From positions 180,433 through 244,432 of IMG/VR virus record IMGVR_UViG_3300017786_003484: DNA of 64,000 bases. The stretch is one strand, 5' to 3'. Below the pieces are notes generated by a model. The model ran no database searches and was not told where the DNA came from. It was given only the letters and a program-made list of their open reading frames with translations. Both the position numbers and the translations under genes were made by a program. How positions within the stretch are numbered: the first letter of the stretch is position 1; each line of letters opens with the position of its first letter. Shown here one piece after another: positions 1 through 64,000 of the stretch.

Positions 1-609
1 AGAATTAAGAGAGAAGCCAACGAGCCAGACTATTGGCGAGGAGTAATGATATATTTAAATGAGACTATAGACCCTTCTAACTTTAATTTTAATACTACTC
101 CAATTTCAGATTGGACTATGCATTTTCCTAAGATGTTTGATGCTATACGAAATGCAGTCCCTTTTAAATTTATTGAAAAGATTGTTCTCTGGCAAAATGT
201 AAGAGAAATAGATCCTCATTTTGATCCAGACCATTGGGTACTTCCGTGGCCTGATAGTTTAAGAGTTATGTTGCATGACACTAATAAGAAGCCAACATTG
301 TACATGACTAAATGGCCTGAACGTGATGACAACTATAACCCTTCTCCAGTAACATCTATAAAAGGAGGAGACTTTGGAACTAATGCAAGTAATGTAGACA
401 ACAAAGATAAATTTTATGTAGAAGTTCCAGAAGAAACAAACACCTTTCTATTAAATAACGGTGCGTTCTTACATGGAGCAGATATGGGAACAGAAAAAAT
501 TATAATGGCTATCAAAGGAACACCGGATCACTTTACTTGGCTAAAAAGTTTAGAATCTAGTTACAACAAATATAAAAGGGATGACTATGACAGTTTCTTT
601 AAATCTTAG
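1..609 (+). CDS. 2OG-Fe(II)/cupin-type dioxygenase, 5'-partial
   Basis: Frame is open from base 1; HxD (HFD) plus distal His (FLHG); resembles the 26553 ORF. Confidence 0.6.
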   Translation, partial: RIKREANEPDYWRGVMIYLNETIDPSNFNFNTTPISDWTMHFPKMFDAIRNAVPFKFIEKIVLWQNVREIDPHFDPDHWVLPWPDSLRVMLHDTNKKPTLYMTKWPERDDNYNPSPVTSIKGGDFGTNASNVDNKDKFYVEVPEETNTFLLNNGAFLHGADMGTEKIIMAIKGTPDHFTWLKSLESSYNKYKRDDYDSFFKS

Positions 610-1519
610 AAGAAATACAAACGAACATAATGTATCAGGGTCTCTAAATCATAGAGCACCATTTCTAAAAAATCAGATGAAACCATCTAAAACTTTTAAT
701 GATTTAATTAAGTTTGAAATGACTGAAACAGATTGTATTAAGTTAAAAGAAGATACACTAGGTGCGGTTGAGAAGTTTGGTAATTGGGGATATAGATTAA
801 AAAACTATAAAGATGATGCTGGATATTTAGGAACAGGTTTAACCTATAATCCAAGGCACATTGATAGCACAAACGATTTCAAAGAACAAGATATACATCA
901 ACAAGTACAAGGAAACTATGACCCTGGTGCAAAAGGTCTTAATGGACAAAATCCTTATAGTAGGCTTACTGGCAAAGATTCTGTATTTGCTAAAGTAAAT
1001 ACCCATTATGACACCTTCTCGATGTGTTACCGTACTCCTGCTAGTAAACATGGCTATTTGGGCGACTTTTGTAATACTTTTAAAAGAAGCATGGTTAGAA
1101 GCAGTATAAGGGTTATTAACGCCGCCGCTACGGGTCATAATATGGGTAAAGATATTAATGACAAGAAAATGAGAGCAGGAGTAGCATGGCATACAGACGA
1201 ATCAATTTTTGAGAATTTAAGGATTAATATTCCTGTTGAAACTCATCCTATTTTTGTATTAGAACAAAAAGGATATCCACCTCAACATTTACAAGCAAAT
1301 TATGCTTACAGTTGGAACACATCATTATTACATAGAGCATATTGTACAGAGAGAACACAAAGTCCGTTATACAGAACACATATTATGTTAGGCTTTTCAT
1401 GTTGGTGGGATTTTAATGAAACAACAGAAACTTGGACACAAAATGAATTTTTTGGTAAAAAACATCCATGGGATATGTTACATGACGGAGAAGTTATACC
1501 AGGGTTAAAATTGGTATAA
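581..1519 (+). CDS. Asp/Asn beta-hydroxylase-like 2OG-Fe(II) dioxygenase
   Basis: WHTD, RINIP, WNT..LHRA and R.HIMLG motifs. Confidence 0.7.
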   Translation: MTMTVSLNLRRNTNEHNVSGSLNHRAPFLKNQMKPSKTFNDLIKFEMTETDCIKLKEDTLGAVEKFGNWGYRLKNYKDDAGYLGTGLTYNPRHIDSTNDFKEQDIHQQVQGNYDPGAKGLNGQNPYSRLTGKDSVFAKVNTHYDTFSMCYRTPASKHGYLGDFCNTFKRSMVRSSIRVINAAATGHNMGKDINDKKMRAGVAWHTDESIFENLRINIPVETHPIFVLEQKGYPPQHLQANYAYSWNTSLLHRAYCTERTQSPLYRTHIMLGFSCWWDFNETTETWTQNEFFGKKHPWDMLHDGEVIPGLKLV

Positions 1520-1549
1520 CAGTTAGTAGAAAGGAAAATATATAGTAGT

Positions 1550-2299
1550 ATGAGTGTATTCAGTAGTCAAAATCCAAATGCCGTGCAGGGAGTTGGTGCT
1601 TCGCATAGTAAGCAAGGAATTAGAGTTAATGATCTAAAATTAGAGAACGTTGCCGCTGAGGTTGCATTGTCAGCAATAGGCAACTTTGAACCTCTGGACT
1701 ATAAGTTAGACATTCATGGGATTCATAGTGTTATTAATGAAAAATATGGAAATGATTGGGTTGACTATCTTCCTCGTACAGACAGACCTAATAATAGAAA
1801 AGCTATGTCTCTAACAACAATACCAGGATGGACGCATCAAAGTCCACCAAGTATACCAGAAGCTATAAAGCATATGAAAAGAGATGTAAAGGAGTTTGAA
1901 TTTTCAACTCCAACAGATTTGTATAAAGATTGCGATCGTGCATACCCAGGCAATACAAGTTTGAAATCATTCTTAGACGAATGGCAACCCCTAGGACGTA
2001 CCTTTATTGTTAATGCTGGCATTGGCGGATATTTTGTACCTCATAGAGACCATCCTGGAATGCCTCGACCAGCTCTACGCCTAATTGCATTTTTACAAAA
2101 TTGCGGTCCTATGGATTATGACTGGATGATGGACAACAGAAAGGTTGACATTGAACTTGGAAGAGTGTATTATGTTAATACTAGAATGACTCATAGAACT
2201 ATGAGTTGGGTTAATGACAGTTGGCATCTTATATTGAACGTTCCTTTTAATGCAAGTAATGTTTCAAAAGTACTAGAAAATTTACAACACCGTCATTAA
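1550..2299 (+). CDS. Asp/Asn beta-hydroxylase-like 2OG-Fe(II) dioxygenase
   Basis: GGYFVPHRD and GRVYYVNTRMTH motifs. Confidence 0.75.
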   Translation: MSVFSSQNPNAVQGVGASHSKQGIRVNDLKLENVAAEVALSAIGNFEPLDYKLDIHGIHSVINEKYGNDWVDYLPRTDRPNNRKAMSLTTIPGWTHQSPPSIPEAIKHMKRDVKEFEFSTPTDLYKDCDRAYPGNTSLKSFLDEWQPLGRTFIVNAGIGGYFVPHRDHPGMPRPALRLIAFLQNCGPMDYDWMMDNRKVDIELGRVYYVNTRMTHRTMSWVNDSWHLILNVPFNASNVSKVLENLQHRH

Positions 2300-2318
2300 A
2301 ATAACATAGGAGAAATAA

Positions 2319-2951
2319 ATGCGATATTATAATATTGATCTTAGTGGCTATGGCGGTGAAGTAGTCTACGGAAAACTTACAAAAGAACAACACGATTTTT
2401 GGCACGATAAAGAAGAGAGTGATATTACAGCTCATGCTTTTTGGGATCCGTTTGATGAAGGTGATGAAAACTTAGTTCAAGACGAAGAAGATCCTAGGTG
2501 GTTAGGTTATTGGCATGACCTTGATGATATTGTACATCTAAATGGAGGCACAATGTCCGATGCTTGGATTACTGTTGAAGAAGTTTCAAGTGCAGACTAT
2601 GCCGCCTCAAGTATAAAAGAAATTGTTGATAGAGTTGATGTAGCAGAATTTATTAAAACTAATAAGAATGAGTTAACACAAGAAGCTATCGACTTAGATG
2701 ATTATGCAAACGAAGATGGACATAACTATATCTTTTATGGCATGAGTATTGAAAAAGGACAGTTCCATTTATCAACTATTGAGCTTCCTGATGATGAAGA
2801 ATTTGATCTTTCTAAGATTAATTTCTGTGCAACTGAGCTTGATAATGGTGATAACATTGTTGAAGTGTTGTCGTATGGAGATATTGATTTAGATAACGTA
2901 GGCGGTGATTCAACTGGAAAAGGTTATAGTACAACCATATTTGATTACTAA
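2319..2951 (+). CDS. acidic hypothetical phage protein
   Basis: 210 aa ORF with AGGAG SD; very Asp/Glu rich. Confidence 0.7.
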   Translation: MRYYNIDLSGYGGEVVYGKLTKEQHDFWHDKEESDITAHAFWDPFDEGDENLVQDEEDPRWLGYWHDLDDIVHLNGGTMSDAWITVEEVSSADYAASSIKEIVDRVDVAEFIKTNKNELTQEAIDLDDYANEDGHNYIFYGMSIEKGQFHLSTIELPDDEEFDLSKINFCATELDNGDNIVEVLSYGDIDLDNVGGDSTGKGYSTTIFDY

Positions 2952-2962
2952 TAAATAACGAT

Positions 2963-3589
2963 ATGAAACTTACAGTAGGTCCATCTGATTGTATTAGAGA
3001 AATAGAAGTCTTGTTACCAGATGTCTTAGATGTTGGGGTTATGTTAAGTGGAGGTGCTGACTCTGCTATACTACTTTACATGTTAATTGAAGAAAGACGA
3101 AATACAAATTCACAACATATAATTAGACCTTTTACTGTTGCTCGTCCTGATGGTGCTTGGAATTATGTTGCTCCTATAGTAGATTGGATTAGAACAAAAA
3201 CTGATATTCATATTGATGCTCCAATTAAAGTAGGCAATCCAGACTTACATCATAGTAAACAAGGACGTTCAGGAGCAGATGAAGCCTTTAGTAAATATGG
3301 AATTGAGCATATCTTCTATGGTAGTCAAGCACATCCTCCTGTAAAAATGCCAGGTGATTACCCATCAAGACCTAGTGCAGTTAACCTACCTCATACTACT
3401 TGTCCTTTTGCACTTGTTGATAAAAGACATACGTTACATTTATATGATAAACTTCAAGTATGGGATCTAATTAAACTAACTCATTCATGTACACATAGAA
3501 CCGAAGGCCGATGCGGAGAGTGTTATAATTGTACAGAACGTTCCTGGGCATTAGAAGAGCTTGGGTTCGCTGACCCTGGAGAAAAATAA
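2963..3589 (+). CDS. QueC/ExsB-like PP-loop ATP pyrophosphatase
   Basis: SGGADS PP-loop and C-terminal THSC..CGECYNCTER zinc site; divergent from canonical QueC. Confidence 0.7.
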   Translation: MKLTVGPSDCIREIEVLLPDVLDVGVMLSGGADSAILLYMLIEERRNTNSQHIIRPFTVARPDGAWNYVAPIVDWIRTKTDIHIDAPIKVGNPDLHHSKQGRSGADEAFSKYGIEHIFYGSQAHPPVKMPGDYPSRPSAVNLPHTTCPFALVDKRHTLHLYDKLQVWDLIKLTHSCTHRTEGRCGECYNCTERSWALEELGFADPGEK

Positions 3590-5163
3590 TGGCTCAGATA
3601 ATAATTTGTGCTGGCATATCAGTTATTCCATATATTAGACCTGTTGGAACATTTCAATTAGCAAATGTATTAAGACAAGCTGGATACACAGTTCAAGTTA
3701 TTGATCAATATCCATGGATTGCACATTTAGGTTTAGATGTTGTTAAGCAGTTATTAGATAAGTTTGTAGGACCCGAAACATTATGGATTGGGTATAGTAG
3801 CACTTGGTTTCGTAAGATTGAACAGATGGTTCCTGGCTCTCCAATGGCCTGGCACCTGCCAAGTAAGCCAGGAACAACTCCTGGTAATGAAGATTTAAGA
3901 ACTAATACATTATTATTTTCAGAAGAGGAAATACATGACTTACGAGCATTTGTACATAAGAAAAATCCTAATGTTAAATTTGTATTAGGAGGTGCTAGAT
4001 CTCCCAAAGGACGTATTGCTTTATTTTCTCCATTGGTTGACATTTATATAGAAGGTTATGCTGATAATACAGTAGTACGACTTAGTAAGTATTTAGAAGG
4101 AAAACTTCCTAGCCTAGATGCCAAGCCAGTTAGTTACGGAGGCAAAGAAATACCAGATGTATATATGATTAATGATGATGTTAAAGCAGAATCATTTGAT
4201 TATAATAACTTTAAATTTTCTTGGCATGATTCTGATTTAGTTAATTGGGGAGAAACCTTACCTATGGAAATTGCTCGAGGTTGTATTTTTAATTGTGCTT
4301 TTTGTTCATACCCATTAAACGGACGTAAGAAAATGGATTACTTAAAGGATCCGCTAATATTAAGAGAACAAATGATAGAAAACTATGAAAGATTTGGTAC
4401 AACAAACTATTTCTTTTTAGACGATACATTCAATGAAAGTGTAGACAAACTTGAGATATTAGCAGAACATACATTTTCTAACTTAGATTTTAGGCCACGG
4501 TTTGGAGCCTTTATGAGGGCAGACTTAATTGCACATAATCCTAGGCAGATACAACTATTAAAAGATATAGGTGTCAGCGGTGCATTCTTTGGCATTGAAA
4601 GTTTAAATTATGAAGCAAACAAATCTGTAGGTAAAGGTATTAAGAAGGATAAACTTTATGATTCCTTGTGTAGAATTAGAGAAGAATGGCCAGATGATGT
4701 TGTTACTGACTCTCAGTTTATTATGGGGTTGCCTAATGATAGCGAAGAAACAATTACAGAATGGGTTACAGAATTATTACATCCTGACTTTCCTTTAGAT
4801 GCGGCAAAGATTGAACCACTTGCATTAGATAAAGATCAAGTTAAGTCTACATGGGTAAGCAGTTTTGCCCGATTCCCTGACAGGTATGGATTTAGTTTTC
4901 CAGATGATACAAAACCTTGGCTTTGGGTAAACAATACAGGATTTTCCAGTGATGATGCACAAAAACTTAAAATGAAAATGGCCTCACAATGGAGAGTTAA
5001 AGATAAGCCTGCATGGGTAGGAGACTACGGATTAATGAATGTTGGTGTACCAGCAGATGTTATTGAGGATAGGAAAAAAGGTGCAAAATTTGATGGTAGG
5101 GACCGTGGTAGACGTATATCTTTTGTAAAGGAATATATTAAGAAGCTATTGGCTCTACCTTAA
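3589..5163 (+). CDS. B12-binding-domain radical SAM enzyme
   Basis: ARGCIFNCAFC (CxxxCxxC), FLDDTFN, GIES, IMGLP; N-terminal cobalamin-binding-like domain. Confidence 0.9.
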   Translation: MAQIIICAGISVIPYIRPVGTFQLANVLRQAGYTVQVIDQYPWIAHLGLDVVKQLLDKFVGPETLWIGYSSTWFRKIEQMVPGSPMAWHLPSKPGTTPGNEDLRTNTLLFSEEEIHDLRAFVHKKNPNVKFVLGGARSPKGRIALFSPLVDIYIEGYADNTVVRLSKYLEGKLPSLDAKPVSYGGKEIPDVYMINDDVKAESFDYNNFKFSWHDSDLVNWGETLPMEIARGCIFNCAFCSYPLNGRKKMDYLKDPLILREQMIENYERFGTTNYFFLDDTFNESVDKLEILAEHTFSNLDFRPRFGAFMRADLIAHNPRQIQLLKDIGVSGAFFGIESLNYEANKSVGKGIKKDKLYDSLCRIREEWPDDVVTDSQFIMGLPNDSEETITEWVTELLHPDFPLDAAKIEPLALDKDQVKSTWVSSFARFPDRYGFSFPDDTKPWLWVNNTGFSSDDAQKLKMKMASQWRVKDKPAWVGDYGLMNVGVPADVIEDRKKGAKFDGRDRGRRISFVKEYIKKLLALP

Positions 5164-6100
5164 ATTTATCTAATTGCAAGTCGACAGCAGTCTTACAATA
5201 TCTTTTAGTACATATAATATTTTCCTGTAGTAAGTCAAATTTATCTATACGTCCTAACTTTTGTATACTACAAATACCAGCATATGCATTACCATCAAAG
5301 TTTACACGAATACCACTATTACCAGCAGTACAACTCCAGCCTTGCATTTGATGCTGATTGGTAGTTACAAGATCAAAAGGATTAACTAAATTGTAAGAAG
5401 TTTGATCATCGTTATAAGCAAATACTTTTCTATCTACTTCATCAAATCTTCTCATTATACCTGACCAGCCGCTTTTCTTTTCTCTAATATATTGCAACTG
5501 ACTTTCTTCGTATTCATAAGGCTTGCCATCATTTATACCGCCGGAATGATCTGTTAGTATCTTTCCATTTACTTGTTTCTTAAGTCTGTCTGTTAATGCG
5601 TCATATAAATGCTTAACCGTTTCCCATTGTATTGGATCACACATCATATTAAACGATACATCACAACCATTATCTAGTAAGTATTCTCCTAGTAAATTAA
5701 TACGATCCATCTTACTAAACCCTGGATGTAAGCTCATAGTCACCTTGTCCGGTAGGCTTTCTAATCCTTGCCACCATTTTAAAGCACGACTGCCATTACT
5801 TACAGTTTCCAATATACCGTGTGGTTTAAGTCTGTGTATAATTTCTCCATACATAGGATGCAATGTTGGCTCACCGCCTGATAAACATACCTGTAAAAAC
5901 CTATCACCTTTGTGTACATTTATTAGCCTGTCTAAGAAACCATCTATTTCTTCGTTAGTTGGGTAACCCATTTTACGTCCGTGATGATGATCACCTGAAT
6001 GTAGGTTAGTAGGACAATAAGCACATTCAAAATTGCAGAAATCAGTAATTGTCCAATACACATATAATGTAGGAGTAACCTTTCTTATTTCTCTAAGCAC
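5138..6100 (-). CDS. radical SAM enzyme with C-terminal Twitch/SPASM-like cysteines
   Basis: CNFECAYC, SGGEPTL, C-terminal CTAG..C..C..C. Confidence 0.9.
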   Translation of the reverse strand: MLREIRKVTPTLYVYWTITDFCNFECAYCPTNLHSGDHHHGRKMGYPTNEEIDGFLDRLINVHKGDRFLQVCLSGGEPTLHPMYGEIIHRLKPHGILETVSNGSRALKWWQGLESLPDKVTMSLHPGFSKMDRINLLGEYLLDNGCDVSFNMMCDPIQWETVKHLYDALTDRLKKQVNGKILTDHSGGINDGKPYEYEESQLQYIREKKSGWSGIMRRFDEVDRKVFAYNDDQTSYNLVNPFDLVTTNQHQMQGWSCTAGNSGIRVNFDGNAYAGICSIQKLGRIDKFDLLQENIICTKRYCKTAVDLQLDKFKVEPIAS

Positions 6101-6932
6101 TTTTTTCTTTCCATGTTTTATTATGCTCTTCTAATTGTTCTGATAATATTTTTTGCTTAGGAGGCTGTACCATTTGAGGTGAGTCTTTTGTAGCCCAATC
6201 CCAATGTTTATCTGCATCAGTTAGTTTTTTACTTGTAAAGATACTTAATCCAATTTTACGTTTAACACCCCATCTAGGAAATGCAGTACTACAATGTAGC
6301 CTGTCTCTTGGAAATGTCATTGGTATCCCAGGTGTCCATTGAAAATGTTTATCTACTGATAGTCCTTCGAATGTACTTTGTGGTATATGTTTAGCATATT
6401 TTAATAGTATAGGATCAAAATAGCCATCTTCTTTTAATCCAATTACATCACTATAATCAGTAACATCAGTATTCCATTCTTTTCTATCAGTCTTCCAACC
6501 TTTGTTATCATTTTTCATTCTATCTTTGTTTACGTTTCCTTTTGCAAAGAAACCTGCATCTTTCTTCCATTGCTGATCCATTACTATAAATCTATTATTT
6601 TCTGGAAAATATTCTAATTCTAAATTACGTTCAATGAATAAAGGAAATACAAATGTTTGCAAAACCTGATCTGGGGATTCTCCTCTTCCTGTATCAGTAT
6701 GCACCATATACCCTGCTTCTGTTGAAAAATAGTTTCCACCGGTAACCACCCATTCTTCTCCTAGGTATTCGTTTATCATAGGACCTAGTAAATGCAAAGC
6801 ACTAGTCATTCCAAAAGCAAATTTTCTTCCAAATGCATGTTCGGTGGTGTGTACGTTATTTTCAAATTCATAAAGTAACTTATCAATTACACTTTGATCT
6901 ATTTCATTTAATGTGGTTACGGGAGTTCTCAT
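6093..6932 (-). CDS. 2OG-Fe(II)-type dioxygenase
   Basis: VHTD, F.RDRLHC and K.GLSIF motifs. Confidence 0.6.
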   Translation of the reverse strand: MRTPVTTLNEIDQSVIDKLLYEFENNVHTTEHAFGRKFAFGMTSALHLLGPMINEYLGEEWVVTGGNYFSTEAGYMVHTDTGRGESPDQVLQTFVFPLFIERNLELEYFPENNRFIVMDQQWKKDAGFFAKGNVNKDRMKNDNKGWKTDRKEWNTDVTDYSDVIGLKEDGYFDPILLKYAKHIPQSTFEGLSVDKHFQWTPGIPMTFPRDRLHCSTAFPRWGVKRKIGLSIFTSKKLTDADKHWDWATKDSPQMVQPPKQKILSEQLEEHNKTWKEKSA

Positions 6933-7891
6933 CTTCTGTTTTCATAACTTCCTGGCTGAGCCATTTTAGGAACAGGAAATATCACGTCTACCTGTTCTTT
7001 TATACTATTAGTTATCTTCGGTACAAACTCTCCTGCTTTTAAATTATCTATTAGGTGAGGAATTTTATGGCTTCTTGGTATTGATACTGCCCACGGAAAC
7101 CTTAGATTAAAATATGCAATTAAGAATTGAGGAACCGTTGCTCCAATGCTTTCTGCTATAGGTTCTACTTGCTTCAATTCAGGCATATCCCAAAAGTCTC
7201 CTCTATAAGATTCTGTTGGATTCTGTTGCGGTCTTTGATATCCACTAGCTCTACCTCCACCAAATACACTATGTGGCATACCTGTTAGTTCTGCATCAAA
7301 TTTAGTGTTCCATGAAACAACTCTCTCATATCCATTAGCACCTTTTTCTGTGTAAAATTGATCCGGATATCTATGCTTAGGTCCGTAACGAAATTGTATA
7401 ACTTGCAGTCTTTGTTCTTTAGGATAGTTTTCAGCCTCTTCAAAAGTTCTCCATTCATGTATTGCTCTGCCTTTTAAATTACTACAACCTACACTCCTAA
7501 TTGTTCCTTCGGATTGACATTCAGCCATCCATTCTGCACATTTTTCTATACTAACACCTTCCATAAAAAAATGTAAAAGGTAAGAGTCGACATAGTCTGT
7601 TTGCAATCGATCTAATGATTTTTTAAGAGAATCTCTAAACGAATTCCTATCCATTGCATTGTTAGGTAGTACTTTTGATACTATTTCAAATTCGCTTCTT
7701 GGGATACTAGATCTAGTTATAGAATTGCCTAGCAAGGTTTCTACTCTACCATCTGAGTATTGTTCAGCAGTATCAAACATTCTATAGCCCAAGTTTAAAA
7801 CTTTATCCATTAAGCCTTCTTGTCTTACTGCCGCCTCAGGTGTCCATGCCCATCCGCTAGTTCCTAGTCCTATTCTGTTCTTAAAAAACAT
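6929..7891 (-). CDS. aldo/keto reductase
   Basis: GLGT, FDTAEQY, SKV, SLDRLQTDYVDSYLLH, VGCSN (D-Y-K-H tetrad). Confidence 0.9.
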   Translation of the reverse strand: MFFKNRIGLGTSGWAWTPEAAVRQEGLMDKVLNLGYRMFDTAEQYSDGRVETLLGNSITRSSIPRSEFEIVSKVLPNNAMDRNSFRDSLKKSLDRLQTDYVDSYLLHFFMEGVSIEKCAEWMAECQSEGTIRSVGCSNLKGRAIHEWRTFEEAENYPKEQRLQVIQFRYGPKHRYPDQFYTEKGANGYERVVSWNTKFDAELTGMPHSVFGGGRASGYQRPQQNPTESYRGDFWDMPELKQVEPIAESIGATVPQFLIAYFNLRFPWAVSIPRSHKIPHLIDNLKAGEFVPKITNSIKEQVDVIFPVPKMAQPGSYENRR

Positions 7892-7929
7892 GAAAAACTC
7901 CTCTTTTTTTCTATTATATGGTATTTAGT

Positions 7930-7984
7930 GGTTGACCTTTAGGCCCAATTGCCGTATAGTAAGTATATAATAAGGAATTAGGAG
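7930..7984 (+). promoter_or_regulatory. sigma70-type early promoter plus conserved leader
   Basis: TTGACC 7932-7937, 17 nt spacer, TATAGT 7955-7960, then ATAAGGAATTAGGAG. Confidence 0.85.
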
Positions 7985-7990
7985 ATATTA

Positions 7991-8242
7991 ATGTCAACAA
8001 CACTTAGAAACGTTCCAAATTTAAACACAGACATGAAGCTGAAGCAAACACGTTTTTGGGGTGGCGACAGAGGTTCTTGTTTACAGGTTACTCAAAGGCG
8101 TCCTCAGAGTTTAGGTCCTGTTTCACCTGTTGATAGCCTCTTTACTAGCCTTCAGCTTACCAGAGAGCAGGCCCGTGAGTTAGCAGTTGAGCTGACTTTA
8201 TTTGCAAACGAAGTTGAAATTGAAGACTTAGGAGCAGAGTAA
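7991..8242 (+). CDS. small early hypothetical protein
   Basis: Directly follows the promoter/SD cassette. Confidence 0.75.
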   Translation: MSTTLRNVPNLNTDMKLKQTRFWGGDRGSCLQVTQRRPQSLGPVSPVDSLFTSLQLTREQARELAVELTLFANEVEIEDLGAE

Positions 8243-8243
8243 T

Positions 8244-8447
8244 ATGGATCGTTTAACTTGGACATTAAAAGGCTTAACAGGCAAAGGTAAGAATCGTATT
8301 CGTGAACATGGTAATGTTTGGGAAGTTCTTACTATCCAAGACATTGGTTTAATATCTGCAACACCTATGCCTCCCTTTCCTCCCATTAGATCAGTACAAA
8401 CTGGCGAATGGCGTTGGTTTGATGATATAAACTTTGAGGTTATATGA
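8244..8447 (+). CDS. small hypothetical protein
   Basis: Coupled ORF with AGGAG SD. Confidence 0.7.
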   Translation: MDRLTWTLKGLTGKGKNRIREHGNVWEVLTIQDIGLISATPMPPFPPIRSVQTGEWRWFDDINFEVI

Positions 8448-8649
8448 TCCATATAGCCCATTTTCTTCGATAGACCGTCAAAAATCCAACAAATATTCCG
8501 TACAAATTATTGTGACCGTCAAATTTTTGTCCGTGCTTAATTTAGGTCCCCTTATCACTAAATAGATGTAGCAAAGAACTATTAGGCCGAAAGAGAGTAA
8601 GCCTAAAGAGTTGCTTCACCAAAATTTGCTAGATATAAGGGAATGAATT

Positions 8650-9219
8650 ATGATTAGAATCACGGCGACTTTTTCATCAATTGTAATAATTTTTTTAGGT
8701 TGGGTATTATTTTCTGCCGTTGCGATTGCGGCTGACCCAATCGTGACTCAATCCACTACTACTTCAAAGGTTACAACTGAAGGTAACCAAAAAACTACAG
8801 TAAAATCTCCTCCTCCATCAGCTATATCTCCTGCAATAACGTCCTCGGGTTCAGACTTATGTACAGTTGGTATTTCTGGTGCAGTACAAACACAAATACT
8901 TGGTATTAGTGGAGGATCAACAGTTCGTGATATGAACTGTGAACGTTTAAAATTATCAAAAACATTATACGATATGGGTATGAAGGTTGCGGCAGTTTCA
9001 ACTTTATGCCAAGATTTTCGGATATTTACAGCAATGAAAATGGCTGGCACTCCTTGCCCATTTGAAGGTAAGATAGGAGATGCGGCTTCTAAACTTTGGG
9101 AAGAACACCCTGAGTTACATCCTAAGAATTTAACTGAAGGGAAAGATGATAACAATGACTTGGTTAAAGGCGCCGTTGGTGGTTTTGGTCTTGCTGGCTT
9201 GCTCTTACTCTTACTCTAA
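8650..9219 (+). CDS. exported Cys-containing membrane-anchored protein
   Basis: Signal peptide, four Cys, C-terminal hydrophobic anchor. Confidence 0.7.
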   Translation: MIRITATFSSIVIIFLGWVLFSAVAIAADPIVTQSTTTSKVTTEGNQKTTVKSPPPSAISPAITSSGSDLCTVGISGAVQTQILGISGGSTVRDMNCERLKLSKTLYDMGMKVAAVSTLCQDFRIFTAMKMAGTPCPFEGKIGDAASKLWEEHPELHPKNLTEGKDDNNDLVKGAVGGFGLAGLLLLLL

Positions 9220-10717
9220 AGCAGACGATCCAGTCGCTATGACTGGGCCAGTAACTGAATATAATATAACTGATGACGGATGGGCTCATGTACCTCTAGA
9301 TTTTACATTTCCGTTTCAGAATGGCTTCTATACATCTGCATTTATGTTTTCAAATGGTGTTGTTGGATTTATTGATCCATCAGTTCAACGAACATATGGC
9401 TTATGTTGTGATGGACAGAATATGTTAGATCCAACTAATACGTCAAATTATATCTATAACAACATTCAAACTAGACCTGGGCTTAATTTTAGTATTTTTG
9501 GGTTACATACAGACTTAATAAAATATTCAGGTAAAGGCGGTAAGTTTTATACTCAAGGAGATGAAAGTGGTATGCGATTCTTCTGGGAAAATATTAGTGA
9601 ATTCGGCCAGCCTAACAATCTCAACACATTTGATGTTGGAATATATCCATCAGGAAATATTCATATACACCACGAAGAAATTAATATAACAAATCATGAT
9701 GTAACAGTTGGTATCTCCGGTAACTTCACAAGTGATGTTGCAAACTATACACATTACTTTTATAAAAGAAGAACCAACGGAGGAGTGTTTTGGAATGGAA
9801 TAGGAGAAAGTCCTATTATAGTACCACAAGGAGGAACATTATGTGAAGCATCACCTATATCGCATACGTTTTGTCCCGGATATGCAACTGCCTTTGCAGA
9901 AGCAGAATATAACAATAGCTGTCTAGCAAACCCACAGTTTGACTCCGGCTGTCCTGGATACCAAACTCCGGTTGAAGTGACTCCAATAGTCGAAACAACT
10001 CCAGTTGATCCAACAGTTATAGAAACACCAGGAGTTGATTCAACAGTAGCAGATGTTATAGCATCTCCAGAGCCAATTGTTATTGCTCCAATTATAGTCC
10101 CAGAAGTTATTATAGAGGCACCAGTAACAGTACAAACAGATACAACTACATCCACACAAGCAGAAGAAATAATTGTACCAGCAACACCAGAGGAAACAGT
10201 TATAGCTGAAGTAGAAGCAGAATTAGCCACAGTAGAAACAGACGACAACGAATCGTCTGACTCTTCAAGCTCGCCAGCGGATAATTCCGAAGAGTCAGAC
10301 GAGCAATCATCTTCAACTCAAGAAAATGATAGCTCAGAAGAAGTAGCAGTAGAAGAATCAACTTCTACTGAAACAGAACAACCAAAAAAGCTCACTAAAA
10401 AAGAACGTAAAGAAAAATCTAAAAGAGATAAGATGAAAAAAATTATAACTAATAAACTTAAAGAATTAGCAAATGATATGGCTAGTGCCGCAACAATAGA
10501 GCAACAACAAGCGGTGCAAGCACAAATTAATGCTTTAATAAATTATGTACCAGGATTTAATGCTTATGGGCAACTAAGTATTCCGGGAGTTTCATTTTAT
10601 ACACCTGAACCATTGTATGTTAACAGGCGTATACCTGAAAATAATCGTGGGCTACTAAACGGTCTTGCAAGTCAAATTCTTCATGAGAAGATGGTAGACA
10701 TGCAATATAAGAAATAG
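9146..10717 (+). CDS. exported protein with nidogen(NIDO)-like N-domain and acidic low-complexity stalk
   Basis: Signal peptide; DDG..VPL.F.FPF..SNGVVGF pattern; CPGY repeats; Pro/Thr/Glu-rich linker. Confidence 0.6.
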   Translation: MITMTWLKAPLVVLVLLACSYSYSKADDPVAMTGPVTEYNITDDGWAHVPLDFTFPFQNGFYTSAFMFSNGVVGFIDPSVQRTYGLCCDGQNMLDPTNTSNYIYNNIQTRPGLNFSIFGLHTDLIKYSGKGGKFYTQGDESGMRFFWENISEFGQPNNLNTFDVGIYPSGNIHIHHEEINITNHDVTVGISGNFTSDVANYTHYFYKRRTNGGVFWNGIGESPIIVPQGGTLCEASPISHTFCPGYATAFAEAEYNNSCLANPQFDSGCPGYQTPVEVTPIVETTPVDPTVIETPGVDSTVADVIASPEPIVIAPIIVPEVIIEAPVTVQTDTTTSTQAEEIIVPATPEETVIAEVEAELATVETDDNESSDSSSSPADNSEESDEQSSSTQENDSSEEVAVEESTSTETEQPKKLTKKERKEKSKRDKMKKIITNKLKELANDMASAATIEQQQAVQAQINALINYVPGFNAYGQLSIPGVSFYTPEPLYVNRRIPENNRGLLNGLASQILHEKMVDMQYKK

Positions 10718-10730
10718 AAAGGGATTAGAT

Positions 10731-11237
10731 ATGAGCGAAGAAATAGATATAGCCGGAGTTAAAGTTAAAGCAGGCGGATCAATTGGTAAAATGTTTATGT
10801 ATGCCACAGCCGCTGGTGCAGTAATAGGTGCTCTTTATGGAGGATTTGAAGTATATAAAGATTATATGGATATGAAAGATAAAATTGCAAATTATACTGC
10901 TCCTGATTTATCCGGTTTAGATAAAAGAATTGAATTATTAAATAAAGCAGTTCGTAGTGCAGAAGATAGTGTAGAACTAGCTAAAGATTATACCAGAGAT
11001 ATTAAGAATGATCTAAAGCAAGATATTGATAGAATTGAACGTATTGTTGATAAGACTGAGCAACGAGTTAAAAAGTCTGAGGAAGATGTTAGAGAACTTA
11101 TAGATGTTGCAGATCAAAGGTTTGATACTAAAAGAGATCAACTTGCTACAGATACAGATCGTAAGCTCAGAAATCTACAATCAGAACTGAATAAGAAGCT
11201 ACAACGAGCTCTAGACAATCCACTTGCAAACAAATAA
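10731..11237 (+). CDS. single-TM coiled-coil protein
   Basis: N-terminal TM, heptad-rich body, ends LDNPLAN. Confidence 0.7.
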   Translation: MSEEIDIAGVKVKAGGSIGKMFMYATAAGAVIGALYGGFEVYKDYMDMKDKIANYTAPDLSGLDKRIELLNKAVRSAEDSVELAKDYTRDIKNDLKQDIDRIERIVDKTEQRVKKSEEDVRELIDVADQRFDTKRDQLATDTDRKLRNLQSELNKKLQRALDNPLANK

Positions 11238-11266
11238 AGCAAAAAAGTAACTTTTTTTGCTTTTTC
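11236..11266 (+). terminator. putative intrinsic terminator
   Basis: AAAGCAAAAAAG-TAA-CTTTTTTTGCTTT hairpin followed by Ts. Confidence 0.55.
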
Positions 11267-11277
11267 TTGCATTATTC

Positions 11278-11332
11278 GGTTGACCTTAACCTATACCCGT
11301 GCTATATTGTATAGACAATAAGGAATTAGGAG
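11278..11332 (+). promoter_or_regulatory. sigma70-type early promoter plus conserved leader
   Basis: TTGACC 11280-11285, N17, TATATT 11303-11308, ATAAGGAATTAGGAG 11318-11332. Confidence 0.85.
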
Positions 11333-11339
11333 AGCCACA

Positions 11340-11630
11340 ATGCAGTTACAAGAAGTTATTAATGCTATTAAAGTTTCAAGTTTTTCAAGTGAAGAATATA
11401 AGTCTGTTATAGATGCAGTTAATTTTGCTAGGTCACAAGCTGGTCAGCAAACTATTCGTCAGCTTCAAGTTGGTGATACTGTTACGTTTAACGGACGAAG
11501 AAATAAGTTAGTAACAGGTACGGTTGTTAAGATTAAAATTAAAAACGTTGTCGTTCTAGACAATGCAACTCAAACAAAATGGAATGTTCCTGCTTCGATG
11601 CTTAATTTAGTATCGTCAGCAGTCAAATAG
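11340..11630 (+). CDS. small protein with KOW/SH3-like C-terminal domain
   Basis: LQVGDTVTF..GTVVKI pattern. Confidence 0.6.
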   Translation: MQLQEVINAIKVSSFSSEEYKSVIDAVNFARSQAGQQTIRQLQVGDTVTFNGRRNKLVTGTVVKIKIKNVVVLDNATQTKWNVPASMLNLVSSAVK

Positions 11631-11636
11631 GTGCGA

Positions 11637-11713
11637 GGGCCTGTAGCTCAGCTGGATAGAGCGCCAGTCTACGAAACTGGAAGTCAGGGGTTCGAATCCC
11701 TTCAGGCCCACCA
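11637..11713 (+). tRNA. tRNA-Arg(ACG)
   Basis: Cloverleaf GGGCCTG/CAGGCCC, anticodon arm CCAGT-CTACGAA-ACTGG, GTTCGAATC, encoded CCA. Confidence 0.97.
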
Positions 11714-11935
11714 AAAAGACGTGGCGTTGATAGCGCCTAGTAGAGGCTAGCAGACTCTACGATGAGAAGGAGGTAACAACTCCAAAAAATATGCTCGATG
11801 GCAGTAGCCCGGCTAGGATCAAGTCGTTAGGTAGATAGATGAGGCTAGAGACCGGGTGAAAGCCCATATGGACTAGGGGTAGTACAGAGACTTAGGTGTG
11901 ATGTGCTATTTTGAAATTGAATCTGCCAGATCTTT
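11714..11935 (+). ncRNA. candidate structured ncRNA downstream of tRNA-Arg
   Basis: ORF-free, GC-richer; nested stems including GTAGAG/CTCTAC, GGAG/CTCC, TGGCAG/CTGCCA, AAGTC/GACTT and GGGT-GAAA-GCCC. Confidence 0.5.
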
Positions 11936-11966
11936 CCTAAAAAAAGTAAAAAAAGATGCATTAAAA

Positions 11967-12021
11967 GGTTGACCTTTGGTCCTATTTGTCGTATAGTATA
12001 AACATAATAAGGAACTAGGAG
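11967..12021 (+). promoter_or_regulatory. sigma70-type early promoter plus conserved leader
   Basis: TTGACC 11969-11974, N17, TATAGT 11992-11997, ATAAGGAACTAGGAG; upstream A-tracts. Confidence 0.85.
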
Positions 12022-12027
12022 AATACA

Positions 12028-12570
12028 ATGAATACATTAGTTAAACATATCGAAGCTCTTAACATTAAGACCCAGGAATGGGTAGATGCTGGTCCAGATC
12101 GTTGGGCAGGTATGTTGTCAACTGATGCCAAGCATTGGGCAGACTATGGTGTGTTTACACCTGCCCAATTGGACAGGTACTTAGATACACAGAGCTTGTA
12201 TGAGGTGATCTCTGATTGTGCTTCTAAGTCTTATGCTAGAGTTGAAATAGCAAGGCTTGAAACTGTTTCTGATGAGGAGTTTAAGAAGGAGCAAGACTAT
12301 TGGTTTGCTCAAAGCGAAATTGCATTCAATGAGGAGGTTGCCGCTAAAGCAGAAGCAGTAGCCAACTTTGAAGCCGAGGTTAATGTATGCCTCGAAGCTG
12401 GTGCTATTGATAGAGCAACTGCTCTACGTTGGATGACTGAAGGCGAAAGGTTCTATCATCCACACGATGTAGACCATTGGGTTTGGGATAAAGGTATTCT
12501 GTTTACACCTGAGGGTAAGGCAGTTTGTAAAGAACTAGAAGTTCTTATAGAATATGACGAGGTTGCATAA
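12028..12570 (+). CDS. early hypothetical protein
   Basis: Follows the promoter cassette; 180 aa. Confidence 0.75.
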   Translation: MNTLVKHIEALNIKTQEWVDAGPDRWAGMLSTDAKHWADYGVFTPAQLDRYLDTQSLYEVISDCASKSYARVEIARLETVSDEEFKKEQDYWFAQSEIAFNEEVAAKAEAVANFEAEVNVCLEAGAIDRATALRWMTEGERFYHPHDVDHWVWDKGILFTPEGKAVCKELEVLIEYDEVA

Positions 12571-12589
12571 CTAAAGGAGTTTAGAAGCA

Positions 12590-12832
12590 ATGGAACAAGT
12601 AGAAGTAATGCAAGATCATCCTTGCACATTTAATTATAATTTCCCTGTTGATGAATGGGGACGGATTGGAGGGCTTTATAGCCTTGCTGATGTTCCGGTA
12701 GTAGGACATAAGATTTTTAACCGTCAAGGTAAGATCCTAGCTCGAGATAAAGATCAAGGACTATACGAGGTTGAGGACAAAGAAAAAGGATGGACATTGG
12801 TTGTTCCAATGACTGAAGTAACAATTCTTTAA
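12590..12832 (+). CDS. small hypothetical protein
   Basis: AAGGAG SD. Confidence 0.7.
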   Translation: MEQVEVMQDHPCTFNYNFPVDEWGRIGGLYSLADVPVVGHKIFNRQGKILARDKDQGLYEVEDKEKGWTLVVPMTEVTIL

Positions 12833-12843
12833 AGGAGTTAACT

Positions 12844-13551
12844 ATGGGATCTTATTATAATCGATATCAGTCTCGTTCAAAAGGATATCAGTCTAGGAAC
12901 GGAGAGCCTATGATTGATATTATGACAGCATGGTCTTTAGTGGCTATGGCTGATCGTATTAATAAGCAGAAGTATGTTAAGCAAGACACAGATGATCAGA
13001 AAGCAAATCGTACTCTTATTGCACTAAGTTTAAAGCACGGTAAACCTGCAGTAACCAAAAAAGACGAAGAGTTTGGTGTTAAATTAGCAGATCATTTTGA
13101 ATACCTAGTTCTTAATTCTTTAATGGGAAAGCTCAATGAATTTGACAATAAAGTTCTTTCTATGATACAACAAACAGAAATAGGAGAACGTACTGGTTTT
13201 GCCTTGTTAGCATGTCTACCTGCTCGTTACCACAGAGAACTAACCAGAGAAGCTCTAAAAGAACAAGCAGACAAAATTGGTGTGCTGAGTAAGCACCAAG
13301 GTCAAGTCAATGAGAAGATTGAACGTACTGTTCGTCTACTTTCCAAGTACGAAGGTAAAACATTCGGAGGTAGTGTTGTTAAGGCAACTGATGGTGAAAA
13401 CTTGTACTTCTGGACTAGTAGCAGAGTAATTGAAGACTGGCCTGAGATTGGAATTGACTTTAAAGTTAAGGCTCGTGTCAAAGCACATAATTTTACAAGA
13501 GATGACGGTTGGCAAGAAACTCGGTTAACCAGGGTTCAGCCCTTATCATAA
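12844..13551 (+). CDS. hypothetical protein with possible C-terminal OB-fold
   Basis: AAGGAG SD; beta-rich end VKARVKAH..ETRLTRV. Confidence 0.6.
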   Translation: MGSYYNRYQSRSKGYQSRNGEPMIDIMTAWSLVAMADRINKQKYVKQDTDDQKANRTLIALSLKHGKPAVTKKDEEFGVKLADHFEYLVLNSLMGKLNEFDNKVLSMIQQTEIGERTGFALLACLPARYHRELTREALKEQADKIGVLSKHQGQVNEKIERTVRLLSKYEGKTFGGSVVKATDGENLYFWTSSRVIEDWPEIGIDFKVKARVKAHNFTRDDGWQETRLTRVQPLS

Positions 13552-13559
13552 CTATTAAT

Positions 13560-14132
13560 ATGAAAACAAATTTAAGTATTATCGGAGATATGTTCGAGTG
13601 GGAGGACGGCAATCCTAATAATGAGGATCGTACTGGACATTCAGTAATGTTGGTTGGAGAGAGACTAATACGTTCTGCTACTAAACAGGACATGGCTACT
13701 AAAATATTTGGTGTTATTGGTCCTAGTAATGATAATACTATGATTGTTGCCAATGCATGGGAACATGAATGGCATCATAAACATGCTAGAGATAAGTTTG
13801 GTCGCCAACTAATAGAAGAACAAACTTTAATGACATGGGTAAGAGATGGAAGACGTGAAACACATGAAGCTGATCGCTATCCAGAAGATTTAGTTATACC
13901 TGCTGATGTAGAATACTGGACACATATGCCAGGAAATCCAAAAAGATTAATGAGACCTGTACTATCAGAACGTTATCACGATGGTACACAAAGCTCAGGT
14001 GACTATGTGAGCAGACTCAAAAGAAACGAGTGGGCAGTCGTAGTTATATTAGGTGAAGTAGAAATACAAGAAGAGTCTCCTGCAAATACTTCTTGGGTGC
14101 ATATCCGAGATAATAGGTATTATATTAGGTAA
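13560..14132 (+). CDS. stand-alone Peptidase_G2-like intramolecular-chaperone domain protein
   Basis: MFEWEDGNPNNEDRTG.SV, GVI, W..K..RDKFGR, YVSR.KR.EW..V..LG.V.I; start moved to ATG 13560. Confidence 0.7.
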   Translation: MKTNLSIIGDMFEWEDGNPNNEDRTGHSVMLVGERLIRSATKQDMATKIFGVIGPSNDNTMIVANAWEHEWHHKHARDKFGRQLIEEQTLMTWVRDGRRETHEADRYPEDLVIPADVEYWTHMPGNPKRLMRPVLSERYHDGTQSSGDYVSRLKRNEWAVVVILGEVEIQEESPANTSWVHIRDNRYYIR

Positions 14133-14731
14133 TGTGGTTTTATAAGAATTGGAGGATTATAACGGAAATTCCTCAAACTATGTTAGACCCTATTATATGG
14201 CAATGCCTTCCAGCAAACTGGAATCACGAAAGCAATACAAGAACCGAACCTCCTTTAAAAGATGGCAAACTAATTGAGTTTGCATTTCCTATAAGAGATA
14301 GAGAAAAAGAACCAACAGAAGAACAGTATAAGATATTAGGTTCTTGTACAGAATTAACAGATTGGTTACTGTTCGAAGGCTATAAATGGATTCGAGGTGA
14401 GGTAGCAACTCTTATGCCAGGAGTCAAGTTAGGATGGCATGCAGACCCTCAATGGTTCCATGATCAATGCGTCCGTATACATGTTCCTATAATTACAAAT
14501 GAACATTGTGTGCAGTTATGGAAAGACGACAAAGAAGTAGAGTTTAACAAGCATATGCAGGTTGGCTATGCTTATGAACTAAACAATAGGGCTATACATA
14601 GTGCTTATAACGCGGGCAATGAACCACGTGTACACTTAGTATTAGATTGTATGGCAGAAGATGCTTGGAAACATGCATTAGAAAACAAGGTTAATGTTGT
14701 TGAAGTTATAGATGAGAATCCAAGTTACTAG
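14132..14731 (+). CDS. Asp/Asn beta-hydroxylase-like dioxygenase
   Basis: L.PG..LGWHAD, RIHVPI.TN, ELNNRAIHSAYN.G..PRVHLVLD. Confidence 0.85.
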   Translation: MWFYKNWRIITEIPQTMLDPIIWQCLPANWNHESNTRTEPPLKDGKLIEFAFPIRDREKEPTEEQYKILGSCTELTDWLLFEGYKWIRGEVATLMPGVKLGWHADPQWFHDQCVRIHVPIITNEHCVQLWKDDKEVEFNKHMQVGYAYELNNRAIHSAYNAGNEPRVHLVLDCMAEDAWKHALENKVNVVEVIDENPSY

Positions 14732-15288
14732 TCTTCTAACTTGGTATCCCAATACAAATAGTCCATCCACGTTTCATGTAAGTTATCTTTTAAGTTACCG
14801 AAACCATTACGATACAACTGCCAACGACTAGGTTCCACTGGTTCTTGTATAAGTTTCATAGTTATATCTTTTAAGAGGCTACCTCCCTTTGTTGTATTAC
14901 AAGGGCGACATGAAGCTACTACATTCTCCCAAGAAGTTTTGCCACCTAAGTGTTTTGGTTTAACATGATCAAAAGTTAGATTAACAGCAGTATGAGAAAT
15001 TCCACAATATTGACAAGTGAAATCATCTCTAAGAAATATATTGTACCTATTAAATTGTACATCTTGTGCTGGTTTTTGATAATCTTTTAATGCAATTACA
15101 ATAGGTAATTTCATCTCTACCTTTTCACTTCTAACCATAATATCATATTCTTCAACTACAATGACACGTTCTTTATATGTTGCTTTAATTACGTCTTGCC
15201 AGTTCATAATGGAAAGTGGGGTTGTTGATACAGGTTGGAAGTCAGCATTAAGAAGTAGGGCCGGGTGTGATGTTAGATGTTGTAGCAT
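14728..15288 (-). CDS. HNH endonuclease
   Basis: LLLNADF.P, RDDFTCQYCG, TFDHVKP..GG.TSWENVV.SC..CN..KG. Confidence 0.92.
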   Translation of the reverse strand: MLQHLTSHPALLLNADFQPVSTTPLSIMNWQDVIKATYKERVIVVEEYDIMVRSEKVEMKLPIVIALKDYQKPAQDVQFNRYNIFLRDDFTCQYCGISHTAVNLTFDHVKPKHLGGKTSWENVVASCRPCNTTKGGSLLKDITMKLIQEPVEPSRWQLYRNGFGNLKDNLHETWMDYLYWDTKLED

Positions 15289-15440
15289 CGGTTTCCTTTT
15301 CTGTATTAAATATATTTATCTGTGATAAGAGTTGGCAGTAGGTCATAGTGTGCTAAATACACTTGGAACATTTACGAAACATGTTTACCGTATACTGACG
15401 AGTATACAATGATATTTTATAACTTTAGGAGATTTAAAAT

Positions 15441-15737
15441 ATGTTCATAGTCACAGCAACAACTGTCCGACATAACGGAGACCACGCCTGGCACTCCCGT
15501 ACATTAGAATTTAGACAATATTTTGATGCTACTTATTGTCAAACTGGCCAAGTGAAAGGAATGATGAGTACATCTTCCGTTGATGGAAAGACAAGAGTCA
15601 CAGAAACAAAATGGGTTGATCAAGATGCATATGATGTATTCTTGGCAGATGAGAAGTACATTGCTATTATTGCAGAACGTACAGCCTATAACGAAGAAAA
15701 TTCTCATGATTTTTCAGTTGAAAGAAGGGTAGAATAA
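15441..15737 (+). CDS. small protein, RxAYNxE family member 1
   Basis: Own TAAATA promoter (15354-15359), AGGAG SD; S.DG.TR..W..QDAYD.F.AD..R.AYN.E. Confidence 0.75.
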   Translation: MFIVTATTVRHNGDHAWHSRTLEFRQYFDATYCQTGQVKGMMSTSSVDGKTRVTETKWVDQDAYDVFLADEKYIAIIAERTAYNEENSHDFSVERRVE

Positions 15738-15738
15738 A

Positions 15739-16047
15739 ATGGCACAAATGACAAGAAAAAACATTGAAGTAAGACCTAGTACAGATATTCCATTCTTTGC
15801 TCAACATTCTTTAGTCAACAAGGTAGCACTTGCTGAAGATAATTCAGTTAATGCAAAAAGCAGAGGCATCTTAGGTAAAGGTTACGAAGAATCAATGGAT
15901 GGTTTAACAAGAACTTCTATTACAATTTTCGCAACAGGAGCTGATAGAAGAAACTATCATGAAAGAGATTCTATCAAGGCTTTCCAAGACGCTCGCCAAG
16001 CATATAATGCAGAGCACGGAATTGCTTATTCTGAGGAAGACTTTTAA
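15739..16047 (+). CDS. small protein, RxAYNxE family member 2
   Basis: RPSTDIPFF..S.DGLTR..RQAYNAEHGI. Confidence 0.75.
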   Translation: MAQMTRKNIEVRPSTDIPFFAQHSLVNKVALAEDNSVNAKSRGILGKGYEESMDGLTRTSITIFATGADRRNYHERDSIKAFQDARQAYNAEHGIAYSEEDF

Positions 16048-16070
16048 TAACTATAAAAAATAATAATAAA

Positions 16071-16313
16071 CTAGAGGCGCTTTTTAGCGTCTCTTTTTTT
16101 GAGTTTGACAGTAAATGATCCACCGTCTAAATTCATGTTAACTTCTCTAATATGTTGATTGCTATTACACCACGATTCAAATTCTAATAACATTTGCCCT
16201 TTGCCTGTAATAACTTTAATAGACTTTCTATTATCATAATAAGCATTACTGATGGCATCTTTAAAAATATTCCAGCCTTCGTGTATTCTTATTCCATGTA
16301 AATCAACTACCAT
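16071..16313 (-). CDS. stand-alone Smr-domain protein
   Basis: VVDLHG and KVITGKG motifs, GGSF.V.L. Confidence 0.8.
   Translation of the reverse strand: MVVDLHGIRIHEGWNIFKDAISNAYYDNRKSIKVITGKGQMLLEFESWCNSNQHIREVNMNLDGGSFTVKLKKRDAKKRL
16073..16100 (+). terminator. intrinsic terminator
   Basis: AGAGGCGC-TTTTTA-GCGTCTCT followed by a T-run. Confidence 0.7.
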
Positions 16314-16545
16314 CGTCTTTGCGTCCTCCTGCTTCTATGTTATCTAAATTATTTTCAGGATCTTCACCTCTAGCATCCTCATCAATTCGTCTTCTCATTC
16401 CAGTATCTGTGAACATACTGGTTGCTATAAAAGTACAAGCGGCTAACATTGGTATTACATATACCATTTTTTCTGTGGAGTAGGCTACTAGGTAAGTTGG
16501 TATTATTACTATTAATGCTTTTACAAAGCCCTCACGAAGTGCCAT
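16303..16545 (-). CDS. small two-TM membrane protein
   Basis: Two hydrophobic segments; coupled to neighbours. Confidence 0.65.
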   Translation of the reverse strand: MALREGFVKALIVIIPTYLVAYSTEKMVYVIPMLAACTFIATSMFTDTGMRRRIDEDARGEDPENNLDNIEAGGRKDDGS

Positions 16546-17803
16546 CTACAAATTTATCCAATCTATTCTGTATATATTCACGAGTTTGTTTTTCGTCTAT
16601 ATACATTGTCTCATATTTATTAGTAATACCAAACCTTGCATTGGGTCTTTGATTAGTTTCTACATTTGACACATTTTGCCTACTATAAAGTAAACCTACA
16701 TTTTCTATTTTTAACTTAAACATATAATAAGAATCATTGTTATCCAAATCATAAATGTAATCTCTGGCAACTTGCTTATATGTTGCGGCTGAACTTCCGA
16801 TCTTATCTCCGTTATTATTGTTACACATAGCCCATACTTGATAATCATCATTATGATACCAGTTAATAATTTTATTATCCGCAGTTTTTACATCAACTGT
16901 ATCATTAAAGTATACCATACCACGTTTTGCACAATTTGCATATTTTATATTAAAGATATACCACCAAAAGAAATCATGTAAACTGTTTATTTCAACTGGT
17001 GATGTCTTAGCATGTAAATCGAGTTTGTTATAGAACCTTTCTCCGAATCCTTCGGTAGGCAATTTAACACCGGTAAAAGGATAACCTTGTCTCTTTGGTA
17101 TTGAGAAATATAATATTAATAGGTCTTTAAAAGTACTATAAGGAACATCTGGATCAGTTACATATTTAATTTTATTTTCTATACTGGCAATACTATTACT
17201 ACTTAGACTATTTGTATACTGTTTCCATGTATAATATAATTGACTAGCAAAGGTAGTACCGAATAAACAATCTCCAGTATCTCCTGTAATAGGAAGGTAT
17301 CCTTCGTTAATTAAGTCATCATACTTGTTAAAATTTGCATCAATAATTTTAAACTTTCCTTGTATATATTCTTGCCAGAAGATAGGATTGTTTATAATAG
17401 CAGAAGACGTAGTGCATATTGCTATGTCTTTAAGATATTTTACTCCTATGTTTTTAATTAGTGAGCATAATATTAAAGTGGAATCAATACCACCTGAATA
17501 CATGACAGCATACTTGTTTCCTTTTCTTATACCATTGAGTATATCCATAGCACGATTATCAGTAATATCTTCAAACGTTTTGTTAAACTTTGGATCATAC
17601 TTAGGCATTTCTAATCCTGGCCAAACTTCTTCTTCCCAAGGAGTAGTCCATGTTGCTTCACATCGACTTGAAAGTCTATTTGGATTTAAACGTCTAGCTA
17701 TATCAATATAAAAACGGCCATCTTCATTAGTTCCGTGCCATGCATCAACCCAAAATTCATTTTGATAACCATTAAAAACAGTATTTGTTAAGATAGTTTT
17801 CAT
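16532..17803 (-). CDS. asparagine-synthetase-like PP-loop protein lacking glutaminase domain
   Basis: YSGGIDST, TGDTGDCLFG, DFFWW. Confidence 0.75.
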   Translation of the reverse strand: MKTILTNTVFNGYQNEFWVDAWHGTNEDGRFYIDIARRLNPNRLSSRCEATWTTPWEEEVWPGLEMPKYDPKFNKTFEDITDNRAMDILNGIRKGNKYAVMYSGGIDSTLILCSLIKNIGVKYLKDIAICTTSSAIINNPIFWQEYIQGKFKIIDANFNKYDDLINEGYLPITGDTGDCLFGTTFASQLYYTWKQYTNSLSSNSIASIENKIKYVTDPDVPYSTFKDLLILYFSIPKRQGYPFTGVKLPTEGFGERFYNKLDLHAKTSPVEINSLHDFFWWYIFNIKYANCAKRGMVYFNDTVDVKTADNKIINWYHNDDYQVWAMCNNNNGDKIGSSAATYKQVARDYIYDLDNNDSYYMFKLKIENVGLLYSRQNVSNVETNQRPNARFGITNKYETMYIDEKQTREYIQNRLDKFVDGTS

Positions 17804-18516
17804 ACTGAGAATCCTGTAACTCTACCACTAAAGCGATTTTGTTTTAATTCTTCGCTCTGCTCTTCGTCTATCATTTGATAAAATTGATTTCTATATAGCA
17901 CAACATCTGGAACTTTAGACCAAAATTCATTGATGAGTTTCATAGCATGATTTTTATTTCTTGCCTTATATAAGATTCTTAATATGGTCACCGAAATACC
18001 ATCTTCTACCTCGGTTTGGTCCACCGGTACAGATAAGCCGTTAGTGTCTATTCCACTTAGCTCTTCAATTATATGTTTAGACGGAAGTACATTAAAGATT
18101 AGATTAGTTATCCTAACAGCCTTAACACATTTTGCAATGAATATGGCTAATTCTTGTAAGTCATTTAATGCTTCTTTAGCAACTTCTTCTGTATAATCAT
18201 CTGGCCAACCTACATGTTCTACAGTACTATTAAGTCTTCTAAAAGATGGCCATTGCCTACTATAAAATATACTTGACGACGCATACATTAAATTTTTATC
18301 TTTAAGAGTATACTCTAAACAATTCTTTCCTCCAAAGCTAGGTTCGTTTTTAAGTGTTCCAACAACTAAAGAAAGTTTACTACTAAGAACCTGTGCAGTT
18401 TCAACAGCCGTATAAGGATCAAATTGATCAACAAATACTATTCGATCTAGCCCTGGAGCATACATCATATAGTTTCCGTAAAACGGTTCAAAGTTCTTTG
18501 TTTCATATGTAGCCAT
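17800..18516 (-). CDS. hypothetical protein coupled to the Asn-synthetase-like gene
   Basis: ATGA overlap; start moved to ATG 18516 (TAAGTA-N5-ATG). Confidence 0.7.
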   Translation of the reverse strand: MATYETKNFEPFYGNYMMYAPGLDRIVFVDQFDPYTAVETAQVLSSKLSLVVGTLKNEPSFGGKNCLEYTLKDKNLMYASSSIFYSRQWPSFRRLNSTVEHVGWPDDYTEEVAKEALNDLQELAIFIAKCVKAVRITNLIFNVLPSKHIIEELSGIDTNGLSVPVDQTEVEDGISVTILRILYKARNKNHAMKLINEFWSKVPDVVLYRNQFYQMIDEEQSEELKQNRFSGRVTGFSV

Positions 18517-18563
18517 AACATTACTTACTGGCAAAAATAGTTTCTGTTTTACCAATTTTTTTC

Positions 18564-18592
18564 TTGACAACTTACTTTATCTGTGTTACAAT
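18564..18592 (+). promoter_or_regulatory. sigma70-type promoter
   Basis: TTGACA-N17-TACAAT. Confidence 0.75.
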
Positions 18593-18619
18593 AAATATGG
18601 ACATAAATGAGGAGATTAA

Positions 18620-18838
18620 ATGAGAGGTGCAATAAAGAAAGACTTACGAGTCTTTGTAAATGAGGTTTTAGAAGCTAATGTAGGTCTAAGCCGTCAGCAA
18701 CTAGTAGTCATAGCGGCTCATCTTGCTAGGAGTAAAGGAATGAAACCAGTTGATGCTTTACTTGCATTAAAAGGTAACGGTGAAGTTCCAAAAGAAGATA
18801 TCGATCAATTAATTGAACATATAAATGAAGGAAACTAA
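18620..18838 (+). CDS. small hypothetical protein
   Basis: GAGGAG SD. Confidence 0.7.
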   Translation: MRGAIKKDLRVFVNEVLEANVGLSRQQLVVIAAHLARSKGMKPVDALLALKGNGEVPKEDIDQLIEHINEGN

Positions 18839-19148
18839 AATGGATATAAATGCAATTCTCGACTTTGATAAAGATTCAACTCTAGAGTCTCGTACTCAGC
18901 ATATTTCTACTTTCTTTAAAGAGCATAAAAATGTTCTTGTAAAGTTTACTAAAGTAGACGGAAGTTTGCGAGAGATGCCTAGTACGTTGCATGAATCATT
19001 AATCCCTGATCTAAAAACTGATTGGGCACCAGATGAAAGTAAAAAGAAAACTAACCCAAATGTAATGTCTGTGTATTGCACTGATGCAGATGGTTGGCGC
19101 TCTTTTCGTTTAGAAAATGTAATTTCGGTGACTGGATATGATAGTTAA
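18825..19148 (+). CDS. WYL_2/SH3-like phage protein
   Basis: VKFTKVDGSLREM.STL and GWRSFRLENVI. Confidence 0.8.
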   Translation: MKETKMDINAILDFDKDSTLESRTQHISTFFKEHKNVLVKFTKVDGSLREMPSTLHESLIPDLKTDWAPDESKKKTNPNVMSVYCTDADGWRSFRLENVISVTGYDS

Positions 19149-19470
19149 TCTAGAAATAGTTATAGTAGCAATAGTTATTGCATTAATTAGTTTTGTGATA
19201 TTATTCCTACGTTCATCGTGGCAAAATCATAAGGATGAACAGTTAGCAAAGGCTGTTCAGATGGTTCTTGATCATGCATTTGTGTTAATGGAAATTGAGG
19301 AAAATAATGGAAAGCTAATGGCTTACAGGACCATAACAAATGAGTTTATTGCCGAAGGTAATAACTTTGAAGAACTTAGCAAACATTTCCTAGAAAGATT
19401 TCCTAGTAAGACTGGATTATTTCCAGGACAGCCTGAGTTAAGGATTGAAGCAACAAAAAATGCAATTTAA
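19138..19470 (+). CDS. single-TM hypothetical protein
   Basis: N-terminal TM helix. Confidence 0.65.
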   Translation: MIVNLEIVIVAIVIALISFVILFLRSSWQNHKDEQLAKAVQMVLDHAFVLMEIEENNGKLMAYRTITNEFIAEGNNFEELSKHFLERFPSKTGLFPGQPELRIEATKNAI

Positions 19471-20089
19471 GAAGATATGGAAAATCCGCGAAGATATTAG
19501 AAAACTGTTATCTTCTTACGAATCAGATAATAAAGATGTACGAGGGCTTTCGCGGACCCTCGGCCGTCTTCTTAATAAAAAGTATAAAACAAGATTTATG
19601 TGGGTACCTTCATCAGTACTATATAGAAATCATATTGTTGTTTCTGGTGACTATGCTCATTGGGAAGATTACGAAGAACCCTCACCTATTGAAATTAGAA
19701 TACACACTCATCCTGATATTCTTAACTATCCTTTTGGTAAGAAAGGTTACAAGTCATGGAATCAGTTTACAAAAGATCTAAGTGAGTGTATAATGCATGA
19801 ACATGTTCACATGGCTCAGTTTAGATTGCACAAGGATAAGAAAGTTAAATTGCAAGCAGAATGTCCTGACTATAGATATTATGCTGATAGTGACGAAGTT
19901 GATGCTTATGCATGGACGTTAGCAAGTGAAATAGCAGACAACGGAGGAATGGAATATATTTTAAACCCTAATATTGATAGTCCTTATATGCAATATAAGA
20001 AGTTTGTATTTCCAGTTAATTACAAGTTAAAGAAGAAATTATTAAGGAAGACATATTCGTTGTTTATGAAAAGTTTGGAGTATAAGTAA
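19445..20089 (+). CDS. putative HExxH metallopeptidase-like protein
   Basis: MHEHVH..Q and YY...DEVDAYA. Confidence 0.65.
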   Translation: MKQQKMQFKKIWKIREDIRKLLSSYESDNKDVRGLSRTLGRLLNKKYKTRFMWVPSSVLYRNHIVVSGDYAHWEDYEEPSPIEIRIHTHPDILNYPFGKKGYKSWNQFTKDLSECIMHEHVHMAQFRLHKDKKVKLQAECPDYRYYADSDEVDAYAWTLASEIADNGGMEYILNPNIDSPYMQYKKFVFPVNYKLKKKLLRKTYSLFMKSLEYK

Positions 20090-20112
20090 TATTAGATGTA
20101 TAAGGTAGTAAC

Positions 20113-20553
20113 ATGAAACCTAAAATGATTAAAGCACATATGAAGACGGCTGAAGTCTATGCAGAATTATCCACTGCAAGCCGTATGAAAGTAGGATGTA
20201 TTATTGTCAAAGACGATAGAATTATATCTATTGGATATAATGGTATGCCAAGTGGATGGGATAATACCTGCGAAGAACCTGTACTTTGGGATAGCGGTAA
20301 ACAACTTATTCAGCCTATATTAAAAACTAAGCCAGAAGTTCTACATGCAGAAGCAAATGCTATTGCTAAAGTAGCTCGCTCACCAGAAAGTAGTGAAGGA
20401 GCAACAATGTTTATTACATGCAGTCCATGCTTACATTGTGCCAAACTTATCTATCAATCCGGTATTTCTACGTTATATTATCGTGATAACTATCGTAGTG
20501 ATGAAGGTTTAAGGTTTCTTTCACAGACAGATATAGTGGTGAAGCAGTTATGA
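20113..20553 (+). CDS. dCMP deaminase
   Basis: KVG..IV.D.RII.IGYNG, HAEANAI, SPCLHCAK. Confidence 0.92.
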   Translation: MKPKMIKAHMKTAEVYAELSTASRMKVGCIIVKDDRIISIGYNGMPSGWDNTCEEPVLWDSGKQLIQPILKTKPEVLHAEANAIAKVARSPESSEGATMFITCSPCLHCAKLIYQSGISTLYYRDNYRSDEGLRFLSQTDIVVKQL

Positions 20554-20744
20554 CAGAGATACTATTTGCACTAACTTTAACAGTTTGTAATTTTTCTGGT
20601 TCTTGTTTATCGCAGGATGTTGATTTATACTATACAGAAAAAGAATGTAATAAAGCCTTAAGCCTATACAAAGAACTTCCAACAGACGGTGTATGGAAGT
20701 CAGTGGAATATAAATGTCATATTCCTGGTGCAAAGGCCACCTAG
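20550..20744 (+). CDS. small Cys-containing exported protein
   Basis: Hydrophobic N-terminus, four Cys. Confidence 0.55.
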   Translation: MTEILFALTLTVCNFSGSCLSQDVDLYYTEKECNKALSLYKELPTDGVWKSVEYKCHIPGAKAT

Positions 20745-20753
20745 GAGGAGAAG

Positions 20754-20945
20754 ATGAAAAAAACTAAAGATGACTATCAGGGTATCTTGCAAGGAATGAG
20801 GTTAATAGAAGATTTATTGATCCCTCAAGTTACACCTCGAGTACCTAGTCATATAAGAGAAAGAGCTCGCGAAGTAATTGCTGAGTTCCCTACAGAAGAG
20901 AACCTAAAGAATCTCTTAACAATTAAAAAACAAAAGTCGGAGTAG
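20754..20945 (+). CDS. small hypothetical protein
   Basis: AGGAGG SD; TPRVP..IR.RA..V...FP. Confidence 0.65.
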   Translation: MKKTKDDYQGILQGMRLIEDLLIPQVTPRVPSHIRERAREVIAEFPTEENLKNLLTIKKQKSE

Positions 20946-20948
20946 CAT

Positions 20949-21182
20949 ATGTTAGCGAAAACAACCAAATGGATATTACCTGTAGCGGTTAACAAAGACG
21001 GTGATACAATTATTGAATTTCCAGATGATTTATTAGATGTAGTTACCTGGAAAGAAGGTGATACACTAGACTGGACAGTAGATGGTAATGGACTATTAAC
21101 AATTAAAAGAATTGGAGAAATGGTAAAGTTATCAACACAGCCGGTAGAGGAACAACTTAATCTTAATCTTGAACAGGAGTAA
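20949..21182 (+). CDS. AbrB/MazE-like DNA-binding protein
   Basis: I.FPDDLL...WKEGDTL.W pattern. Confidence 0.7.
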   Translation: MLAKTTKWILPVAVNKDGDTIIEFPDDLLDVVTWKEGDTLDWTVDGNGLLTIKRIGEMVKLSTQPVEEQLNLNLEQE

Positions 21183-21184
21183 AA

Positions 21185-21757
21185 ATGCTTTTTCCAAATA
21201 AGCCCGGCAATCAGGTAATGATTGACTTAGAAACATTAGGTACTAAACCTAATAGTGTTATGCTAACAATAGGCGCCTTAAGATTTAACCCTTGGGGTGA
21301 TGATAGCGAAAAACAATTAACAGAAATGGATACGTTTTACAGACGTGTCGAAGTAGAAAGTTATGAAGGATTAGATCATAACATTGACGATGCAACTTTA
21401 GAGTGGTGGGGGAATCAAAATGAAAAAGTTAGAGCAGAAGCCTTTGCAGAAGATGACAGACATCCTTTATCAGATGTACTCGCTGATTTATATAAATGGT
21501 GCGGAGGTCTTAATGCTATTTGGGCTAATGGTACTGGCTTTGATCTTAACATTGTAGAACATTTTAGTAGAGAACTAAAAAGAGGTGTTGCTTGGAATTA
21601 CTGGCAGGCAAGAGATGCAAGGACTTTATATGCCCTATGTCCTGGCCTAGAACGGCCTAAAGGAAATGCTTTACACCATGCTTTATGGGATTGTTGGTCT
21701 CAGGCAGTTGGTGTACAAAGGGTGTTTAAACAATTAGATATTAAGGAGTTTAAATAA
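21185..21757 (+). CDS. DEDD-family 3'-5' exonuclease (Rv2179c/exoVIII-like)
   Basis: MIDLETL, WANG..FD, RD.RT, HHALWD. Confidence 0.88.
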   Translation: MLFPNKPGNQVMIDLETLGTKPNSVMLTIGALRFNPWGDDSEKQLTEMDTFYRRVEVESYEGLDHNIDDATLEWWGNQNEKVRAEAFAEDDRHPLSDVLADLYKWCGGLNAIWANGTGFDLNIVEHFSRELKRGVAWNYWQARDARTLYALCPGLERPKGNALHHALWDCWSQAVGVQRVFKQLDIKEFK

Positions 21758-22206
21758 TGTCTCACTATTCAACTAAAACATACGGACATAGCATCGGGCT
21801 ATCAGCGGTGTTCCGTCAACCACATGCAGATCATTCTCATTGTAGATTTTTACATGGTTATAGCTTAGGATTTAAGTTTAAGTTTGCATGTGATGAACTA
21901 GATAATAAGAATTGGGTAGTAGATTTTGGTGGACTAAAACCTTTAAAAAAATGGTTAGAAGATAATTTTGATCATAAGGTTGTGCTTGATGAAAATGATG
22001 ATAAACTACATTACTTTCACACATTAGAAGATGCTGGACTTGCAGAACTAACAATCATGGACGGTGTTGGAGCAGAGAAGTTTGCTGAACATGCATTTAA
22101 TTTTGCTGATAAACTTGTTAAAGAAATGACACAAGGTAGGTGTTGGTGTGTATCTGCTGAATGTATGGAGCATGGATCTAATTCTGCAATCTATGAAGTA
22201 AACTAA
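21757..22206 (+). CDS. queD: 6-carboxytetrahydropterin synthase / PTPS family
   Basis: C..LHGYS, WVVDFG.LK, FDH, E.FA. Confidence 0.85.
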   Translation: MSHYSTKTYGHSIGLSAVFRQPHADHSHCRFLHGYSLGFKFKFACDELDNKNWVVDFGGLKPLKKWLEDNFDHKVVLDENDDKLHYFHTLEDAGLAELTIMDGVGAEKFAEHAFNFADKLVKEMTQGRCWCVSAECMEHGSNSAIYEVN

Positions 22207-22571
22207 TGAATCAAATTGCATTGTCAGAGTTTTATCAGTATTTTTCGCAATGCAATTGGAAACCAGACCTACACGAAAAAGTATGGTTGGTTAACTTATC
22301 TTGGGATTTAATATCTAATAAAGATAGTGAGCAAATGGGATTACCAGGAACAATAGCACATGATGTAAGTTTTAATGTATCATTTGGCTGGGGTGGCTGG
22401 GGATTTTATAATTTAAATAATTACAAGGAAAATACTGTTATTAGTAGTATTCCTGTGTTATTGTTACAAGATCAATTTGATGCTTTTATATTTAGATTAA
22501 AATACCCTGGAGCAGGTTGGATACCTACCATAAATACTGATACGGAGGAATATAATGTCAAATACTCTTAA
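22206..22571 (+). CDS. hypothetical protein
   Basis: Coupled ORF. Confidence 0.6.
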   Translation: MNQIALSEFYQYFSQCNWKPDLHEKVWLVNLSWDLISNKDSEQMGLPGTIAHDVSFNVSFGWGGWGFYNLNNYKENTVISSIPVLLLQDQFDAFIFRLKYPGAGWIPTINTDTEEYNVKYS

Positions 22572-22773
22572 ACAATTTATAGGTAAAATCCTCGAAGGGG
22601 AAGAAGACGAAGCAAGCTCTACTAACCCTTTGATAGTTACGACCCGTCATGATATTGATCAGTTATCTAATCTTACTAAAATAAAATTATTAGAGTATGC
22701 TAAGAAGCGAGGCATTTCAATTAATTCACGTAAAAGAAAAAGTGAAATAATTGATATCCTAATGAGGAGTTAA
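22555..22773 (+). CDS. Rho-N/HeH-like small nucleic-acid-binding protein
   Basis: LSNLTK..L..YAKKRGI...RK.EII..L; GGAGG SD. Confidence 0.65.
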   Translation: MSNTLKQFIGKILEGEEDEASSTNPLIVTTRHDIDQLSNLTKIKLLEYAKKRGISINSRKRKSEIIDILMRS

Positions 22774-22774
22774 G

Positions 22775-23146
22775 ATGACTAAGTCAAAAACTGTTAAAGT
22801 AGATAGATACGATCCTAGTAAGCCTTTAGGTATTGTTACTATTTCAGCGAAAGCAAAAGAATATATGCAAAAAGTAACACCAGAAGGTCAATATGTATCA
22901 TTAGCAGTACAGGGCGGAGGTTGCTCTGGTTTTCAATATGTATGGGGTCTTTCATCTGATGAGAAACATAATGATTTTGAATGGTCTAATCCAATAGATA
23001 ATATATTGGTTGTTGACCCGTTAGCTGAGATGTACTTACTAGGTTCAGAGGTAGATTACATTGAAGAATTAGGCGGTAGTTTTCTAGCAGTTAAGAATCC
23101 AATGGCTACAAGCTCGTGTGGTTGCGGAGAAAGTTTTGGAGCATAG
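22775..23146 (+). CDS. iscA: A-type Fe-S carrier (IscA/HesB family)
   Basis: GGGCSGFQY and NP.A.SSCGCGESF. Confidence 0.9.
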   Translation: MTKSKTVKVDRYDPSKPLGIVTISAKAKEYMQKVTPEGQYVSLAVQGGGCSGFQYVWGLSSDEKHNDFEWSNPIDNILVVDPLAEMYLLGSEVDYIEELGGSFLAVKNPMATSSCGCGESFGA

Positions 23147-23179
23147 TAGGTTAACAAGAATAAAAAGGTAGTATATAAT

Positions 23180-23428
23180 ATGGAAAAAGAAGTAAAAGAA
23201 TATAGTGAGATGAATCTTAAAGATTTAACTGACAGAAGTAATATGATTTCTAAAAAATATTCAGCGGCTTTTAGGGCTGGTGCTAGTCAGGAAATACTAA
23301 ATCAGATACAAGAACATTTAGATATGATTAAGACAGTAATATGGGAACAACAGTACACAGAAAACTTCAAAGCTACTCTCGAAGCAGAAGCCAGAGACGA
23401 GTCATCACATGACGATAGCATTGTCTGA
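23180..23428 (+). CDS. hypothetical protein
   Basis: 82 aa helical ORF upstream of the DnaE fragment. Confidence 0.65.
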   Translation: MEKEVKEYSEMNLKDLTDRSNMISKKYSAAFRAGASQEILNQIQEHLDMIKTVIWEQQYTENFKATLEAEARDESSHDDSIV

Positions 23429-23909
23429 TATGCCAGATATTAATTTAAATACTGATGACCTTATGGAACTAATGTACCAAGAGAAGGCAACCACCTTAAC
23501 AACCCATAATACCAAACTCTTAGATGGTTATAACGAAGGATGTGATGCATTAGGAATTGAAAAGAAATTCAAGTCTTCTGACTATCCTTTGACAATAACA
23601 GAAGCATTAAGTAAATGGAATATGCCTGAGGAGTATCATAATATTGACTTAGAACAATACTTCGCAGAGAAGGTATATACAACTGAACAGATTAACAGAG
23701 TCATAACTGAATTAGATTTGTTTAGAAAGAATGAAATGGAAACTATGCTAAAGTTTATGATATATCTAGTAGATATTATGAAAGAGAAAAACATAGTTTG
23801 GGGAGTTGGCAGAGGAAGTTCAGTGAGCTGTTATCTACTTTTTTTGGTAGGACTTCACTCGGTTGATTCAATTAAATATAATTTAGATATGAAGGAGTTT
23901 TTTAAATAA
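23409..23909 (+). CDS. dnaE: DNA polymerase III alpha subunit, N-terminal split fragment
   Basis: RV..EL..F, WGVGRGSSVS.Y.LFLVG...VD.IKYNL...EF then stop; no PDIDxD motif. Confidence 0.8.
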   Translation: MTIALSDMPDINLNTDDLMELMYQEKATTLTTHNTKLLDGYNEGCDALGIEKKFKSSDYPLTITEALSKWNMPEEYHNIDLEQYFAEKVYTTEQINRVITELDLFRKNEMETMLKFMIYLVDIMKEKNIVWGVGRGSSVSCYLLFLVGLHSVDSIKYNLDMKEFFK

Positions 23910-24334
23910 TGGCAAGTAGCAGACACAAGACGCATAAAGGTCGAGAATTTAATATGGCGGCATTTGTTGACAGAAACGCAGAAACTAGAGCTATCGGTAA
24001 TGTTCCAATGAATGCAAGAGGAGATATTGTTGACAGTAAAGGCAATGTGAAAGTAACTGCTGGCCAAATTGCAAAAGGTTTAAGTCATGTAAATGATAAG
24101 AAATCTAAAACAGTTAGTATTAAAGAAGATAGTGCAAGTAAACCCAAGAAAAGTAAAAAGGTTCAAGCAGATACTGTAGTTGAAGAAGTAAACAATATTG
24201 GTGTTGTTGAAGAACCAGTAATTGAAGATAATAAATCTTCACTTTCGATTGTAAGTCGTACACCAGTTGACGATGAAACAGACGAAGTTGAATATAGCGA
24301 TGGTTCAATGGAAATTGTTCCAAAAGAAAGATAA
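23909..24334 (+). CDS. conserved phage hypothetical protein
   Basis: A.GN..MNARGD.V motif; acidic tail. Confidence 0.65.
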   Translation: MASSRHKTHKGREFNMAAFVDRNAETRAIGNVPMNARGDIVDSKGNVKVTAGQIAKGLSHVNDKKSKTVSIKEDSASKPKKSKKVQADTVVEEVNNIGVVEEPVIEDNKSSLSIVSRTPVDDETDEVEYSDGSMEIVPKER

Positions 24335-24357
24335 TTTTAACAAAAGGTATTAAACAA

Positions 24358-24720
24358 ATGAGTATACGACCACTTCCCAATAGAGCCCTCGGTGTAATTC
24401 TTGGACTAGAAGAACATACAACAAAAGCAGGAATTATCATTGCAAGTGATGATGGTAAGGATAGAGGAATCCGAGCCCGTTGGATCTATATACATTCCGT
24501 AGGTAGTAAAGTTGACTGGTTAAAGCCAGGCCAATATGCATATGTTGAACACGGACGTTGGTCCCGTGCAATGAACTATGAAGGAATGAAACTAGTCAAT
24601 ATTGACTTAGAGGCTGTTCTTGGTGTACAAGACGAAGAACCAGATGATGATGTATTTGGTGAAAGCATTGACACCAAACCAGATTCAGTACCAGCAGAAG
24701 CATTTGGAGCTGGAAATTAA
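24358..24720 (+). CDS. groES: co-chaperonin GroES-like
   Basis: IRPL.NR, TKAGIII mobile loop, VG..V..LKPG, VLGV. Confidence 0.8.
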   Translation: MSIRPLPNRALGVILGLEEHTTKAGIIIASDDGKDRGIRARWIYIHSVGSKVDWLKPGQYAYVEHGRWSRAMNYEGMKLVNIDLEAVLGVQDEEPDDDVFGESIDTKPDSVPAEAFGAGN

Positions 24721-24723
24721 AGG

Positions 24724-24752
24724 TTGACAAACCATCAAATATATAGTATAAT
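24724..24752 (+). promoter_or_regulatory. consensus sigma70 promoter
   Basis: TTGACA-N17-TATAAT. Confidence 0.85.
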
Positions 24753-24794
24753 AAAGCTAATTTAAAACTACAAATCGTTTCTTGGGAGGTATTT

Positions 24795-25019
24795 ATGGAA
24801 ATGACAACTAACATGATTCAGGCGTTAAAACTTCGCTATGAATCAGCAATCGCTGAAGCAACTTGTAATATTGCAGTCTACTTAAAAAACCCAGCAGGTA
24901 TCGGAGAGCATCCGGATATTGTTGAGGCTGTTGATTCTCAAATTATGAAAATTGCTGAAGCTCAAGACAAACTTCATGTAATTGAAGAATACTATGAAGA
25001 AGAGGCAGACTCAGAATGA
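24795..25019 (+). CDS. conserved small phage protein
   Basis: YL.NPAGIGEHPDI motif; GGAGG SD. Confidence 0.75.
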   Translation: MEMTTNMIQALKLRYESAIAEATCNIAVYLKNPAGIGEHPDIVEAVDSQIMKIAEAQDKLHVIEEYYEEEADSE

Positions 25020-25129
25020 AGTTGAGTGAATTTAAAACTAAATTTGGTGAAGGTACTGATTTTGATTTAGACTGGGGTAAGGTAGTTATTCTTATCCTTT
25101 GTGTTTACATTGCAATACAGGTGAGCTAA
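25016..25129 (+). CDS. 37 aa membrane peptide (not in ORF track)
   Basis: MKLSEFKTKFGEGTDFDLDWGKVVILILCVYIAIQVS; overlaps both neighbours. Confidence 0.55.
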   Translation: MKLSEFKTKFGEGTDFDLDWGKVVILILCVYIAIQVS

Positions 25130-26055
25130 TGAAAGAACTTTGGGTAGAAAAGTATAGACCTAAAACTGCAAGTGATTATGTTTGGATTGATAACGATCAA
25201 AAGCATATGGTTGAGACTTGGATTAATGACAAGTATATTCCTCATCTATTACTTGCAGGAGCGGCAGGTGCAGGTAAAACTACACTTGCCAAAGTTCTTG
25301 TTAATGAACTAGGAGTTGATCCAGCAGAATGTATGCAGATTAATGCTAGTAGAGATAACGGCGTTGACTTTCTTCGTAATAAGATTAATAACTTCTGTAG
25401 TACTATGCCAATGGGACCTTTTAAGGTTGTGTTACTTGATGAGGCAGACTATATTACTCCGCCAGCACAAGGCATCTTACGTGGTATGCTAGAACAATAT
25501 CACGAAGGTGTACGTTTTATTATGACATGTAATTATCCTAATAAGATCATTCCGGCATTGCATAGTAGACTGCAAACAATTACGTTTAAAACATTGGATC
25601 AAACAGAATATACTGCTAGACTTGCAACTATTCTAATGGCAGAGAATGTAGAACTTGACTTAGAAACTCTAGACTTGTTTGTTAAAGCAAACTATCCAGA
25701 CTTGAGGAAAGCAATTAATACGGTACAGATGAGAAGTACATCTGGTAAGCTGGAAGCACCTAAGGCGGATGATTCTACATCAGACTACAGACTAAGTATG
25801 GTAGAGCTATTTAAACAAGGTCGTATTCGAGATGCTAGGAATTTAATTATTAAGCAAATCTCGTTAGAAGAATACGAAGACATGTATCGATTTATGTACC
25901 GTAACTTAGACTTATGGGGAAGTAATGAGGATATTCAAGATCAGGCATTATTGTTAATTCGAAAGGGTCTGATTAATCATAGTTTGGTTGCTGATCCAGA
26001 GATTAACTTGTCAGCAACCTTTGTAGAACTTGAGAGGTTAAGCAGAGGTGGATAA
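25129..26055 (+). CDS. clamp loader AAA+ subunit (RFC small/gp44-like)
   Basis: LWVEKYRP, G.AG.GKTT, INAS, LLDEAD, CNYPNKII.ALHSR. Confidence 0.93.
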   Translation: MKELWVEKYRPKTASDYVWIDNDQKHMVETWINDKYIPHLLLAGAAGAGKTTLAKVLVNELGVDPAECMQINASRDNGVDFLRNKINNFCSTMPMGPFKVVLLDEADYITPPAQGILRGMLEQYHEGVRFIMTCNYPNKIIPALHSRLQTITFKTLDQTEYTARLATILMAENVELDLETLDLFVKANYPDLRKAINTVQMRSTSGKLEAPKADDSTSDYRLSMVELFKQGRIRDARNLIIKQISLEEYEDMYRFMYRNLDLWGSNEDIQDQALLLIRKGLINHSLVADPEINLSATFVELERLSRGG

Positions 26056-26569
26056 AGTATTACTAGTAGATTGTGATGGTGTTTTAGTTGAATGGCATAA
26101 TCGCTTTCATGAAAGTTTTCCAAATAAAGAGCAGGATGATATGGACATCCATACATTTAATTCTAGTCCAACGTTTGGAGAATTGTATGCTTATAAGGAT
26201 AGTGTAGATGGTATTAAGAAGTTGAAAGAACTTGGATTTACTATTGTTGCTATTACATCTTCAGGTACTTCACCAATTACCAAAGCATTTAGGCGTAAAA
26301 ACTTAGACGACTTATTTGGTACTGATGCAATTAATGCTATTCATGTATGCGAATTGCACGGAGATAAAACTCCTTTACTATCTAGGTTTAAAGACAAGGG
26401 TTATATATGGATTGAAGATAGTCCACATAATGCAATACTGGCTAAGGATCTTGGCCTATCACCATTGCTTATAAACACACCAATGAATGCTGATAAAGAT
26501 GATATGGGTATTCAAAGAGTTGATAGCTGGAAAGAAATAGTTAGGATTGTAGATGGCCATTATTCGTGA
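26048..26569 (+). CDS. HAD-family 5'-nucleotidase-like phosphatase
   Basis: LVDCDGVL, ITS, WIEDSP.N. Confidence 0.85.
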   Translation: MDKVLLVDCDGVLVEWHNRFHESFPNKEQDDMDIHTFNSSPTFGELYAYKDSVDGIKKLKELGFTIVAITSSGTSPITKAFRRKNLDDLFGTDAINAIHVCELHGDKTPLLSRFKDKGYIWIEDSPHNAILAKDLGLSPLLINTPMNADKDDMGIQRVDSWKEIVRIVDGHYS

Positions 26570-27395
26570 TAACTCAAAGCATTACACATACCCACCCGAA
26601 CTAGATAAGTTTAGAAAGTTAATATTTTGCCCTTTAGATTTTCCAGAGCCACCTGAAGTTGACGAAGAACAACTTTTTAAATGGATTAAGATGAGAGCTG
26701 ACAAAGATGCTGGGAAACTTGCAGGAAGTGTATCTGGAGCAACAGGACCTATTGACTTAGACAGCGATAAGTTAAAGAGAACTGCTAGTTATAGTGGTAA
26801 AGGAACTTATCCGTGGAGACTGATACATGCTATGAGATCTGACTTTGATAATTTTGGATGGGAACATTGGCCTGAGTTTAGAGATATGCTACCTGAGTTA
26901 GCAGAGTATATTGAATCCTTTCCAGTACAAGACTTCTTTACTATTAGTTTTTTAAACCAAAAGCCAGGCATTGATGTAGGATTACACACAGATCCAGATA
27001 TATTCTTTGGATTGCGTTTTTATCTAGTTAACAAAAGTAAAGCAAGAATTTTCTTTCAGAAAGCAAAAGAGCCTACAACTGACAGACTTTTAAATATTAG
27101 AGAAGAAGTAACAATTGGTGGCAAGAATAGCGAACCAGTAATTAAAGAAGAAGTGGTTAACTATGAATGGAACGACATTTGCGATTCAGAAAAAATTATT
27201 GCAAAAAATCCAACCAACAGATATGCTTTTCATTTAACTGGTACACATGCCGCTCATGGAGTAGAGCAGGTTCCTGAAGATGATGATACAAGTAGGGTAA
27301 CTGCGTTTATGGTATGTAGAGTAAAGCCAAAAGAATATGCTGAACTATTAGAACGAAGTGTTGAAAAATATAAAGACTATGCAGTCTGGTGGTAA
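26553..27395 (+). CDS. 2OG-Fe(II)-type dioxygenase
   Basis: GLHTD, GLRFY, AAHG, R.TAF. Confidence 0.65.
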   Translation: MAIIRDNSKHYTYPPELDKFRKLIFCPLDFPEPPEVDEEQLFKWIKMRADKDAGKLAGSVSGATGPIDLDSDKLKRTASYSGKGTYPWRLIHAMRSDFDNFGWEHWPEFRDMLPELAEYIESFPVQDFFTISFLNQKPGIDVGLHTDPDIFFGLRFYLVNKSKARIFFQKAKEPTTDRLLNIREEVTIGGKNSEPVIKEEVVNYEWNDICDSEKIIAKNPTNRYAFHLTGTHAAHGVEQVPEDDDTSRVTAFMVCRVKPKEYAELLERSVEKYKDYAVWW

Positions 27396-27397
27396 AC

Positions 27398-27502
27398 TTA
27401 GAATAGACGTAGTAACCGGCCAATAGCATAACAGGCACCAACAATACATATGCCATAAAAAGGCAATGTATAAAAAGTATCACACATTAAAAAACAAGTC
27501 AT
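27398..27502 (-). CDS. 34 aa membrane peptide (not in ORF track)
   Basis: MTCFLMCDTFYTLPFYGICIVGACYAIGRLLRLF; ATGA overlap with upstream stop. Confidence 0.45.
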   Translation of the reverse strand: MTCFLMCDTFYTLPFYGICIVGACYAIGRLLRLF

Positions 27503-28275
27503 GGAAGAGCCAGTTCGCCTGTTCTATCTGCAATATATTTTGTACCATCTGCACCAACTAAATCGTTATGATATAAATGCCAATAAATATGTCTTCTAAG
27601 TCTTTTAGTAGAAACCCAATGTTGAACAGTATTAGTTCTAACTAAGTAGCAACCTTCCTGTGGTTGATTAAACGTAGTCATTTCTTCAGTTATGTGATTG
27701 CGAAACCACCATAAACTATTTTCATCGCCTTCTAAACAAATATGTACTCTCCACGGAGTATGTTGATCAACATGAGGAGTAAAGTTTTTAGCACCTACTC
27801 CTTGTAGGTTAGACATTCTTACTCTAAATCTATTTGGTATGGTAAAGTATTCTGAGATTGCTTTGCCTATATTATTAAGTTCAGAGTCTTGTTTAACACT
27901 TGAATGATGATGTACTAAGTCGCTTTCTTTAGCAATTTGTTCACCTTGTTCATCTAAAAAGTAAGCATCAACTTTTTCTCTAAATCGATAATCATGTATT
28001 CTTACATTCTCATTGGTGTTAACATCTATTCTACCTCTAGCATTATCAGTATTGCCAGGTATAACATGACCAGTATAGAAAGATTTTGCATCTAAACTAG
28101 TTCTTTCCTGTGTTGAAGTTACACATACATTATTCATAAATCTTCTAGGATCAGCTGAATTCACCCATCCTCCTCTATCTTTAGAATTTTCCAAGATAAA
28201 GTTTACTTCTTCTTTAAGTCTTTTATGATTATAAGGTATGTCTACCTTGTATATACAGTTACTTGCTAAAGGCAT
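27499..28275 (-). CDS. Asp-hydroxylase-like 2OG-Fe(II) dioxygenase
   Basis: PHVD..WRVHI, YLVRTNTVQH, R.HI. Confidence 0.7.
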   Translation of the reverse strand: MPLASNCIYKVDIPYNHKRLKEEVNFILENSKDRGGWVNSADPRRFMNNVCVTSTQERTSLDAKSFYTGHVIPGNTDNARGRIDVNTNENVRIHDYRFREKVDAYFLDEQGEQIAKESDLVHHHSSVKQDSELNNIGKAISEYFTIPNRFRVRMSNLQGVGAKNFTPHVDQHTPWRVHICLEGDENSLWWFRNHITEEMTTFNQPQEGCYLVRTNTVQHWVSTKRLRRHIYWHLYHNDLVGADGTKYIADRTGELALP

Positions 28276-28322
28276 ACTATTACTTATTTTAGAAAGACCG
28301 CAAAGTTTTCCAATAGTTTATT

Positions 28323-29159
28323 CTAGATTGTGATGCAATCTGCCTCGTGATAGATTTCTAATACATCAAATACAGCTGGATGTCGTTCGACATGTATAGG
28401 CTCGAATACGACACTAGCAATTCTACTCGCTTGGTTGTTTGATTGGGAAATTAAAATCATTCTTTCGGTGAAATCCTTTAACCCATTCTGCTCATACCCA
28501 CGGTCATGCTGGTCTAAGTCACCCGTTATAATAAACTTAGAGTTATTACCGATACGAGTGAGTAACATTTTCATTTGTTGTGGGGTAGCATTTTGCATCT
28601 CATCAGCGATTACAACGGAGTCTTCAAACGTTCGACCTCGCATATATGCTAATGGTGCAACTTCAATGGTGCCTTCTTGAATCATCGCCTCAATTTGTTT
28701 GGCGTTCCAGTACTGTCGGAAAACATCAAATACTGGTCGTGTCCAGGGTGCCATTTTTGACATGAGATCACCAGGTAAGAATCCATGCTGTTCATCTACT
28801 GATACAGCAGGCCTGGTGATTATAATACGTTCAACCTCTCCGGCTTTAAATTGCTTTACAGCCCATAAAGTAGCCAACAAAGTTTTACCAGTACCCGCAG
28901 GTCCTAGTGCAAAGATAATGTCTTTCCCGCTGTTTTCCAGTTTAGCCAGATAGTCTTCCTGTCGAAGATTCCGGGGGATGATCTCTACTTTTTGATGTTT
29001 TTGAGATTGTACGTCTTTATGATTGAATTGGTTCGTCAAATCAATCAGTTCGCCGCTTTTTCTTTGAGAGCGACGTCCCTTTTTGGTGCTTTTATTGCTT
29101 TGCTTGCGATAATTGTGGTTATTATCGTTATACAAAGCCTTTTTTTGCTTGTTCCTCAT
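28323..29159 (-). CDS. phoH: PhoH-family ATPase
   Basis: GPAGTGKT, ITRPAV, GFLPG, AYMRGRTF, DEMQN, LTRIG, TGD..Q.D; AAGGAG SD before ATG 29159. Confidence 0.95.
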   Translation of the reverse strand: MRNKQKKALYNDNNHNYRKQSNKSTKKGRRSQRKSGELIDLTNQFNHKDVQSQKHQKVEIIPRNLRQEDYLAKLENSGKDIIFALGPAGTGKTLLATLWAVKQFKAGEVERIIITRPAVSVDEQHGFLPGDLMSKMAPWTRPVFDVFRQYWNAKQIEAMIQEGTIEVAPLAYMRGRTFEDSVVIADEMQNATPQQMKMLLTRIGNNSKFIITGDLDQHDRGYEQNGLKDFTERMILISQSNNQASRIASVVFEPIHVERHPAVFDVLEIYHEADCITI

Positions 29160-29290
29160 AGTGCTCCTTTTCAAACTTAGAGTTTTTGTTATAAGAATAC
29201 TTGCATGGTAGACTTTGCGGTCCACTTTTATTTACACCAGAAGCGTCAAACGGTTGCGGTTATGGACTCAAAGCCATAAATAACAATACG

Positions 29291-29842
29291 ATGCCACATA
29301 TAAACAACATATACAAAAACATAGATTCTATTCATAATAGTCCTAATGTTATCGATACACTTATAGAAGTTGATAAGATACTTGATAGGTTAGACATTTA
29401 TGCATATGAGAATTGGTTTAACGGAGAAATAGTAGAAGGTCCTTTTGTTGAAAGACATTGGGTTGATGTTACTTTAATGTATCCGCAGAAGATGATGCCT
29501 AATCCAGATGCCGCTATGAGGTTAATTCAAAACGGCTGTAAAGTTAAGTATGGTAAAGATGTACTTGAAACATTTAAAAAAGTTGAAAGTGCTGATGACT
29601 TAATTGAAACTGAAGACGGACAACGTTTACCTAAAACAGTTAAACAGTCAGTTCATATAGTTAATATTAGAATCCCTAAGCAATTACTAGACGTTGTTGC
29701 AGATGTACAGGAGATTGATGATACTATGATGGATACTGTTGAACAAGCATACGAAGATGGTATGGGAGGTACAGACGGATTATCAAACAATGACCAAGGT
29801 ATGCAAGATGAACCTATTGCACCTGGAGGCGAAGATGCCTAA
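29291..29842 (+). CDS. conserved phage protein, possibly virion-associated
   Basis: TAAATA upstream; YENW..GE.V.GP...RHWV..MP.P motif; start moved to ATG 29291. Confidence 0.6.
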   Translation: MPHINNIYKNIDSIHNSPNVIDTLIEVDKILDRLDIYAYENWFNGEIVEGPFVERHWVDVTLMYPQKMMPNPDAAMRLIQNGCKVKYGKDVLETFKKVESADDLIETEDGQRLPKTVKQSVHIVNIRIPKQLLDVVADVQEIDDTMMDTVEQAYEDGMGGTDGLSNNDQGMQDEPIAPGGEDA

Positions 29843-30317
29843 GGCTTATACTTTAAGAGAAAACCTAAGACCAGGTGATTTAAAAGACTTAATTGATCCT
29901 TTGATTGCTATAGATAGGCATGTACCTAAACTAGGTACAAATGCAGATACTATTGTAATGGCAATTAAATGCGAAAGCAAGTTAAGTGCTCAAGATCTAG
30001 GAGAGTTCTTAGAGTGGAGCACCAACAATATTCTTGATGTTGAAGTAAGCGATGCAAGTGATAAACAAGGTAAGTTTATAGTTTATTGCGAAGTTACTAG
30101 GTTACCAGGAGTAACACAAAAACTATTTGATATTATCAAAGACTGCGAACATGTTACAGGTAAGTTAGAATGGAAGTTTCTTGGCATGGATGGATCAAGA
30201 CGTGACTTTACAATAGACAATCTTAACTTTTCTATAGTACAGGATCCTAAGATTTATGATCTTCCTGTTGATAGCAGAGCTTATTACCAACGTATGAAGA
30301 ACTTAACTAACTATTAG
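29835..30317 (+). CDS. conserved phage protein
   Basis: GGAGG SD before ATG 29835; LRENLR..DL start. Confidence 0.6.
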   Translation: MPKAYTLRENLRPGDLKDLIDPLIAIDRHVPKLGTNADTIVMAIKCESKLSAQDLGEFLEWSTNNILDVEVSDASDKQGKFIVYCEVTRLPGVTQKLFDIIKDCEHVTGKLEWKFLGMDGSRRDFTIDNLNFSIVQDPKIYDLPVDSRAYYQRMKNLTNY

Positions 30318-30328
30318 GAATTATTCAA

Positions 30329-30856
30329 ATGTGGGCAATGTGGATGTTAGACCTTTTACCAAATGGTTGGATTGATTTTATAATTGATTGTGCCATGTAT
30401 GGCGGAGCCGCATTAACTATTGCAGGTTTTGTTGTTGGTATCTTCCCTATAGTAGGAAAATACAAAACATTATTATTAGTAATTGGCATTGCCTTGCTTA
30501 CAACTGGTGTCTACTTTAAAGGTGGACATGCAGAAAGAAAGTTATGGCAAGCTCGTGTTGCTGAAATGGAAAAGAAGTATGAGAAGTCATTAGAAGAAGC
30601 AAGAAAACAAAACACTATAATTGATAAGAACATTACAAAAAAAGAAGATAATATAGATAAAGAAACAAAAGTCATAGTAAAGGAAGTTATAAAATATATA
30701 ACTCCAACTGTAGATGAGTCATGTAAAATACCGTTAGAAGCGGTAGAGCTGTTTAATAAAGCGGCCAAAGGATCAGGAGAGACAAGTGAAGATACGAGTG
30801 CCATTGATAAAATTAAAACCAAAACCAAACGTATACTTGGCGGCAATCCTAAGTAG
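30329..30856 (+). CDS. Rz-like inner-membrane spanin
   Basis: N-terminal TMs, coiled coil, single C-terminal Cys; overlaps a lipoprotein gene. Confidence 0.65.
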   Translation: MWAMWMLDLLPNGWIDFIIDCAMYGGAALTIAGFVVGIFPIVGKYKTLLLVIGIALLTTGVYFKGGHAERKLWQARVAEMEKKYEKSLEEARKQNTIIDKNITKKEDNIDKETKVIVKEVIKYITPTVDESCKIPLEAVELFNKAAKGSGETSEDTSAIDKIKTKTKRILGGNPK

Positions 30857-31112
30857 TATCTTGTTAACAGGTTGCGGATCAACAACAGTGGTTCTTAAAC
30901 GTGACTTCCCTGAATTACCACCCACCTTAGTAGAAAAAGCAAAAGAAGATCTAGCACCATTGAGTGCAACAAATCCTAAACTAAGTACCTTAATGGAAAA
31001 TAGTATCAGTAACATGGGAGAATACCATAAGTTACTAGAAAGATATAAAGCATTCCAAGAATGGTACACAACACAGAAAAAGATATTTGATGAGGCAGAA
31101 AAAAACTATTAA
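30786..31112 (+). CDS. Rz1-like outer-membrane lipoprotein spanin
   Basis: Lipobox LLTGC, Pro-rich FPELPP; overlaps Rz-like gene in another frame. Confidence 0.65.
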   Translation: MKIRVPLIKLKPKPNVYLAAILSSILLTGCGSTTVVLKRDFPELPPTLVEKAKEDLAPLSATNPKLSTLMENSISNMGEYHKLLERYKAFQEWYTTQKKIFDEAEKNY

Positions 31113-31443
31113 GTTAGTTCTCATATTTTCACTACTACCCTTGTTGTCAGGTTGTGGGTCTGTTGCTGGAGCCCTGGGTGCTTCTCCTTTGACAACTCAA
31201 GTTCTAAATGCTATTGGCTGGACTACAACTGCTATTGATGTTCCTCGAGTAATTAATGACAAAAAGACAATTAACGAAGAAATACTAAGCGAACTAATTG
31301 ATAAAGATTGTAAGTTTAAACGAGTGTTAAAAGATAAAGCAATTTGCATAGAAAAAGTAAAAGAGAAGTATAAAGAAGACTTAGCCAAGCCTACCAAAGA
31401 TAGAGGCTCAGAGATACAATGGGATATTGAAGTCCATAAATAA
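31087..31443 (+). CDS. lipoprotein
   Basis: Lipobox LLSGC. Confidence 0.7.
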   Translation: MMRQKKTIKLVLIFSLLPLLSGCGSVAGALGASPLTTQVLNAIGWTTTAIDVPRVINDKKTINEEILSELIDKDCKFKRVLKDKAICIEKVKEKYKEDLAKPTKDRGSEIQWDIEVHK

Positions 31444-31470
31444 ACCGAGCGGTTAATAAGGAGAGTTCTA

Positions 31471-31614
31471 ATGGCTAAAACAATAAATGCAAATACAAAT
31501 CATGTAAGCATACCAAAGAAGACAAGCATTGGTAGAGGAAAGTTATCTAAAGGTATGATGAATAAGTCTAAGCGAAGAACTTATAAAGCATACAGAGGAC
31601 AAGGTAAGGCCTAA
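31471..31614 (+). CDS. 47 aa basic protein (not in ORF track)
   Basis: MAKTINANTNHVSIPKKTSIGRGKLSKGMMNKSKRRTYKAYRGQGKA; TAAATA and TAAGGAG upstream. Confidence 0.8.
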   Translation: MAKTINANTNHVSIPKKTSIGRGKLSKGMMNKSKRRTYKAYRGQGKA

Positions 31615-31645
31615 ACACTAAGGTCAAAATCAGTTAAGTAACAGT

Positions 31646-32467
31646 ATGCAGAGTCCTTATGACATACTAGGTGTTACCAGAAATACTACTGAAGATAATA
31701 TTAAGAAGGCATATCGAGAACTAGCTCATAAGCACCACCCGGATAAACCTGGTGGCAGTACTGAAAAGTTCAAACAAATAAATGCCGCTTATCATTCTAT
31801 TATCTCTGGTAAAGCAGATGACCCACCACCTTTTACAAGTAGCAATAGAGGCAACCCTTTTGAGGACTTTAATGATATTTTCAGGTCTCACTTTAAGAAC
31901 GGGTTTGATAATAGACAACAACAACCAGAGTCTGAATATAAGAATCCAGACTTTACTATACAAACTAATTGCACATTAGAAGAAGCACATAACGGATTTA
32001 AAAGACATTTAAGTTATGTATTGCCTGGCCGAATGGGAGGACAGACATTCCGAGATATACAATTTCCAAATGGTTCATACCATGGATTAAAATTACGTTT
32101 TAATAATGACGGACCTCGTATTATTGAAAATATAGCACCAGGAGATTTGTTTGTTGAACTAAAAGTTGATGACCATAAAATTTGGAAACCAAATTGGAAA
32201 GAGCAATCGTTAACTTCAAATGTAAAAGTTTCTTTAAAAGATGCAATGTTTGGAGCAACCAAACAGATTGAAGATATAGACGGAACTAAATTAGAGTACA
32301 TGGTACCAGCAGGATCACAGCATGGTTCTAAGTTAAGAATAAGAGAAAAAGGCTTACTTAGATTTAAAAAGCCGGTGAGAGGACATGCATTTATAGTGTT
32401 AAATATTAGCATACCAAAGTTAAAAGAAAGTCAATTGGAAGAGAAGATAGTTGACGTATTGAAGTAA
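31646..32467 (+). CDS. dnaJ: DnaJ/CbpA-type J-domain chaperone
   Basis: PYDILGV, KKAYR.LA.KHHPD, PGDL.V, C-terminal domain; no Zn finger. Confidence 0.9.
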   Translation: MQSPYDILGVTRNTTEDNIKKAYRELAHKHHPDKPGGSTEKFKQINAAYHSIISGKADDPPPFTSSNRGNPFEDFNDIFRSHFKNGFDNRQQQPESEYKNPDFTIQTNCTLEEAHNGFKRHLSYVLPGRMGGQTFRDIQFPNGSYHGLKLRFNNDGPRIIENIAPGDLFVELKVDDHKIWKPNWKEQSLTSNVKVSLKDAMFGATKQIEDIDGTKLEYMVPAGSQHGSKLRIREKGLLRFKKPVRGHAFIVLNISIPKLKESQLEEKIVDVLK

Positions 32468-32479
32468 AGAAAGTATAAT
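32451..32479 (+). promoter_or_regulatory. sigma70 promoter giving a probable leaderless def mRNA
   Basis: TTGACG-N17-TATAAT; ATG begins 7 nt after the -10 box. Confidence 0.7.
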
Positions 32480-32485
32480 AAAAAA

Positions 32486-32986
32486 ATGAATGATACATTA
32501 GCATTAGTACCAGAAGATCACCCGATACTCACAACAGCCGTGCCTGTTGTTGATAATCCTAAATATGTTGAGATGCTGTCAAAAGGTATGTTTCAACTTA
32601 TGTGGCAATATGATGGTATTGGATTGGCGGCTACTCAGGTTGGTATGTTTTTAAGAATGTTTATAATGGGTCCTAAGCAAGGCCCACATTATGTTTGTAT
32701 TAATCCTGAAATAGTAGCAGTCTCGGAAGAATCTATTTTAGATATTGAAGGGTGTTTAACATTCCGTGATCTATGGTTAAATATTAGTAGACCCAAATGG
32801 GTAGATGCTAGGTATCAAACATTAGATGGATCTATTGTTGAAAAGAGATTTGAAGGTTTAATGGCTAGGTGTTATTTACATGAGCTTGATCATTTAAATG
32901 GCATAGTTTTTACAAGTATAGTTTCAAAGTTAAAACTAGAGATGGCAAAGAAGAAAAGAAAAAAAAGAATAGGAGAGACTAAATGA
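32486..32986 (+). CDS. def: peptide deformylase
   Basis: GIGLAATQVG, EGCLT, HELDHLNG. Confidence 0.95.
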   Translation: MNDTLALVPEDHPILTTAVPVVDNPKYVEMLSKGMFQLMWQYDGIGLAATQVGMFLRMFIMGPKQGPHYVCINPEIVAVSEESILDIEGCLTFRDLWLNISRPKWVDARYQTLDGSIVEKRFEGLMARCYLHELDHLNGIVFTSIVSKLKLEMAKKKRKKRIGETK

Positions 32987-35196
32987 GCGAACAACCTGAT
33001 TCAAACAATCGTATTAACGAAGTAATTGCAAGGGCATTCCAAGAAGCAATATCAAGAGAGCATGAATATGTTACGTTAGAACATATACTACAAGTGATGC
33101 TTGATGAAGATGACATTAGAGATATACTTTCTGATTTACATGCCAATGTGATGTTATTAAAAGATGATGTATCAGACTGGTTAAGAGAACAAGAAGAAAT
33201 CCGTGTTGACGGAATGACAAAGCCTAGAAAAACTGCTTCTATTGAAAGAGCTTTTAATAGAGCCTACACTCAAGCAATTTTCACAGGTAGAGGACACATG
33301 GAGCCTTTAGATTTGCTTATCTCTATTACTGCTGAAAAATCAAGCTATGCAAACTATTTCTTAATGAAGCATGGTATTAGTAAAGATATGCTTCTTGCTT
33401 ATATTACTAGAATCAAAGACGGTAGAAGCAAAGAAAGTAAAGCACAGAAGAAAAGAGATAGTGAAAAGATATTAAAAAAGTTTACTACTAACTTAATTAA
33501 ATCTGCTAAAGAAGAACTTATTGATCCTCTAATAGGCAGAGAGCAAGAAGTATTCTATCTTGCCAAAACATTAAGTCGTAAAAAGAAAAACAATGTTATT
33601 ATGGTTGGTGATCCAGGCGTAGGTAAAACTGCTATTGTTGAAGGACTAGCCGTTGCTATTGAAAAGGATTTAGTACCAGAGATTCTAAAAGGCAAAACTA
33701 TCTATAGTTTAGATATGGGAAGGCTACTAGCAGGAACTAGATTCAGAGGAGACTTTGAAGAACGTATGCAACAGGTGCTTGAAGCATTAGAAGATAGACA
33801 AGATGCTATCTTGTTTATTGATGAAATACACATGATTATGGGTGCTGGTAGTGCTGGCGGTGGTAGCATGGATGTGGCAAATATGTTAAAGCCAGCCTTA
33901 GAAAAAGGCAAACTAAGATGTGTTGGTAGCACAACGTACGAAGAGTTTAGAGAGAATTTCGAATCTGACAGAGCATTACTAAGACGTTTTACTAAAGTAG
34001 ATATTGTAGAGCCAACTGCAGAAGAAACAAAGTTAATGTTAAGACAAGTTATTCCGTTGTACAGTAAGTATCACAACATAGGATGCAATGAAACAGTTAT
34101 TGATACAGCCGTAGATTTATCAATGAAGTTTATGTTAGATAAGAAACTTCCTGATAAAGCTATTGACATCTTAGATGCTGGTATGGCTAGAATAAAAGTA
34201 CAGGCTAATGATGAAAAAGAAATGACATTAGATCATATTAGACAAGAAATCTCAGACTTAACTCGTATACCAATTGAACAGTTAGGTGAACATAAAGATG
34301 TGGCTGTTAACGATTTAGAAAGTATCATGAGAACACAAGTTTTTGGACAAGACGAAGCTATTGATACTATAATGAATGCTGTTTATATTGCAAACTCAGG
34401 GCTTAAAGAAGTTGACAGACCAATGGGGAATTTTCTCTTTGTAGGACCAACAGGTACTGGTAAAACAGAATTATGTTTACAACTTGCAGAAGGAATGGGC
34501 ATGGAACTAGTTAGGTTTGATATGAGCGAGTATAAAGAAGCACATAAGATATCAGCTTTAATTGGATCACCTCCTGGTTACGTTGGTTATGCTGAAGGTA
34601 AAGCAGGATCAGGTAAACTTGTTAACGAATTAGAACGTGTACCTAATTGTGTATTGCTGTTTGATGAGATTGAAAAAGCCCATCCAGATGTTATTCAAGT
34701 ATTACTTGGCTTAATGGATAGTGGACTTATTACAGGATCAGATAACAAACAAGTATCAGGTCGTAATGCATTTGTTATTATGACTTCTAACCTTGGTGCT
34801 AGAGATTCTGAAAAATCTATGATTGGATTTGGAGATACCAAAAATGATTCAGCAACTGATACAGCAGTCAAAAACTTCTTTGCTCCAGAGTTTAGAAACA
34901 GACTTGATTCTGTTGTTAAGTTTAATAGATTAGATAAAACTATTGTTCGAAGGATTGCTGATAAGTTTATGACTCAGATCAGAATACAAATGAAAGAGAA
35001 TGGAAACAATCTAATTTATACTGACAAGGTTCTTGATTATATTGCTTCAGAAGGATTCAGTGATACAATGGGTGCCAGACCTATGAAGAGATTAATCGAT
35101 AAAGAAATTAAGTTAGACATTGCAAAATCAATTATTAAAACTAAGAAAAAAGATCATACAGTTGACGTTTTAAATGGAAGATTAATGGTAAAATAA
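32983..35196 (+). CDS. clpA: ATP-dependent Clp protease ATPase subunit ClpA
   Basis: Clp N-domain, GDPGVGKT and GPTGTGKT Walker A motifs, RFDMSEY, IGF loop, no M-domain. Confidence 0.93.
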   Translation: MSEQPDSNNRINEVIARAFQEAISREHEYVTLEHILQVMLDEDDIRDILSDLHANVMLLKDDVSDWLREQEEIRVDGMTKPRKTASIERAFNRAYTQAIFTGRGHMEPLDLLISITAEKSSYANYFLMKHGISKDMLLAYITRIKDGRSKESKAQKKRDSEKILKKFTTNLIKSAKEELIDPLIGREQEVFYLAKTLSRKKKNNVIMVGDPGVGKTAIVEGLAVAIEKDLVPEILKGKTIYSLDMGRLLAGTRFRGDFEERMQQVLEALEDRQDAILFIDEIHMIMGAGSAGGGSMDVANMLKPALEKGKLRCVGSTTYEEFRENFESDRALLRRFTKVDIVEPTAEETKLMLRQVIPLYSKYHNIGCNETVIDTAVDLSMKFMLDKKLPDKAIDILDAGMARIKVQANDEKEMTLDHIRQEISDLTRIPIEQLGEHKDVAVNDLESIMRTQVFGQDEAIDTIMNAVYIANSGLKEVDRPMGNFLFVGPTGTGKTELCLQLAEGMGMELVRFDMSEYKEAHKISALIGSPPGYVGYAEGKAGSGKLVNELERVPNCVLLFDEIEKAHPDVIQVLLGLMDSGLITGSDNKQVSGRNAFVIMTSNLGARDSEKSMIGFGDTKNDSATDTAVKNFFAPEFRNRLDSVVKFNRLDKTIVRRIADKFMTQIRIQMKENGNNLIYTDKVLDYIASEGFSDTMGARPMKRLIDKEIKLDIAKSIIKTKKKDHTVDVLNGRLMVK

Positions 35197-35850
35197 ATGT
35201 ATACTAAGAAGAAAACACAAAGACTTTTCTATAAAAAATGGCCATATAAGGTATTAATTAAAGTTGATCATGCGGAGAATATAAAAAGAGCTGATGGTCT
35301 TGAATTATTAACAGCATACTCTCCTCGTATGACAAAGGATAGAGAAGAGACATATCAATTTAAATCTAAGTTCAAAAGATGGTTTAAAAGACATATACCT
35401 AACGGCGGTATACGTTGCGAAAGAACTATAAGTTTGTTTTTGTATACACAGAAAGAAGTTGATTTTATTGTAGACACATGGAAGCATAACATTGAAGAAG
35501 TATATGCCCCTGAATCAGAAGAAGCAATGACATTACTCCAAGACAATGTATACGATATTGTTAGAGAACATGATTGGTATAGAAAGTATCCAGTAAGGGC
35601 TAGAATACTTTATACCAGAGAATTTGCATCTAATGGCAGACAAGCATTAGAGGAATCTTTAAAACAAATTGAACAAGATGACTGGCATTGTCAGGGTACG
35701 TTAATGAGTGCATTAGAAAGCGGTGGAAATTTACCGTATGCTTGTGGACAGCCTTACTATCTTTACTTAAAATCAAACGATGATGCTGTTATTCTACGTT
35801 TAACTTGTGGTGATTACATAGAAAGATTTGAAAGAATCCGTAAACCCTAA
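35197..35850 (+). CDS. hypothetical protein
   Basis: Coupled to clpA; T.RLFY.KWPYKV start. Confidence 0.7.
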   Translation: MYTKKKTQRLFYKKWPYKVLIKVDHAENIKRADGLELLTAYSPRMTKDREETYQFKSKFKRWFKRHIPNGGIRCERTISLFLYTQKEVDFIVDTWKHNIEEVYAPESEEAMTLLQDNVYDIVREHDWYRKYPVRARILYTREFASNGRQALEESLKQIEQDDWHCQGTLMSALESGGNLPYACGQPYYLYLKSNDDAVILRLTCGDYIERFERIRKP

Positions 35851-35945
35851 ATCTACATACTCAATTATAAGGCCCTACTTCGCTAAATACTGTGGAAGAT
35901 TATCCAGTATGGATATGTAATCTACCGGCATAAGGAGCATTAAAA

Positions 35946-36320
35946 ATGAGTATGAGAACCACAAATATGTTAGTTGGAAACGGTGACTTAGATCAAGTTG
36001 GCCTACCAGCAAGGGCAGATGGCTATTATGGTTATGCTGACGGTTTGCATACTGTGGCTTTTTACTTAAAATTATTCATAGGTAGAATACACATTGATGC
36101 AACAGTCGCAGACAATCCAACAGAAGATGATTGGTTTCCGATTGCATTAGGCCCAACATTAGATCATATTGATTTTGAAGATCAGGACGGAACAACAAAA
36201 ATTGAAACTTTTAATGTTATTGGTAATTTTGTTTTCCTAAGAGCTAGAATTGAGAGAGCTTTCTTAGGCAGAGATGTCTCAGAGTTAGGCAAAGTTGATA
36301 GAGTAGTATTAAGTTTATAA
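35946..36320 (+). CDS. virion structural protein (putative)
   Basis: First gene after TAAATA 35884-35889; GYYGYADGLHTV; beta-rich. Confidence 0.6.
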   Translation: MSMRTTNMLVGNGDLDQVGLPARADGYYGYADGLHTVAFYLKLFIGRIHIDATVADNPTEDDWFPIALGPTLDHIDFEDQDGTTKIETFNVIGNFVFLRARIERAFLGRDVSELGKVDRVVLSL

Positions 36321-36329
36321 GGAGAGACA

Positions 36330-38642
36330 ATGGGAATTAGAGCATATACAGGTGGACAACTTGGTAATTCAACCACAGCCGAGAACCAGTCACCAACTGG
36401 ATTAACAGTTGAAGAAGTGCAAGATGTTATTGGAATCGCTTTAAATAATGCCGTCCAAGGCGGAACAACAGTTTATGATGATGTTACTGGAACAATAGGA
36501 ATTACATTACCTGATGCAGAAGTAGCTACAAGCACATCTGCTGGTGCTATTATTCCTGGAACAGGTTTAGAGGTTGATGCAAATGGTATTGTAACTCCAA
36601 ACGTTGCAACTGCAACAACTGTTGGTGTTGTTAGAATTGGAACCGGTTTAGCGGTTGATGGTTTTGGAACTTTATCGGCAGTAGTTTCATCAGCAGGAGC
36701 AACAGCATTAAGCGGATTAACAGATGTTGATACTAATGGAGTAACAACAGGACAAATTTTAAAATATGATGGTACATCCTTTGTACCGGCTGACGATGCA
36801 GGTATTGCAGACTATAACAATTTAACTAACTTACCAACATTATTTGATGGAGACTATACTAGTTTATCAAACACACCAGCATTACCAACAGACATATCTG
36901 ATTTAACAGATGTAGGAAATTTAATTGGTAGTGGAGGCGGAGGAGCCGCAGGACCACAAGGACCTGCCGGAGCAGACGGAGCAGACGGAGCCGATGGAGC
37001 AGACGGAGCAACTGGTGCAACAGGACCAGCAGGAGCAGACGGAGCAACAGGACCAGCAGGAGCAGACGGAGCCGCAGGACCACAAGGTGTAGCAGGAGCA
37101 ACTGGTGCAACAGGACCCGCAGGTATAGATGGAACAACAATTACAACTGCAACTGTTGATGTAAATGATGACCTACTTATTACATTAAGTGACGGAACAG
37201 TTATTAATGCCGGTAACTCAACTGGAGCAACTGGTGCAACAGGAGCACAAGGTGCAACTGGAGCAACTGGACCACAAGGAGCACAAGGATTACAAGGACT
37301 AGGTGTAGCAAGTGCAACAGTAGATGCTAATGATGATTTAATCATTGTTTTAAGTGACGGAAGTCAATTAAATGCAGGTAATACTGCTGGACCACAGGGT
37401 ATACAAGGAATTCAAGGAAGTACTGGAGCAACAGGTGCTGTCGGACCTGCAGGTAATGGCGTAGCAACTGCAACTGTTGATGCAAATGATGATTTACAAA
37501 TAACACTAACTGATGGTAGTATAATTAATGCAGGTAATACTGCTGGACCACAAGGTATACAAGGAATTCAAGGTGCAACTGGTGCAACTGGTTCTGCAGG
37601 ACAAAATGGATTAACTGTTACCAATGCAGTCAAAGATGCAAATGACGATTTAATTATTACATTAAGTGATGCTTCAACAATTAATGCAGGAAATATTACT
37701 GGACCTGCTGGAGCACAAGGTATACAAGGTGTAGCAGGAGCAGATAGCACAGTAGTAGGACCTGCTGGAGCCGACGGAGCTGACGGAGCAGACGGAGCAA
37801 CTGGACCTGCCGGAGCAACTGGACCTGCCGGACCTGCTGGAGCAGATGGAGCAGATGGAGCAGATGGTTCTAATGGAATTGACCTAACAGCATTTTCAAT
37901 AACAACTGGTGCTTTAACAGCAAACGGCGGATTAGCATACGATAATACAACTGGTGTGTTTACTTTTAATCCGGTAACTGCTGGCGGTGCTTCTAATGTA
38001 ACATCTATAGGAACTTTGTCAGACGTTGATGTTACAGGATTAACTGATGGACAAGTATTAGCATTTGATAGTGGATCAAACACATGGGAACCAACTACAA
38101 TGTCAGGCGGTGGTGCAAGTACATTATCAGCATTAACAGATGTTAGCACAACTGCACCAGCAATAGGACAAGCGATTGCATGGGATGGATCAGAATGGGC
38201 ACCTACTACAATATCAGGAGGAGGCGGAGGCGCCGCGAGTGGAATATTTAGAGCCGAGGTTACTGTAAATTATGCAAGTAATGGTTCGTTATCATCAGTT
38301 TCAGTACTAAGTGGTGGAATATCTGCTACGGTAGTAGACTCAACTTCAACAGTATGTACAGTCGAGTTTGAATTTACTGGAAGTGTATGCAACCCATTAA
38401 GTATACAAGTTTATGGTTATCAGAGAGTAGCCAATCAATACGTTACAAGAGCATTAGCAAGTGACTTCTCAAACAGAAAGGTCGCCGCTGGAGGCTCATC
38501 AGGAAGTCCTACTGCATTCAACTCGTATAATCCGGCAACAAACAAGTTAACTTTAAGTTTAACAAAATCGTTAACTGGTGCAAGTGGCGGACTTGGACAA
38601 ACGACTGAGGCAATAGTTTCCTTCTTATTAAGTAACTCGTAA
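36330..38642 (+). CDS. collagen-like tail fibre protein
   Basis: Multiple Gly-X-Y runs, L..L.DV fibre repeats, G/A/T-rich composition. Confidence 0.85.
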   Translation: MGIRAYTGGQLGNSTTAENQSPTGLTVEEVQDVIGIALNNAVQGGTTVYDDVTGTIGITLPDAEVATSTSAGAIIPGTGLEVDANGIVTPNVATATTVGVVRIGTGLAVDGFGTLSAVVSSAGATALSGLTDVDTNGVTTGQILKYDGTSFVPADDAGIADYNNLTNLPTLFDGDYTSLSNTPALPTDISDLTDVGNLIGSGGGGAAGPQGPAGADGADGADGADGATGATGPAGADGATGPAGADGAAGPQGVAGATGATGPAGIDGTTITTATVDVNDDLLITLSDGTVINAGNSTGATGATGAQGATGATGPQGAQGLQGLGVASATVDANDDLIIVLSDGSQLNAGNTAGPQGIQGIQGSTGATGAVGPAGNGVATATVDANDDLQITLTDGSIINAGNTAGPQGIQGIQGATGATGSAGQNGLTVTNAVKDANDDLIITLSDASTINAGNITGPAGAQGIQGVAGADSTVVGPAGADGADGADGATGPAGATGPAGPAGADGADGADGSNGIDLTAFSITTGALTANGGLAYDNTTGVFTFNPVTAGGASNVTSIGTLSDVDVTGLTDGQVLAFDSGSNTWEPTTMSGGGASTLSALTDVSTTAPAIGQAIAWDGSEWAPTTISGGGGGAASGIFRAEVTVNYASNGSLSSVSVLSGGISATVVDSTSTVCTVEFEFTGSVCNPLSIQVYGYQRVANQYVTRALASDFSNRKVAAGGSSGSPTAFNSYNPATNKLTLSLTKSLTGASGGLGQTTEAIVSFLLSNS
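36943..37870 (+). repeat. collagen 9-bp repeats alternating with four copies of a ~28-aa spacer module
   Basis: GGAGCAGAC-type repeats; ATVDANDDL.I.L.DG..INAGN x4; near-identical DNA repeat at ~37371 and ~37527. Confidence 0.85.
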
Positions 38643-38657
38643 AGGAAATACAGATTT

Positions 38658-40643
38658 ATGGCAATTAATGCTTGGAAAACAACATTTATAGGTATTAACA
38701 AACCACCTAAAGTTTTAGATGGAAACGCAACTGCATTCACTCCTAAAGAATTCTGGGCTCATCAAAATGGACCAAACGATCCATATTGGATTGGTGGCTC
38801 AAACCCACAGTATTATCAATGGGAAGTTGATATAAATGTTAACTCTAGACAACACGGATCACACCTAACTAGAACTCCATTTTACTTTGACGCACAAGAT
38901 GTTGAAGTTGGCGACTTTGTCGCAGGCGCCCAAGACGGAAAAGTAGTACAGATAAAGAAGGTGCTTGTTAAAACAAATAGCTCAGTGAAAGTTTTAGTCG
39001 AAGATACATTACGTTATAATACGTTCAGAGATCCAACAGGATTTGGTTTATTTACAGCACCAGGACCTGTTGTTATATTTCAAATTAATGAACTAGGACA
39101 TCCTATGTTAGATCCAGTTCCAGGAACATGTTCAACTGACTTCTTTAGTAACGTTCAGTCTAGGTTCCAGTATATGAATCCATTAACAAATTATATTTTA
39201 GAACAAGCAGGTCATAATTTTGAACAAGGAGATGCTATATGTATCGAAGGAGGAGTGTTTGAATTAAGTGATGTTGATAACGTAGAACATTTTATTGGTA
39301 CAGTAGTGTTTCCAGGACCTGGACCTGATCAGTTTATTCTAAGACCAGCAAATGGAATTATTGATTTTGTACCCGGACTACCTGGTAATGTAGGAGAATA
39401 TATCTATCCTAGCATTGACGGTAGTGGTGACTTAACAACTGATGCATCAAGTGCTAGACCAATTTTTATGAAGATTGCAGATGCTATTGCAACAAGTTCT
39501 TATGGAGATGGAATTGACCCTAATGGTACAGACGGAGATATAATTGAGATTAACAAAACTCAGTTAACATTATTAAGTGGTCTTGGAACATATGACCTTG
39601 ACGATGCTGTTGGTATTATTAATAGTCAAACATCAGCACATAAAATAACAGCTTTGAAAACCAATGCACCAACTGAAGTGGCATCTAATACTGCTGGTAA
39701 CGGTAATGCATATGGTATTGTTGCTGGTTATGTTCCTATAGGTGTTACTATTAATGGAGTATCAGTTACTTTTACAACAGACACATCAGGTTCTCAGAAT
39801 TATGGTGCAGGTATTGCTGATGCAAATGATTTCGTTGAAGATATTAATGCGGCAAATATAACAAATATAACTGCTAGTTTAACAAATGGTAACGAAATTA
39901 AATTAACAAATAAAATAGGTGGAGCAATCACTATTGTAAACGTATCACCAGACGGAGGCGGTAATAACTGGGCAGGGGCAGGTTCATTATCTAGTTTAGA
40001 TTTAACAACTGCGGCTAATACAACAACCTTTGCTCTAGCATTAATTAGAGATGACGGCGGCCCAATGACGCTTAGAGATTTAAATGGATTGTTTCTAAAC
40101 CAAGCAGGAGTTATTTCAGGACAAACTGGAAGATTTGCATTAGGACTAAACATTGAACAAGGTATTAGAGCAAGTGCAACAAGTGTTGTTGCAGACATAA
40201 CTGCCAGAGATGCATTGTTGCCATTGGTAGGAGACCAGGCATATGTTATTGATGATGGTGACGGTGAATGGGGAATGTATCTTTATGATGGTTCAAACTG
40301 GAATAGATTTAATAACCAAAGAGCTGAAGACACAGATGCAAGAACATTAACATCAGGTTCATTAACATTACCTATTGCTGTTCAAGATATTGGTTCAATA
40401 AGTTCTGCTAGGAGAGTATTAAACGTTGCTGTTAAAGTAATAACAGAAATTGTTGGTGTCTGTACATTAAAAGTTACAGTAGGAACTGAAGAAGTGTTTG
40501 ATATAGTAAAACACGGAGGAACTGAAGTAGGAACATATGTTGCTGAAACAACTTACATAACAAGTAACTATGAAGATATTCAGATAACTGGTATGTCAGC
40601 GGCAACCTCAGGTGAAATTAAAGTGGAGGTAACTTACATATGA
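38658..40643 (+). CDS. virion structural / baseplate-fibre associated protein
   Basis: 661 aa G/T/N-rich protein in the fibre operon; V.DI.ARDAL....GD..YV..DG module. Confidence 0.65.
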   Translation: MAINAWKTTFIGINKPPKVLDGNATAFTPKEFWAHQNGPNDPYWIGGSNPQYYQWEVDINVNSRQHGSHLTRTPFYFDAQDVEVGDFVAGAQDGKVVQIKKVLVKTNSSVKVLVEDTLRYNTFRDPTGFGLFTAPGPVVIFQINELGHPMLDPVPGTCSTDFFSNVQSRFQYMNPLTNYILEQAGHNFEQGDAICIEGGVFELSDVDNVEHFIGTVVFPGPGPDQFILRPANGIIDFVPGLPGNVGEYIYPSIDGSGDLTTDASSARPIFMKIADAIATSSYGDGIDPNGTDGDIIEINKTQLTLLSGLGTYDLDDAVGIINSQTSAHKITALKTNAPTEVASNTAGNGNAYGIVAGYVPIGVTINGVSVTFTTDTSGSQNYGAGIADANDFVEDINAANITNITASLTNGNEIKLTNKIGGAITIVNVSPDGGGNNWAGAGSLSSLDLTTAANTTTFALALIRDDGGPMTLRDLNGLFLNQAGVISGQTGRFALGLNIEQGIRASATSVVADITARDALLPLVGDQAYVIDDGDGEWGMYLYDGSNWNRFNNQRAEDTDARTLTSGSLTLPIAVQDIGSISSARRVLNVAVKVITEIVGVCTLKVTVGTEEVFDIVKHGGTEVGTYVAETTYITSNYEDIQITGMSAATSGEIKVEVTYI

Positions 40644-41026
40644 GCCAGAACTATTCAAATATCGCAGGAACAACTTCTAGCGAATTTAGACTTTCAAGTG
40701 GATCAACTGCTATGGTTAGATACCTAGTGTTAACAGGCGAAGGTGGCACAAATGCTACCAACAGAGAATCTCAGCCAATAGTATTAGGAGATCATGAATT
40801 TTACGATTTAAAGGTTTTAGCAAAAGATGGTACTGATATATACGCGAGCCAAATGAGAGGGCTCATTACAACAATAAATACAACTAGAATTGAAGATGTA
40901 TTCGCTGAAGACATTAGTGGAGCAGATATAACTGTAACTAATACTTCGGGTAATTTAAATATAGCTTTGGCAGGAGCCTCAACTATTGAATACACGATTT
41001 CAATAACACTAACAAGGATGGGTTAA
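40640..41026 (+). CDS. small virion structural protein (putative)
   Basis: Coupled, beta-rich. Confidence 0.55.
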   Translation: MSQNYSNIAGTTSSEFRLSSGSTAMVRYLVLTGEGGTNATNRESQPIVLGDHEFYDLKVLAKDGTDIYASQMRGLITTINTTRIEDVFAEDISGADITVTNTSGNLNIALAGASTIEYTISITLTRMG

Positions 41027-41029
41027 AAC

Positions 41030-41305
41030 ATGGCAATTTATACAGCAAAAGTTAAAATAACAGATTTAGCAGAACAGCTCTATAGTCTTGTAAGTGCAGA
41101 AGATGTTTTGCCTATAGTAGATATTACTGGAGACTCAAGTAAAAAGATTACTGTGGCTAACTTACAACTTTGGTTAGAAAGCAACGGGATTGCAACTGAT
41201 GCACAGATACAAGCAATACAAGCAGAACTAGTACAAATTCAAAATAACATTGACAATATCGAAGATGGTACAGGAAATATTCTTTTGGATGGTGGAACGT
41301 ATTAA
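41030..41305 (+). CDS. fibre-associated small protein
   Basis: KITDL..D.LPIVD...KKIT motif, LDGGTY end. Confidence 0.6.
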   Translation: MAIYTAKVKITDLAEQLYSLVSAEDVLPIVDITGDSSKKITVANLQLWLESNGIATDAQIQAIQAELVQIQNNIDNIEDGTGNILLDGGTY

Positions 41306-41320
41306 TAAAAGGAAAAGACT

Positions 41321-43324
41321 ATGCCAGAAATTAAAGTAAGTGATTTACCAAATTATGAGACTCCGGATTCTAATGATTATGTTTTAGTATTAGAACGTAG
41401 TAATTCATTACCTACAACATTTAAAACATATAAAACTGAAGTTAGCTCTTTATTAACATCAGACGTAGTTAATGATGCTATTACTGCAGGAGTAATAGCA
41501 CACATAGGATCTCTCAACGATGTTATTGGACGCTTAACTTACAATGCAACTTATCAACAAATTGCTCTTGCCGCAGGCAATGAATTTATAGTTAACGATC
41601 CAAGAGTATATTCTGAAGATGAAAATGGTAATGCTATAACATATGCAGACGAATATAGTGTTGTGCCTAAAAAATATGTTGATGCACAAGATACTGCAGA
41701 TAAGACTTATTTAGAAGGCTTAATTAACAATATTTCAAACAACAGCTTTACAACAGCTGGCGGAACTTTAACTGGTGACTTAACATTATCAGCATCGCAG
41801 AATACAAGTAATGAAAGATCTGCGGCATCTGTAGGATATGTTAATACATATGTCCAATCACAAAGTTTTATTAGTGCCAACGGTGCAACTATTACTGGAA
41901 ACTTATTTGTACCAACTCCAACAAGTTCAACAATGGTTGCAAACAAAGCATATGTTGATGCAACAGTATCAACTGGAGTAACAGGTATTACATCAGACGG
42001 AATCCCCGAGGGGACCACTAATTTATATTTCACGGATGCTAGAGCTCAAGGAGCAATTAGTGTTGCTGGTGACTTAACTTATACAAATGGTGTTTTAAGT
42101 TATACTGGTTTAACAACTGCGGATCTTCCAACTACATTAAGTGAACTAACAAACGATATGGGATTTATCGGTACAGCCGGACTTGCTGATTATCCAACTC
42201 GCTCAGAGATCTCGGCAGTAGGATTTTCTAACAACTATGCTGATTTAATTAACAAACCAAACATTCCAGACATGTCAACTGTTATTGTTTCAACTGCTGG
42301 ACCAGCAGGTATTCCTTTAGCCAACGTAGTTTCAGCCGCAGGTATATCGGGTTCGTTTGATGATTTATCTAATAAGCCACTTGGTGTTTATGGATCAGTC
42401 GAAGGACTTCTTCAGTTCGTACAAACAATTAACTTACAAGGTGATGGATTAGAAAATATTGCAACTACAAACTTCCAAGGATTAGATGCTATACAAGTTA
42501 ATGTTAGACCTGGTACTGGAATTAATGTTTCAACAACAGTTTATGACAATACAGATCCGGCTAACCCAGTTTATGTAAGTGGCGGTGAAGTATCAGTAGA
42601 CGATACAGTAATTGCAACTAAAACATATGTTGATTCGCAGGTTGCATCATATGATAATACAGATGAAATAACAGAAGGAACAACTAATTTATACTATACA
42701 GATGCAAGAGTAGATACCAGACTTAGTTCTTCAGGAGCCGTTATAACTGCGGCACAGTATGCTGGAATCATAACAACTAACCCAGCAGATAATACTGATA
42801 CAACTGCTCACATTTTAGGGAACACAGGAGTAAGTGCAAATGGTGCGGCAACTGGTTGGTTCTATGGAGATATTATATCAGACCCTACCAACCCATCAGG
42901 TTCTGTTAGAGTATTAGATGTAGATAATGCCGTTATAAATGCTAGAATCTATGATACTAATGGTAATGTTCTTCTTGATAATACAAGCGGATCAGCTAGT
43001 TTTGGAGGCGATATTTTCTCAAGTGGTGCCAGTTCATTCTCAGGAACAGTTGATTTTACAGGTGCAACATTAACAGGTATTACAACAGCCGATCAATCAT
43101 TAGATACAACAGATGATGTAGAATTCAATCAAGTAACAACAAGTAACTTGGTGTTTGGAGGAACTGGACCTGTGTCGTTTGCGAGCGGAAATAACTTAGT
43201 GTTTACAGCCGCAGGAACGATAACATTCAATGGAGACGAGTATATAAGTATTAGTGCATTTAAAACATTGGTAGCTTCTGCAACTGACTTTGCTGACTTC
43301 CAAGCCAAAACTGCATTATTATAA
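41321..43324 (+). CDS. tail fibre protein
   Basis: Repeated K.YVD, EGTTNLY(F/Y)TDAR x2, Y.DL.NKP fibre motifs. Confidence 0.8.
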   Translation: MPEIKVSDLPNYETPDSNDYVLVLERSNSLPTTFKTYKTEVSSLLTSDVVNDAITAGVIAHIGSLNDVIGRLTYNATYQQIALAAGNEFIVNDPRVYSEDENGNAITYADEYSVVPKKYVDAQDTADKTYLEGLINNISNNSFTTAGGTLTGDLTLSASQNTSNERSAASVGYVNTYVQSQSFISANGATITGNLFVPTPTSSTMVANKAYVDATVSTGVTGITSDGIPEGTTNLYFTDARAQGAISVAGDLTYTNGVLSYTGLTTADLPTTLSELTNDMGFIGTAGLADYPTRSEISAVGFSNNYADLINKPNIPDMSTVIVSTAGPAGIPLANVVSAAGISGSFDDLSNKPLGVYGSVEGLLQFVQTINLQGDGLENIATTNFQGLDAIQVNVRPGTGINVSTTVYDNTDPANPVYVSGGEVSVDDTVIATKTYVDSQVASYDNTDEITEGTTNLYYTDARVDTRLSSSGAVITAAQYAGIITTNPADNTDTTAHILGNTGVSANGAATGWFYGDIISDPTNPSGSVRVLDVDNAVINARIYDTNGNVLLDNTSGSASFGGDIFSSGASSFSGTVDFTGATLTGITTADQSLDTTDDVEFNQVTTSNLVFGGTGPVSFASGNNLVFTAAGTITFNGDEYISISAFKTLVASATDFADFQAKTALL

Positions 43325-43335
43325 CGGAGGTACGA

Positions 43336-44196
43336 ATGGATAAACAGGTTAGAGTATGGGACGATTTAATTGACGCAGATCTACATAAAGCGGTATACGA
43401 TTGGGGACAAAGTGTTTCTTGGTATGCTAAAGCATTATTAGATGTTAACGGAGATTACATTAGAGGTGTCCCAAACGATAGAGATTTTGATGGCTGGGCA
43501 ATTCAGGAATATAATCCAACACTTCATGGAAACGGCAATCCTAGACCAGATACTCCAGAAAAGTATAGAGCAGAATTAGTTAGTCTCTGGAGGCATATGA
43601 CTGGTTGGGACGACGCTTCATTGCAGGAACGCAATCCAATTATATGGCAACTGTTTGATACAATTAATCAAAAATTATTTGACGGACAAGCCTCAACAAA
43701 TGGATTTCCAGAGCACCATGTTTTATCTGGTCCAAGAGAATACTATGTAGATGGCAAAGATTTTTATGAAAAATATGATGCTCCACGTGAAGCTAATTGG
43801 ACTTCTATGTTAAATTGTAGGAATACAATGCCAGGTAACAAGCACAGAGGCATTGGACAACGAATGGGACAAATTCATAAAGATACAGACTCATCGAAAG
43901 AACCTTCTCCTAATCATTTTAGTTTACTTTTTATTAGTAACTTAAATTGGGAACCAGATTGGGGAGGAGAGTTAAAATATTTTGGTGACGAACAGACTGG
44001 TTCCACTCAATGGAAAAATGGATACGATATAGGTTGGCCAACAGATATTGTTGGAAATAAACCAGGAAGAATTATAATGTACTCACATGATAAGATTCAT
44101 ATGACAGAGGCTCCAAAGACAACATCTCCGGAGTTTACTCAAAAAATAGCATTTAGGATAACTTTACCAGACTCATGGCTGAACTCGAATACATAA
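43336..44196 (+). CDS. prolyl-hydroxylase-like 2OG-Fe(II) oxygenase
   Basis: IHKD, W.PDWGGEL, KPGRII.Y....IH....P, IAFR. Confidence 0.8.
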   Translation: MDKQVRVWDDLIDADLHKAVYDWGQSVSWYAKALLDVNGDYIRGVPNDRDFDGWAIQEYNPTLHGNGNPRPDTPEKYRAELVSLWRHMTGWDDASLQERNPIIWQLFDTINQKLFDGQASTNGFPEHHVLSGPREYYVDGKDFYEKYDAPREANWTSMLNCRNTMPGNKHRGIGQRMGQIHKDTDSSKEPSPNHFSLLFISNLNWEPDWGGELKYFGDEQTGSTQWKNGYDIGWPTDIVGNKPGRIIMYSHDKIHMTEAPKTTSPEFTQKIAFRITLPDSWLNSNT

Positions 44197-45716
44197 TTGT
44201 TGTAAAGGACTCAACTGTTTGGGAAACATCTTTGTGGGACGAACTTACCAAAGACGGTTTAGGTGACGACTTCATTCCTACTAGAGGTGTTACTGTTATA
44301 AATGACAGACCTTTCAATACTAAATTAGCACATTTTAGTCTTACTGCTGAAGAAGCCGCAGAGATTGCAAAAGACGATCGTATTGAATCAATTGAACTGA
44401 ATCCAGAGCTAAATGATGAAATTGAATTTGGATTCTCTGGTTTAAGAGGAGTAAGAACCTACAACAGAGAATTATTTAATACAGCAGATAACCATACTAA
44501 CTGGGGCCTTGCAAGATGTATATCTGAAACAAACCAATTTAATAATGCTACAGTTGAAGTAGCACAGCAATATCCTTTTAACCTTGACGGAACTGGAGTT
44601 GATTTAATAGTAGTTGATTCTGGTGTAGAAGAAAACCATCCAGAGTTTGCTGTTAATGCTGACGGTACAGGTGGAAGCAGGGTTGTTAATTTTGATTGGT
44701 CTACATTAAATGTTCCTGGTTGTCCTACTGGCCCTAGCATTGGTGGTTACTTAGGAGATAGTGACGGACACGGAACAAATTGTGCCAGTATAGCCGCTGG
44801 AAATACACAAGGCTGGGCATCAGGCGCCGCAATATATTCTTTAAGAATCTTTCAAGGAATAGATATTACTGATGGATCTACATTAGGAGAAATTAGCACA
44901 AATATTGTTTGGGATATTATTAAAGCATTCCATGATAAGAAGGTAAACGACGGCAATACAAGACCAACTATCTGCACAAACAGTTGGGGTTTTAGAACTG
45001 CTTATACTAATATAACTTCAATAACATATAGAGGAGTAACTACATCAGCTACAAGTAGAGATACTAGCAAAGGTATGATTAATTTCCAACACGGAGTAAT
45101 GATTAACTCTCAATCAGTATCAGTAGCCAATGCATCATCTACTGGTGTTATAATGGTAGGAGCCGCTGGTAATTATTTTCATAAATCAGATGTCAATGGA
45201 GGATTAGATTACGATAACTTTTATACATCAAGTACATTAGGTAACGTGTTTTATCATCAAGGTAGTTCGCCAACTAACGCAGACGAAATGATTTGCGTAG
45301 GAGCAACTGCTTCTAATGATAACTTTGATACAAAAGTTAATTTTAGCGAGACTGGACCGAGGGTTGACATTTATGCTCCAGGTGATGGTATTATGGGAGG
45401 ATATGCTAACAAGTCATATAATACTGCGGCAGTCCAGGATCCTAGAGATCCTCAATACTTCTTAAACAAAGTATCAGGAACTAGCCAAGCAACACCTCAA
45501 GTAGCAGGAGTGATGTGTTTATTAGCACAAGCAGATCCAACAATTACGAAGACACAAATGCTCGACTTACTTAATAAGTATGCATTAGTTGACATAATGG
45601 ATACTGGTGCAAACGATACGGATTATACAAACGTTACTGGCTTACAAGGTGGACCTAACGTATTCTTACAAAATCCATTTTCATCACCTAACAGAGGCGG
45701 CATTACAAGCACATAA
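44175..45716 (+). CDS. subtilisin-family (S8) serine protease
   Basis: VVDSG, HGT.CAS.AAG, AAGN, SGTSQATPQVAG; N-terminal propeptide-like region. Confidence 0.93.
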   Translation: MAELEYIIVVKDSTVWETSLWDELTKDGLGDDFIPTRGVTVINDRPFNTKLAHFSLTAEEAAEIAKDDRIESIELNPELNDEIEFGFSGLRGVRTYNRELFNTADNHTNWGLARCISETNQFNNATVEVAQQYPFNLDGTGVDLIVVDSGVEENHPEFAVNADGTGGSRVVNFDWSTLNVPGCPTGPSIGGYLGDSDGHGTNCASIAAGNTQGWASGAAIYSLRIFQGIDITDGSTLGEISTNIVWDIIKAFHDKKVNDGNTRPTICTNSWGFRTAYTNITSITYRGVTTSATSRDTSKGMINFQHGVMINSQSVSVANASSTGVIMVGAAGNYFHKSDVNGGLDYDNFYTSSTLGNVFYHQGSSPTNADEMICVGATASNDNFDTKVNFSETGPRVDIYAPGDGIMGGYANKSYNTAAVQDPRDPQYFLNKVSGTSQATPQVAGVMCLLAQADPTITKTQMLDLLNKYALVDIMDTGANDTDYTNVTGLQGGPNVFLQNPFSSPNRGGITST

Positions 45717-45727
45717 GGAGAAATACT

Positions 45728-46111
45728 ATGACAGATATATTAGAACCTGAACACTATATTAGAATTTGCATCTCTAGGGAACTAACTAGCGAAGAAGTAA
45801 TACAGTTAGAAGATATTGTAAGTTTGCATCTAGAAGATATGATAGTTGGAACACAGGTACTATATCATATGAATGCATATGAAGATATGCATTGTTATGT
45901 TTTTGAAATTGACGAAGACTTAACCGTTGTTAACTTTGGTGTTAAACTAGGAGATAGAATTAGCCAAGACTTAGATAAATGGTTGCCTAAAGACGACCTA
46001 TGGGAAATGGAAACTAGTTTACCAGACATGGTTATACCAGTTGACGAAACTATGACTGAACAAGAGATTTTTGAAAGAGCAACCAAGACAGCAAAGACAT
46101 TATTGCATTAG
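45728..46111 (+). CDS. acidic hypothetical protein
   Basis: TAAGGAG SD. Confidence 0.7.
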   Translation: MTDILEPEHYIRICISRELTSEEVIQLEDIVSLHLEDMIVGTQVLYHMNAYEDMHCYVFEIDEDLTVVNFGVKLGDRISQDLDKWLPKDDLWEMETSLPDMVIPVDETMTEQEIFERATKTAKTLLH

Positions 46112-46129
46112 AAGTACAGGAAAGAAGTA

Positions 46130-47458
46130 ATGACGTATTTAATGAAACAAATTCCTCAGACAGCCGAGGAAGCACAAAAGAAATGGATATTCCCTAAATT
46201 ACACTGGTACACTCCAATCGTTAGGAACGAATTTGTTCCTATATGTCAAGGTAGACCTTTTGATCGTACAGAAACAGTTGACTTAGGTTGGAAACAAAAA
46301 ATATTATCTCCTATCCCAGAGTTTGAATATACATCAAAGAGCTTTACAGAAGTTTGTGCCGATAGAGCCGTTGAGATTGCTAATATGGCCAAAGAGCAGG
46401 GAAAGAAAGTTATTGTTACATGCTCCGGCGGAATGGATAGCACTTCTGTTATAGCGGCCTTTTTGATGTATACAGACATTGATATTGAATTAACATACTC
46501 TGAATCAGCAATTCTTGAATGGCCAGAGTTCCATACCTATTGTACTAGCCAGCCTAGGATTACTAGACTAATTGATTTTACATACATGCCTTTTTTAATG
46601 GAAAAATTAATTGAGGCAGGCAACTATATTATTGTAGGAGGAGATCCAGGAGACTTGATATTTGGCTCTAAGATGTATAGAGAAGATCAAAAAATATGGC
46701 AACCAGATGGATCTGAAATAGTATACAATATGGATCACTGGGCACCTGTTTGGGAAGGAGTTCCTTCTCATCATAGAGACTTCTTACAACCTATAGTAGA
46801 TGCATGTCCAGTAGACTTAGAAAACAATTATGATTTAACTTGGTGGCTTGGATTTTGTATGAAGTTTCAACTTACAGAAACTAGATTATGGATGTGTAGT
46901 AGAAAGATGGCTCCGGTTATTAACTTCTTTTCCTCAGCCGGATGTCAGCAATGGTCTATGTCAAATAGCTATGCTGTGAAATGTCCTAATAATAATTGGG
47001 ACGACTTAAAACACGAAGCAAAGAAACATTTACATCTATGGTTCCCAGATGATAGTGTTTGGCAACAAGTAAAAAGAGATAGCCTTGGCGGTGTATGGAC
47101 TGAACCACTTAATAGAGTGTTCTATGCATGGATAAGAGATTTACATGAAGCTAAGATAGATGCTATCGATTCCTATCTAGTTAATAACATTCCTGAACTA
47201 AGAGAAAAGAATTACTCATTTAAACAAGATAGATTAGATATACTTGATGGATATGATCATGGTAGAAAAATGCTTGGTATTGGTCCTACTCCTGATCCAG
47301 ATTTTGATGTACCTGAAGGAGCAGATACAACCAAACGCATTAGAGGACAGATGTATCCGGTATCTACTATTGATGAGGACTTTAATTTTGTTAACTGGCC
47401 TAGACATAAGATTGCTACTCGTGTTTGGCAAAAACATGAACTCAATGAGTTTGCATAA
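46130..47458 (+). CDS. asparagine-synthetase-like PP-loop protein (paralog of 16532)
   Basis: CSGGMDST, GGDPGDLIFG, DLTWW, FF. Confidence 0.75.
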   Translation: MTYLMKQIPQTAEEAQKKWIFPKLHWYTPIVRNEFVPICQGRPFDRTETVDLGWKQKILSPIPEFEYTSKSFTEVCADRAVEIANMAKEQGKKVIVTCSGGMDSTSVIAAFLMYTDIDIELTYSESAILEWPEFHTYCTSQPRITRLIDFTYMPFLMEKLIEAGNYIIVGGDPGDLIFGSKMYREDQKIWQPDGSEIVYNMDHWAPVWEGVPSHHRDFLQPIVDACPVDLENNYDLTWWLGFCMKFQLTETRLWMCSRKMAPVINFFSSAGCQQWSMSNSYAVKCPNNNWDDLKHEAKKHLHLWFPDDSVWQQVKRDSLGGVWTEPLNRVFYAWIRDLHEAKIDAIDSYLVNNIPELREKNYSFKQDRLDILDGYDHGRKMLGIGPTPDPDFDVPEGADTTKRIRGQMYPVSTIDEDFNFVNWPRHKIATRVWQKHELNEFA

Positions 47459-47554
47459 TTAAGAGCATACATTTTCATACGTCTGTCATAAATTAAAGTG
47501 AACAGGTAAATGATTATTTGATTCACTAACAACATTTAAGAAAAAGAAAAGTCA

Positions 47555-47995
47555 ATGGACTGTCAGCGAGAATTATTATCTGACTTAGGTTACCAACCTC
47601 GTCAAGGTTGGAACGATTTCATACAAAAAGAATTTGAATTATGGTGGAAGTTTACAGGAGAAGAAACTCGTTTCGTCTTCAGAGCAGAACCTAAACATCA
47701 AAACTCAGCAGGAGTTCTACATGGCGGTGTACTAGCCGCTTACTTAGATCATTGCATGGGCGGAGCCTGCTATAATATTAGTAAAGGTAAGACTGGTTAT
47801 ACTTTACAGTTCTCAATTCAATATCTAAGAATATGCAAAACAAACCGATGGATATTTACTCATGTAACAAGACAAGGTGGCACTGGTGCTCATCTTCAAT
47901 TGAAAGCAACTGCTAGAGTAAATTCGGAAGAAGGAAATCTAATTGCAGAGGCCCAAGGTACATTTATGATTTCAAAGAATGATGCTAAAAAATAA
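47555..47995 (+). CDS. PaaI-family hotdog thioesterase
   Basis: HQNSAGVLHGG..AAYLD, YL, AEAQGTF. Confidence 0.88.
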   Translation: MDCQRELLSDLGYQPRQGWNDFIQKEFELWWKFTGEETRFVFRAEPKHQNSAGVLHGGVLAAYLDHCMGGACYNISKGKTGYTLQFSIQYLRICKTNRWIFTHVTRQGGTGAHLQLKATARVNSEEGNLIAEAQGTFMISKNDAKK

Positions 47996-48006
47996 AGGGC
48001 AAGGAT

Positions 48007-48180
48007 ATGGAAAGTATTTTAATTTGGGTAGGAATTGCTGTAGTAACAGCAAGTATATTAGGCATTATAATAAGGCAGGCATTTATGCAAATAGATAAAG
48101 ATTTAGAATGGTTAGACTATAGTAACTTATGGTGTCCTCTAGATACTCCTGACTCGTCAAAGAAAAAGGGTAGAAATTAA
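48007..48180 (+). CDS. 57 aa single-TM peptide (not in ORF track)
   Basis: MESILIWVGIAVVTASILGIII... Confidence 0.5.
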   Translation: MESILIWVGIAVVTASILGIIIRQAFMQIDKDLEWLDYSNLWCPLDTPDSSKKKGRN

Positions 48181-48192
48181 TCTACCCTTTTT
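48163..48192. terminator. bidirectional intrinsic terminator
   Basis: AAAAAGGGTAGA-AATTAA-TCTACCCTTTTT between convergent genes. Confidence 0.85.
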
Positions 48193-48204
48193 AATAAGTT
48201 AAAA

Positions 48205-48585
48205 TTAATCTGCGGCAGTTAATTTTTCCATATCTTTGTCTTCAACTTCAAATGTTTCAAACTTGTCGTTAACAATCATCTGTTGACCAGATATTTTTGA
48301 GCCTGCATTTCTAAAATTAAGAATAACTGGATCTGATTCAAATTCATCATAATCTGCTTTTGAATAGAATGTCATTGATGTTCTAATTTTTTTGATTGCT
48401 CCTGTTTCATCAACTTCAGAATCATTGTTAAAGCCAATAATTCTTTTAGTTTCTATGTATTTGCTGAAAACATAATCTTTATATTCTTGGTTGTCTTTGA
48501 GATGCATTGCACCGTCAAAACCGCCTGAAATTTTGCCACCTTTTGGGTCTGCAACTTCTCTTTCAATTCTAAAACGTTCTTCCAT
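48205..48585 (-). CDS. small protein, divergent RxAYNxE-family-like member
   Basis: YIETK.I..T.M.F.SKADYDEF.SDP resembles 15441; own TAAGTA promoter and TAAGGAG SD. Confidence 0.65.
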   Translation of the reverse strand: MEERFRIEREVADPKGGKISGGFDGAMHLKDNQEYKDYVFSKYIETKRIIGFNNDSEVDETGAIKKIRTSMTFYSKADYDEFESDPVILNFRNAGSKISGQQMIVNDKFETFEVEDKDMEKLTAAD

Positions 48586-48852
48586 TTAATAAGTCTCCTT
48601 AAGTAACTAATTTCTTAATACAGAAAATACCGGCCGGTATTACTATTTTAAGATTATTAAATATATTAGGGTTGGATATCCCTTACTTGCAAGTGTACGA
48701 CATCATTGCCGTTAACCCTAGTAACATATACTTATCCTAAACTGTAAAATATAATGTAAAATGGCTCAGTCATGCTAAAACAGCAATTCAGCCTTTACAC
48801 TTCGTACGGCTCAAAAGGGCTATCTATTTAATTGATTGTCATATATACAACT

Positions 48853-49030
48853 GTTAAAGACAAAGCGACCTCAGCTTTTAAAAAATGAGTGGCACCAGGA
48901 AAGACTGGAGCTCATCAAGGCTTTACAAAGTGATTGACGCCATGCAAAGACATGGGGTATTGCTATTCCTCAAGCATATAAATTAAGTCGTAGGTATTTT
49001 AGCAGACCGATTGCTCTGACTAATCCTATG
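48853..49030 (+). ncRNA. candidate structured RNA / 5' leader
   Basis: ORF-free; twin hairpins CCAG-GAAAGA-CTGG and CCATG-CAAAGA-CATGG plus further stems. Confidence 0.5.
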
Positions 49031-49052
49031 AACAGGAAGACGAGATAATTTT

Positions 49053-49232
49053 ATGTTACAAACATTATTTAAAACCTTGCATGAGAATATTTTTACAAAC
49101 AAAAATCACTCTATGCAAGGACAGGAAGAACTAATAAAATACTGCCGTGCAGAATACGGTAAAGAATGGAGATTTGCTTATGCTGAAATTTCCGATCATC
49201 AGAACAAAGACATAGGGAGAGTAATTAAATGA
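49053..49232 (+). CDS. 59 aa protein (not in ORF track)
   Basis: ..ELIKYCRAEYGKEWRFAY..; ATGA overlap with next gene. Confidence 0.65.
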   Translation: MLQTLFKTLHENIFTNKNHSMQGQEELIKYCRAEYGKEWRFAYAEISDHQNKDIGRVIK

Positions 49233-49447
49233 GTACAATGATTATGAAAAGTACTAACTTTGCATGTGATATATGTGAAAAGACTTGGAAAATAGTTAGG
49301 ATTGTTTACAGATCAGTAGCAGATGTAACAGTCAGCATGGGTTATGCAAGAGCTGCCAGTGTATTAGCACAACAAGGTTTGCACGACGAAGCAAAATATC
49401 TTATGTTAGGTGCAAAATATCATAGAGAAAACGCAAAGGAAGAATAG
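49229..49447 (+). CDS. small hypothetical protein
   Basis: GGGAG SD; GYARAAS.LA.QG...EAK.LM. Confidence 0.7.
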   Translation: MSTMIMKSTNFACDICEKTWKIVRIVYRSVADVTVSMGYARAASVLAQQGLHDEAKYLMLGAKYHRENAKEE

Positions 49448-49561
49448 ATGTTGAATATGTTTAAAAGATTTATTACAAGAGCTGTAGAAGCAAAACAAAA
49501 ATCAGTTAATAGAGAAATTGAGAAGTTTTACCTAGACAAAAGGCACAGGTACATCAAATAA
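49448..49561 (+). CDS. 37 aa basic peptide (not in ORF track)
   Basis: MLNMFKRFITRAVEAKQKSVNREIEKFYLDKRHRYIK; AAGGA SD. Confidence 0.55.
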   Translation: MLNMFKRFITRAVEAKQKSVNREIEKFYLDKRHRYIK

Positions 49562-49577
49562 TTAACTAAATAAGAGT

Positions 49578-51215
49578 ATGAAGATTACTGAACTTGATAC
49601 TCTAAAAGAAGCCGGTGGTTATGTTGCCCGAAATGCAAAAGAGGCCGCTGATCCAAGATTCTCAATGAGTATTGGAGGCGATGTAACCACCCATACTATG
49701 CGAGATATGATAGCAGACTTCTATCCTGTTAAGCCTCAAAAGGGTGATAAACAATCAGTCGTTAAAGAATCTAAAGTAGAGATGTGCTCAGACGCCTGTT
49801 GCGGACAACCTGTAACAGAATGTACTTGCGGTTCAGACTGCAAACATTGTGATTGTTATGAAAAAAACAACAAAGTAAATGCGAATCGTAACTACGGTAT
49901 GAGAAAAGCATCTGGACAAGGAGATAACCCAATGGTAGCAGAAAAAAGACCTGATCATGAAGTTGAAATGGCAAAAGCAGACGTACACAAACTTGCTGAA
50001 TATTCAGCTAAATTATCTAACTTGATTGATAATGTCAGCGAAGAAGAGGGTTTGCCTGGATGGATTCAAAAGAAAATTACATTAGCATCAGATTATATTG
50101 GTAGTGTTTATCATAAGTTAGATCATGAGATGGGTTCACCAATAACAGAATCAGACAAGCCTGGTTTTGATATGATTAATAAAATATTTGATAGCTTAAC
50201 TGATGAGGAAAAGGTTGATATACAGAGACAATTAACTGTAAAGGTTAGAGGCATTAGTGTTCCTCCAATTAATCCTGGACCATTTAAATTCAAACAAAGA
50301 AATCCTAATGATAAAGATATTGCTGACATGCCTTTATCACAATTACAGAACTTGTATAGTGATGTTAACGAAGGCGATAATAAAATGGGTCCTCAAGACA
50401 TTACACCAGGTGATCGTGTAGAATTTGAAGGTGAAAAGTTTGAAGTAGTGGATGTTGAACTTGATACGATTGTTGCTGATAATTTAGAAACAGGACTTAG
50501 GAATAGGCTTAAGACGGATAAAGTAACTAGAATATTTGGTGCGGATGCACAAACAGACCAAGATAAACAAGACATGGGAGATATGTTTAAGCGACTTGAT
50601 AAAGCAGGGTCTGGTTCATTAAAACATGTTGCAACAGAAGGCGACGGACGTAAGAAAGGTATCCACGGTAAAGGACACCCTATGAGAAAGAAACAACAGG
50701 CCGCAATACATGCAGGCGAATCAGCAAAAAAGCCTTTAAGTCGTTTCGCTACTGAAATTGGAATTCAAGAAATAGATTGCTGGGACGGTTACAAAAAAGA
50801 TGGAACTAAACCCGGCACAGGTAAGAATAAAGGAAAACGTGTTAATAATTGCGTTAAAGAAGAAGAAATTACTTTAAGCGAAGAGCAAAACTTTCATGAA
50901 GAGTTTGGCTACTTAGGATATGCTTTGGAAGAAGGTATGTTTGAAGCTGAATATCAAGGACGTAAAGTAAAACTTAATAAGCCAATGCGTGGTGATGTTA
51001 AGAAGTTTAAAGTATATGTTAAAGATCCAAAAACAGGTAATGTCAAGAAAGTTAACTTTGGTCATGGAGGCACTAGTGCTAAGAAAGCAGGACAAAAGAC
51101 TATGAAGATTAAAAAGTCTAATCCAGCAAGACGCAAGAGTTTTAGAGCTAGACACAACTGTGATAATCCAGGTCCAAAGACAAAAGCACGTTACTGGTCC
51201 TGTAGAGCCTGGTAA
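49578..51215 (+). CDS. modular protein with C-terminal DUF6321-like domain, probable internal head protein
   Basis: EAEYQGRKV.LNKP..KVNFG..RKSFRARH.C...KARYWSC; CW.GY..NCV module; DHEV.MA..W.Q.KIT.A.DY module. Confidence 0.65.
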   Translation: MKITELDTLKEAGGYVARNAKEAADPRFSMSIGGDVTTHTMRDMIADFYPVKPQKGDKQSVVKESKVEMCSDACCGQPVTECTCGSDCKHCDCYEKNNKVNANRNYGMRKASGQGDNPMVAEKRPDHEVEMAKADVHKLAEYSAKLSNLIDNVSEEEGLPGWIQKKITLASDYIGSVYHKLDHEMGSPITESDKPGFDMINKIFDSLTDEEKVDIQRQLTVKVRGISVPPINPGPFKFKQRNPNDKDIADMPLSQLQNLYSDVNEGDNKMGPQDITPGDRVEFEGEKFEVVDVELDTIVADNLETGLRNRLKTDKVTRIFGADAQTDQDKQDMGDMFKRLDKAGSGSLKHVATEGDGRKKGIHGKGHPMRKKQQAAIHAGESAKKPLSRFATEIGIQEIDCWDGYKKDGTKPGTGKNKGKRVNNCVKEEEITLSEEQNFHEEFGYLGYALEEGMFEAEYQGRKVKLNKPMRGDVKKFKVYVKDPKTGNVKKVNFGHGGTSAKKAGQKTMKIKKSNPARRKSFRARHNCDNPGPKTKARYWSCRAW

Positions 51216-51327
51216 CCTACATAAAATACTAATATAATCATTGTTTTGACTAACCAACCCTCTAAATTTGGCTAAATAGTTTGCTTAGGAAATTTACCCT
51301 AAAGCATAACAGAAGGAGATTAATAAT

Positions 51328-51501
51328 ATGGTAAATCCAATTACTTGGATTAAAGATCGCATTATGGAACGTACATCTTGGGATGGAATGGCTCTTATTG
51401 CGGTTGGTATTATTGCTTTAATGTTTGCACCACTTGCAAAGTTCGCCGCTTATGGCGCAATCGCTTACGGTGTGTGGACACTTTGGAAAAAGGAGAAGTA
51501 A
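51328..51501 (+). CDS. 57 aa two-TM membrane protein, holin-like (not in ORF track)
   Basis: WIKDR..ERTSWDG followed by two TMs; TAAATA and GAAGGAG upstream. Confidence 0.75.
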   Translation: MVNPITWIKDRIMERTSWDGMALIAVGIIALMFAPLAKFAAYGAIAYGVWTLWKKEK

Positions 51502-51504
51502 ATT

Positions 51505-51897
51505 ATGACTAACGAGATTTCAAAAACAGAGGTTGTAACTGAAGGACTTTCCAGTGTGAATGTACAGGAGATTGCAGACCTTGACAGAATTAAGAAACTT
51601 GCTGGACTGGCTAATCAAATTGAATTGTCAGCAGGCGTTGTAGTTTCTGAAGAGTCATTGAATCCAGAAACCTCTAGTACTGAAACTCAAGAAGTCACTG
51701 AGGTAAAGAAACCTCTAACTATTGAGGAGCAAATCGCTGAAGTTAAAACTAAGGTAGATGATTTAGAAGCTTCAATTGGACAATGGAACAGTACTGTAAT
51801 GGAAAGCGACGATGCTACAAAAGCAGAAACTGTTAATACATTAGGCCGTTTAGTTTCTAAATTCAGAGACGTCCTCGATCAACCACAAAAAGGTTAA
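51505..51897 (+). CDS. hypothetical protein with LDRIKKLAGL motif
   Basis: AAGGAG SD. Confidence 0.7.
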   Translation: MTNEISKTEVVTEGLSSVNVQEIADLDRIKKLAGLANQIELSAGVVVSEESLNPETSSTETQEVTEVKKPLTIEEQIAEVKTKVDDLEASIGQWNSTVMESDDATKAETVNTLGRLVSKFRDVLDQPQKG

Positions 51898-51905
51898 ATG
51901 AATTA

Positions 51906-51963
51906 TTGACTTATGATTGGGTATTGTGTATAATATAAAAACTATACAACAGTACCCAATCAT
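51906..51963 (+). promoter_or_regulatory. sigma70 promoter embedded in an inverted repeat
   Basis: TTGACT-N17-TATAAT; arms ATGATTGGGTA 51913-51923 and TACCCAATCAT 51953-51963. Confidence 0.65.
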
Positions 51964-52109
51964 TTCTATACATATTAGGAAGAACATTATGAAAGAACAT
52001 TTTATTAACTAGAAAGTACCTATTAATTTAGAATACACACAAAGGAGATAGAAGTTCGGCCGTTTTAATGCTAAGATGCTAGGTCGACATAACGAGGAAA
52101 CTGCGAAAC

Positions 52110-52595
52110 ATGCATGGTATAACAACTATAAATCCAATAACACAGGGAGCATTGAGACTAGGTGCTATTATTGGTATTTTGTTTGTAATGTCTGGATGTG
52201 CCTCTTTCCAAGATAAGATAGATAACTTTTGGCTTGCTAGATGGGATCCAACTGAAGCCCGGTATGTCGCCGCACTAAAGGTCCAAGCACAAGACCTTTT
52301 TTACATTTGCGATACATCTAGATTTACTAAAGAAGAACGTGTAACTGCCATTGGTGAAGTAAATACAGAAGCAAACAGGTTCCTTGCCTATAGCGAAACT
52401 CTACCGGATGACAACCGACCTGTAATAAGAGTCGCAAAGAATATACAAGACTCAAGTAAGGAATTTTATAACAGGGCTTTGAAGCCCAAGATGAGTAAGC
52501 TCTATTGTGAAAACAAGGCATCGTTTATTATAAACATGGCTCACCAGGCACAAAGAGTAATACAAAAGAAACGATTACCTGGACAAACATTTTAG
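52110..52595 (+). CDS. lipoprotein
   Basis: Hydrophobic signal ending VMSGC. Confidence 0.7.
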   Translation: MHGITTINPITQGALRLGAIIGILFVMSGCASFQDKIDNFWLARWDPTEARYVAALKVQAQDLFYICDTSRFTKEERVTAIGEVNTEANRFLAYSETLPDDNRPVIRVAKNIQDSSKEFYNRALKPKMSKLYCENKASFIINMAHQAQRVIQKKRLPGQTF

Positions 52596-52604
52596 GAATA
52601 ACAC

Positions 52605-52853
52605 ATGACTAGAGATGACTTAATTGGTATTATACATGAGATTGCACAAGAAAACCCACAATGGGGAGAAAACATTGCGGCCTTAGTAACAGGGTTTGAA
52701 AATGATGAAATATCATTTGATGAGCTTAAAGAATTAATTACTGATTATAAGAGACAGATAGAAAATGAAGAAGCTATATCAGAAGTAGAGTTAAGAGGAA
52801 AGGTTGAGGTTGCATTAGAGAGTCTAATGATACTAGCATCCGCCGCTCTATAA
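52605..52853 (+). CDS. small acidic helical protein
   Basis: AGGA SD. Confidence 0.65.
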   Translation: MTRDDLIGIIHEIAQENPQWGENIAALVTGFENDEISFDELKELITDYKRQIENEEAISEVELRGKVEVALESLMILASAAL

Positions 52854-53095
52854 TGAAAGTATACGATCTAGACAAAGAGCTAACTAAGTTAAAGACATTG
52901 GCTGGTATTATTGATACATCTGGTCGTAAGGATGATTCAAATCCTCAAAGTAGTCCACTAACTTATGGTGGAACAGAACGAGCTGAGTATATGAGAAAAC
53001 ATAAGATACAGCCAGGCACAGACGAATGGTTTAAGTTATGGTTTGCACGAGAGGCTCTTACTGGTGAAGACAGGTTCCCTAGAAATAAGAAATAA
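52853..53095 (+). CDS. conserved small phage protein
   Basis: LK.LAGI and I.PGT.EWFKLWF motifs. Confidence 0.7.
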   Translation: MKVYDLDKELTKLKTLAGIIDTSGRKDDSNPQSSPLTYGGTERAEYMRKHKIQPGTDEWFKLWFAREALTGEDRFPRNKK

Positions 53096-54596
53096 TTATC
53101 ACGCAATAGTATTAGGTGGTATTCTAAGAGATTACGCAGGCCGACCTTTAGGCCCTTACAGATTAAGAACAGCCTGTAAAAACGAAGGTTTCAATTTAAA
53201 AGTAATAGATTATGCATGGATTATGACAGACTTTCGTTTGTTAAATCTACTTGGCAGGTTAATAACTAATGATACATTAGTATTTGGGATATCTAACGTA
53301 TGGTTATCTAACTCTGCAGAAGTAGCAAACAAAGAAAGTAAAGTAAACAGATGGATGACTCCGCTATTCTGGACTGAAGTAAAACGTAGATGGCCTTGGG
53401 TTGATATTGTTATAGGAGGTACTAAGCCTGCCTTAGTGCAAGGTGCTGAACTGCTAAAGCCGCACACTAAATGGTGGCTTACTGGTTTCTCAGATATATC
53501 TTTCCCTCAATTACTTAGGCATATACAAGACAATAAACAAGAAATTATACACAGGGTTGACTTAGACGGAGTTAAGGTAGTAGAAAGTGATATTCATTAC
53601 AAAGTTGAAAACATGGACGAGCTTGAGACAGAGTATGAACTTGAAGATAACTTTAAACAGTTTCAGCCATTACCATTAGAGGTAAGCAGAGGTTGTATTT
53701 TTAAATGCGCCTTTTGCTCTCATCCTTTCTTAGGAAAGAAAAGTTACGATTACATTAGGTCACCCGAGTCGTTAGCAAATGAATTAAAAAGAAACTACGA
53801 GCTATTTAAAACAACTAGATACTTCTTAACTGATGATACGTTTAACGATAGCATAGAGAAACTGCAAAGACTTGAAAGAGCAATAGAATTAAGCGGAATA
53901 CCTGAGTTTAGTTTTGTTGGTTACTTAAGAGCAGAACTAATTGCAACTAAGCCTGAGATGATCCCTTACCTAAAAAGACTTGGCTGTAAAGGAGGAACTG
54001 TTGGAATTGAAAGCATGAATAACTATGCTAGGAGAGTTATTGGCAAAGGAATGGATATAGAAAGAGTATTAGATGGATTAGCAGACTTAAAAGCAGAAAC
54101 AGGTTTAAAATTGCACACAGGCATGATTGTTGGGTTACCCGGAGATACTGCTGATGATGCTTTTAAATGGCATGAGCGGTTTGCTAACGATAGAATCTTT
54201 AGCGATTGGACATTTCAGCAACTAGGATTAATATTCAATGAAGAAGGTGAAGGACTAAGTTTATTTGAAAAGGATCCAGCTAAGTTTGGATATAGACTTT
54301 CAAATAGGTTTGATGCACAAGGACCTCGAAGCAGGGGTTGGATTAATGATGTAGGTTCAACAGAACACGATTGTAAAAAAGCGGCACAAGAGGTAATGTT
54401 ACTAGCAAGACATACCTGTACTGCTGGTGGATTTGGTGTTGGTGATGCTTGGTATCATGGACTTACTGATGAAGAAATAGAAACTTTAACTATTGACGAA
54501 TTACGGTTAGGAGAACGGGGAATTAAATCAGGTATTATTCGTGCAAAGGAGAGTGAGAACTCTATTTCTGGACTAACTAATAGACAACATCAGTAA
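53064..54596 (+). CDS. B12-binding-domain radical SAM enzyme (paralog of 3589)
   Basis: SRGCIFKCAFC, TDDTFND, GIES, IVGLP; GTG 53064 with GAGG is the likely start. Confidence 0.9.
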   Translation: MKTGSLEIRNNYHAIVLGGILRDYAGRPLGPYRLRTACKNEGFNLKVIDYAWIMTDFRLLNLLGRLITNDTLVFGISNVWLSNSAEVANKESKVNRWMTPLFWTEVKRRWPWVDIVIGGTKPALVQGAELLKPHTKWWLTGFSDISFPQLLRHIQDNKQEIIHRVDLDGVKVVESDIHYKVENMDELETEYELEDNFKQFQPLPLEVSRGCIFKCAFCSHPFLGKKSYDYIRSPESLANELKRNYELFKTTRYFLTDDTFNDSIEKLQRLERAIELSGIPEFSFVGYLRAELIATKPEMIPYLKRLGCKGGTVGIESMNNYARRVIGKGMDIERVLDGLADLKAETGLKLHTGMIVGLPGDTADDAFKWHERFANDRIFSDWTFQQLGLIFNEEGEGLSLFEKDPAKFGYRLSNRFDAQGPRSRGWINDVGSTEHDCKKAAQEVMLLARHTCTAGGFGVGDAWYHGLTDEEIETLTIDELRLGERGIKSGIIRAKESENSISGLTNRQHQ

Positions 54597-54640
54597 CGAT
54601 GTTGCCACTACATAAAATTAGCAGTCGAGAGGGAATCACT

Positions 54641-54925
54641 ATGTCTAAGAAGTATCAGCAATCAGGCGTCGACACCAGTCTTATCTCATCACTAAAATTT
54701 ATAATGGAATCATGGAAGTCTTGTTATCCTATGGATGCCCATACCAAATCTACATTCGAATGGATGACAAATTATATTAAATGTCTAGAAGCAGGTACAC
54801 CTACTAAATCCGTGCCAAATGTTCCACAAGAAGCAGATTTAAAAATAGCCCAAATAAAACAATTTACAGAAAATCACCTAGTCTCAGAACTAGGTGATTC
54901 TATGAAACAAGCCGTGTCGAACTAA
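54641..54925 (+). CDS. hypothetical protein
   Basis: GAGGG SD before ATG 54641. Confidence 0.6.
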   Translation: MSKKYQQSGVDTSLISSLKFIMESWKSCYPMDAHTKSTFEWMTNYIKCLEAGTPTKSVPNVPQEADLKIAQIKQFTENHLVSELGDSMKQAVSN

Positions 54926-54927
54926 GT

Positions 54928-54953
54928 TATAGGGGGTTAACTACCCCTTATAG
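54928..54953 (+). terminator. hairpin, probable terminator
   Basis: TATAGGGG..CCCCTTATA directly after stop; weak T-tail. Confidence 0.45.
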
Positions 54954-55101
54954 CACCTCTCATGCTTCATCTGTACACATATACCTAAACATAACAATAT
55001 GGCACACTTTATGAAAATACACCTGTTTAGGACCAAAAAACAAGCTCTTACGGCACCGCTAGACGCAATAATTTCCACCAAAAAATAAAAGTTAAAAAAA
55101 A

Positions 55102-55132
55102 GGTTGACCTTTGACTGTTTATAGTCTATTAT
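55102..55132 (+). promoter_or_regulatory. sigma70-type early promoter
   Basis: A-tract, GGTTGACC, N17, TATTAT. Confidence 0.8.
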
Positions 55133-55162
55133 AAAAGAATAATTAGGACCAAGGGAGAACAT

Positions 55163-55372
55163 ATGTCTTTATCAAATAATCAATTCGCTCAAAAGTATAT
55201 TGCTCACAAATCAGTTTACAACAAGGACATTATGTCTTTAATACATTCTGAGATCGATCGTCTAGTTGATAAACTATTTAATAGCAAGTTAACAAAAAAA
55301 GAGCAAATTTATCTTAATAAAATTGCCTACAAAGCAAAATTAGTAAAAAATAATCCACAAATTATAAAATAA
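55163..55372 (+). CDS. small early hypothetical protein
   Basis: AAGGGAG SD after promoter. Confidence 0.65.
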   Translation: MSLSNNQFAQKYIAHKSVYNKDIMSLIHSEIDRLVDKLFNSKLTKKEQIYLNKIAYKAKLVKNNPQIIK

Positions 55373-55374
55373 AA

Positions 55375-55429
55375 GGTTGACCTTTTAAACAAAGTGTTGT
55401 ATATTATACAGACAATAAGGAATTAGGAG
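55375..55429 (+). promoter_or_regulatory. sigma70-type early promoter plus conserved leader
   Basis: TTGACC 55377-55382, N17, TATATT, ATAAGGAATTAGGAG 55415-55429. Confidence 0.85.
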
Positions 55430-55434
55430 ATTAC

Positions 55435-55650
55435 ATGAATATAACAAACCAAACTTACCGCCTTGCAACTGAAGACTTCATCTTACATCAGCCCGTTGAT
55501 GATTTTGTGTTTGAGGGTGCAGTAGGCTTCAATGCCTTAATTGACTTTATGTCATGCAATGAGGAATTTGAGCTTGAGGTAGCTATGGTTTATCTAGATA
55601 AGCAGGGTGGTATTGACTCAGCTTATCCTAAATTGCCAATGACTGTATAG
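55435..55650 (+). CDS. small early hypothetical protein
   Basis: Follows the promoter cassette. Confidence 0.7.
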   Translation: MNITNQTYRLATEDFILHQPVDDFVFEGAVGFNALIDFMSCNEEFELEVAMVYLDKQGGIDSAYPKLPMTV

Positions 55651-55660
55651 GGAGAGATAA

Positions 55661-55870
55661 ATGGGAATGTCAAGTTGGATTATGGACAGGGTAGACGAGT
55701 TCTACAAAATAGCTCAAACTAAAATAGGTGAGTGTGAATCCTGCAACGAGTTTATTTTTGCTATGAAAGGTCATGAACATATGTTACTTGGTTCAGAAGA
55801 ACTTGAGTATGTTCAAGAAGGTGGTTATCACGAGATGTGGAGCGATTTTTGGAGTGATTATCAACAGTAG
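55661..55870 (+). CDS. small hypothetical protein
   Basis: GGGAG SD. Confidence 0.7.
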   Translation: MGMSSWIMDRVDEFYKIAQTKIGECESCNEFIFAMKGHEHMLLGSEELEYVQEGGYHEMWSDFWSDYQQ

Positions 55871-55893
55871 ATTTCTTTAGTTTAGTCAGTAAT

Positions 55894-55980
55894 GCGAGCA
55901 TGGCGGAATAGGTAGACGCAACGGACTTAAAATCCGTTATCAATTATGGTGTGTGGGTTCGAGTCCCTCTGCTCGCACCA
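55894..55980 (+). tRNA. tRNA-Leu(TAA)
   Basis: GCGAGCA/TGCTCGC acceptor, ACGGA-CTTAAAA-TCCGT, long variable arm, encoded CCA. Confidence 0.96.
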
Positions 55981-55982
55981 AC

Positions 55983-56057
55983 TGGCGTATAGTTCAATGG
56001 TAGAACCGACCGCTCATAACGGTCTTGTTGGGAGTTCGATTCTCTCTGCGCCAACCA
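55983..56057 (+). tRNA. tRNA with CAT anticodon (Ile2-lysidine or elongator Met)
   Basis: TGGCGTA/TGCGCCA, GACCG-CTCATAA-CGGTC, encoded CCA; lacks the initiator GGG/CCC stem. Confidence 0.92.
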
Positions 56058-56063
56058 ACCTTT

Positions 56064-56882
56064 TTATATAAATTCAACTCTATCAAATATAAATGAGTCT
56101 TTATATCTGAGACTAAATTCTTTGAATTGGTCACTCTCAACATATCCAATAGGAAATTCATAAGGTATATTAGTCATATTATAAGATTTAATCCAATCTT
56201 TAAATTGTGTTGACTTGTATATCTTTTTTCTGTTATCATTTAAATCAATAAAGAATCCACCAAAAGAACCTAACCTTCCTGTACAATCATCTTGTGTAGG
56301 ATCATCATTTTCTATAAATGATTGAAGTACACATTTACCTAAGATAGATTGATCTAGTAAAACTAAATTTTGTCGATTCATATCTGGATATCCGTAATTC
56401 AACTGTTGATCTTCTTTAGAAAATTGCAACCAAGTAGAACGATTGCTTTGTCCTCGATTAACATTAAAATGTATATTAGTTGGAATATTTTCTTCATAAA
56501 ATATACTATTTTGGCCTGGTGTAGTATAACATTCTAATCTGTGTACTGATTCATTTATTTGATTGATCATTTCAAAGTCTAGTATTCTAAAATTAGAAGT
56601 AAAATATCTGTGAAGCATGTTGAGGGTTGTCTGATTAAAATCAAATCTGTCTGGAACATTTAAGTTCGAGTTAAGAATAGTTAGAGCTTGTAATATATTG
56701 TTCCAATGTTCTGTGATTTTGCTTTCGTCTGGTTCCTGCTTTTTGAAAGTTTCTATTATATCATATCTATAATAAGATCTATGCATTTTCTTAAAATGAT
56801 CAAACCATTTTTTAACTGCTGGTTTGTCAAATAGTTTTACTTCTATTTGTTTATTATTCTTAAATATCATCTTGAGTTTCAT
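56064..56882 (-). CDS. hypothetical protein
   Basis: Q..LN.LH.YF..IN..VH.LE motif; start moved to ATG 56882 (TAAATA-N5-ATG). Confidence 0.7.
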   Translation of the reverse strand: MKLKMIFKNNKQIEVKLFDKPAVKKWFDHFKKMHRSYYRYDIIETFKKQEPDESKITEHWNNILQALTILNSNLNVPDRFDFNQTTLNMLHRYFTSNFRILDFEMINQINESVHRLECYTTPGQNSIFYEENIPTNIHFNVNRGQSNRSTWLQFSKEDQQLNYGYPDMNRQNLVLLDQSILGKCVLQSFIENDDPTQDDCTGRLGSFGGFFIDLNDNRKKIYKSTQFKDWIKSYNMTNIPYEFPIGYVESDQFKEFSLRYKDSFIFDRVEFI

Positions 56883-56930
56883 ATCAATATTTAACGTTTT
56901 TAAATGAAAGAGCAACAGTTAAATAGTTGG

Positions 56931-57018
56931 ATGGTAAATAAAAGCATACACAAGTAATTCGCAAGTTGGGAGAAGGCGCCAACACGTTCGTCTAGTTTAA
57001 AACTAGGCGGTTTTTTTT
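56931..57018 (+). ncRNA. candidate small RNA / micro-ORF transcript
   Basis: TAAATA 56920-56925, 8-codon ORF, GTTGG/CCAAC hairpin, strong terminator. Confidence 0.5.
56989..57018 (+). terminator. intrinsic terminator
   Basis: CGTCTAGTT-TAA-AACTAGGCG followed by T8. Confidence 0.85.
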
Positions 57019-57037
57019 GACTTTTTTTCCAGAAAAA

Positions 57038-57092
57038 GGTTGACCTTTGGACCAACCCATGCTATATTATAAAGACAATAAGGAATTAGGAG
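57038..57092 (+). promoter_or_regulatory. sigma70-type early promoter plus conserved leader
   Basis: TTGACC 57040-57045, N17, TATATT, ATAAGGAATTAGGAG 57078-57092. Confidence 0.85.
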
Positions 57093-57101
57093 AAATACTA
57101 A

Positions 57102-57350
57102 ATGATTAATCCAATTGCAAAAACCGAATATGAAGATGGTGTTATTTGTGCCCAGTTAGAAATACACGAAGGTTTGGATGCAGACTGTATTGAGTTGATC
57201 GAAGACTACATCAATGATGCAGATAAGAAGATGACTAACGGATACAAGAATGCCGCTGGTACTATCTTGAACGATCATTTAGATTTTAATAAAGGATATT
57301 TTGAGACACTTGTTCCTCACTATATCAAATCAAAAGGGGAGAATGTATAA
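57102..57350 (+). CDS. small early hypothetical protein
   Basis: Follows the promoter cassette. Confidence 0.7.
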   Translation: MINPIAKTEYEDGVICAQLEIHEGLDADCIELIEDYINDADKKMTNGYKNAAGTILNDHLDFNKGYFETLVPHYIKSKGENV

Positions 57351-57530
57351 ATGATACCTAAAGCACCAAATGTTAAATTTGAAGTCTTCTTAGTTAATTT
57401 TGGCTATGTATGCGGAGCAACTGATACCTTAGAGAAAGCTATCAAGCTGGCTAAGAAAACAGGTTTTCAGTGTAACATTTTCAAATCAAATGATCCATTT
57501 ACTCCGATTAAATGGGTTTCTCCTGTATGA
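57351..57530 (+). CDS. 59 aa protein (not in ORF track)
   Basis: MIPKAPNVKFEVFLVNFGY...; GGGGAG SD. Confidence 0.65.
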   Translation: MIPKAPNVKFEVFLVNFGYVCGATDTLEKAIKLAKKTGFQCNIFKSNDPFTPIKWVSPV

Positions 57531-57628
57531 AGCTCTATCCGTTGAAAGATATTTGTTTGGCTACAGTAATTGTTATTGTAGTCGTATTTGGTCAAGACAT
57601 CATCACCTACTTAGGGAGATTTGTATGA
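57527..57628 (+). CDS. 33 aa membrane peptide (not in ORF track)
   Basis: ATGA overlaps at both ends. Confidence 0.5.
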   Translation: MKLYPLKDICLATVIVIVVVFGQDIITYLGRFV

Positions 57629-58029
57629 CAATGCATTTAGTTGGTCCTTATATGACCACAACAGTTTATAGTCGTAAGAAAAGTAAGCCTAAGAAGAAAA
57701 CACAGGCTCAACTTCAGTCTGAGGCTAAACACGAAAAGTATCTGCGAAAGATGGGTGTTCATCCTGATCAAAGGAAAGAAGTACAAAATAAGTTTAATAA
57801 AGGGGATAAGTGTTACGGTAGCACGGCTGGCTCCAACCCAGTAAGAGAGGGTTCAATTCCTTCATCCTCTGCCAATTCTTTGTTCTATGATAAAAGTATG
57901 GCTAAGCCTGCACCTAAAGTTTATACAGGTACAGAGATTGTTGGAATTGCTGTCATGCATAAATCTAATGCCGTTCCTATTAGAGGAAAGAAACAAGCTG
58001 AAGAAATAGCTAGAATGCGGAGAGGCTAA
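57625..58029 (+). CDS. conserved basic phage protein containing a nested tRNA
   Basis: MTMHLVGPY.TT..HEK.L..MGVHPDQ N-part and YTG....GIA.MHKSNAVP....A.EIA.MRRG C-part; GGGAG SD before ATG 57625. Confidence 0.8.
   Translation: MTMHLVGPYMTTTVYSRKKSKPKKKTQAQLQSEAKHEKYLRKMGVHPDQRKEVQNKFNKGDKCYGSTAGSNPVREGSIPSSSANSLFYDKSMAKPAPKVYTGTEIVGIAVMHKSNAVPIRGKKQAEEIARMRRG
57801..57874 (+). tRNA. tRNA-Trp(CCA), nested in CDS 57625-58029
   Basis: AGGGGAT/ATCCTCT acceptor, GTGT/GCAC D-stem, GCTGG-CTCCAAC-CCAGT, GAGGG-TTCAATT-CCTTC, G73 plus CCA; atypical A8/U14. Confidence 0.85.
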
Positions 58030-58670
58030 TGAAGGCTGAAATTCTAGCAAAGAATATTGCAAACGGAAGTGGCGGCCACGGGCTTAAACAAAAGATACTT
58101 GAACAAATCTTTTCTCAGCACGAAGACAAACTTGATGACTTATGTTATACTTTTCAAAAAGTAATTTCACTAAGTGGATCTGATTATTTTAGTACACAAG
58201 ATATCTCTATTGGTGAGCCTCTATCAAGTGACTTTACAGAATGGCATCACATTGATGCCAAGCACGATGCATCTTGGGGATTCAGTAAAAAAGATGCTGG
58301 GTGTTACATATACGGATATTTTCCTTTAAGTAAACCCAAAGGTCCTGCAGACTTTCTTGGCAATGAAGTTATTTACATAGGTGAAAGCAGAGCGGTAAGT
58401 AGAAACTGTATGTTAGGTAGACGCACAGACTTTAAAGGCACTATTCGAAATGAACGCCTTAGCCCTTATGGCTGTGGTACTGCATTTAAAAATAACTATA
58501 AAATTGAGGATCTTGATAATTGTTACCAAGCATATCTTCCAATGCATAGTAGTCTGGTTAAGTCATATGAAATGAGATTGTTGTCAGAGTATTATAAGAA
58601 ATATAAGAAGGTACCTTTATGTAATCCAGCTAATGATTTACATAGAGTTAAATTGTTAACAGATGTATAG
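58029..58670 (+). CDS. GIY-YIG-like nuclease domain protein
   Basis: GCYIY..VIYIGES..R..E..LL..Y...Y...P.CN. Confidence 0.6.
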   Translation: MKAEILAKNIANGSGGHGLKQKILEQIFSQHEDKLDDLCYTFQKVISLSGSDYFSTQDISIGEPLSSDFTEWHHIDAKHDASWGFSKKDAGCYIYGYFPLSKPKGPADFLGNEVIYIGESRAVSRNCMLGRRTDFKGTIRNERLSPYGCGTAFKNNYKIEDLDNCYQAYLPMHSSLVKSYEMRLLSEYYKKYKKVPLCNPANDLHRVKLLTDV

Positions 58671-59160
58671 AGTAACCGCTTACTTTAAGAATCATAAAGT
58701 CACACAAAAATTTTATGACCTATATGATGCAATTGATTGGAGAGATGTTGCAGATGCACATTATCCCAATAAAGTCACATTTGAAAAGGAGAGTTCTGTG
58801 AGAGAATTTATTTACAACAGTTGGAATGGTGTTATGAATGCTGATGTTAGTCCACTAAAGCACATTAAAGATTTACAGGTTAGGCATATGGTTTTGCAAA
58901 TACTGGCTTGGATGTGGTGTATTACATTTGCTATGATAGTTGGTAGTTGGACCGTGTTTGGTATTAGTGCAGTAAGTCACCTTTTACTACTAGCGGCTAT
59001 TGCAATTACTGTAGGAACATTTGAAACCGCAAAACGTAAACCTGATGCTTTTACTTTTGTTAAAGGATATCATAGCGGAGGACGAAGCAGAGGTGCAGTT
59101 TGGGTAGATGGTAAAAAGATTAATCTTCCTAAAGGTGATCCGGGTGGTGAACACGAGTAA
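58663..59160 (+). CDS. membrane protein
   Basis: W..VMN...PL.HI..RH..LQ.LAWMWC, two TMs, GGEHE end. Confidence 0.75.
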   Translation: MYRVTAYFKNHKVTQKFYDLYDAIDWRDVADAHYPNKVTFEKESSVREFIYNSWNGVMNADVSPLKHIKDLQVRHMVLQILAWMWCITFAMIVGSWTVFGISAVSHLLLLAAIAITVGTFETAKRKPDAFTFVKGYHSGGRSRGAVWVDGKKINLPKGDPGGEHE

Positions 59161-59408
59161 TGAAAACAATAATCCATATCAATAAGAATCTTAAACAATC
59201 AGATGATAAGCATGGATTAGATAGACCTGTTTGTCGTGTGGAAGTAAAAGGTGAAACTTGGTATGGATCAGCAGTTGATATTGAAGGGCCTAGTAAAATG
59301 GTTTATAGGCCAAACAATCCAAGAGCATGTGGTGCTAAGTTATGGATTGAAACAGAAGCAGAAGTTATTATTCACGATAAAGTAAAGTATAGTGAAATAA
59401 ATAGATAA
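59160..59408 (+). CDS. conserved small phage protein
   Basis: IHIN..V.I.GPS..VY.P..CGAKLWIET. Confidence 0.75.
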   Translation: MKTIIHINKNLKQSDDKHGLDRPVCRVEVKGETWYGSAVDIEGPSKMVYRPNNPRACGAKLWIETEAEVIIHDKVKYSEINR

Positions 59409-59409
59409 G

Positions 59410-59577
59410 ATGAATACTATATGGCACTACTGGTGCAAGGCTATTGGACAAAAAGCATTTGATGAAGATAAGAAAGCTGATCGAGTAGCAATTATTAGAA
59501 CGATATGGATCCTGCTCCATATTGTAACTTGTATAGCAATCATAGCAGGAAACGGACGAATGTTCGGAATTTGGTAA
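59410..59577 (+). CDS. 55 aa membrane protein (not in ORF track)
   Basis: W.YWCKAIG.KA...ADRVA.IRT followed by a TM. Confidence 0.65.
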   Translation: MNTIWHYWCKAIGQKAFDEDKKADRVAIIRTIWILLHIVTCIAIIAGNGRMFGIW

Positions 59578-59589
59578 AGGAGATCCAAA

Positions 59590-60012
59590 ATGAAGAAAGC
59601 AATACTTTTTACAACTAGTGTATTTGTAACTTTCGCAGTGACAGCTCAAGCAGATGTTAGTGCCAAGATTACAGATTACTATAAAGATGTTATAAACACT
59701 CAGCCATATCAAGTTGAAGTTTGTAGCAATGTACATGTTCCAGGTGATAGATCCGGAGATATGCTAAGAGGAGCTATCATTGGCGGTATTATTGGAAATA
59801 ATGTAACTAAAAACTTGCCAGACGGTGGTACCGCAGGTGCTATTATTGGTGGACTGTTTGGCCACTCTAACTCTAATGCAACTGGCGGAACACAAAGACA
59901 ATGCCGTACTGAAACTCATTACAATGATTCTCATGAAAGAGTTTATGACTATTCGGTTATGACTTTTTATTATGATGGCAAACGTCAGAGAGTTAGATTT
60001 AGAAAAAACTAA
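59590..60012 (+). CDS. glycine-zipper 2TM exported protein
   Basis: Signal peptide; GAIIGGIIG..GAIIGGLFG. Confidence 0.85.
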   Translation: MKKAILFTTSVFVTFAVTAQADVSAKITDYYKDVINTQPYQVEVCSNVHVPGDRSGDMLRGAIIGGIIGNNVTKNLPDGGTAGAIIGGLFGHSNSNATGGTQRQCRTETHYNDSHERVYDYSVMTFYYDGKRQRVRFRKN

Positions 60013-60071
60013 TTAGGTTTACAAGTCTTAAATCTAATAATAAATATTTCTAAGTAACCCAGGAGAGTTTT

Positions 60072-61142
60072 ATGCGGAAGTTAGAAAAAGAAACCTACTT
60101 GAACCCAAGATGGGGTTCAATGTTTGAAGGAATGTCCTATAACGAAATAATGGACTTGGGATTTTCCTTTTGGCATGCTAAGTTAGTTGAAAGACAATTC
60201 TTTTGCTGGCGTGGTTTAGATTCTAAAATGACTGATGAGCAACTATGGGACTTAGGTACATTGGTTGGTAAGCCTTGGGATACAGAGGGTTATAAAGTTG
60301 GAGCAGATATCTCAGGCTTTAAATTTGATGGAACTACTGACAAAGAAAATGAAGCAGTGGTTGACTCTTCTACAGGACAAGATATTATTGAGGATATGAA
60401 AACCTCAAAGGATAAGCCAGTTAGTTATTTCTTTTCTGGTAATACTATATTTGGTGACAAATATATGGCTTATCATTCAGACCTCCCTCACACATTAGCA
60501 ACTGGACACGAACCTTATCCTGCTAGAGCTTTATTGATGGTTAATATGCCTGAGGATAGTTCAGGTGATACACAATGGCTTGATATGGAAGGTGCTTGGG
60601 AACAAATGACTGATGAAGAAAAGGCTCCTTATCAAGGGCTATTCATTAAACAACAACATATGTATCATCCAGGAAGAAAGTATAGCACATTTCCTTTTCT
60701 CAAACAGAATCCGTGGAATGGTAAATGGTCACCAAGATTAAACTGTATTGCAGGAAATAGAAAAGCAAAGGCTTGGATAGCACCGGGCGGAGTAATTAAA
60801 AAAGGAGTAGGATCTTTAGGTATCAAAGAAGCAAGGCAACTTGTTTTTGATTTATACGATATACTAGAAACTAAAGAACATGCCTTGTATACACATCAAT
60901 GGCAGAATGGTGATATTCTCCTCTACACCAATTGGCCTTCAGTTCATGCTAGAGCCGGAGTTAATATTAACCAAGACAGCGGTGAAAAGAGAGAATTAAA
61001 AAGAATTACTATTGATACACCGTTTCCAGATGATTATATGGTTGACAGAGGTAGTGATTATTTTCCTGCTAGAGTTAAGAATCCTAAATACAGTGAGTTC
61101 CCTCAAATTGAAGAGCCATTTCCAGGCTTCTTTAAAAAGTAA
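60072..61142 (+). CDS. TauD/TfdA-family 2OG dioxygenase
   Basis: YHSD, GDT.W.D...AW, HQWQ.GD.L...N...HAR, R.L.R. Confidence 0.85.
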   Translation: MRKLEKETYLNPRWGSMFEGMSYNEIMDLGFSFWHAKLVERQFFCWRGLDSKMTDEQLWDLGTLVGKPWDTEGYKVGADISGFKFDGTTDKENEAVVDSSTGQDIIEDMKTSKDKPVSYFFSGNTIFGDKYMAYHSDLPHTLATGHEPYPARALLMVNMPEDSSGDTQWLDMEGAWEQMTDEEKAPYQGLFIKQQHMYHPGRKYSTFPFLKQNPWNGKWSPRLNCIAGNRKAKAWIAPGGVIKKGVGSLGIKEARQLVFDLYDILETKEHALYTHQWQNGDILLYTNWPSVHARAGVNINQDSGEKRELKRITIDTPFPDDYMVDRGSDYFPARVKNPKYSEFPQIEEPFPGFFKK

Positions 61143-62172
61143 GATTATCTATAATATTCCATTGTTTTTGCACATAACGTTTAAAGACCTCTCGGTTAGC
61201 TAAAAGAGCTGGATACATCTTTTTATACATATCTTGCTTTTCTTTTCTAGTCATTTGCCTTACCCAATCTAATATTCTTGCTATATTAATTGGTATCATA
61301 TTATAATCTTCAATTGAATTAATTCCCAGTCTAATTGGCCAATAATCCAAAAAGGTCTCAAAGCCTTGTTCTTTTAAATGTTCATAAATGGCAGGGTTTC
61401 CATTTATAATAAATGGACGCAGTCCTAAGATTGGTTTAAAGATCTTTTCTGAAAGAAATGGATAGTCTTCACGATAATATTGATCAGTTTCGCTGACTAT
61501 ATTAATTAAATGATTTCTCCATATATCTCCATCTCCTAAAGAAAAGATATCATTAGGAATTGAATTGGCTCCGCTTGACTCTTGTAAAGATATTCCAGGA
61601 GGATTTTCATTTAAATGAAATAACCAACCTTTTTCTTTTGCTCTATTACCATACCCAGTATCTTCATATCCGAGTGTAACGATACCATGCTGATTTAATC
61701 TTAACAAATAGAGTTGACTAACCAGTTCAACTCTATGCCTAGTTGGCTTTCTATTATACGAAATAAAATCATATTTGAAATCTGGGTTTAAAAACATTTC
61801 TTGTTCAGTTGGTTTGATAAAATTATCTTCTACATTGATTGCCCAAAAAGAATAACGATTTCTTTTATCTGTAGCATGATTGCCAATGATATACACATTT
61901 GGCCTTATTGATAACTGATGTAGTGCATCATCAATTCCATTATTCACATAAGGAGGATCAAAGTCTGTCATTAAAAATATATTGGCATCTACGTCATTAA
62001 TGATTTCTTCTGCAATATGATATTTTCCAAACGTTAAATTATAAACATAATTCTTTTTATAAGGAAACTCTTCATCTATTTGTAACCTTATTCTATTCCA
62101 TATCTTCTGCCAGACTATACCACTTCGATTGGTAGGAAACAGCGGATCGGTCATTAACACAGGTAAGCTCAT
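61132..62172 (-). CDS. glycosyltransferase-related phage protein (putative)
   Basis: YNRKP..HR..LV, INIVSET..FLSEKIFKPI...RPFII.G. Confidence 0.5.
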   Translation of the reverse strand: MSLPVLMTDPLFPTNRSGIVWQKIWNRIRLQIDEEFPYKKNYVYNLTFGKYHIAEEIINDVDANIFLMTDFDPPYVNNGIDDALHQLSIRPNVYIIGNHATDKRNRYSFWAINVEDNFIKPTEQEMFLNPDFKYDFISYNRKPTRHRVELVSQLYLLRLNQHGIVTLGYEDTGYGNRAKEKGWLFHLNENPPGISLQESSGANSIPNDIFSLGDGDIWRNHLINIVSETDQYYREDYPFLSEKIFKPILGLRPFIINGNPAIYEHLKEQGFETFLDYWPIRLGINSIEDYNMIPINIARILDWVRQMTRKEKQDMYKKMYPALLANREVFKRYVQKQWNIIDNLTF

Positions 62173-62187
62173 AGTAATATTTAACCC

Positions 62188-62217
62188 AAAAAGAAACCCG
62201 GCACTAGACCGGGTTCC
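62188..62217 (-). terminator. intrinsic terminator
   Basis: Minus strand AACCCGG-TCTAGTG-CCGGGTT followed by TCTTTTT. Confidence 0.85.
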
Positions 62218-62238
62218 TCAAATCTCTGCATCTAATGA

Positions 62239-62556
62239 TTACAGATTAAACTTAGGCATATCGATAATGATTTCTTTTTCATCAATACCTTTTTCAGTAT
62301 TGTATGCTTTACGAGCATCATTAATTGCTTTCATTCCTGCATCAGCAACATATGCATCATATAGTTCTACTCTAGGAAAGAACTTGATATAATAGAGTCT
62401 TAGTCCATTGTGGAAGTGTCTACGAGCAGTGATCGATCTATGCTCTTTTTTAGAAGCGGCACTTACTGCGGCTTTCTGTTCATCTGTGGTTTTATACCAT
62501 TCGATGTCTTTTGATGTTTTCTTATACCTACGGATAAGCATTTTAGCTCCAGCCAT
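62239..62556 (-). CDS. small protein, RxAYNxE family member
   Basis: DIEWY..NGL..YDAY.AD..RKAYNTEKGI; own TAAATA promoter, AAGGAG SD and terminator. Confidence 0.75.
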   Translation of the reverse strand: MAGAKMLIRRYKKTSKDIEWYKTTDEQKAAVSAASKKEHRSITARRHFHNGLRLYYIKFFPRVELYDAYVADAGMKAINDARKAYNTEKGIDEKEIIIDMPKFNL

Positions 62557-62636
62557 AATATATTCTCCTTTTTATGTTTCGTCTTGCTTGACGACATAAG
62601 AGCAATCTTGCCCTCAATTCTATTTAGCCAAAAAAA

Positions 62637-62667
62637 GGTTGACAAATGGGCTTAACCCTGTTATGCT
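62637..62667 (+). promoter_or_regulatory. sigma70-type promoter
   Basis: A-tract, GGTTGACA, N17, TATGCT. Confidence 0.7.
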
Positions 62668-62720
62668 GTAAATAAAGGCTGTTTTCCAGGCAAAATTTCC
62701 GGTGAATAAGAGCAAAAAAA

Positions 62721-62751
62721 GGTTGACCTTAACCACCGAATCGTGTACTAT
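62721..62751 (+). promoter_or_regulatory. sigma70-type early promoter (leaderless mRNA)
   Basis: GGTTGACC-N17-TACTAT; ATG 62758 begins 7 nt after the -10 box. Confidence 0.8.
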
Positions 62752-62757
62752 AATAAT

Positions 62758-63078
62758 ATGAGCAATGCAAAACGCAAGAAACGTACTGATCGCAACCATG
62801 TTATCTATGAGCTAGAATGCATAGAAACAGGCGAAACGTACATCGGAGTCACGGTACAAGACGGCAATCCAGAGTCGAGTGTTCGTGGTCGTTTTAACAG
62901 GCACATTAGCAGAGCCCGTAAAGAAGGTAAGGACTGGCTACTATGTGAAGCTCTTCGTAAATACGGTAGAGAAGGATTTGAACGTAAAGTCCTCGAAGTA
63001 ATCAGAGGCAAGGCACCAGCTCATGAAAGAGAACGTGAGTTAACTAAACAACAGAAACCGGAGTTGAACACATTATGA
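62758..63078 (+). CDS. GIY-YIG nuclease domain protein
   Basis: VIY.L....TGE.YIG.T..RF.RH..A.RKYG...F....LE...AH.RE...P.LNT. Confidence 0.85.
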   Translation: MSNAKRKKRTDRNHVIYELECIETGETYIGVTVQDGNPESSVRGRFNRHISRARKEGKDWLLCEALRKYGREGFERKVLEVIRGKAPAHERERELTKQQKPELNTL

Positions 63079-63260
63079 TCGCAATAGCAAACGATAACGT
63101 GATACAGGCCCGTGAATTTTGGAATGCAAAGGTTAACAAGATTATCCAGAACTTTGAGTATGGTCGAATCACCATGGAAAGTCTGGTTGATGAATTGGCT
63201 CTAATGGGCTATGAAAAAGAGCAGGTATGGGCTCTTATTGCAGAAGATGAGGATTATTAA
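63075..63260 (+). CDS. small hypothetical protein
   Basis: GGAG SD, ATGA overlap. Confidence 0.65.
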   Translation: MIAIANDNVIQAREFWNAKVNKIIQNFEYGRITMESLVDELALMGYEKEQVWALIAEDEDY

Positions 63261-63261
63261 A

Positions 63262-63483
63262 ATGATTGAAGCAGTACCCACTCTCTCGCTAGACGAACAA
63301 ACAGACATTGACAGCCTGTTGACCAGCTTAGAAGACTTGGTTGAATCTCTGAACATTCTGCCTGAACACAAGGATAATATTCTAAATGGTATTGGTGCAT
63401 TAGAAAATGATATCTATGACACAGAACTTGTAGATTTAGAGCAGGATAGCACACCAATCGCAGAAATAAAGTTTGTGCTATAA
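63262..63483 (+). CDS. small acidic hypothetical protein
   Basis: GAGGA SD before ATG 63262. Confidence 0.6.
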   Translation: MIEAVPTLSLDEQTDIDSLLTSLEDLVESLNILPEHKDNILNGIGALENDIYDTELVDLEQDSTPIAEIKFVL

Positions 63484-63752
63484 TGACTGAACCGGTGGAT
63501 AAAAAAGAGGACCAGGTGGCAGTAGATACACACCAACCCGGTACCACCCCTCTAACGAGGGTGGTACGCAAAATTTTTAATGCGTTTAAACGTGGACCAT
63601 TAGACCATACTGTCTCAGATAAATCCATGGCAAATGAATACGTCAATTCACCGTTGGGAATTCCTATACCGTTTCGCAAGGCTAGGAACAATAGTGAACC
63701 GCAAGAGAAAGGTTCACACAAATATAATATGAAAAGGATGATGAAAGAATGA
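63483..63752 (+). CDS. hypothetical protein
   Basis: Coupled ORF. Confidence 0.5.
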   Translation: MTEPVDKKEDQVAVDTHQPGTTPLTRVVRKIFNAFKRGPLDHTVSDKSMANEYVNSPLGIPIPFRKARNNSEPQEKGSHKYNMKRMMKE

Positions 63753-63907
63753 AAAATCAAATTGGAATAACGTTGGCTGGAATCGGCGTGCTAGTCTATC
63801 TATTAAGTGCCTCAGCAACTAATGTGATGGAAATGTATTACAATCATAAAGCCGAGACTGCATACGATGAACAGTTTAATGATCAACCATTGAACAAACT
63901 GAAATAG
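63749..63907 (+). CDS. 52 aa single-TM peptide (not in ORF track)
   Basis: MKNQIGITLAGIGVLVYLLSASA...; ATGA overlap. Confidence 0.5.
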   Translation: MKNQIGITLAGIGVLVYLLSASATNVMEMYYNHKAETAYDEQFNDQPLNKLK

Positions 63908-64000
63908 AATTAACCAAGAATCTCGCCCTGTTTCGAGCTCACAAATTCGCTCTCGACATGGCTCATTCCGTTTTAGGACCAGCATGAGGAGGAAAATATG

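What the first reader, a model, noticed from the sequence alone, without database searches (positions are those of the whole stretch)
15441..62556. Dispersed family of small, independently expressed proteins sitting next to tailoring enzymes
Seen: 15441, 15739 and 62239 share a layout (aromatic pair near the N-terminus, (S)xD/NG(L/K), a helix, then R-x-A-Y-N-x-E-x-(G)); 48205 is a more distant match (YIETK.I, F.SKADYDEF.SDP versus W.DQDAYDVF.AD). Each locus has its own TAA(A/G)TA promoter, a hairpin-rich leader, a strong AGGAG SD and a dedicated terminator. Two loci converge on operons carrying an Asn-synthetase-like enzyme; the third lies directly upstream of a glycosyltransferase-like gene and near TauD. 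Two leaders share ACGAAACAT. Inference: an undescribed system in which abundant ~100-aa proteins (possibly a ferredoxin-like/ABM barrel fold) act as scaffolds, carriers or substrates for the phage's modification enzymes.
Basis: partly seen in the sequence, partly recalled or inferred. Interest (0 to 1): 0.72.

Follow-up and report, generated by a model that had tools for sequence, protein, structure and literature searches.

The report
Abundant small barrel proteins of giant phage
Four small genes in this uncultured marine giant phage encode an unnamed family of ~100-residue barrel-fold proteins that are transcribed strongly from late-type promoters and repeatedly sit beside two kinds of modifying enzyme, but their function is still unknown.

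Summary
A (15441-15737), B (15739-16047), C (62239-62556) and, more distantly, D (48205-48585) are the only four members in the 244-kb contig of a real family. It has 278 sequence clusters in public data, almost all ~100 aa and all from uncultured viruses, with no Pfam or PHROG model.

Corrections:
- A and B are one bicistronic, translationally coupled unit, not two.
- D's promoter is unproven.
- The shared ACGAAACAT is not significant.

A T4-type late-promoter motif, also found upstream of the tail sheath gene, precedes A/B and C. All three units end in strong terminators. Two marine metatranscriptomes show the A+B RNA several-fold deeper than most flanking contigs.

- C-type members form a clade that stays next to the phage's single TauD dioxygenase.
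- A/B/D-type members are often next to a new, expanded Asn-synthetase-like PP-loop family (random-placement p about 6e-4).

The linkage is not universal. No carrier or substrate role was tested. My favoured reading is an organic-acid-binding or organic-acid-processing dimer working with those enzymes.

The parts
15354..15359 (+). TAAATA late-promoter-like motif (context GCTAAATAC) upstream of A
   Evidence: Sequence read. The motif is enriched about 4-fold in intergenic DNA and oriented toward genes. The same GCTAAATA form precedes the tail sheath gene. T4 and cyanophage late promoters are TATAAATA / NATAAATA (PMC2984593).
15377..16041 (+). Span of the RNA-library contigs covering A and B together
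   Evidence: X1 has one 665-nt contig at depth 24.2 (flanks 6.2 or less). X2 has one 657-nt contig at depth 7.9 (flanks 6.6 or less). X3 has two contigs at 6.8 and 5.6 (flank up to 5.1). The oligo-dT run X5 shows no enrichment.
15427..15431 (+). AGGAG Shine-Dalgarno of A
   Evidence: It lies 9 nt before the ATG at 15441.
15441..15737 (+). Gene A, 98 aa, dimeric alpha+beta barrel family member
   Evidence: Family HMM E 9e-32. AF2 pLDDT 94.2. Fold matches.
15739..16047 (+). Gene B, 102 aa, tandem paralogue of A, translationally coupled (TAA-A-ATG)
   Evidence: hhalign to the A family 95.8%. HMM E 3e-23. Predicted A-B dimer ipSAE 0.69 against best control 0.00.
16073..16094 (+). Intrinsic terminator after B
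   Evidence: 9-bp stem plus T-run. Fold z -3.26.
16532..17803 (-). Asn-synthetase-like PP-loop ATPase (423 aa), convergent on A/B
   Evidence: SGGIDS motif and 6 paralogues in the contig. No Pfam hit. Nearest named Atlas clusters are Asn_synthase/QueC.
46130..47458 (+). Second PP-loop paralogue (442 aa) in the operon convergent on D
   Evidence: SGGMDS motif. BLASTP 1.2e-9 to the 423-aa protein. Profile E 5e-109. Linkage to D is kept in an orthologous locus at 60% identity.
48161..48190 (-). Terminator after D (bidirectional; flanked by an A-run and a T-run)
   Evidence: Sequence read. Fold z -4.41. The consensus scan missed it because the stem extends into the T-run.
48205..48585 (-). Gene D, 126 aa, divergent family member
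   Evidence: HMM E 1.3e-5 against a next-best ORF of 1.1. hhalign 82%. AF2 model has the same topology at pLDDT 73.
48595..48599 (-). AGGAG Shine-Dalgarno of D
48626..48641 (-). Perfect palindromic hairpin in D's leader, followed by TTTTCTG
   Evidence: It is conserved upstream of orthologues at 94% and 60% protein identity.
60072..61142 (+). TauD-family 2OG dioxygenase, the only one in the 244-kb contig
   Evidence: Pfam 2.5e-15. Single copy. TauD lies next to C-type family members in other contigs.
61132..62172 (-). 346-aa gene directly downstream of C, own TAAATA 4 nt from its ATG; possible glycosyltransferase (weak lead)
   Evidence: No Pfam hit. Atlas places it in viral-only clusters. The nearest named cluster is GT10 at 0.79, and the domain is fused elsewhere to methyltransferase or epimerase domains.
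62191..62219 (-). Intrinsic terminator after C
   Evidence: 12-bp stem. Fold z -3.53.
62239..62556 (-). Gene C, 105 aa, basic (pI 9.7) family member of the TauD-linked clade
   Evidence: HMM E 2e-26. Clade support 97/98. The transcript region is held at 0.57-0.82 of sampled words in seven or more metatranscriptomes.
62565..62569 (-). AGGAG Shine-Dalgarno of C
62621..62626 (-). TAAATA late-promoter-like motif (GGCTAAATAG) upstream of C, overlapping a sigma-70-like -10

Best explanation
Shown:
- A, B, C and D belong to one previously unnamed, virus-restricted family of ~100-residue proteins with the dimeric alpha+beta barrel (ABM/Dabb-like) fold.
- The host contig is an uncultured marine myovirus of the T4 superfamily.
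- The genes form three short, terminator-bounded units. A/B and C are preceded by the phage's late-promoter motif.
- In two metatranscriptomes the A+B RNA is several-fold deeper than most flanking contigs.

Well supported:
- A and B are co-translated and pair as a heterodimeric barrel. Tandem pairs and fused double-domain versions recur elsewhere in the family.

Inferred:
- The three most conserved motifs are T-R-P at the end of strand 1, D-G-L-T in the strand 2-3 hairpin, and R-x-A-Y-N-x-x-N-G-I at the helix 2-strand 4 junction. From the fold topology, all three lie at one pole of the domain and carry two near-invariant arginines.
- I therefore read these proteins as binders or cofactor-free processors of an anionic organic acid (carboxylate or sulfonate), made in near-stoichiometric amounts late in infection.
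- They would work on the substrate, intermediate or product of the neighbouring enzymes. For the C-type clade that is the TauD-type dioxygenase. For the A/B/D types it is the adenylating Asn-synthetase-like PP-loop enzymes. In some phages the partners are adjacent TRAP/TTT organic-acid transporters.
For: Family and paralogue count.

Fold.

Viral restriction.

Late promoter. An independent T4-like contig shows the order gp23 terminator, TATAAATA, family member. Literature.

RNA: (X1 24.2 against 6.2 or less; X2 7.9 against 6.6 or less).

Heterodimer:
- One search gives ipSAE 0.69 against a best control of 0.00. That mark was reached by 58 of 80 solved complexes and 2 of 110 mismatched pairs.
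- Tandem pairs are found in L008, L023, L029 and L044.
- Fused forms are P0021 and P0022.

Enzyme linkage:
- PP-loop genes lie adjacent in L021 and L028, flank the member in L020, and lie within 1-2.5 kb in L032, G004 and G002.
- Fisher p is 5.6e-4 over 11 loci in 6 contigs.
- TauD is immediately convergent in L036, L043 and L044 and one gene away in the window. It is single-copy in G000, G007 and G008.
- The TauD-linked members form a supported clade.

Organic-acid theme: DctP/TctC lie directly upstream in L034, TctA downstream in L033, and DctQMP after the pair in L021.
Against: - No ligand, activity or interaction was measured. The pole-clustering of motifs is deduced from topology, not from coordinates.
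- Several members have none of these neighbours within about 6-8 kb (L022, L024, L031; contig fragments G006 and G009).
- Only 2 of the 7 PP-loop paralogues in this genome have a family member nearby.
- The random-placement null ignores accessory-gene islands, and the TauD linkage is partly inherited synteny.
- Contig depth is a poor measure of expression, and one of the four runs (oligo-dT) shows no enrichment.
- Paralogues often pass complex prediction, so homodimers are not excluded.
- D lacks the R-x-AYN motif.
Confidence: 0.35

Rival explanations
1. The small barrels are themselves the protein substrates or carriers of the neighbouring enzymes. Abundant late proteins would be hydroxylated, amidated or otherwise modified on conserved Asp/Asn residues by the AspH-like, TauD-like and Asn-synthetase-like enzymes.
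For: - The transcript level is higher than that of the neighbouring enzyme genes, which fits a stoichiometric target.
- Conserved Asp (D-G-L-T) and Asn (A-Y-N) sit in exposed loops.
- The neighbours include an Asp/Asn-hydroxylase-family gene at 14132-14731, PP-loop enzymes, a B12-radical SAM gene and S8 and G2 peptidases. These enzyme classes are typical of peptide tailoring.
Against: - The proteins have none of the features of known carriers (beta-grasp fold with C-terminal GG; acyl-carrier helix bundle) or of precursor peptides (hypervariable core, cleavage motif). Tails after strand 4 are short and unconserved.
- TauD-family enzymes are known mainly for small-molecule substrates (background knowledge).
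- No mass-shift data exist.
Confidence: 0.2
2. The proteins have a function unrelated to their neighbours. Proximity to TauD and PP-loop genes only reflects the packing of accessory genes into hypervariable islands and inherited synteny.
For: - About 60% of the locus types examined lack a nearby PP-loop gene.
- The neighbours are heterogeneous: Rieske, desaturase, ribonucleotide reductase and replication genes.
- Homing endonucleases (HNH, GIY-YIG) flank two of the loci, which fits plastic regions.
- ABM/Dabb proteins are usually autonomous small enzymes (one search hit list).
Against: - TauD is single-copy yet adjacent in four diverged locus variants.
- PP-loop adjacency recurs in phages of different types, including directly after gp23 in a classical T4-like module.
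- Fisher p is 5.6e-4.
Confidence: 0.25
3. They are virion-associated proteins (head decoration, internal or accessory structural proteins) made late in large amounts.
For: - They carry the same late-promoter motif as the sheath, tube and fibre genes.
- They form a short, strongly terminated, abundant mRNA.
- One member lies directly after the major capsid gene with its own TATAAATA.
- Paralogous families of small late proteins are common in large phages (background knowledge).
Against: - All four lie outside the structural module, among metabolic and accessory genes.
- Near-invariant polar residues (two Arg, Tyr-Asn) look like a ligand site rather than a lattice contact.
- Fold matches are all to small enzymes or ligand binders, and none is to a known decoration protein.
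- Only 1 of 60 relatives gave a weak hit to a capsid-assembly PHROG.
- No virion proteome exists for any carrier phage.
Confidence: 0.15

Closest known systems
ABM domain proteins (Pfam PF03992; e.g. ActVA-Orf6, SnoaB, IsdG, YgiN, LsrG)
   Same: Size of about 100 aa, beta-alpha-beta-beta-alpha-beta topology and a predicted dimer through the sheet. VIA Z is 8.5-9.7 with rmsd 2.4-2.8 A over about 90 of 98 residues. Foldseek TM is about 0.6.
   Different: None of the four proteins hits the Pfam model, and only 2 of 60 relatives reach E 7e-4. Sequence identity is 5-17%. The conserved motifs (T-R-P, D-G-L-T, R-x-AYN-x-x-NGI) are family-specific. The family is virus-only, late-expressed and occurs in several copies per genome.
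Dabb / stress-responsive A/B barrel and EthD families (PF07876, PF07110), and the unannotated 'dimeric ferredoxin-like proteins from uncultured marine organism' (PDB 2od6, 2op5)
   Same: Same superfold. 2od6 is the best VIA match (Z 9.9, 94 residues aligned). Dabb and EthD clusters are structural neighbours in the Atlas.
   Different: Identity is 10% or less. There is no profile match apart from 1 of 60 relatives at E 0.008. Those proteins are cellular, and for most of them the function is also unknown.
Stand-alone RAM / Lrp-AsnC ligand-binding domains
   Same: A small beta-alpha-beta-beta-alpha-beta domain that dimerises and binds amino or organic acids, acting stoichiometrically rather than catalytically. 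This is a functional analogy drawn from background knowledge.
   Different: They did not appear among the fold-search matches listed. No sequence relation was shown. This is a lead only.
PP-loop enzyme plus small partner protein pairs (TtuA-TtuB, NcsA-Urm1 sulfur carriers)
   Same: A PP-loop ATPase gene lies next to a gene for a small, roughly 100-aa protein.
   Different: Those partners have a beta-grasp fold with a C-terminal Gly-Gly. Here the fold is ferredoxin-like and the C-termini are unconserved. The PP-loop proteins here resemble the Asn synthetase C-domain, not TtuA.

Membership tests
ABM (PF03992) | Sequence match to the family HMM above the gathering score | tested here: not met
   No ABM hit for A-D at E<=1. 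Only 2 of 60 relatives match, with best E 6.9e-4.
ABM / dimeric alpha+beta barrel superfold | Single beta-alpha-beta-beta-alpha-beta domain of about 100 aa | tested here: met
   AF2 model of A at pLDDT 94 with elements E2-10, H22-33, E38-45, E51-58, H61-86, E89-97. D has the same order at pLDDT 73. VIA gives Z>=8 for 83 chains, and the 50 entries shown are ABM, Dabb, EthD and related dimeric ferredoxin-like barrels.
ABM / dimeric alpha+beta barrel superfold | Dimerisation through the beta-sheets | tested here: inconclusive
   The A+B complex model scores ipSAE 0.69 against a best control of 0.00. The interface is on strand 2/helix 1 of A and strands 2-3 of B. This is a prediction only and cannot separate hetero- from homodimers.
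ABM enzymes (cofactor-free oxygenases, IsdG-type haem oxygenases) | Catalytic activity and family-specific catalytic residues | not testable with these tools
   The near-invariant residues here are two Arg plus A-Y-N and G. No assay is possible with these tools.
Dabb (PF07876) | Sequence match to the family HMM | tested here: not met
   1 of 60 relatives at E 0.0078. None of A-D matches.
T4-type late genes | TATAAATA-like -10 element a short distance upstream, shared with structural genes | tested here: met
   GCTAAATA-type motif upstream of A and C, and the same motif upstream of the sheath, tube and fibre genes. Not met for D. Consensus taken from PMC2984593.
T4-type late genes | Transcript starting just downstream of the motif, late in infection | tested here: inconclusive
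   RNA contigs begin at 15377-15380, 18-21 nt after the motif. Contig ends are not mapped 5' ends, and there are no time-course data.
Asparagine synthetase B-like PP-loop enzymes (neighbours 16532-17803, 46130-47458) | PP-loop SGGxDS motif | tested here: met
   SGGIDS and SGGMDS are present. S, G, G, D and S are invariant in the 13-sequence alignment.
Asparagine synthetase B-like PP-loop enzymes | Match to PF00733 and an N-terminal glutaminase domain | tested here: not met
   1 of 13 members hits PF00733, at E 0.043, and there is no GATase hit. The PDB profile search matches only the PP-loop stretch. The Atlas structural neighbour is an AsnB-related cluster at TM 0.56.
Ubiquitin-like sulfur/acyl carriers partnering PP-loop or adenylating enzymes | Beta-grasp fold and a conserved C-terminal Gly-Gly | tested here: not met
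   The fold is ferredoxin-like. The C-termini are variable and not GG.
Glycosyltransferase (gene 61132-62172) | Match to a GT family model | tested here: not met
   No Pfam hit at E<=1. The only support is an Atlas feature score of 0.79 to GT10 clusters, which is below the lead threshold.

The most novel reading that the evidence does not exclude
The small barrels, the expanded Asn-synthetase-like PP-loop family and the TauD-type dioxygenase together form a new late-acting phage modification system. In it, the abundant barrel dimers are the carriers or the covalently modified targets, for example adenylated, amidated or hydroxylated on the conserved Asp/Asn pole. This would be a protein-based tailoring pathway with no described counterpart in viruses.
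Probability: 0.15. Interest if true: 0.85.

Novelty: new variant of a known kind. Interest (0 to 1): 0.58.

Why it matters
These proteins come from uncultured large aquatic phages.

Showing what they bind or do would annotate hundreds of viral gene clusters. It would also give a handle on two enzyme sets whose roles in marine phages are unknown. One is an unclassified Asn-synthetase-like PP-loop family with seven copies in this genome. The other is the widespread phage TauD-type dioxygenases.

If the barrels prove to be partners or targets of those enzymes, that would reveal a new kind of late-infection chemistry, possibly tied to organic-acid or sulfonate metabolism in the sea.

Tried and rejected
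- Pairwise BLASTP alone is marginal (A-B E 0.5; A-D no alignment). Homology needed profiles.
- Word-indexed protein searches found only relatives at 66-99% identity.
- Single-protein scans of IMG/VR with B and C found nothing. The 60-sequence alignment had no searchable stretch. A 12-sequence subset worked.
- tblastn of A, C, P0044, P0048 and P0056 against 50,697 phage records gave no match.
- The family profile and the PP-loop profile are both absent from the nearest cultured jumbo phages, Atu_ph07, PA5oct and Phosso.
- Megablast of the window region against phages gave nothing.
- Rfam found only four tRNAs and no known RNA in the leaders or in the 467-nt gap upstream of D.
- Literature searches for the fold or PP-loop genes in phages returned nothing.
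- The idea that ACGAAACAT is a shared regulatory element is rejected as unsupported.
- The idea that the similarity is chance is rejected.
- P0064 (Caenorhabditis, 9 stretches) is treated as a spurious repeat hit.

Full report
**Source**

The window is bases 180433-244432 of a 244,432-bp IMG/VR virus record (contig VMHT01025236.1). It has 35.6% G+C and is estimated 74% complete. Its tail sheath is 44-46% identical to those of Agrobacterium phage Atu_ph07 and Pseudomonas phage PA5oct. PHROG matches identify sheath, tube, fibre and virion proteins. It is therefore an uncultured marine jumbo myovirus of the wider T4-like assemblage. No cultured phage is close.

**The observation**

The four ORFs are present as described: A 15441-15737(+), B 15739-16047(+), C 62239-62556(-) and D 48205-48585(-). 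None hits Pfam or PHROGs at E<=0.01.

- Pairwise BLASTP is only suggestive: B-C 1e-5, A-C 3e-4, A-B 0.5, and no alignment for A-D.
- Against all 1032 ORFs of the contig, B and C are reciprocal best non-self hits at E 0.012.
- Profiles built from close metagenomic relatives settle the question. The A family against the B family gives 95.8% (E 6.7e-9, 87 columns). C against B gives 82% and C against A 67%, over the C-terminal half.
- An exhaustive HMMER search of 1.84 billion representatives with the joint profile found 278 clusters at E<=1e-3. Almost all are 90-115 aa, and two are 200-aa tandem fusions.
- A 60-sequence alignment shows the family signature: x-T-R-P near the end of strand 1, S-x-D-G-L-T, and R-x-A-Y-N-x-x-N-G-I. 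Two arginines are near-invariant.
- Its HMM scores A 9e-32, C 2e-26, B 3e-23 and D 1.3e-5 among the contig's ORFs. The next ORF scores 1.1.
- D aligns over helix 1 to helix 2 and lacks the last motif. A D-orthologue profile matches the family profile at 82%.

So there are exactly four paralogues in the 244 kb, and D is a divergent one.

**Fold**

AlphaFold2 models A at pLDDT 94.2 as beta-alpha-beta-beta-alpha-beta. D gives the same order at pLDDT 73.

- Foldseek hits in the PDB and AFDB are ABM, Dabb, EthD and other dimeric ferredoxin-like barrels, with TM about 0.6-0.7.
- VIA-align gives Z up to 9.9 with about 90 of 98 residues aligned. Eighty-three chains score Z>=8, and the entries listed are small dimeric ferredoxin-like barrels.
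- BFVD contains true family members from uncultured Caudovirales (TM 0.84-0.94).
- The nearest ESM Atlas clusters are 100% viral.
- Only 2 of 60 members touch the ABM HMM weakly, and 1 touches Dabb.

**Expression signals**

A and B are not independent. A's stop and B's start are separated by one base, and B has no promoter motif of its own.

- TAAATA is about four-fold enriched in the 5.5% of the contig that is intergenic (52 of 216 copies). Of those 52, 45 point toward a gene within 150 nt. Seven of eight GCTAAATA copies are intergenic.
- The same motif precedes the sheath, tube and fibre genes as well as A and C. It resembles the T4 TATAAATA and cyanophage NATAAATA late promoters (PMC2984593).
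- In an unrelated T4-like contig, a family member follows the gp23 terminator with a canonical TATAAATA and an AGGAG site.
- AGGAG sites precede A, C and D.
- All three units end in terminators with fold z-scores from -3.3 to -4.4.
- Leader structure is significant only for C (z -3.1).
- The shared ACGAAACAT is compatible with chance. Nine of 100 shuffles give two copies, and the two copies sit in different structural contexts.
- D has no convincing promoter. It does have a conserved perfect hairpin in its leader.

Contigs from four RNA libraries were laid on 13500-19000.

| Run | Contig(s) over A+B | Depth over A+B | Depth of flanking contigs |
|---|---|---|---|
| X1 | 15377-16041 | 24.2 | 6.2 or less |
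| X2 | 15380-16036 | 7.9 | 6.6 or less |
| X3 | two contigs | 6.8 and 5.6 | up to 5.1 |
| X5 (oligo-dT) | 15436-15586 | 2.2 | no enrichment |

This supports an abundant bicistronic RNA, with the tool's caveat that contig depth is a poor measure of expression. C's transcript region is held at 0.57-0.82 of sampled words in at least seven metatranscriptomes.

**Dimer**

The A+B complex model scores ipSAE 0.69 against a best control of 0.00. That mark was reached by 58 of 80 solved complexes and 2 of 110 mismatched pairs. The interface is sheet-edge to sheet-edge. Tandem pairs recur in L008, L023, L029 and L044, and fused double-domain proteins exist. Together with the translational coupling, a heterodimeric barrel is the most economical reading. 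Homodimers are not excluded.

**Neighbours**

- The contig carries nine SGGxDS ORFs. Seven form one paralogous family (profile E<=1e-87), including 16532-17803 and 46130-47458.
- This family has no Pfam model. It matches solved structures only across the PP-loop. Its nearest named Atlas clusters are Asn_synthase/QueC.

In other contigs, family members lie close to such genes.

| Locus or contig | Position of the PP-loop gene(s) relative to the barrel gene |
|---|---|
| L021 | directly upstream of one |
| L028 / G001 | directly downstream of one |
| L020 | flanked by four |
| L032 | 1.4 kb away |
| G004 | 1.0 kb away |
| G002 | 2.5 kb away |

Random placement within each contig gives a Fisher p of 5.6e-4 over 11 loci in 6 contigs.

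A maximum-likelihood tree places C and its orthologues with the L036, L043 and L044 members in a supported clade (97/98). Every one of these lies convergent on, or one gene from, a TauD-family dioxygenase. That gene is single-copy in G000, G007 and G008. TRAP or TTT organic-acid transporter genes lie beside members in L021, L033 and L034.

Against this:
- L022, L024 and L031, and the contig fragments G006 and G009, have none of these genes nearby. G007 and G008 lack the PP-loop family but carry TauD beside the barrel.
- Five of the seven PP-loop paralogues here have no barrel gene nearby.
- The null model ignores accessory-island structure.
- Both the barrel family and the PP-loop family are absent from Atu_ph07, PA5oct and Phosso.

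**Interpretation**

What is shown: a new virus-only barrel family with four paralogues, late-type signals, and A+B RNA that assembles deeper than most of its neighbours. What is supported: an A-B dimer and non-random linkage to TauD and to the PP-loop family. What is inferred: the function.

The three conserved motifs fall at one end of the sheet in this topology and include two arginines. The recurrent neighbours all handle carboxylates or sulfonates. I therefore favour an organic-acid-binding or organic-acid-processing dimer that works with those enzymes (0.35).

The rivals are:
- Function unrelated to the neighbours (0.25).
It is not excluded, but the proteins lack every hallmark of known carriers.
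- Virion-associated proteins (0.15).

**Verdict**

The family is a new variant within a known superfold. Its deployment in phages is undescribed and experimentally tractable.

Noticed in passing
G000:C1 119049-151474, plus window 16532-17803 and 46130-47458: There are seven paralogues (345-488 aa) of an unclassified Asn-synthetase-like PP-loop family in one phage contig, plus two other SGGxDS ORFs. One of those (window 2963-3589, 208 aa) looks QueC-sized. The family has no Pfam model, is viral in the Atlas, and is present in five of the nine other IMG/VR contigs searched (G001-G005; absent from fragments G006-G009).
   Followed up: partly
window 14728-15288 (-) and 62743-63078 (+): An HNH endonuclease sits between the Asp/Arg-hydroxylase-like gene and A. 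A GIY-YIG endonuclease sits just upstream of C. Homing-type nucleases therefore flank two of the three loci, and both are conserved in relatives.
   Followed up: no
window 48586-49052: This is a 467-nt stretch without ORFs between D and the divergent gene at 49053. It contains a perfect palindromic hairpin (48626-48641) followed by a T-rich run about 40 nt before D's start. The hairpin is conserved in an orthologue at 60% protein identity. There is no Rfam match.
   Followed up: partly
L021 8001-12549: A T4-like contig carries, right after the major capsid gene, a family member, a PP-loop gene and a complete DctQ-DctM-DctP TRAP transporter operon. L033 and L034 carry TctA, TctC and DctP genes. 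Phage-encoded organic-acid transporters are unusual auxiliary genes.
   Followed up: no
window 11637-11710, 55894-55977, 55983-56054, 57801-57871: Four tRNA genes. The one at 57801-57871 lies inside the ORF listed at 57490-58029, so that ORF call is doubtful.
   Followed up: no
window 62617-62645 (-): A sigma-70-like TTGTCA-17-TAGAAT overlaps the TAAATA motif of C. C may therefore have overlapping early-type and late-type promoters, as reported for some cyanophage genes.
   Followed up: no
window 13509-14132, 44175-45716, 47555-47995, 53043-54596, 16071-16313: Other accessory genes in the window are a Peptidase_G2-like protein, an S8 subtilase, a 4HBT thioesterase, a 517-aa radical SAM protein and a small Smr-domain protein. 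The relative's locus also shows PTPS, dCMP deaminase and Fe-S assembly genes.
   Followed up: no
context of P0027 (no DNA held): A family member sits in another large phage that encodes ribosomal protein S21, IF3, ClpX, HSP20 and an S8 peptidase. About 3-5 kb away lie a PP-loop ATP_bind_3 gene, an acyl-carrier (PP-binding) gene, a GT2 glycosyltransferase and an acetyltransferase.
   Followed up: no

Follow-up and report, generated by a model that had tools for sequence, protein, structure and literature searches.

Introduction

Tandem RNA hairpins bearing a conserved loop are known from the cuckoo or CcsR RNAs (Rfam ar14) of Alphaproteobacteria, which carry CCUCCUCCC loops, occur in variable copy number, and lie in the 3′ or 5′ UTR of a DUF1127 gene (the CIN1 context), the latter arrangement being found in S. 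meliloti (PMC8034643). CcsR RNAs are cut from the UTR of the DUF1127 gene in a maturation that depends on RNase E, and the DUF1127 protein CcaF1 of Rhodobacter sphaeroides has been shown to bind RNA (PMC8034643). Other described systems provide partial precedents. In phage translational operators (the T4 RegA, gp32 and gp43 leaders) and in lambda nut boxB, which is bound by N protein, a small hairpin with a purine-rich loop in a 5′ leader is recognised by a small, basic phage protein to control expression of the downstream genes; these are single sites with known binders. CsrB/RsmZ-type RNAs and TRAP/HutP-type leaders present multiple repeated protein-binding motifs in hairpin loops or at regular spacing, whereas type III toxin–antitoxin RNAs (ToxI/ToxN) comprise near-identical 36-nt repeats, processed by a ToxN-family endoribonuclease of about 170 aa, directly upstream of protein genes in phage-related DNA.

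Here we examine a locus with a comparable layout in the virus record IMGVR_UViG_3300017786_003484. An initial annotation made from sequence alone had described two hairpins with matching AAAGA loops on different stems, in about 180 ORF-free nt ahead of three coupled ORFs of 59, 72 and 37 aa, and had proposed a repeated protein-binding RNA element with cognate microproteins, forming an autoregulatory or sRNA-plus-small-protein module. We find that the two hairpins are real and belong to an apparently uncatalogued, widely conserved structured RNA leader that heads an operon of very small proteins in uncultured T4-like marine jumbo phages. We infer, tentatively, that it is a protein-binding control element for that operon.

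Results

Genomic context and the twin hairpins

The window (the whole stretch of DNA analysed, 64,000 nt) is the end of a 244,432-base record, which is AT-rich (35.6% G+C) and was rated 74% complete by CheckV. The record encodes a T4-type Gp23 major capsid protein (PF07068, E 6e-98, 325 bits), a ClpB-like ATPase, a collagen-like tail fibre, radical-SAM proteins and four tRNAs. Other contigs carrying the same RNA are 98–237 kb at 27–67% completeness, and the carriers therefore appear to be uncultured T4-like marine jumbo phages of roughly 330–360 kb.

Both hairpins were confirmed by direct reading of the plus strand, on which all features below lie: hairpin H1 is CCAG[GAAAGA]CUGG at 48895–48908, and hairpin H2 is CCAUG[CAAAGA]CAUGG at 48940–48955. 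They are followed by ORF1 (49053–49232, 59 aa), ORF2 (49229–49447, 72 aa, overlapping ORF1 by ATGA) and ORF3 (49448–49561, 37 aa, its start codon directly after the TAG stop of ORF2). Hairpins with a stem of four or more pairs and a [GC]AAAGA loop are not a genome-wide repeat, occurring only twice on the plus strand of the 244-kb record, both at this locus, and once on the minus strand. However, shuffled sequences give about eight on both strands together, such that the hairpin type alone is not beyond chance, and the single-sequence fold is unremarkable (z = –1.4). The case therefore rests on comparison with relatives, in which the loops are invariant while the stems covary.

The observation thus holds, with reservations about its details. 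The CTCA/TGAG stem of the initial annotation is not kept in relatives (loci recovered here are designated L plus a number), being AAAC with CACA in L008 and TGAG with CACA in L014. The GGGGTA/TATTCC stem shows only a wobble-compatible U/C change and overlaps better-supported pairings. The TAGG/CCTA stem, more exactly CGUAGG (48989–48994) with CCUAUG (49025–49030), holds through G–U/G–C changes within the near relatives of the window, but the whole 3′ hairpin to which it belongs is lineage-specific. The description of the region as ORF-free is also loose, since mechanical ORFs of 33 aa exist at 48836–48937 and 48885–48986, although their start codons are not conserved.

Conservation in close relatives

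Exact-protein look-ups for ORF2 and for the divergent neighbouring 126-aa gene yielded syntenic contigs of several lineages, in all of which the three small ORFs are present. Differences in these ORFs fall mostly at the third codon position (for example 5, 8 and 24 at positions 1, 2 and 3 for ORF1 against L008); they are real genes. By contrast, the non-coding core (48887–48977) is 95.6–100% identical, whereas the ORFs and the 126-aa gene are 68–80% identical in the same lineages, and the 126-aa and ORF2 proteins are only 55–66% identical. The few variable sites are all wobble-compatible on the plus strand: CCAUG becomes CCGUG in L016, CCUAUG becomes CCUACG opposite CGUAGG, and UUGCU becomes CUGCU opposite AGCAG. 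Several alternative routes to relatives gave little: a pattern requiring both exact hairpins found nothing in viral contigs, protein-anchored scans with ORF1 and with the 126-aa protein returned none, and a metagenome scan with the 442-aa protein returned only near-identical loci.

Covariation in distant relatives

The well-conserved 442-aa PP-loop protein served as an anchor to recover lineages L029–L031 and L032, which keep the synteny but in which the stems differ while the loops stay. Specifically, H1 becomes CAGG/CUUG or CUGG/CCG-G, H2 becomes CUGG/CCGG, the hairpin between them becomes GGCAU/AUGCC, the 5′ hairpin becomes GAGC/GCUC, and an extra unit, UUGAC plus GGUCC[AAA]GGACC, is inserted. 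On the resulting alignment (A7), 5 of 12 pairs change on both sides, including 2 of the 4 pairs of H1; this is reached in 1 of 500 shuffles, and slid partners pair far worse. On a further alignment (A9), 98% of cells are paired and three pairs show double changes. Long-range helices proposed by RNAalifold from the close relatives (CAGUCAU with GUGAUUG, and AGCCUU with AAGGCU) were rejected, because they are broken in L029/L032, where local hairpins covary instead. A kissing interaction between the H1 loop and the loop of the downstream hairpin Hd was likewise considered and dropped, as the two loops show no consistent co-variation across lineages. The many G–U pairs (CCGUG/CAUGG in L016, CUGG/CCGG in L029, and those of helix Pc described below) would be A–C mismatches on the other strand, and thereby assign the RNA to the plus strand.

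A large RNA family

Patterns built from the invariant parts found further members in IMG/VR: first L037 and L040, then about a dozen more, and, with GGTATTGCT-N5-9-AAGCATCC, at least 120 stretches, which give 92 distinct sequences, 72 of them with the ORF1-family motif within 330 nt downstream. A model covering the last hairpin unit plus the invariant 3′ segment (R1) separates members of the first set (56–75 bits) from chance pattern hits inside coding regions (28.6 bits or less), the latter including L038, L039, L041, L052, L061 and about 30 others. R1 scores 73.4 bits at the window locus, the only copy in the 244-kb record, and matches 85 of 100 sources in the larger set. All 20 matches of R1 in the first set lie just upstream of the small genes of the operon, in the order ORF1 family then ORF2 family in all lineages read, with the ORF2 family first in L040. 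On the R1-derived alignment of 45 distinct sequences (A13), all five H2 pairs show double changes, with up to five pair types and 97% of cells paired, although this alignment is fitted to the model, which favours the structure. A census independent of the model counts 90 distinct leaders, from over 100 uncultured viral contigs, with 1–4 hairpins each; the loop counts are GAUAGA 39, GAAAGA 32, CAAAGA 30 and AAAAGA 27, and each loop type sits on 9–11 different inner stems (nine each for GAAAGA and GAUAGA, eleven for the CAAAGA loop of H2). The central argument of the initial annotation, that the same loop on different stems indicates selection on RNA structure, is thus borne out on a large scale.

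Architecture of the leader

At the 5′ side, a T4-late-promoter-like box, TATATACA, lies at 48842–48849, and relatives have TATAAATA, CATAAATA or GATAAATA at the same place. A late-like box was found 41–87 nt before the H1 loop in all 18 leaders checked, exactly TATAAATA in nine of them and one- or two-base variants in the rest, and two relatives (L056 and L079) also have a sigma-70-like TTGACA-17-TATATT promoter further downstream; function as a promoter is inferred. An optional 5′ hairpin follows (Hc, 48862–48878, AAAGC[GACCUCA]GCUUU), which becomes GAGC..GCUC in L029 and L037 (A–U to G–C), is deleted in the L008/L017 lineages, and is replaced by another hairpin in L040. H1, preceded by (G)ACAC, carries a GAAAGA or GAUAGA loop in relatives. 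It is followed by a variable hairpin (Hm, 48909–48922, AGCU[CAUCAA]GGCU), which becomes GGCAU/AUGCC, GGCG/CGCC, CCGC/GCGG, GGAGU/ACUCC or CGGAU/AUCCG in relatives, and then by a conserved linker, UUACAAAGUGAUUGACG (48923–48939; UUACAAG.GAUUGAC across the family). One to three units follow, each a UGAC(G) 5′ flank plus a hairpin, H2 being such a unit here.

The invariant GGUAUUGCU and hairpin Hd, UGCU[AUUCCUCA]AGCA, occupy 48956–48977, the pyrimidine-rich loop being complementary to Shine-Dalgarno-like AGGA(A/G); across the family this segment reads GGUAUUGCU..UUCCUC..AAGCA or GGUAUUGCU..UUCCUC..AAGCAUCC, after which come a Shine-Dalgarno site and the first small gene. The six-mer AGUGAU of the linker (48929–48934) can pair with the invariant AUUGCU (48959–48964) as helix Pc. 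This six-mer varies as AGUGAU, AGUAGU, AGCGAU and AGCAGU (6 of 6 pairs) and as CGCAAU and AGUAGA (5 of 6), that is, only between bases that keep pairing (Y opposite G and R opposite U). It gives 5–6 of 6 pairs in 16 of 18 loci, with shifted registers giving 0–4, whereas L037 and L040 are exceptions with only 3 of 6. Pc overlaps Hd, such that the two are mutually exclusive, and RNAfold chooses one or the other depending on lineage. The Hd stem never varies, and hence covariation neither supports nor contradicts it; in the pattern-derived set its bases were fixed by the search, but in lineages found through neighbouring proteins, independently of the RNA, they are invariant without that bias.

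A lineage-specific 3′ hairpin (48989–49030) comprises the outer CGUAGG/CCUAUG and an inner AGCAG[ACCGA]UUGCU (49001–49015). Only wobble-compatible changes occur within the near relatives of the window; a different hairpin occupies this place in L029/L032, and it is absent in most members, including L037, L040, L042, L043 and L059.

Expression

Twenty runs from 15 studies hold the region, 12 of which are on record as RNA libraries. Metatranscriptome contigs from RNA libraries of four studies start at 48864, 48864, 48865 and 48853 and continue into the ORFs, one spanning 48864–50971, so that this is a 5′ leader of about 190 nt. No contig covers 48712–48852, and the upstream genes are hardly covered, which argues against DNA carry-over. 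The contig of the divergent 126-aa gene ends at 48711 followed by Illumina adapter, which suggests the 5′ end of that transcript. Because these are assemblies, they give no strand, true ends or levels, and the 5′ end at 48853–48865 is approximate; the strand assignment comes from the G–U pairs.

The microproteins

ORF1–3 match no Pfam, PHROG or PADLOC family. ORF1 belongs to a family with the core L..[WY][AC][KR][TA]E[YF]G.[DE]W.[FY]AY and is present in every lineage. ORF2, with a CxxC near the N terminus and G[YRT]ARAA..L...G.H.EAK.LM, is conserved in all lineages and belongs to a viral family that reaches T4-like phages, such as Melnitz (gp45). ORF3 is very basic (pI 10.4) and is conserved in the relatives of the window and in L029, weakly in L032, but was not found in the wider family, where DUF1127, DUF3563 or other microproteins follow instead. 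AlphaFold models of ORF2 (a predicted helical hairpin, pLDDT 72.7) and ORF1 (predicted helices, pLDDT 62.8), together with a Foldseek search of the PDB, gave nothing informative, and a complex prediction for ORF1 with ORF2 gave no verdict and is not used as evidence either way. An Atlas search placed ORF2 among unnamed viral clusters at 0.88, which is only a lead, and found nothing for ORF1.

The suggestion in the initial annotation of DUF1127-like proteins is half right. None of ORF1–3 matches DUF1127 (PF06568; cut-off 23.3 bits, motif L..LSD.EL.DIG..R.DI) at E up to 0.1. A reading of ORF1 as a degenerate DUF1127 was rejected, since its tail, ISDHQNKDIG, resembles the motif only weakly (BLASTP E 0.08) and is not kept in L029/L032. 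ORF2 shares only its N-terminal CxxC module with phage DUF1127 proteins (hhalign 91% over 25 columns). However, in RNA-bearing relatives the operon is ORF1 family, then ORF2 family, then usually a DUF1127 protein (38–45 bits), sometimes a DUF3563 protein (27–38 bits), and other microproteins; PF06568 proteins occur in the operons of L043, L044, L056, L071, L076, L042, L050 and L040, whereas the 244-kb record, at 74% completeness, has no PF06568 match. In T4-like phages, a DUF1127 protein lies beside the ORF2 homologue, before it in L002/L003 and after it in Melnitz (gp45/gp46), but those loci lack the RNA; Melnitz has the ORF1-like/ORF2-like/DUF1127 operon with a TATAAATA box but no such hairpins.

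Searches for described counterparts

At gathering thresholds, Rfam 15 models matched only four tRNAs in the window, and for 48500–49700 at E up to 10 the best hit was 20 bits against a threshold of 40, to unrelated families; L059 and nine further loci also gave no match. Among 50,697 cultured phage records there was no DNA match even at E up to 1, and nothing was found by pattern in one genome each of 185,579 prokaryote species, or in a full-text literature library searched with the core sequence. Thus, of the two outcomes set beforehand as refuting the initial reading, a match to an Rfam motif of known function and loss of the loops in homologues, neither was observed. PADLOC models gave no hit on ORF1–3 or the neighbours, ToxN-like or otherwise, apart from a 14-bit chance match.

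Discussion

We consider it very likely that this is a genuine structured RNA under selection that forms the 5′ leader (48853/48864–49052) of an mRNA continuing into ORF1, ORF2, ORF3 and a 545-aa gene. The structure of the RNA, its conservation, its expression and its fixed position before these genes are shown, whereas protein binding, the identity of the binder, autoregulation, and the proposed switch and its direction are inferred. The interpretation in the initial annotation is therefore partly supported: selection on structure, repetition of the element, and its constant association with conserved small-protein genes are borne out, while the roles of the microproteins as binders and autoregulators remain inference, and the RNA is a leader continuous with the mRNA in metatranscriptome contigs, not a demonstrated separate sRNA.

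The explanation that we favour, albeit tentatively, is a protein-binding control leader. The family is modular, with an H1 loop of G-A-N-A-G-A, an A-rich linker ending in UUGAC, further units usually with N-AAAGA loops, and an invariant segment 10–70 nt before the Shine-Dalgarno site of an ORF1- or ORF2-family gene. In this view, the repeated hairpins, with identical loops and flanks and a variable copy number that fits protein docking better than a ligand pocket, would be docking sites for a small, probably oligomeric RNA-binding protein. The best candidates come from the same operon: ORF1 and ORF2, which are always present, the basic ORF3 here, and DUF1127 proteins in relatives, a domain for which RNA binding has been shown in CcaF1 (PMC8034643). 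Binding would decide whether the invariant AUUGCU pairs upstream as Pc, closing the hairpin array, or downstream as Hd, and this choice would set how far the UUCCUC stretch can mask the Shine-Dalgarno site, giving translational feedback. Several observations weigh against this proposal: direct evidence of protein binding is lacking, the ORF1 and ORF2 models are plain helices without an informative fold match, no DUF1127 gene occurs in the 244 kb of this phage, the Hd stem and the UUCCUC loop never vary, so that this half of the switch has no covariation support, Pc fails in L037 and L040, and the Shine-Dalgarno region of L008 lacks a GGA to pair with UUCCU.

Of the alternatives, the best surviving, although doubtful, is that the leader is the precursor of one or more trans-acting small RNAs, whose conserved loops or UUCCUC loop would pair with host or phage mRNAs, with the microproteins aiding maturation or stability. 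The layout matches that of cuckoo/DUF1127 loci, the pyrimidine-rich loop is complementary to Shine-Dalgarno-like sequences, and in one run (X8) a separate 179-nt contig covers just 48865–49043. However, in two others (X1 and X2) the contigs run unbroken from the leader into the ORFs at the same depth, no terminator follows the hairpins, and the first and third loop positions vary (G/C/A and A/U), which fits protein contacts better than one fixed base-pairing target. It is also unlikely, though not excluded, that the hairpin array and the always-linked microproteins (ORF1 and ORF2, with DUF1127 or DUF3563 in relatives) form a phage ribonucleoprotein acting in trans on the host, for example as a decoy or guide that retargets host RNA turnover or translation during late infection by a globally distributed clade of about 350-kb marine phages; this would be a new kind of phage RNA–protein takeover module, and not merely a cis leader.

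Less likely still, the hairpins may mainly stabilise the mRNA or direct its processing without a dedicated binding protein, for example as 5′ stem-loops that block RNase E or as defined cleavage sites at the UGAC linkers. The hairpins do sit at the extreme 5′ end of the transcript, the UGAC linkers resemble single-stranded sites next to stem-loops, and CcsR maturation offers an RNase E precedent (PMC8034643), but simple protective hairpins do not need invariant loops and flanks across about 90 divergent leaders. Similarly unlikely is a riboswitch, or another ligand- or temperature-sensing leader, controlling translation through the Pc/Hd alternative: unpaired nucleotides are very highly conserved, and two mutually exclusive pairings of an invariant segment lie next to the ribosome-binding region, yet the number of hairpin units varies from 1 to 4 and whole hairpins come and go between lineages, unlike a fixed ligand pocket, the downstream microproteins have no metabolic link, and no Rfam riboswitch matched. 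Finally, action at the DNA level (TTGAC as a –35 box, with TTGACG 18 nt before TATTGC and a TTGACA at similar spacing in L029, or the palindromes as repressor sites) or a hidden peptide (the 33-aa ORF at 48885–48986) is very unlikely, because the half-sites change freely while the centre is kept and pairing is often through G–U, both of which point to RNA rather than DNA, the region is inside the transcript, the ATG of that ORF is missing in the L008, L017 and L037 lineages, and the core differs from these relatives at only 3–4 of 91 positions, unlike the third-position-rich divergence of the real ORFs beside it.

What is new here is a large RNA family with strong covariation support, absent from the databases and literature searched, that occurs in over 100 uncultured viral contigs, appears to belong to T4-like marine jumbo phages of about 350 kb, and is transcribed in ocean metatranscriptomes from many studies; its general kind is familiar. 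It links a repeated RNA hairpin to a fixed set of microproteins, including DUF1127 and DUF3563, two widespread bacterial domains whose functions are still poorly understood, and thereby makes the question of what these small proteins bind directly testable with short synthetic RNAs and peptides.

In comparison with described systems, the locus shares with ToxI/ToxN a tandem RNA array directly upstream of protein genes, but its units are about 20 nt, differ in their stems, and have no ToxN-like or other defence-family match nearby. It shares with CsrB/RsmZ-type RNAs and TRAP/HutP-type leaders repeated short motifs in variable number, suited to multimeric RNA-binding proteins, but there is no GGA, GAG or UAG repeat logic, the hairpins are cis to an operon of microproteins, and no CsrA- or TRAP-like gene is nearby. 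Like the T4 operators and boxB, it is a phage 5′ leader with small hairpins and purine-rich loops, but with 1–4 repeated units plus an invariant 3′ segment, a binder that is so far only inferred, and no sequence similarity. The closest analogue is the cuckoo/CcsR RNA, with which it shares tandem hairpins of conserved loop sequence and variable number in the UTR of a gene for a very small protein, DUF1127 proteins encoded in the same operon in many relatives, and one hairpin with a pyrimidine-rich loop complementary to Shine-Dalgarno-like sequences. It is not a member of that family: the loops are N-A-(A/U)-A-G-A and not CCUCCUCCC, only the last hairpin has a UUCCUC loop, no Rfam model matches, the operon of the window itself has no DUF1127 gene, release of separate sRNAs would be inference here, and the hosts are phages, not Alphaproteobacteria. 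The parallel between the two pairings, with no detectable sequence relationship between the RNAs, suggests that the combination of tandem hairpins with such microproteins is a recurring design.

Conserved non-coding sequence between the divergent transcripts

A second strongly conserved non-coding block (48766-48822) lies between the two divergent transcripts, and is not covered by any RNA contig. The block holds two small hairpins with compensatory changes. Specifically, UGCU[AAAAC]AGCA (48773-48785) becomes UGCG..UGCA in L029, a lineage that retains the synteny of the window, whereas GCUC[AAAA]GGGC (48809-48820) becomes GCUU[AUA]AGGC in the similarly syntenic lineage L032, and is followed by a U-rich run. 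The start of the block, CAGTCATGC-AAAAAC-GCA, recurs upstream of the leader in two further RNA-bearing relatives (L040 and L042). It is possible that the block represents either a small RNA lost from the libraries or a DNA control region. In addition, the conserved 5′ UTR of the divergent 126-aa gene (48586-48711) contains a perfect 16-base palindrome, AATACCGGCCGGTATT (48626-48641). An RNA contig ends at 48711 followed by Illumina adapter, which suggests that the minus-strand transcript starts at this position.

Variation among related operons and gene calls

Some related operons downstream of the leader encode DUF3563 (PF12086) proteins between the ORF1 and ORF2 homologues. Across the operons considered here (those of relatives L042, L050, L059, and L037), several unrelated microproteins, comprising members of the ORF1 family, DUF3563 proteins, and one DUF1127 protein, end in the same tail, N-L-(K/T)-G-W-V. 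One close relative (L004) differs from the window in having a homing-endonuclease-like gene (NUMOD3 / I-HmuI-like; L004 4763-5383) inserted after the large gene downstream of the operon. In another close relative, L016, a public gene call (1050-1367) fuses ORF2 and ORF3 into a 105-aa product by reading TAG as Q; however, the two-ORF layout is conserved in all lineages, so this appears to be a gene-calling artefact rather than evidence of another genetic code. Elsewhere in the window, the tRNA-Trp gene (57801-57874) lies inside a mechanical 179-aa ORF (57490-58029), and one of the two is probably not real.

Genomic context and relationship to known phages

The RNA-bearing contigs of 98-237 kb are rated 27-67% complete which, considering the whole record (G000) together with the contigs behind loci L125, L127, L152, and L157, implies a clade of uncultured T4-like marine phages with genomes of about 350 kb and no DNA match in the cultured phage collection. 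The best anchor for finding relatives was a 442-aa protein (46130-47458) with an SGGMDS PP-loop motif, which is about 80% identical across lineages but has no clear family assignment. Homologues of this protein also occur in T4-like contigs (L033-L036) next to RecA-like and DnaB-like genes. In the C-terminal part (50940-51215) of the 545-aa gene (49578-51215), the last 90 or so residues match phrog_7595. The DNA encoding these residues is 70-77% identical to genes of several Pelagibacter phages, which hints at a SAR11-type host or at gene exchange with pelagiphages.

Follow-up and report, generated by a model that had tools for sequence, protein, structure and literature searches.

Can one stretch of phage DNA serve both as a tRNA gene and as part of a protein-coding gene? 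We examined this question at a locus in a 64,000-nucleotide window (36% G+C) of the 244-kb IMG/VR contig UViG_3300017786_003484, to which window positions 56125-59271 are identical. An earlier note, made from the sequence alone, had described a complete tRNA-Trp lying in frame within a protein-coding gene, and this observation proved correct. On the + strand, an open frame runs from an ATG at 57625 to a TAA at 58027-58029 and encodes 134 amino acids, with a Shine-Dalgarno-like AGGGAGA at 57613-57619, 5 nt before the start codon. An ORF listing extends the same frame to an upstream ATG at 57490, but homologues start at M[TS]MHL, which supports 57625 as the start. ARAGORN places a 74-nt tRNA-Trp gene at 57801-57874 on the same strand, with anticodon CCA at 57833-57835 and an encoded 3' CCA. 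The candidate scores 51.1 bits against the Rfam tRNA model RF00005 (gathering score 29, E 3.6e-9), and its minimum-free-energy fold is the cloverleaf, with all four stems intact. The anticodon CCA, A1-U72 and G73, which form the E. coli TrpRS identity set, can all be read from the sequence, although charging was not assayed and no RNA data from infected cells were looked at. The other three tRNAs of the window (Arg 11637, Leu 55894, Met 55983) are intergenic, and one region of the window resembles the ClpA-like genes of jumbo phages.

The tRNA is translated in the ORF as part of residues 59-84, and the translated segment KGDKCYGSTAGSNPVREGSIPSSSA is as the earlier note gave it. tRNA position 1 is the third base of codon 59, so that positions 8-10 (57808-57810) form the codon AAG; a canonical U8 would make an in-frame TAG here. 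The partner of A8 is U14, at 57814, as the note had stated. Of the three frames, only the one used by the ORF is stop-free across this tRNA. Among the conserved tertiary nucleotides, G18G19, the TTC T-loop, U33 and A37 are present, whereas the 8-14 pair is swapped and positions 15 and 48 are an A15/A48 combination. In the first 80 stretches returned by a D-arm pattern scan of viral contigs for either 8/14 combination, only A8/U14 or U8/A14 was seen; this strict covariation argues that the pair still forms, but it is not the canonical state, and the tertiary signature therefore does not settle the matter either way.

The ORF belongs to a large phage protein family of unknown function. It matches phrog_27048 end to end (residues 1-133 against profile positions 1-127 of 127, E 4.4e-18), and a database search found 1229 homologues. 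The family shares two conserved blocks separated by a variable centre: an N block with MHLxGPYxTTT, a basic run and then HEKYLRKMGVHPDQR, and a C block with YDxSMAK..VYTGxEIxGIAxMHKSNAVP..A.EIA.MRRG. In the window the N block (MTMHLVGPYMTTT..basic run..HEKYLRKMGVHPDQR) occupies 57625-57771 and the C block (YDKSMAK..VYTGTEIVGIAVMHKSNAVPIRGKKQAEEIARMRRG) occupies 57886-58026. Delftia phage PhiW-14 gp114, which matches the profile at 7e-68, has both blocks in one 131-aa ORF with no tRNA, indicating that the blocks are parts of one protein. An AlphaFold2 model (pTM 0.27) predicts helices in the N block (residues 27-59) and a beta hairpin plus a helix in the C block; the linker is predicted to be disordered, with pLDDT below 50 in the tRNA-coded residues 61-73. 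Searches of Pfam, NCBIfam, PADLOC and PDB sequences gave no hit for the protein, Foldseek found no match to the model in the PDB and the ESM Atlas gave no informative neighbour, so that the reason for the association with tRNAs is unexplained. The neighbouring ORFs are also unannotated, including the next one (58029-58670, + strand, 213 aa), which has no PHROG or Pfam hit and whose ATG overlaps the TAA of the host ORF by one base (TAATG).

The variable centres of many homologues read like translated tRNAs. To examine this at the DNA level, we retrieved loci with the whole-protein alignment from viral contigs, with the C block alone from metagenomes and with the N block alone from viral contigs; the last two selections do not depend on ORF continuity. 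Each scan kept its best 80 hits, so badly degraded genes would be missed. Of 172 unique homologous ORFs, 66 carry one to three ARAGORN tRNAs in the linker, 97 tRNAs in all, every one on the coding strand, stop-free and in frame. The tRNAs are of eight anticodon types (Trp, Arg-UCU, Pro-UGG, Ile-UAU, Met, Ala-UGC, Thr-UGU and Leu-UAA) and fall into 15 tRNA-bearing arrangements: Trp; Arg; Pro; Arg+Pro; Arg+Ile+Pro; Arg+Met; Ile; Met; Ala; Ala+Thr; Ala+Leu+Thr; Thr; Trp+Ile; Met+Trp+Ile; and Trp+Ile+Pro. Near-identical genes differ by whole in-frame units, as in the family members P0020 (Trp), P0016 (Trp+Ile), P0038 (Ile) and P0029 (Met+Trp+Ile). At least 15 changes of arrangement are needed to account for the 16 linker states seen (these 15 plus the tRNA-free linker), and parsimony suggests 37, on a tree that is built on 88 residues and is weak; because the loci are phylogenetically related, the counts overstate the number of independent events. 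Every change kept the phase. Among cultured phages, only the four strains of Methylophilales phage Melnitz were found to have the arrangement, with tRNA-Trp inside a 147-aa annotated CDS; the Melnitz paper lists the tRNA but does not mention the nesting. The tRNAs of Pelagibacter phage Mosig are intergenic.

The earlier note had proposed that its reading would fall if homologues showed the two blocks as separate genes or carried stops within the tRNA. No homologue has the two blocks as separate genes: all 132 loci in which both blocks were detected have them in one ORF, and 47 of those carry tRNAs. Across these 47 loci the linkers hold 0 stops in the ORF frame, against 76 and 172 in the other two frames. 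All 31 tRNA-bearing loci of the sample selected by the N block alone also keep the ORF open through the tRNA to a C-terminal block, although in 14 of them this is a Melnitz-type block that our search queries did not detect and that was recognised by eye. The only exceptions are three short contigs, L283 and, from two separate samples, L284 and L285, in which the N block and tRNA(s) are followed by a stop with no C block; the fused protein is therefore dispensable in some lineages. For comparison, control tRNAs elsewhere in the same loci are open in only about 0.28 of frames, and in 1.05 Mb of unrelated phage contig stretches only 16 of 730 tRNAs (2.2%) have 30 or more open codons on both sides, most of them by read-through of neighbouring tRNAs.

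We next asked whether both readings of the locus are under selection. In tRNA-bearing genes, pN/pS is 0.086 for the N block and 0.069 for the C block, with a strong third-position excess, indicating strong purifying selection on both flanks; differences inside the tRNA segments show no such periodicity. Between the last tRNA and the first downstream Met lies a conserved YDxS whose Ser switches between TCN and AGY codons among relatives. This is protein-level conservation in a segment that can only be reached by ribosomes coming through the tRNA, and it indicates translation arriving from upstream, although translation through the tRNA is inferred only from sequence conservation and no expression data of any kind were examined. 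The nested tRNAs in turn keep their stems. Sixteen nested Pro sequences are 98.2% paired, with changes on both sides at 14 of 21 pairs, and ten nested Trp sequences are 98.1% paired, with such compensatory changes at 9 of 21 pairs, a result that none of 500 shuffles reached. Nested arrays score 60-70 Rfam bits. Two relatives carry decayed tRNAs that remain in frame: L084, with a Trp-like segment that scores 27.4 bits, is not called by ARAGORN and has mismatches in three stems, and L008, with a Pro-like segment at 30.8 bits. The ORF therefore outlives the tRNA.

Is the unusual A8:U14 pair an adaptation to nesting? A8 and U14 are invariant in the ten nested Trp copies, and A8 is needed for this frame to be open. 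However, the 80 stretches of the D-arm scan held 29 A8:U14 tRNA-Trp genes, of which 27 lie outside this gene and several have in-frame stops. In cellular genomes the motif is rare, with 36 tRNA-Trp hits in 185,579 species genomes, none of them nested. The pair is thus a trait of a wider phage tRNA-Trp lineage that mostly occurs outside this gene; it permits nesting rather than being shown to result from it. Arg-UCU gives a sharper signal. Among tRNAs sharing an identical 28-nt anticodon arm, all 21 nested copies are a 78-nt form with one extra D-loop base (GGA-N-Y-AGAGC), which moves the D-loop TAG out of frame. The 79 non-nested copies of 77 nt or less (GGATAGAGC) nearly all have stops in all three frames, about 8 keeping one frame open, and only 3 non-nested copies are the 78-nt form. 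This fits a filter for open-frame variants and may also reflect adaptation; shared descent of the nested copies prevents a firm choice between the two. We also considered an attenuation-like feedback in which codons read by the nested tRNA would be enriched in the host ORF, and this was not supported: AGA, ATA and TGG are instead rarer in the flanks of ORFs bearing Arg, Ile or Trp tRNAs, a comparison that is confounded by phylogeny.

Taken together, these data are best explained by a dual-coding tRNA host gene, a reading to which we give a probability of about 0.7. In this view, a small phage protein has two conserved parts joined by a disordered linker that tolerates almost any sequence, and in the window the linker is occupied by a tRNA-Trp gene. 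The gene is probably transcribed with its neighbours from an upstream promoter. A promoter-like site (TTGACC, 17 nt, TATATT, preceded by TG) lies at 57040-57068 on the + strand, ahead of the gene string that starts at 57102, and the scan found no comparable site between it and the tRNA; this evidence is weak, as the number of sites found does not exceed the shuffled expectation. The inference of co-transcription with neighbouring genes also rests on the next ORF, whose start overlaps the stop codon (TAATG). Each transcript could then follow one of two routes. Ribosomes that start at 57625 would read straight through the tRNA sequence as about 25 linker residues and make the full 134-aa protein, or the cloverleaf would fold and host RNase P and 3' trimming enzymes would release tRNA-Trp, whose CCA end is already encoded, cutting the mRNA between the two blocks. 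Selection would act on both products, so that only tRNAs or tRNA variants with an open frame can reside there and unit lengths must keep the two blocks in phase. tRNAs would enter, swap and decay at this site over time, with exchange probably occurring by recombination between the conserved flanks, in a genome region that often holds the phage's tRNA cluster. What the sequences themselves demonstrate is the anatomy of the locus and the evolutionary constraint on tRNA structure, on both protein blocks and on frame continuity; co-transcription, RNase P processing, the mutual exclusivity of the two products and any regulatory use of their competition are our inferences. The interpretation in the earlier note is thus partly supported: dual coding holds, as does its alternative of a tRNA captured as a linker, given the decayed in-frame tRNAs, whereas A8/U14 is not supported as an adaptation to nesting and the protein-versus-tRNA switch was not put to a test, no transcript, tRNA or peptide data having been consulted.

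An unlikely alternative is that two polypeptides are made. tRNA processing would always cut the transcript, the N block being made from the truncated, stop-less 5' piece and the C block from the 3' piece, starting at an in-frame ATG (Met92, 57898-57900) that lies 23 nt after the tRNA 3' end; the open frame would be a tolerated by-product, or would only keep ribosomes moving for coupling to downstream genes. A Met at this SMAK position occurs in 35 of 48 tRNA-bearing unique ORFs, 16-49 nt after the last tRNA, and in only 3 of 78 tRNA-free ones, so that the C block could also be made separately, although the use of this Met as a start is inference. The contigs with only the N block and tRNA, and the stop-less and leaderless products that Mukai 2021 proposed for selB-selC (PMC8124441), are in line with such a scheme. 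However, 13 tRNA-bearing ORFs lack that Met (for example YDPSSAKK in the loci L089 and L109), the YDxS just upstream of it is conserved at the protein level with Ser codon-family switches, tRNA-free homologues are single proteins, and frame and phase are kept across at least 15 arrangements, which separate products would not require.

It is less likely still that the tRNA of the window is a non-functional relic serving only as linker sequence in an ordinary protein gene. The relics in L084 and L008 and the non-canonical A8:U14 and A15/A48 of the window tRNA speak for this, but its score, intact stems, conserved loop nucleotides, encoded CCA and Trp identity elements speak against it, as do the strict covariation of the 8-14 pair, the compensatory changes in the nested Trp lineage and the relative L083, which differs from it by one change that turns a G-U into an A-U pair. 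A chance or annotation artefact, in which gene callers fuse a tRNA and two small flanking genes into one ORF, is already contradicted by the comparative data and retains only a remote probability. About 68% of phage tRNAs are open in at least one frame, and tRNA arrays can read open for about 100 codons by chance, but the 2.2% background contrasts with every locus in the samples selected by either block, 0 stops in the ORF frame contrast with 248 in the other two, and the two blocks are one protein in tRNA-free members. Nor are the loci near-identical copies of one genome, as block identities run from 34 to 100%. Splicing-like excision and religation was rejected because the tRNA lengths of 74-78 nt are mostly not multiples of 3 while the frame is conserved with the tRNA included. 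Translational bypass as in phage T4 gene 60, also a phage gene interrupted by a structured non-protein segment between two conserved coding parts, needs a stop after the take-off codon and matched take-off and landing codons, and its gap need not be open; here there are no stops to bypass in any of the 47 tRNA-bearing linkers, and plain read-through suffices.

The closest precedent is selC (tRNA-Sec) nested in the selB ORF of Alphaproteobacteria, a bioinformatic prediction (Mukai 2021, PMC8124441) and the single predicted case of a nested tRNA in a bacterial ORF. There too, an entire tRNA lies on the coding strand inside an uninterrupted ORF, is translated as extra residues and is conserved across relatives, remnant tRNAs are kept in frame in some lineages, and folding and processing of the tRNA is proposed to preclude the full-length protein. 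In selB, however, the tRNA forms a C-terminal extension with no conserved protein part after it, and it is always one species, the ligand of the host protein. The present tRNAs lie between two conserved blocks, so that read-through is needed to join them; they are general elongator species of eight types, up to three per gene, with frequent in-frame turnover; the hosts are phages, and no link between the protein and tRNA function is known. The tRNA-Lys within mitochondrial cox1 of Armadillidium vulgare (Doublet 2015, as cited in PMC8124441) is likewise fully integrated in a coding region in direct orientation, with alternative processing proposed, but it is a single case in an extremely compact organelle genome with reduced tRNAs, whereas the tRNAs here are full-size and, the swapped 8-14 pair of the Trp copies aside, canonical, at a recurrent, exchangeable insertion point in a protein family. 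In tRNA-mRNA co-transcripts separated by RNase P, such as the E. coli tufB operon and the phage T4 tRNA cluster, tRNAs also depend on a promoter shared with protein genes and are released by host processing enzymes, but they lie between or ahead of coding regions, so processing does not destroy an ORF. Rickettsia palindromic elements are structured-RNA-forming DNA inserted in frame at permissive sites, translated as extra residues and polymorphic in presence among homologues; they have no known RNA function, whereas the inserts here are tRNA genes under selection for the cloverleaf. Literature searches found no description of the phage arrangement.

A more speculative possibility, which we hold only tentatively, is that the nesting is a regulatory device and not merely a tolerated insertion. 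Ribosome traffic on the host ORF would set how often the cloverleaf can fold and be cut out, so that tRNA output would rise when translation initiation or elongation falls and the dose of the host protein would fall as tRNAs are made. This would couple the phage's tRNA supply to the state of the translation apparatus during infection. The conserved N and C blocks would double as a portable expression and recombination cassette, through which phages trade tRNA genes in frame.

tRNA genes and protein genes are normally treated as mutually exclusive, and annotation rules usually forbid a CDS that overlaps a tRNA, so genes like this one are likely to be deleted or split in phage annotations. In this family, the same nucleotides appear to be selected both as a cloverleaf and as an open reading frame in dozens of diverged phages, many of them aquatic, and the tRNA content turns over while the frame is preserved. 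This extends the selB-selC precedent to an internal position that requires read-through, to arrays of several tRNAs and to general elongator species. One cultured phage-host pair, Melnitz on OM43 strain H5P1, carries the same arrangement, so that the idea can be tested directly. The locus is a natural system for asking how ribosomes and RNase P compete for one RNA and how much tRNA sequence a protein linker can absorb, and it also suggests a route by which phages acquire and exchange tRNAs.

A swapped 8-14 tertiary pair (A8:U14) is the usual state in one widespread phage tRNA-Trp lineage. Among the viral contig stretches examined (L163-L242, the first 80 returned by the D-arm scan; for example L165, L167, and L184), 29 of the 33 Trp genes that share this D-arm carried the swapped pair, which also occurs in a few Gln, Gly, and Pro tRNAs. 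No A8/A14 or U8/U14 combinations were seen. The motif is rare in cellular genomes (contigs L487 onward); a search of 185,579 species genomes gave 36 Trp hits, mostly in metagenome-assembled genomes.

Examination of the host-gene loci at the DNA level also identified a 92-nt element that ARAGORN calls tRNA-Ile(UAU), present at L130:283-374, L091:904-995, and L281:1836-1927. The element has a long extra arm and an odd D region and is nested in frame beside normal tRNAs. Rfam gives it only a sub-threshold tRNA-Sec-like score (31.5 bits), so it may be an atypical tRNA-like RNA, whereas a 96-nt Ile(UAU) form at another locus (L090:1313-1408) scores 60.9 bits as tRNA. Decayed tRNA relics were found in two further loci, a Trp-like segment of 27.4 bits at L084:1416-1486 and a Pro-like segment of 30.8 bits at L008:750-826. 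Neither is called by ARAGORN, and both remain in frame as linker in otherwise intact host ORFs.

The host family also varies in its C-terminal part. At least three C-block types could be distinguished (loci L311, L325-L335, L356, and L001, the last being Melnitz; and L392 and L459), namely MHKSNAVP..MRRG, GQAYNKGGLQVLS..TGKRR, and APAYNKGPYQVISKS..IGR, and all three types host tRNAs. Truncated variants at L283:230-595, L284:372-641, and L285:83-352 have the N block plus Trp (plus Pro in L283) followed by a stop, with no C block downstream. L284 and L285 come from different samples, so this is unlikely to be an assembly error. As for the gene neighborhood, an HNH endonuclease gene (L281:786-1337) lies just upstream of one three-tRNA host gene, and a serine hydroxymethyltransferase gene lies downstream in two loci (L281:2085-3227 and L282:1451-2590). 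tRNA-free members often have tRNA clusters within 3 kb, as in loci L058, L062, L082, and L064.

A long ORF across tRNAs is not in itself evidence of coding, because ordinary phage tRNA arrays can be stop-free for about 100-140 codons purely by chance, as seen in the viral contig stretches L256 (positions 8908-9382), L215, L205, and L184. In another such stretch, a tRNA-Trp (L236:3029-3102) lies in frame directly ahead of a 274-codon ORF that looks like a D-alanyl-D-alanine carboxypeptidase with a signal peptide. No Met lies between the tRNA and the signal peptide; this arrangement may be due to chance, or an alternative start codon may be used.

The window belongs to a 244-kb viral contig, and a ClpA-like ATPase region at window positions 33577-34687 resembles genes of jumbo phages (GAP32, RaK2 group). 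The other tRNAs of the window, Leu-UAA and Met-CAU located 2 nt apart at 55894-56057 and Arg-ACG located 6 nt after a stop codon at 11637-11713, are all intergenic. Thus, nesting is specific to the Trp gene in this genome.
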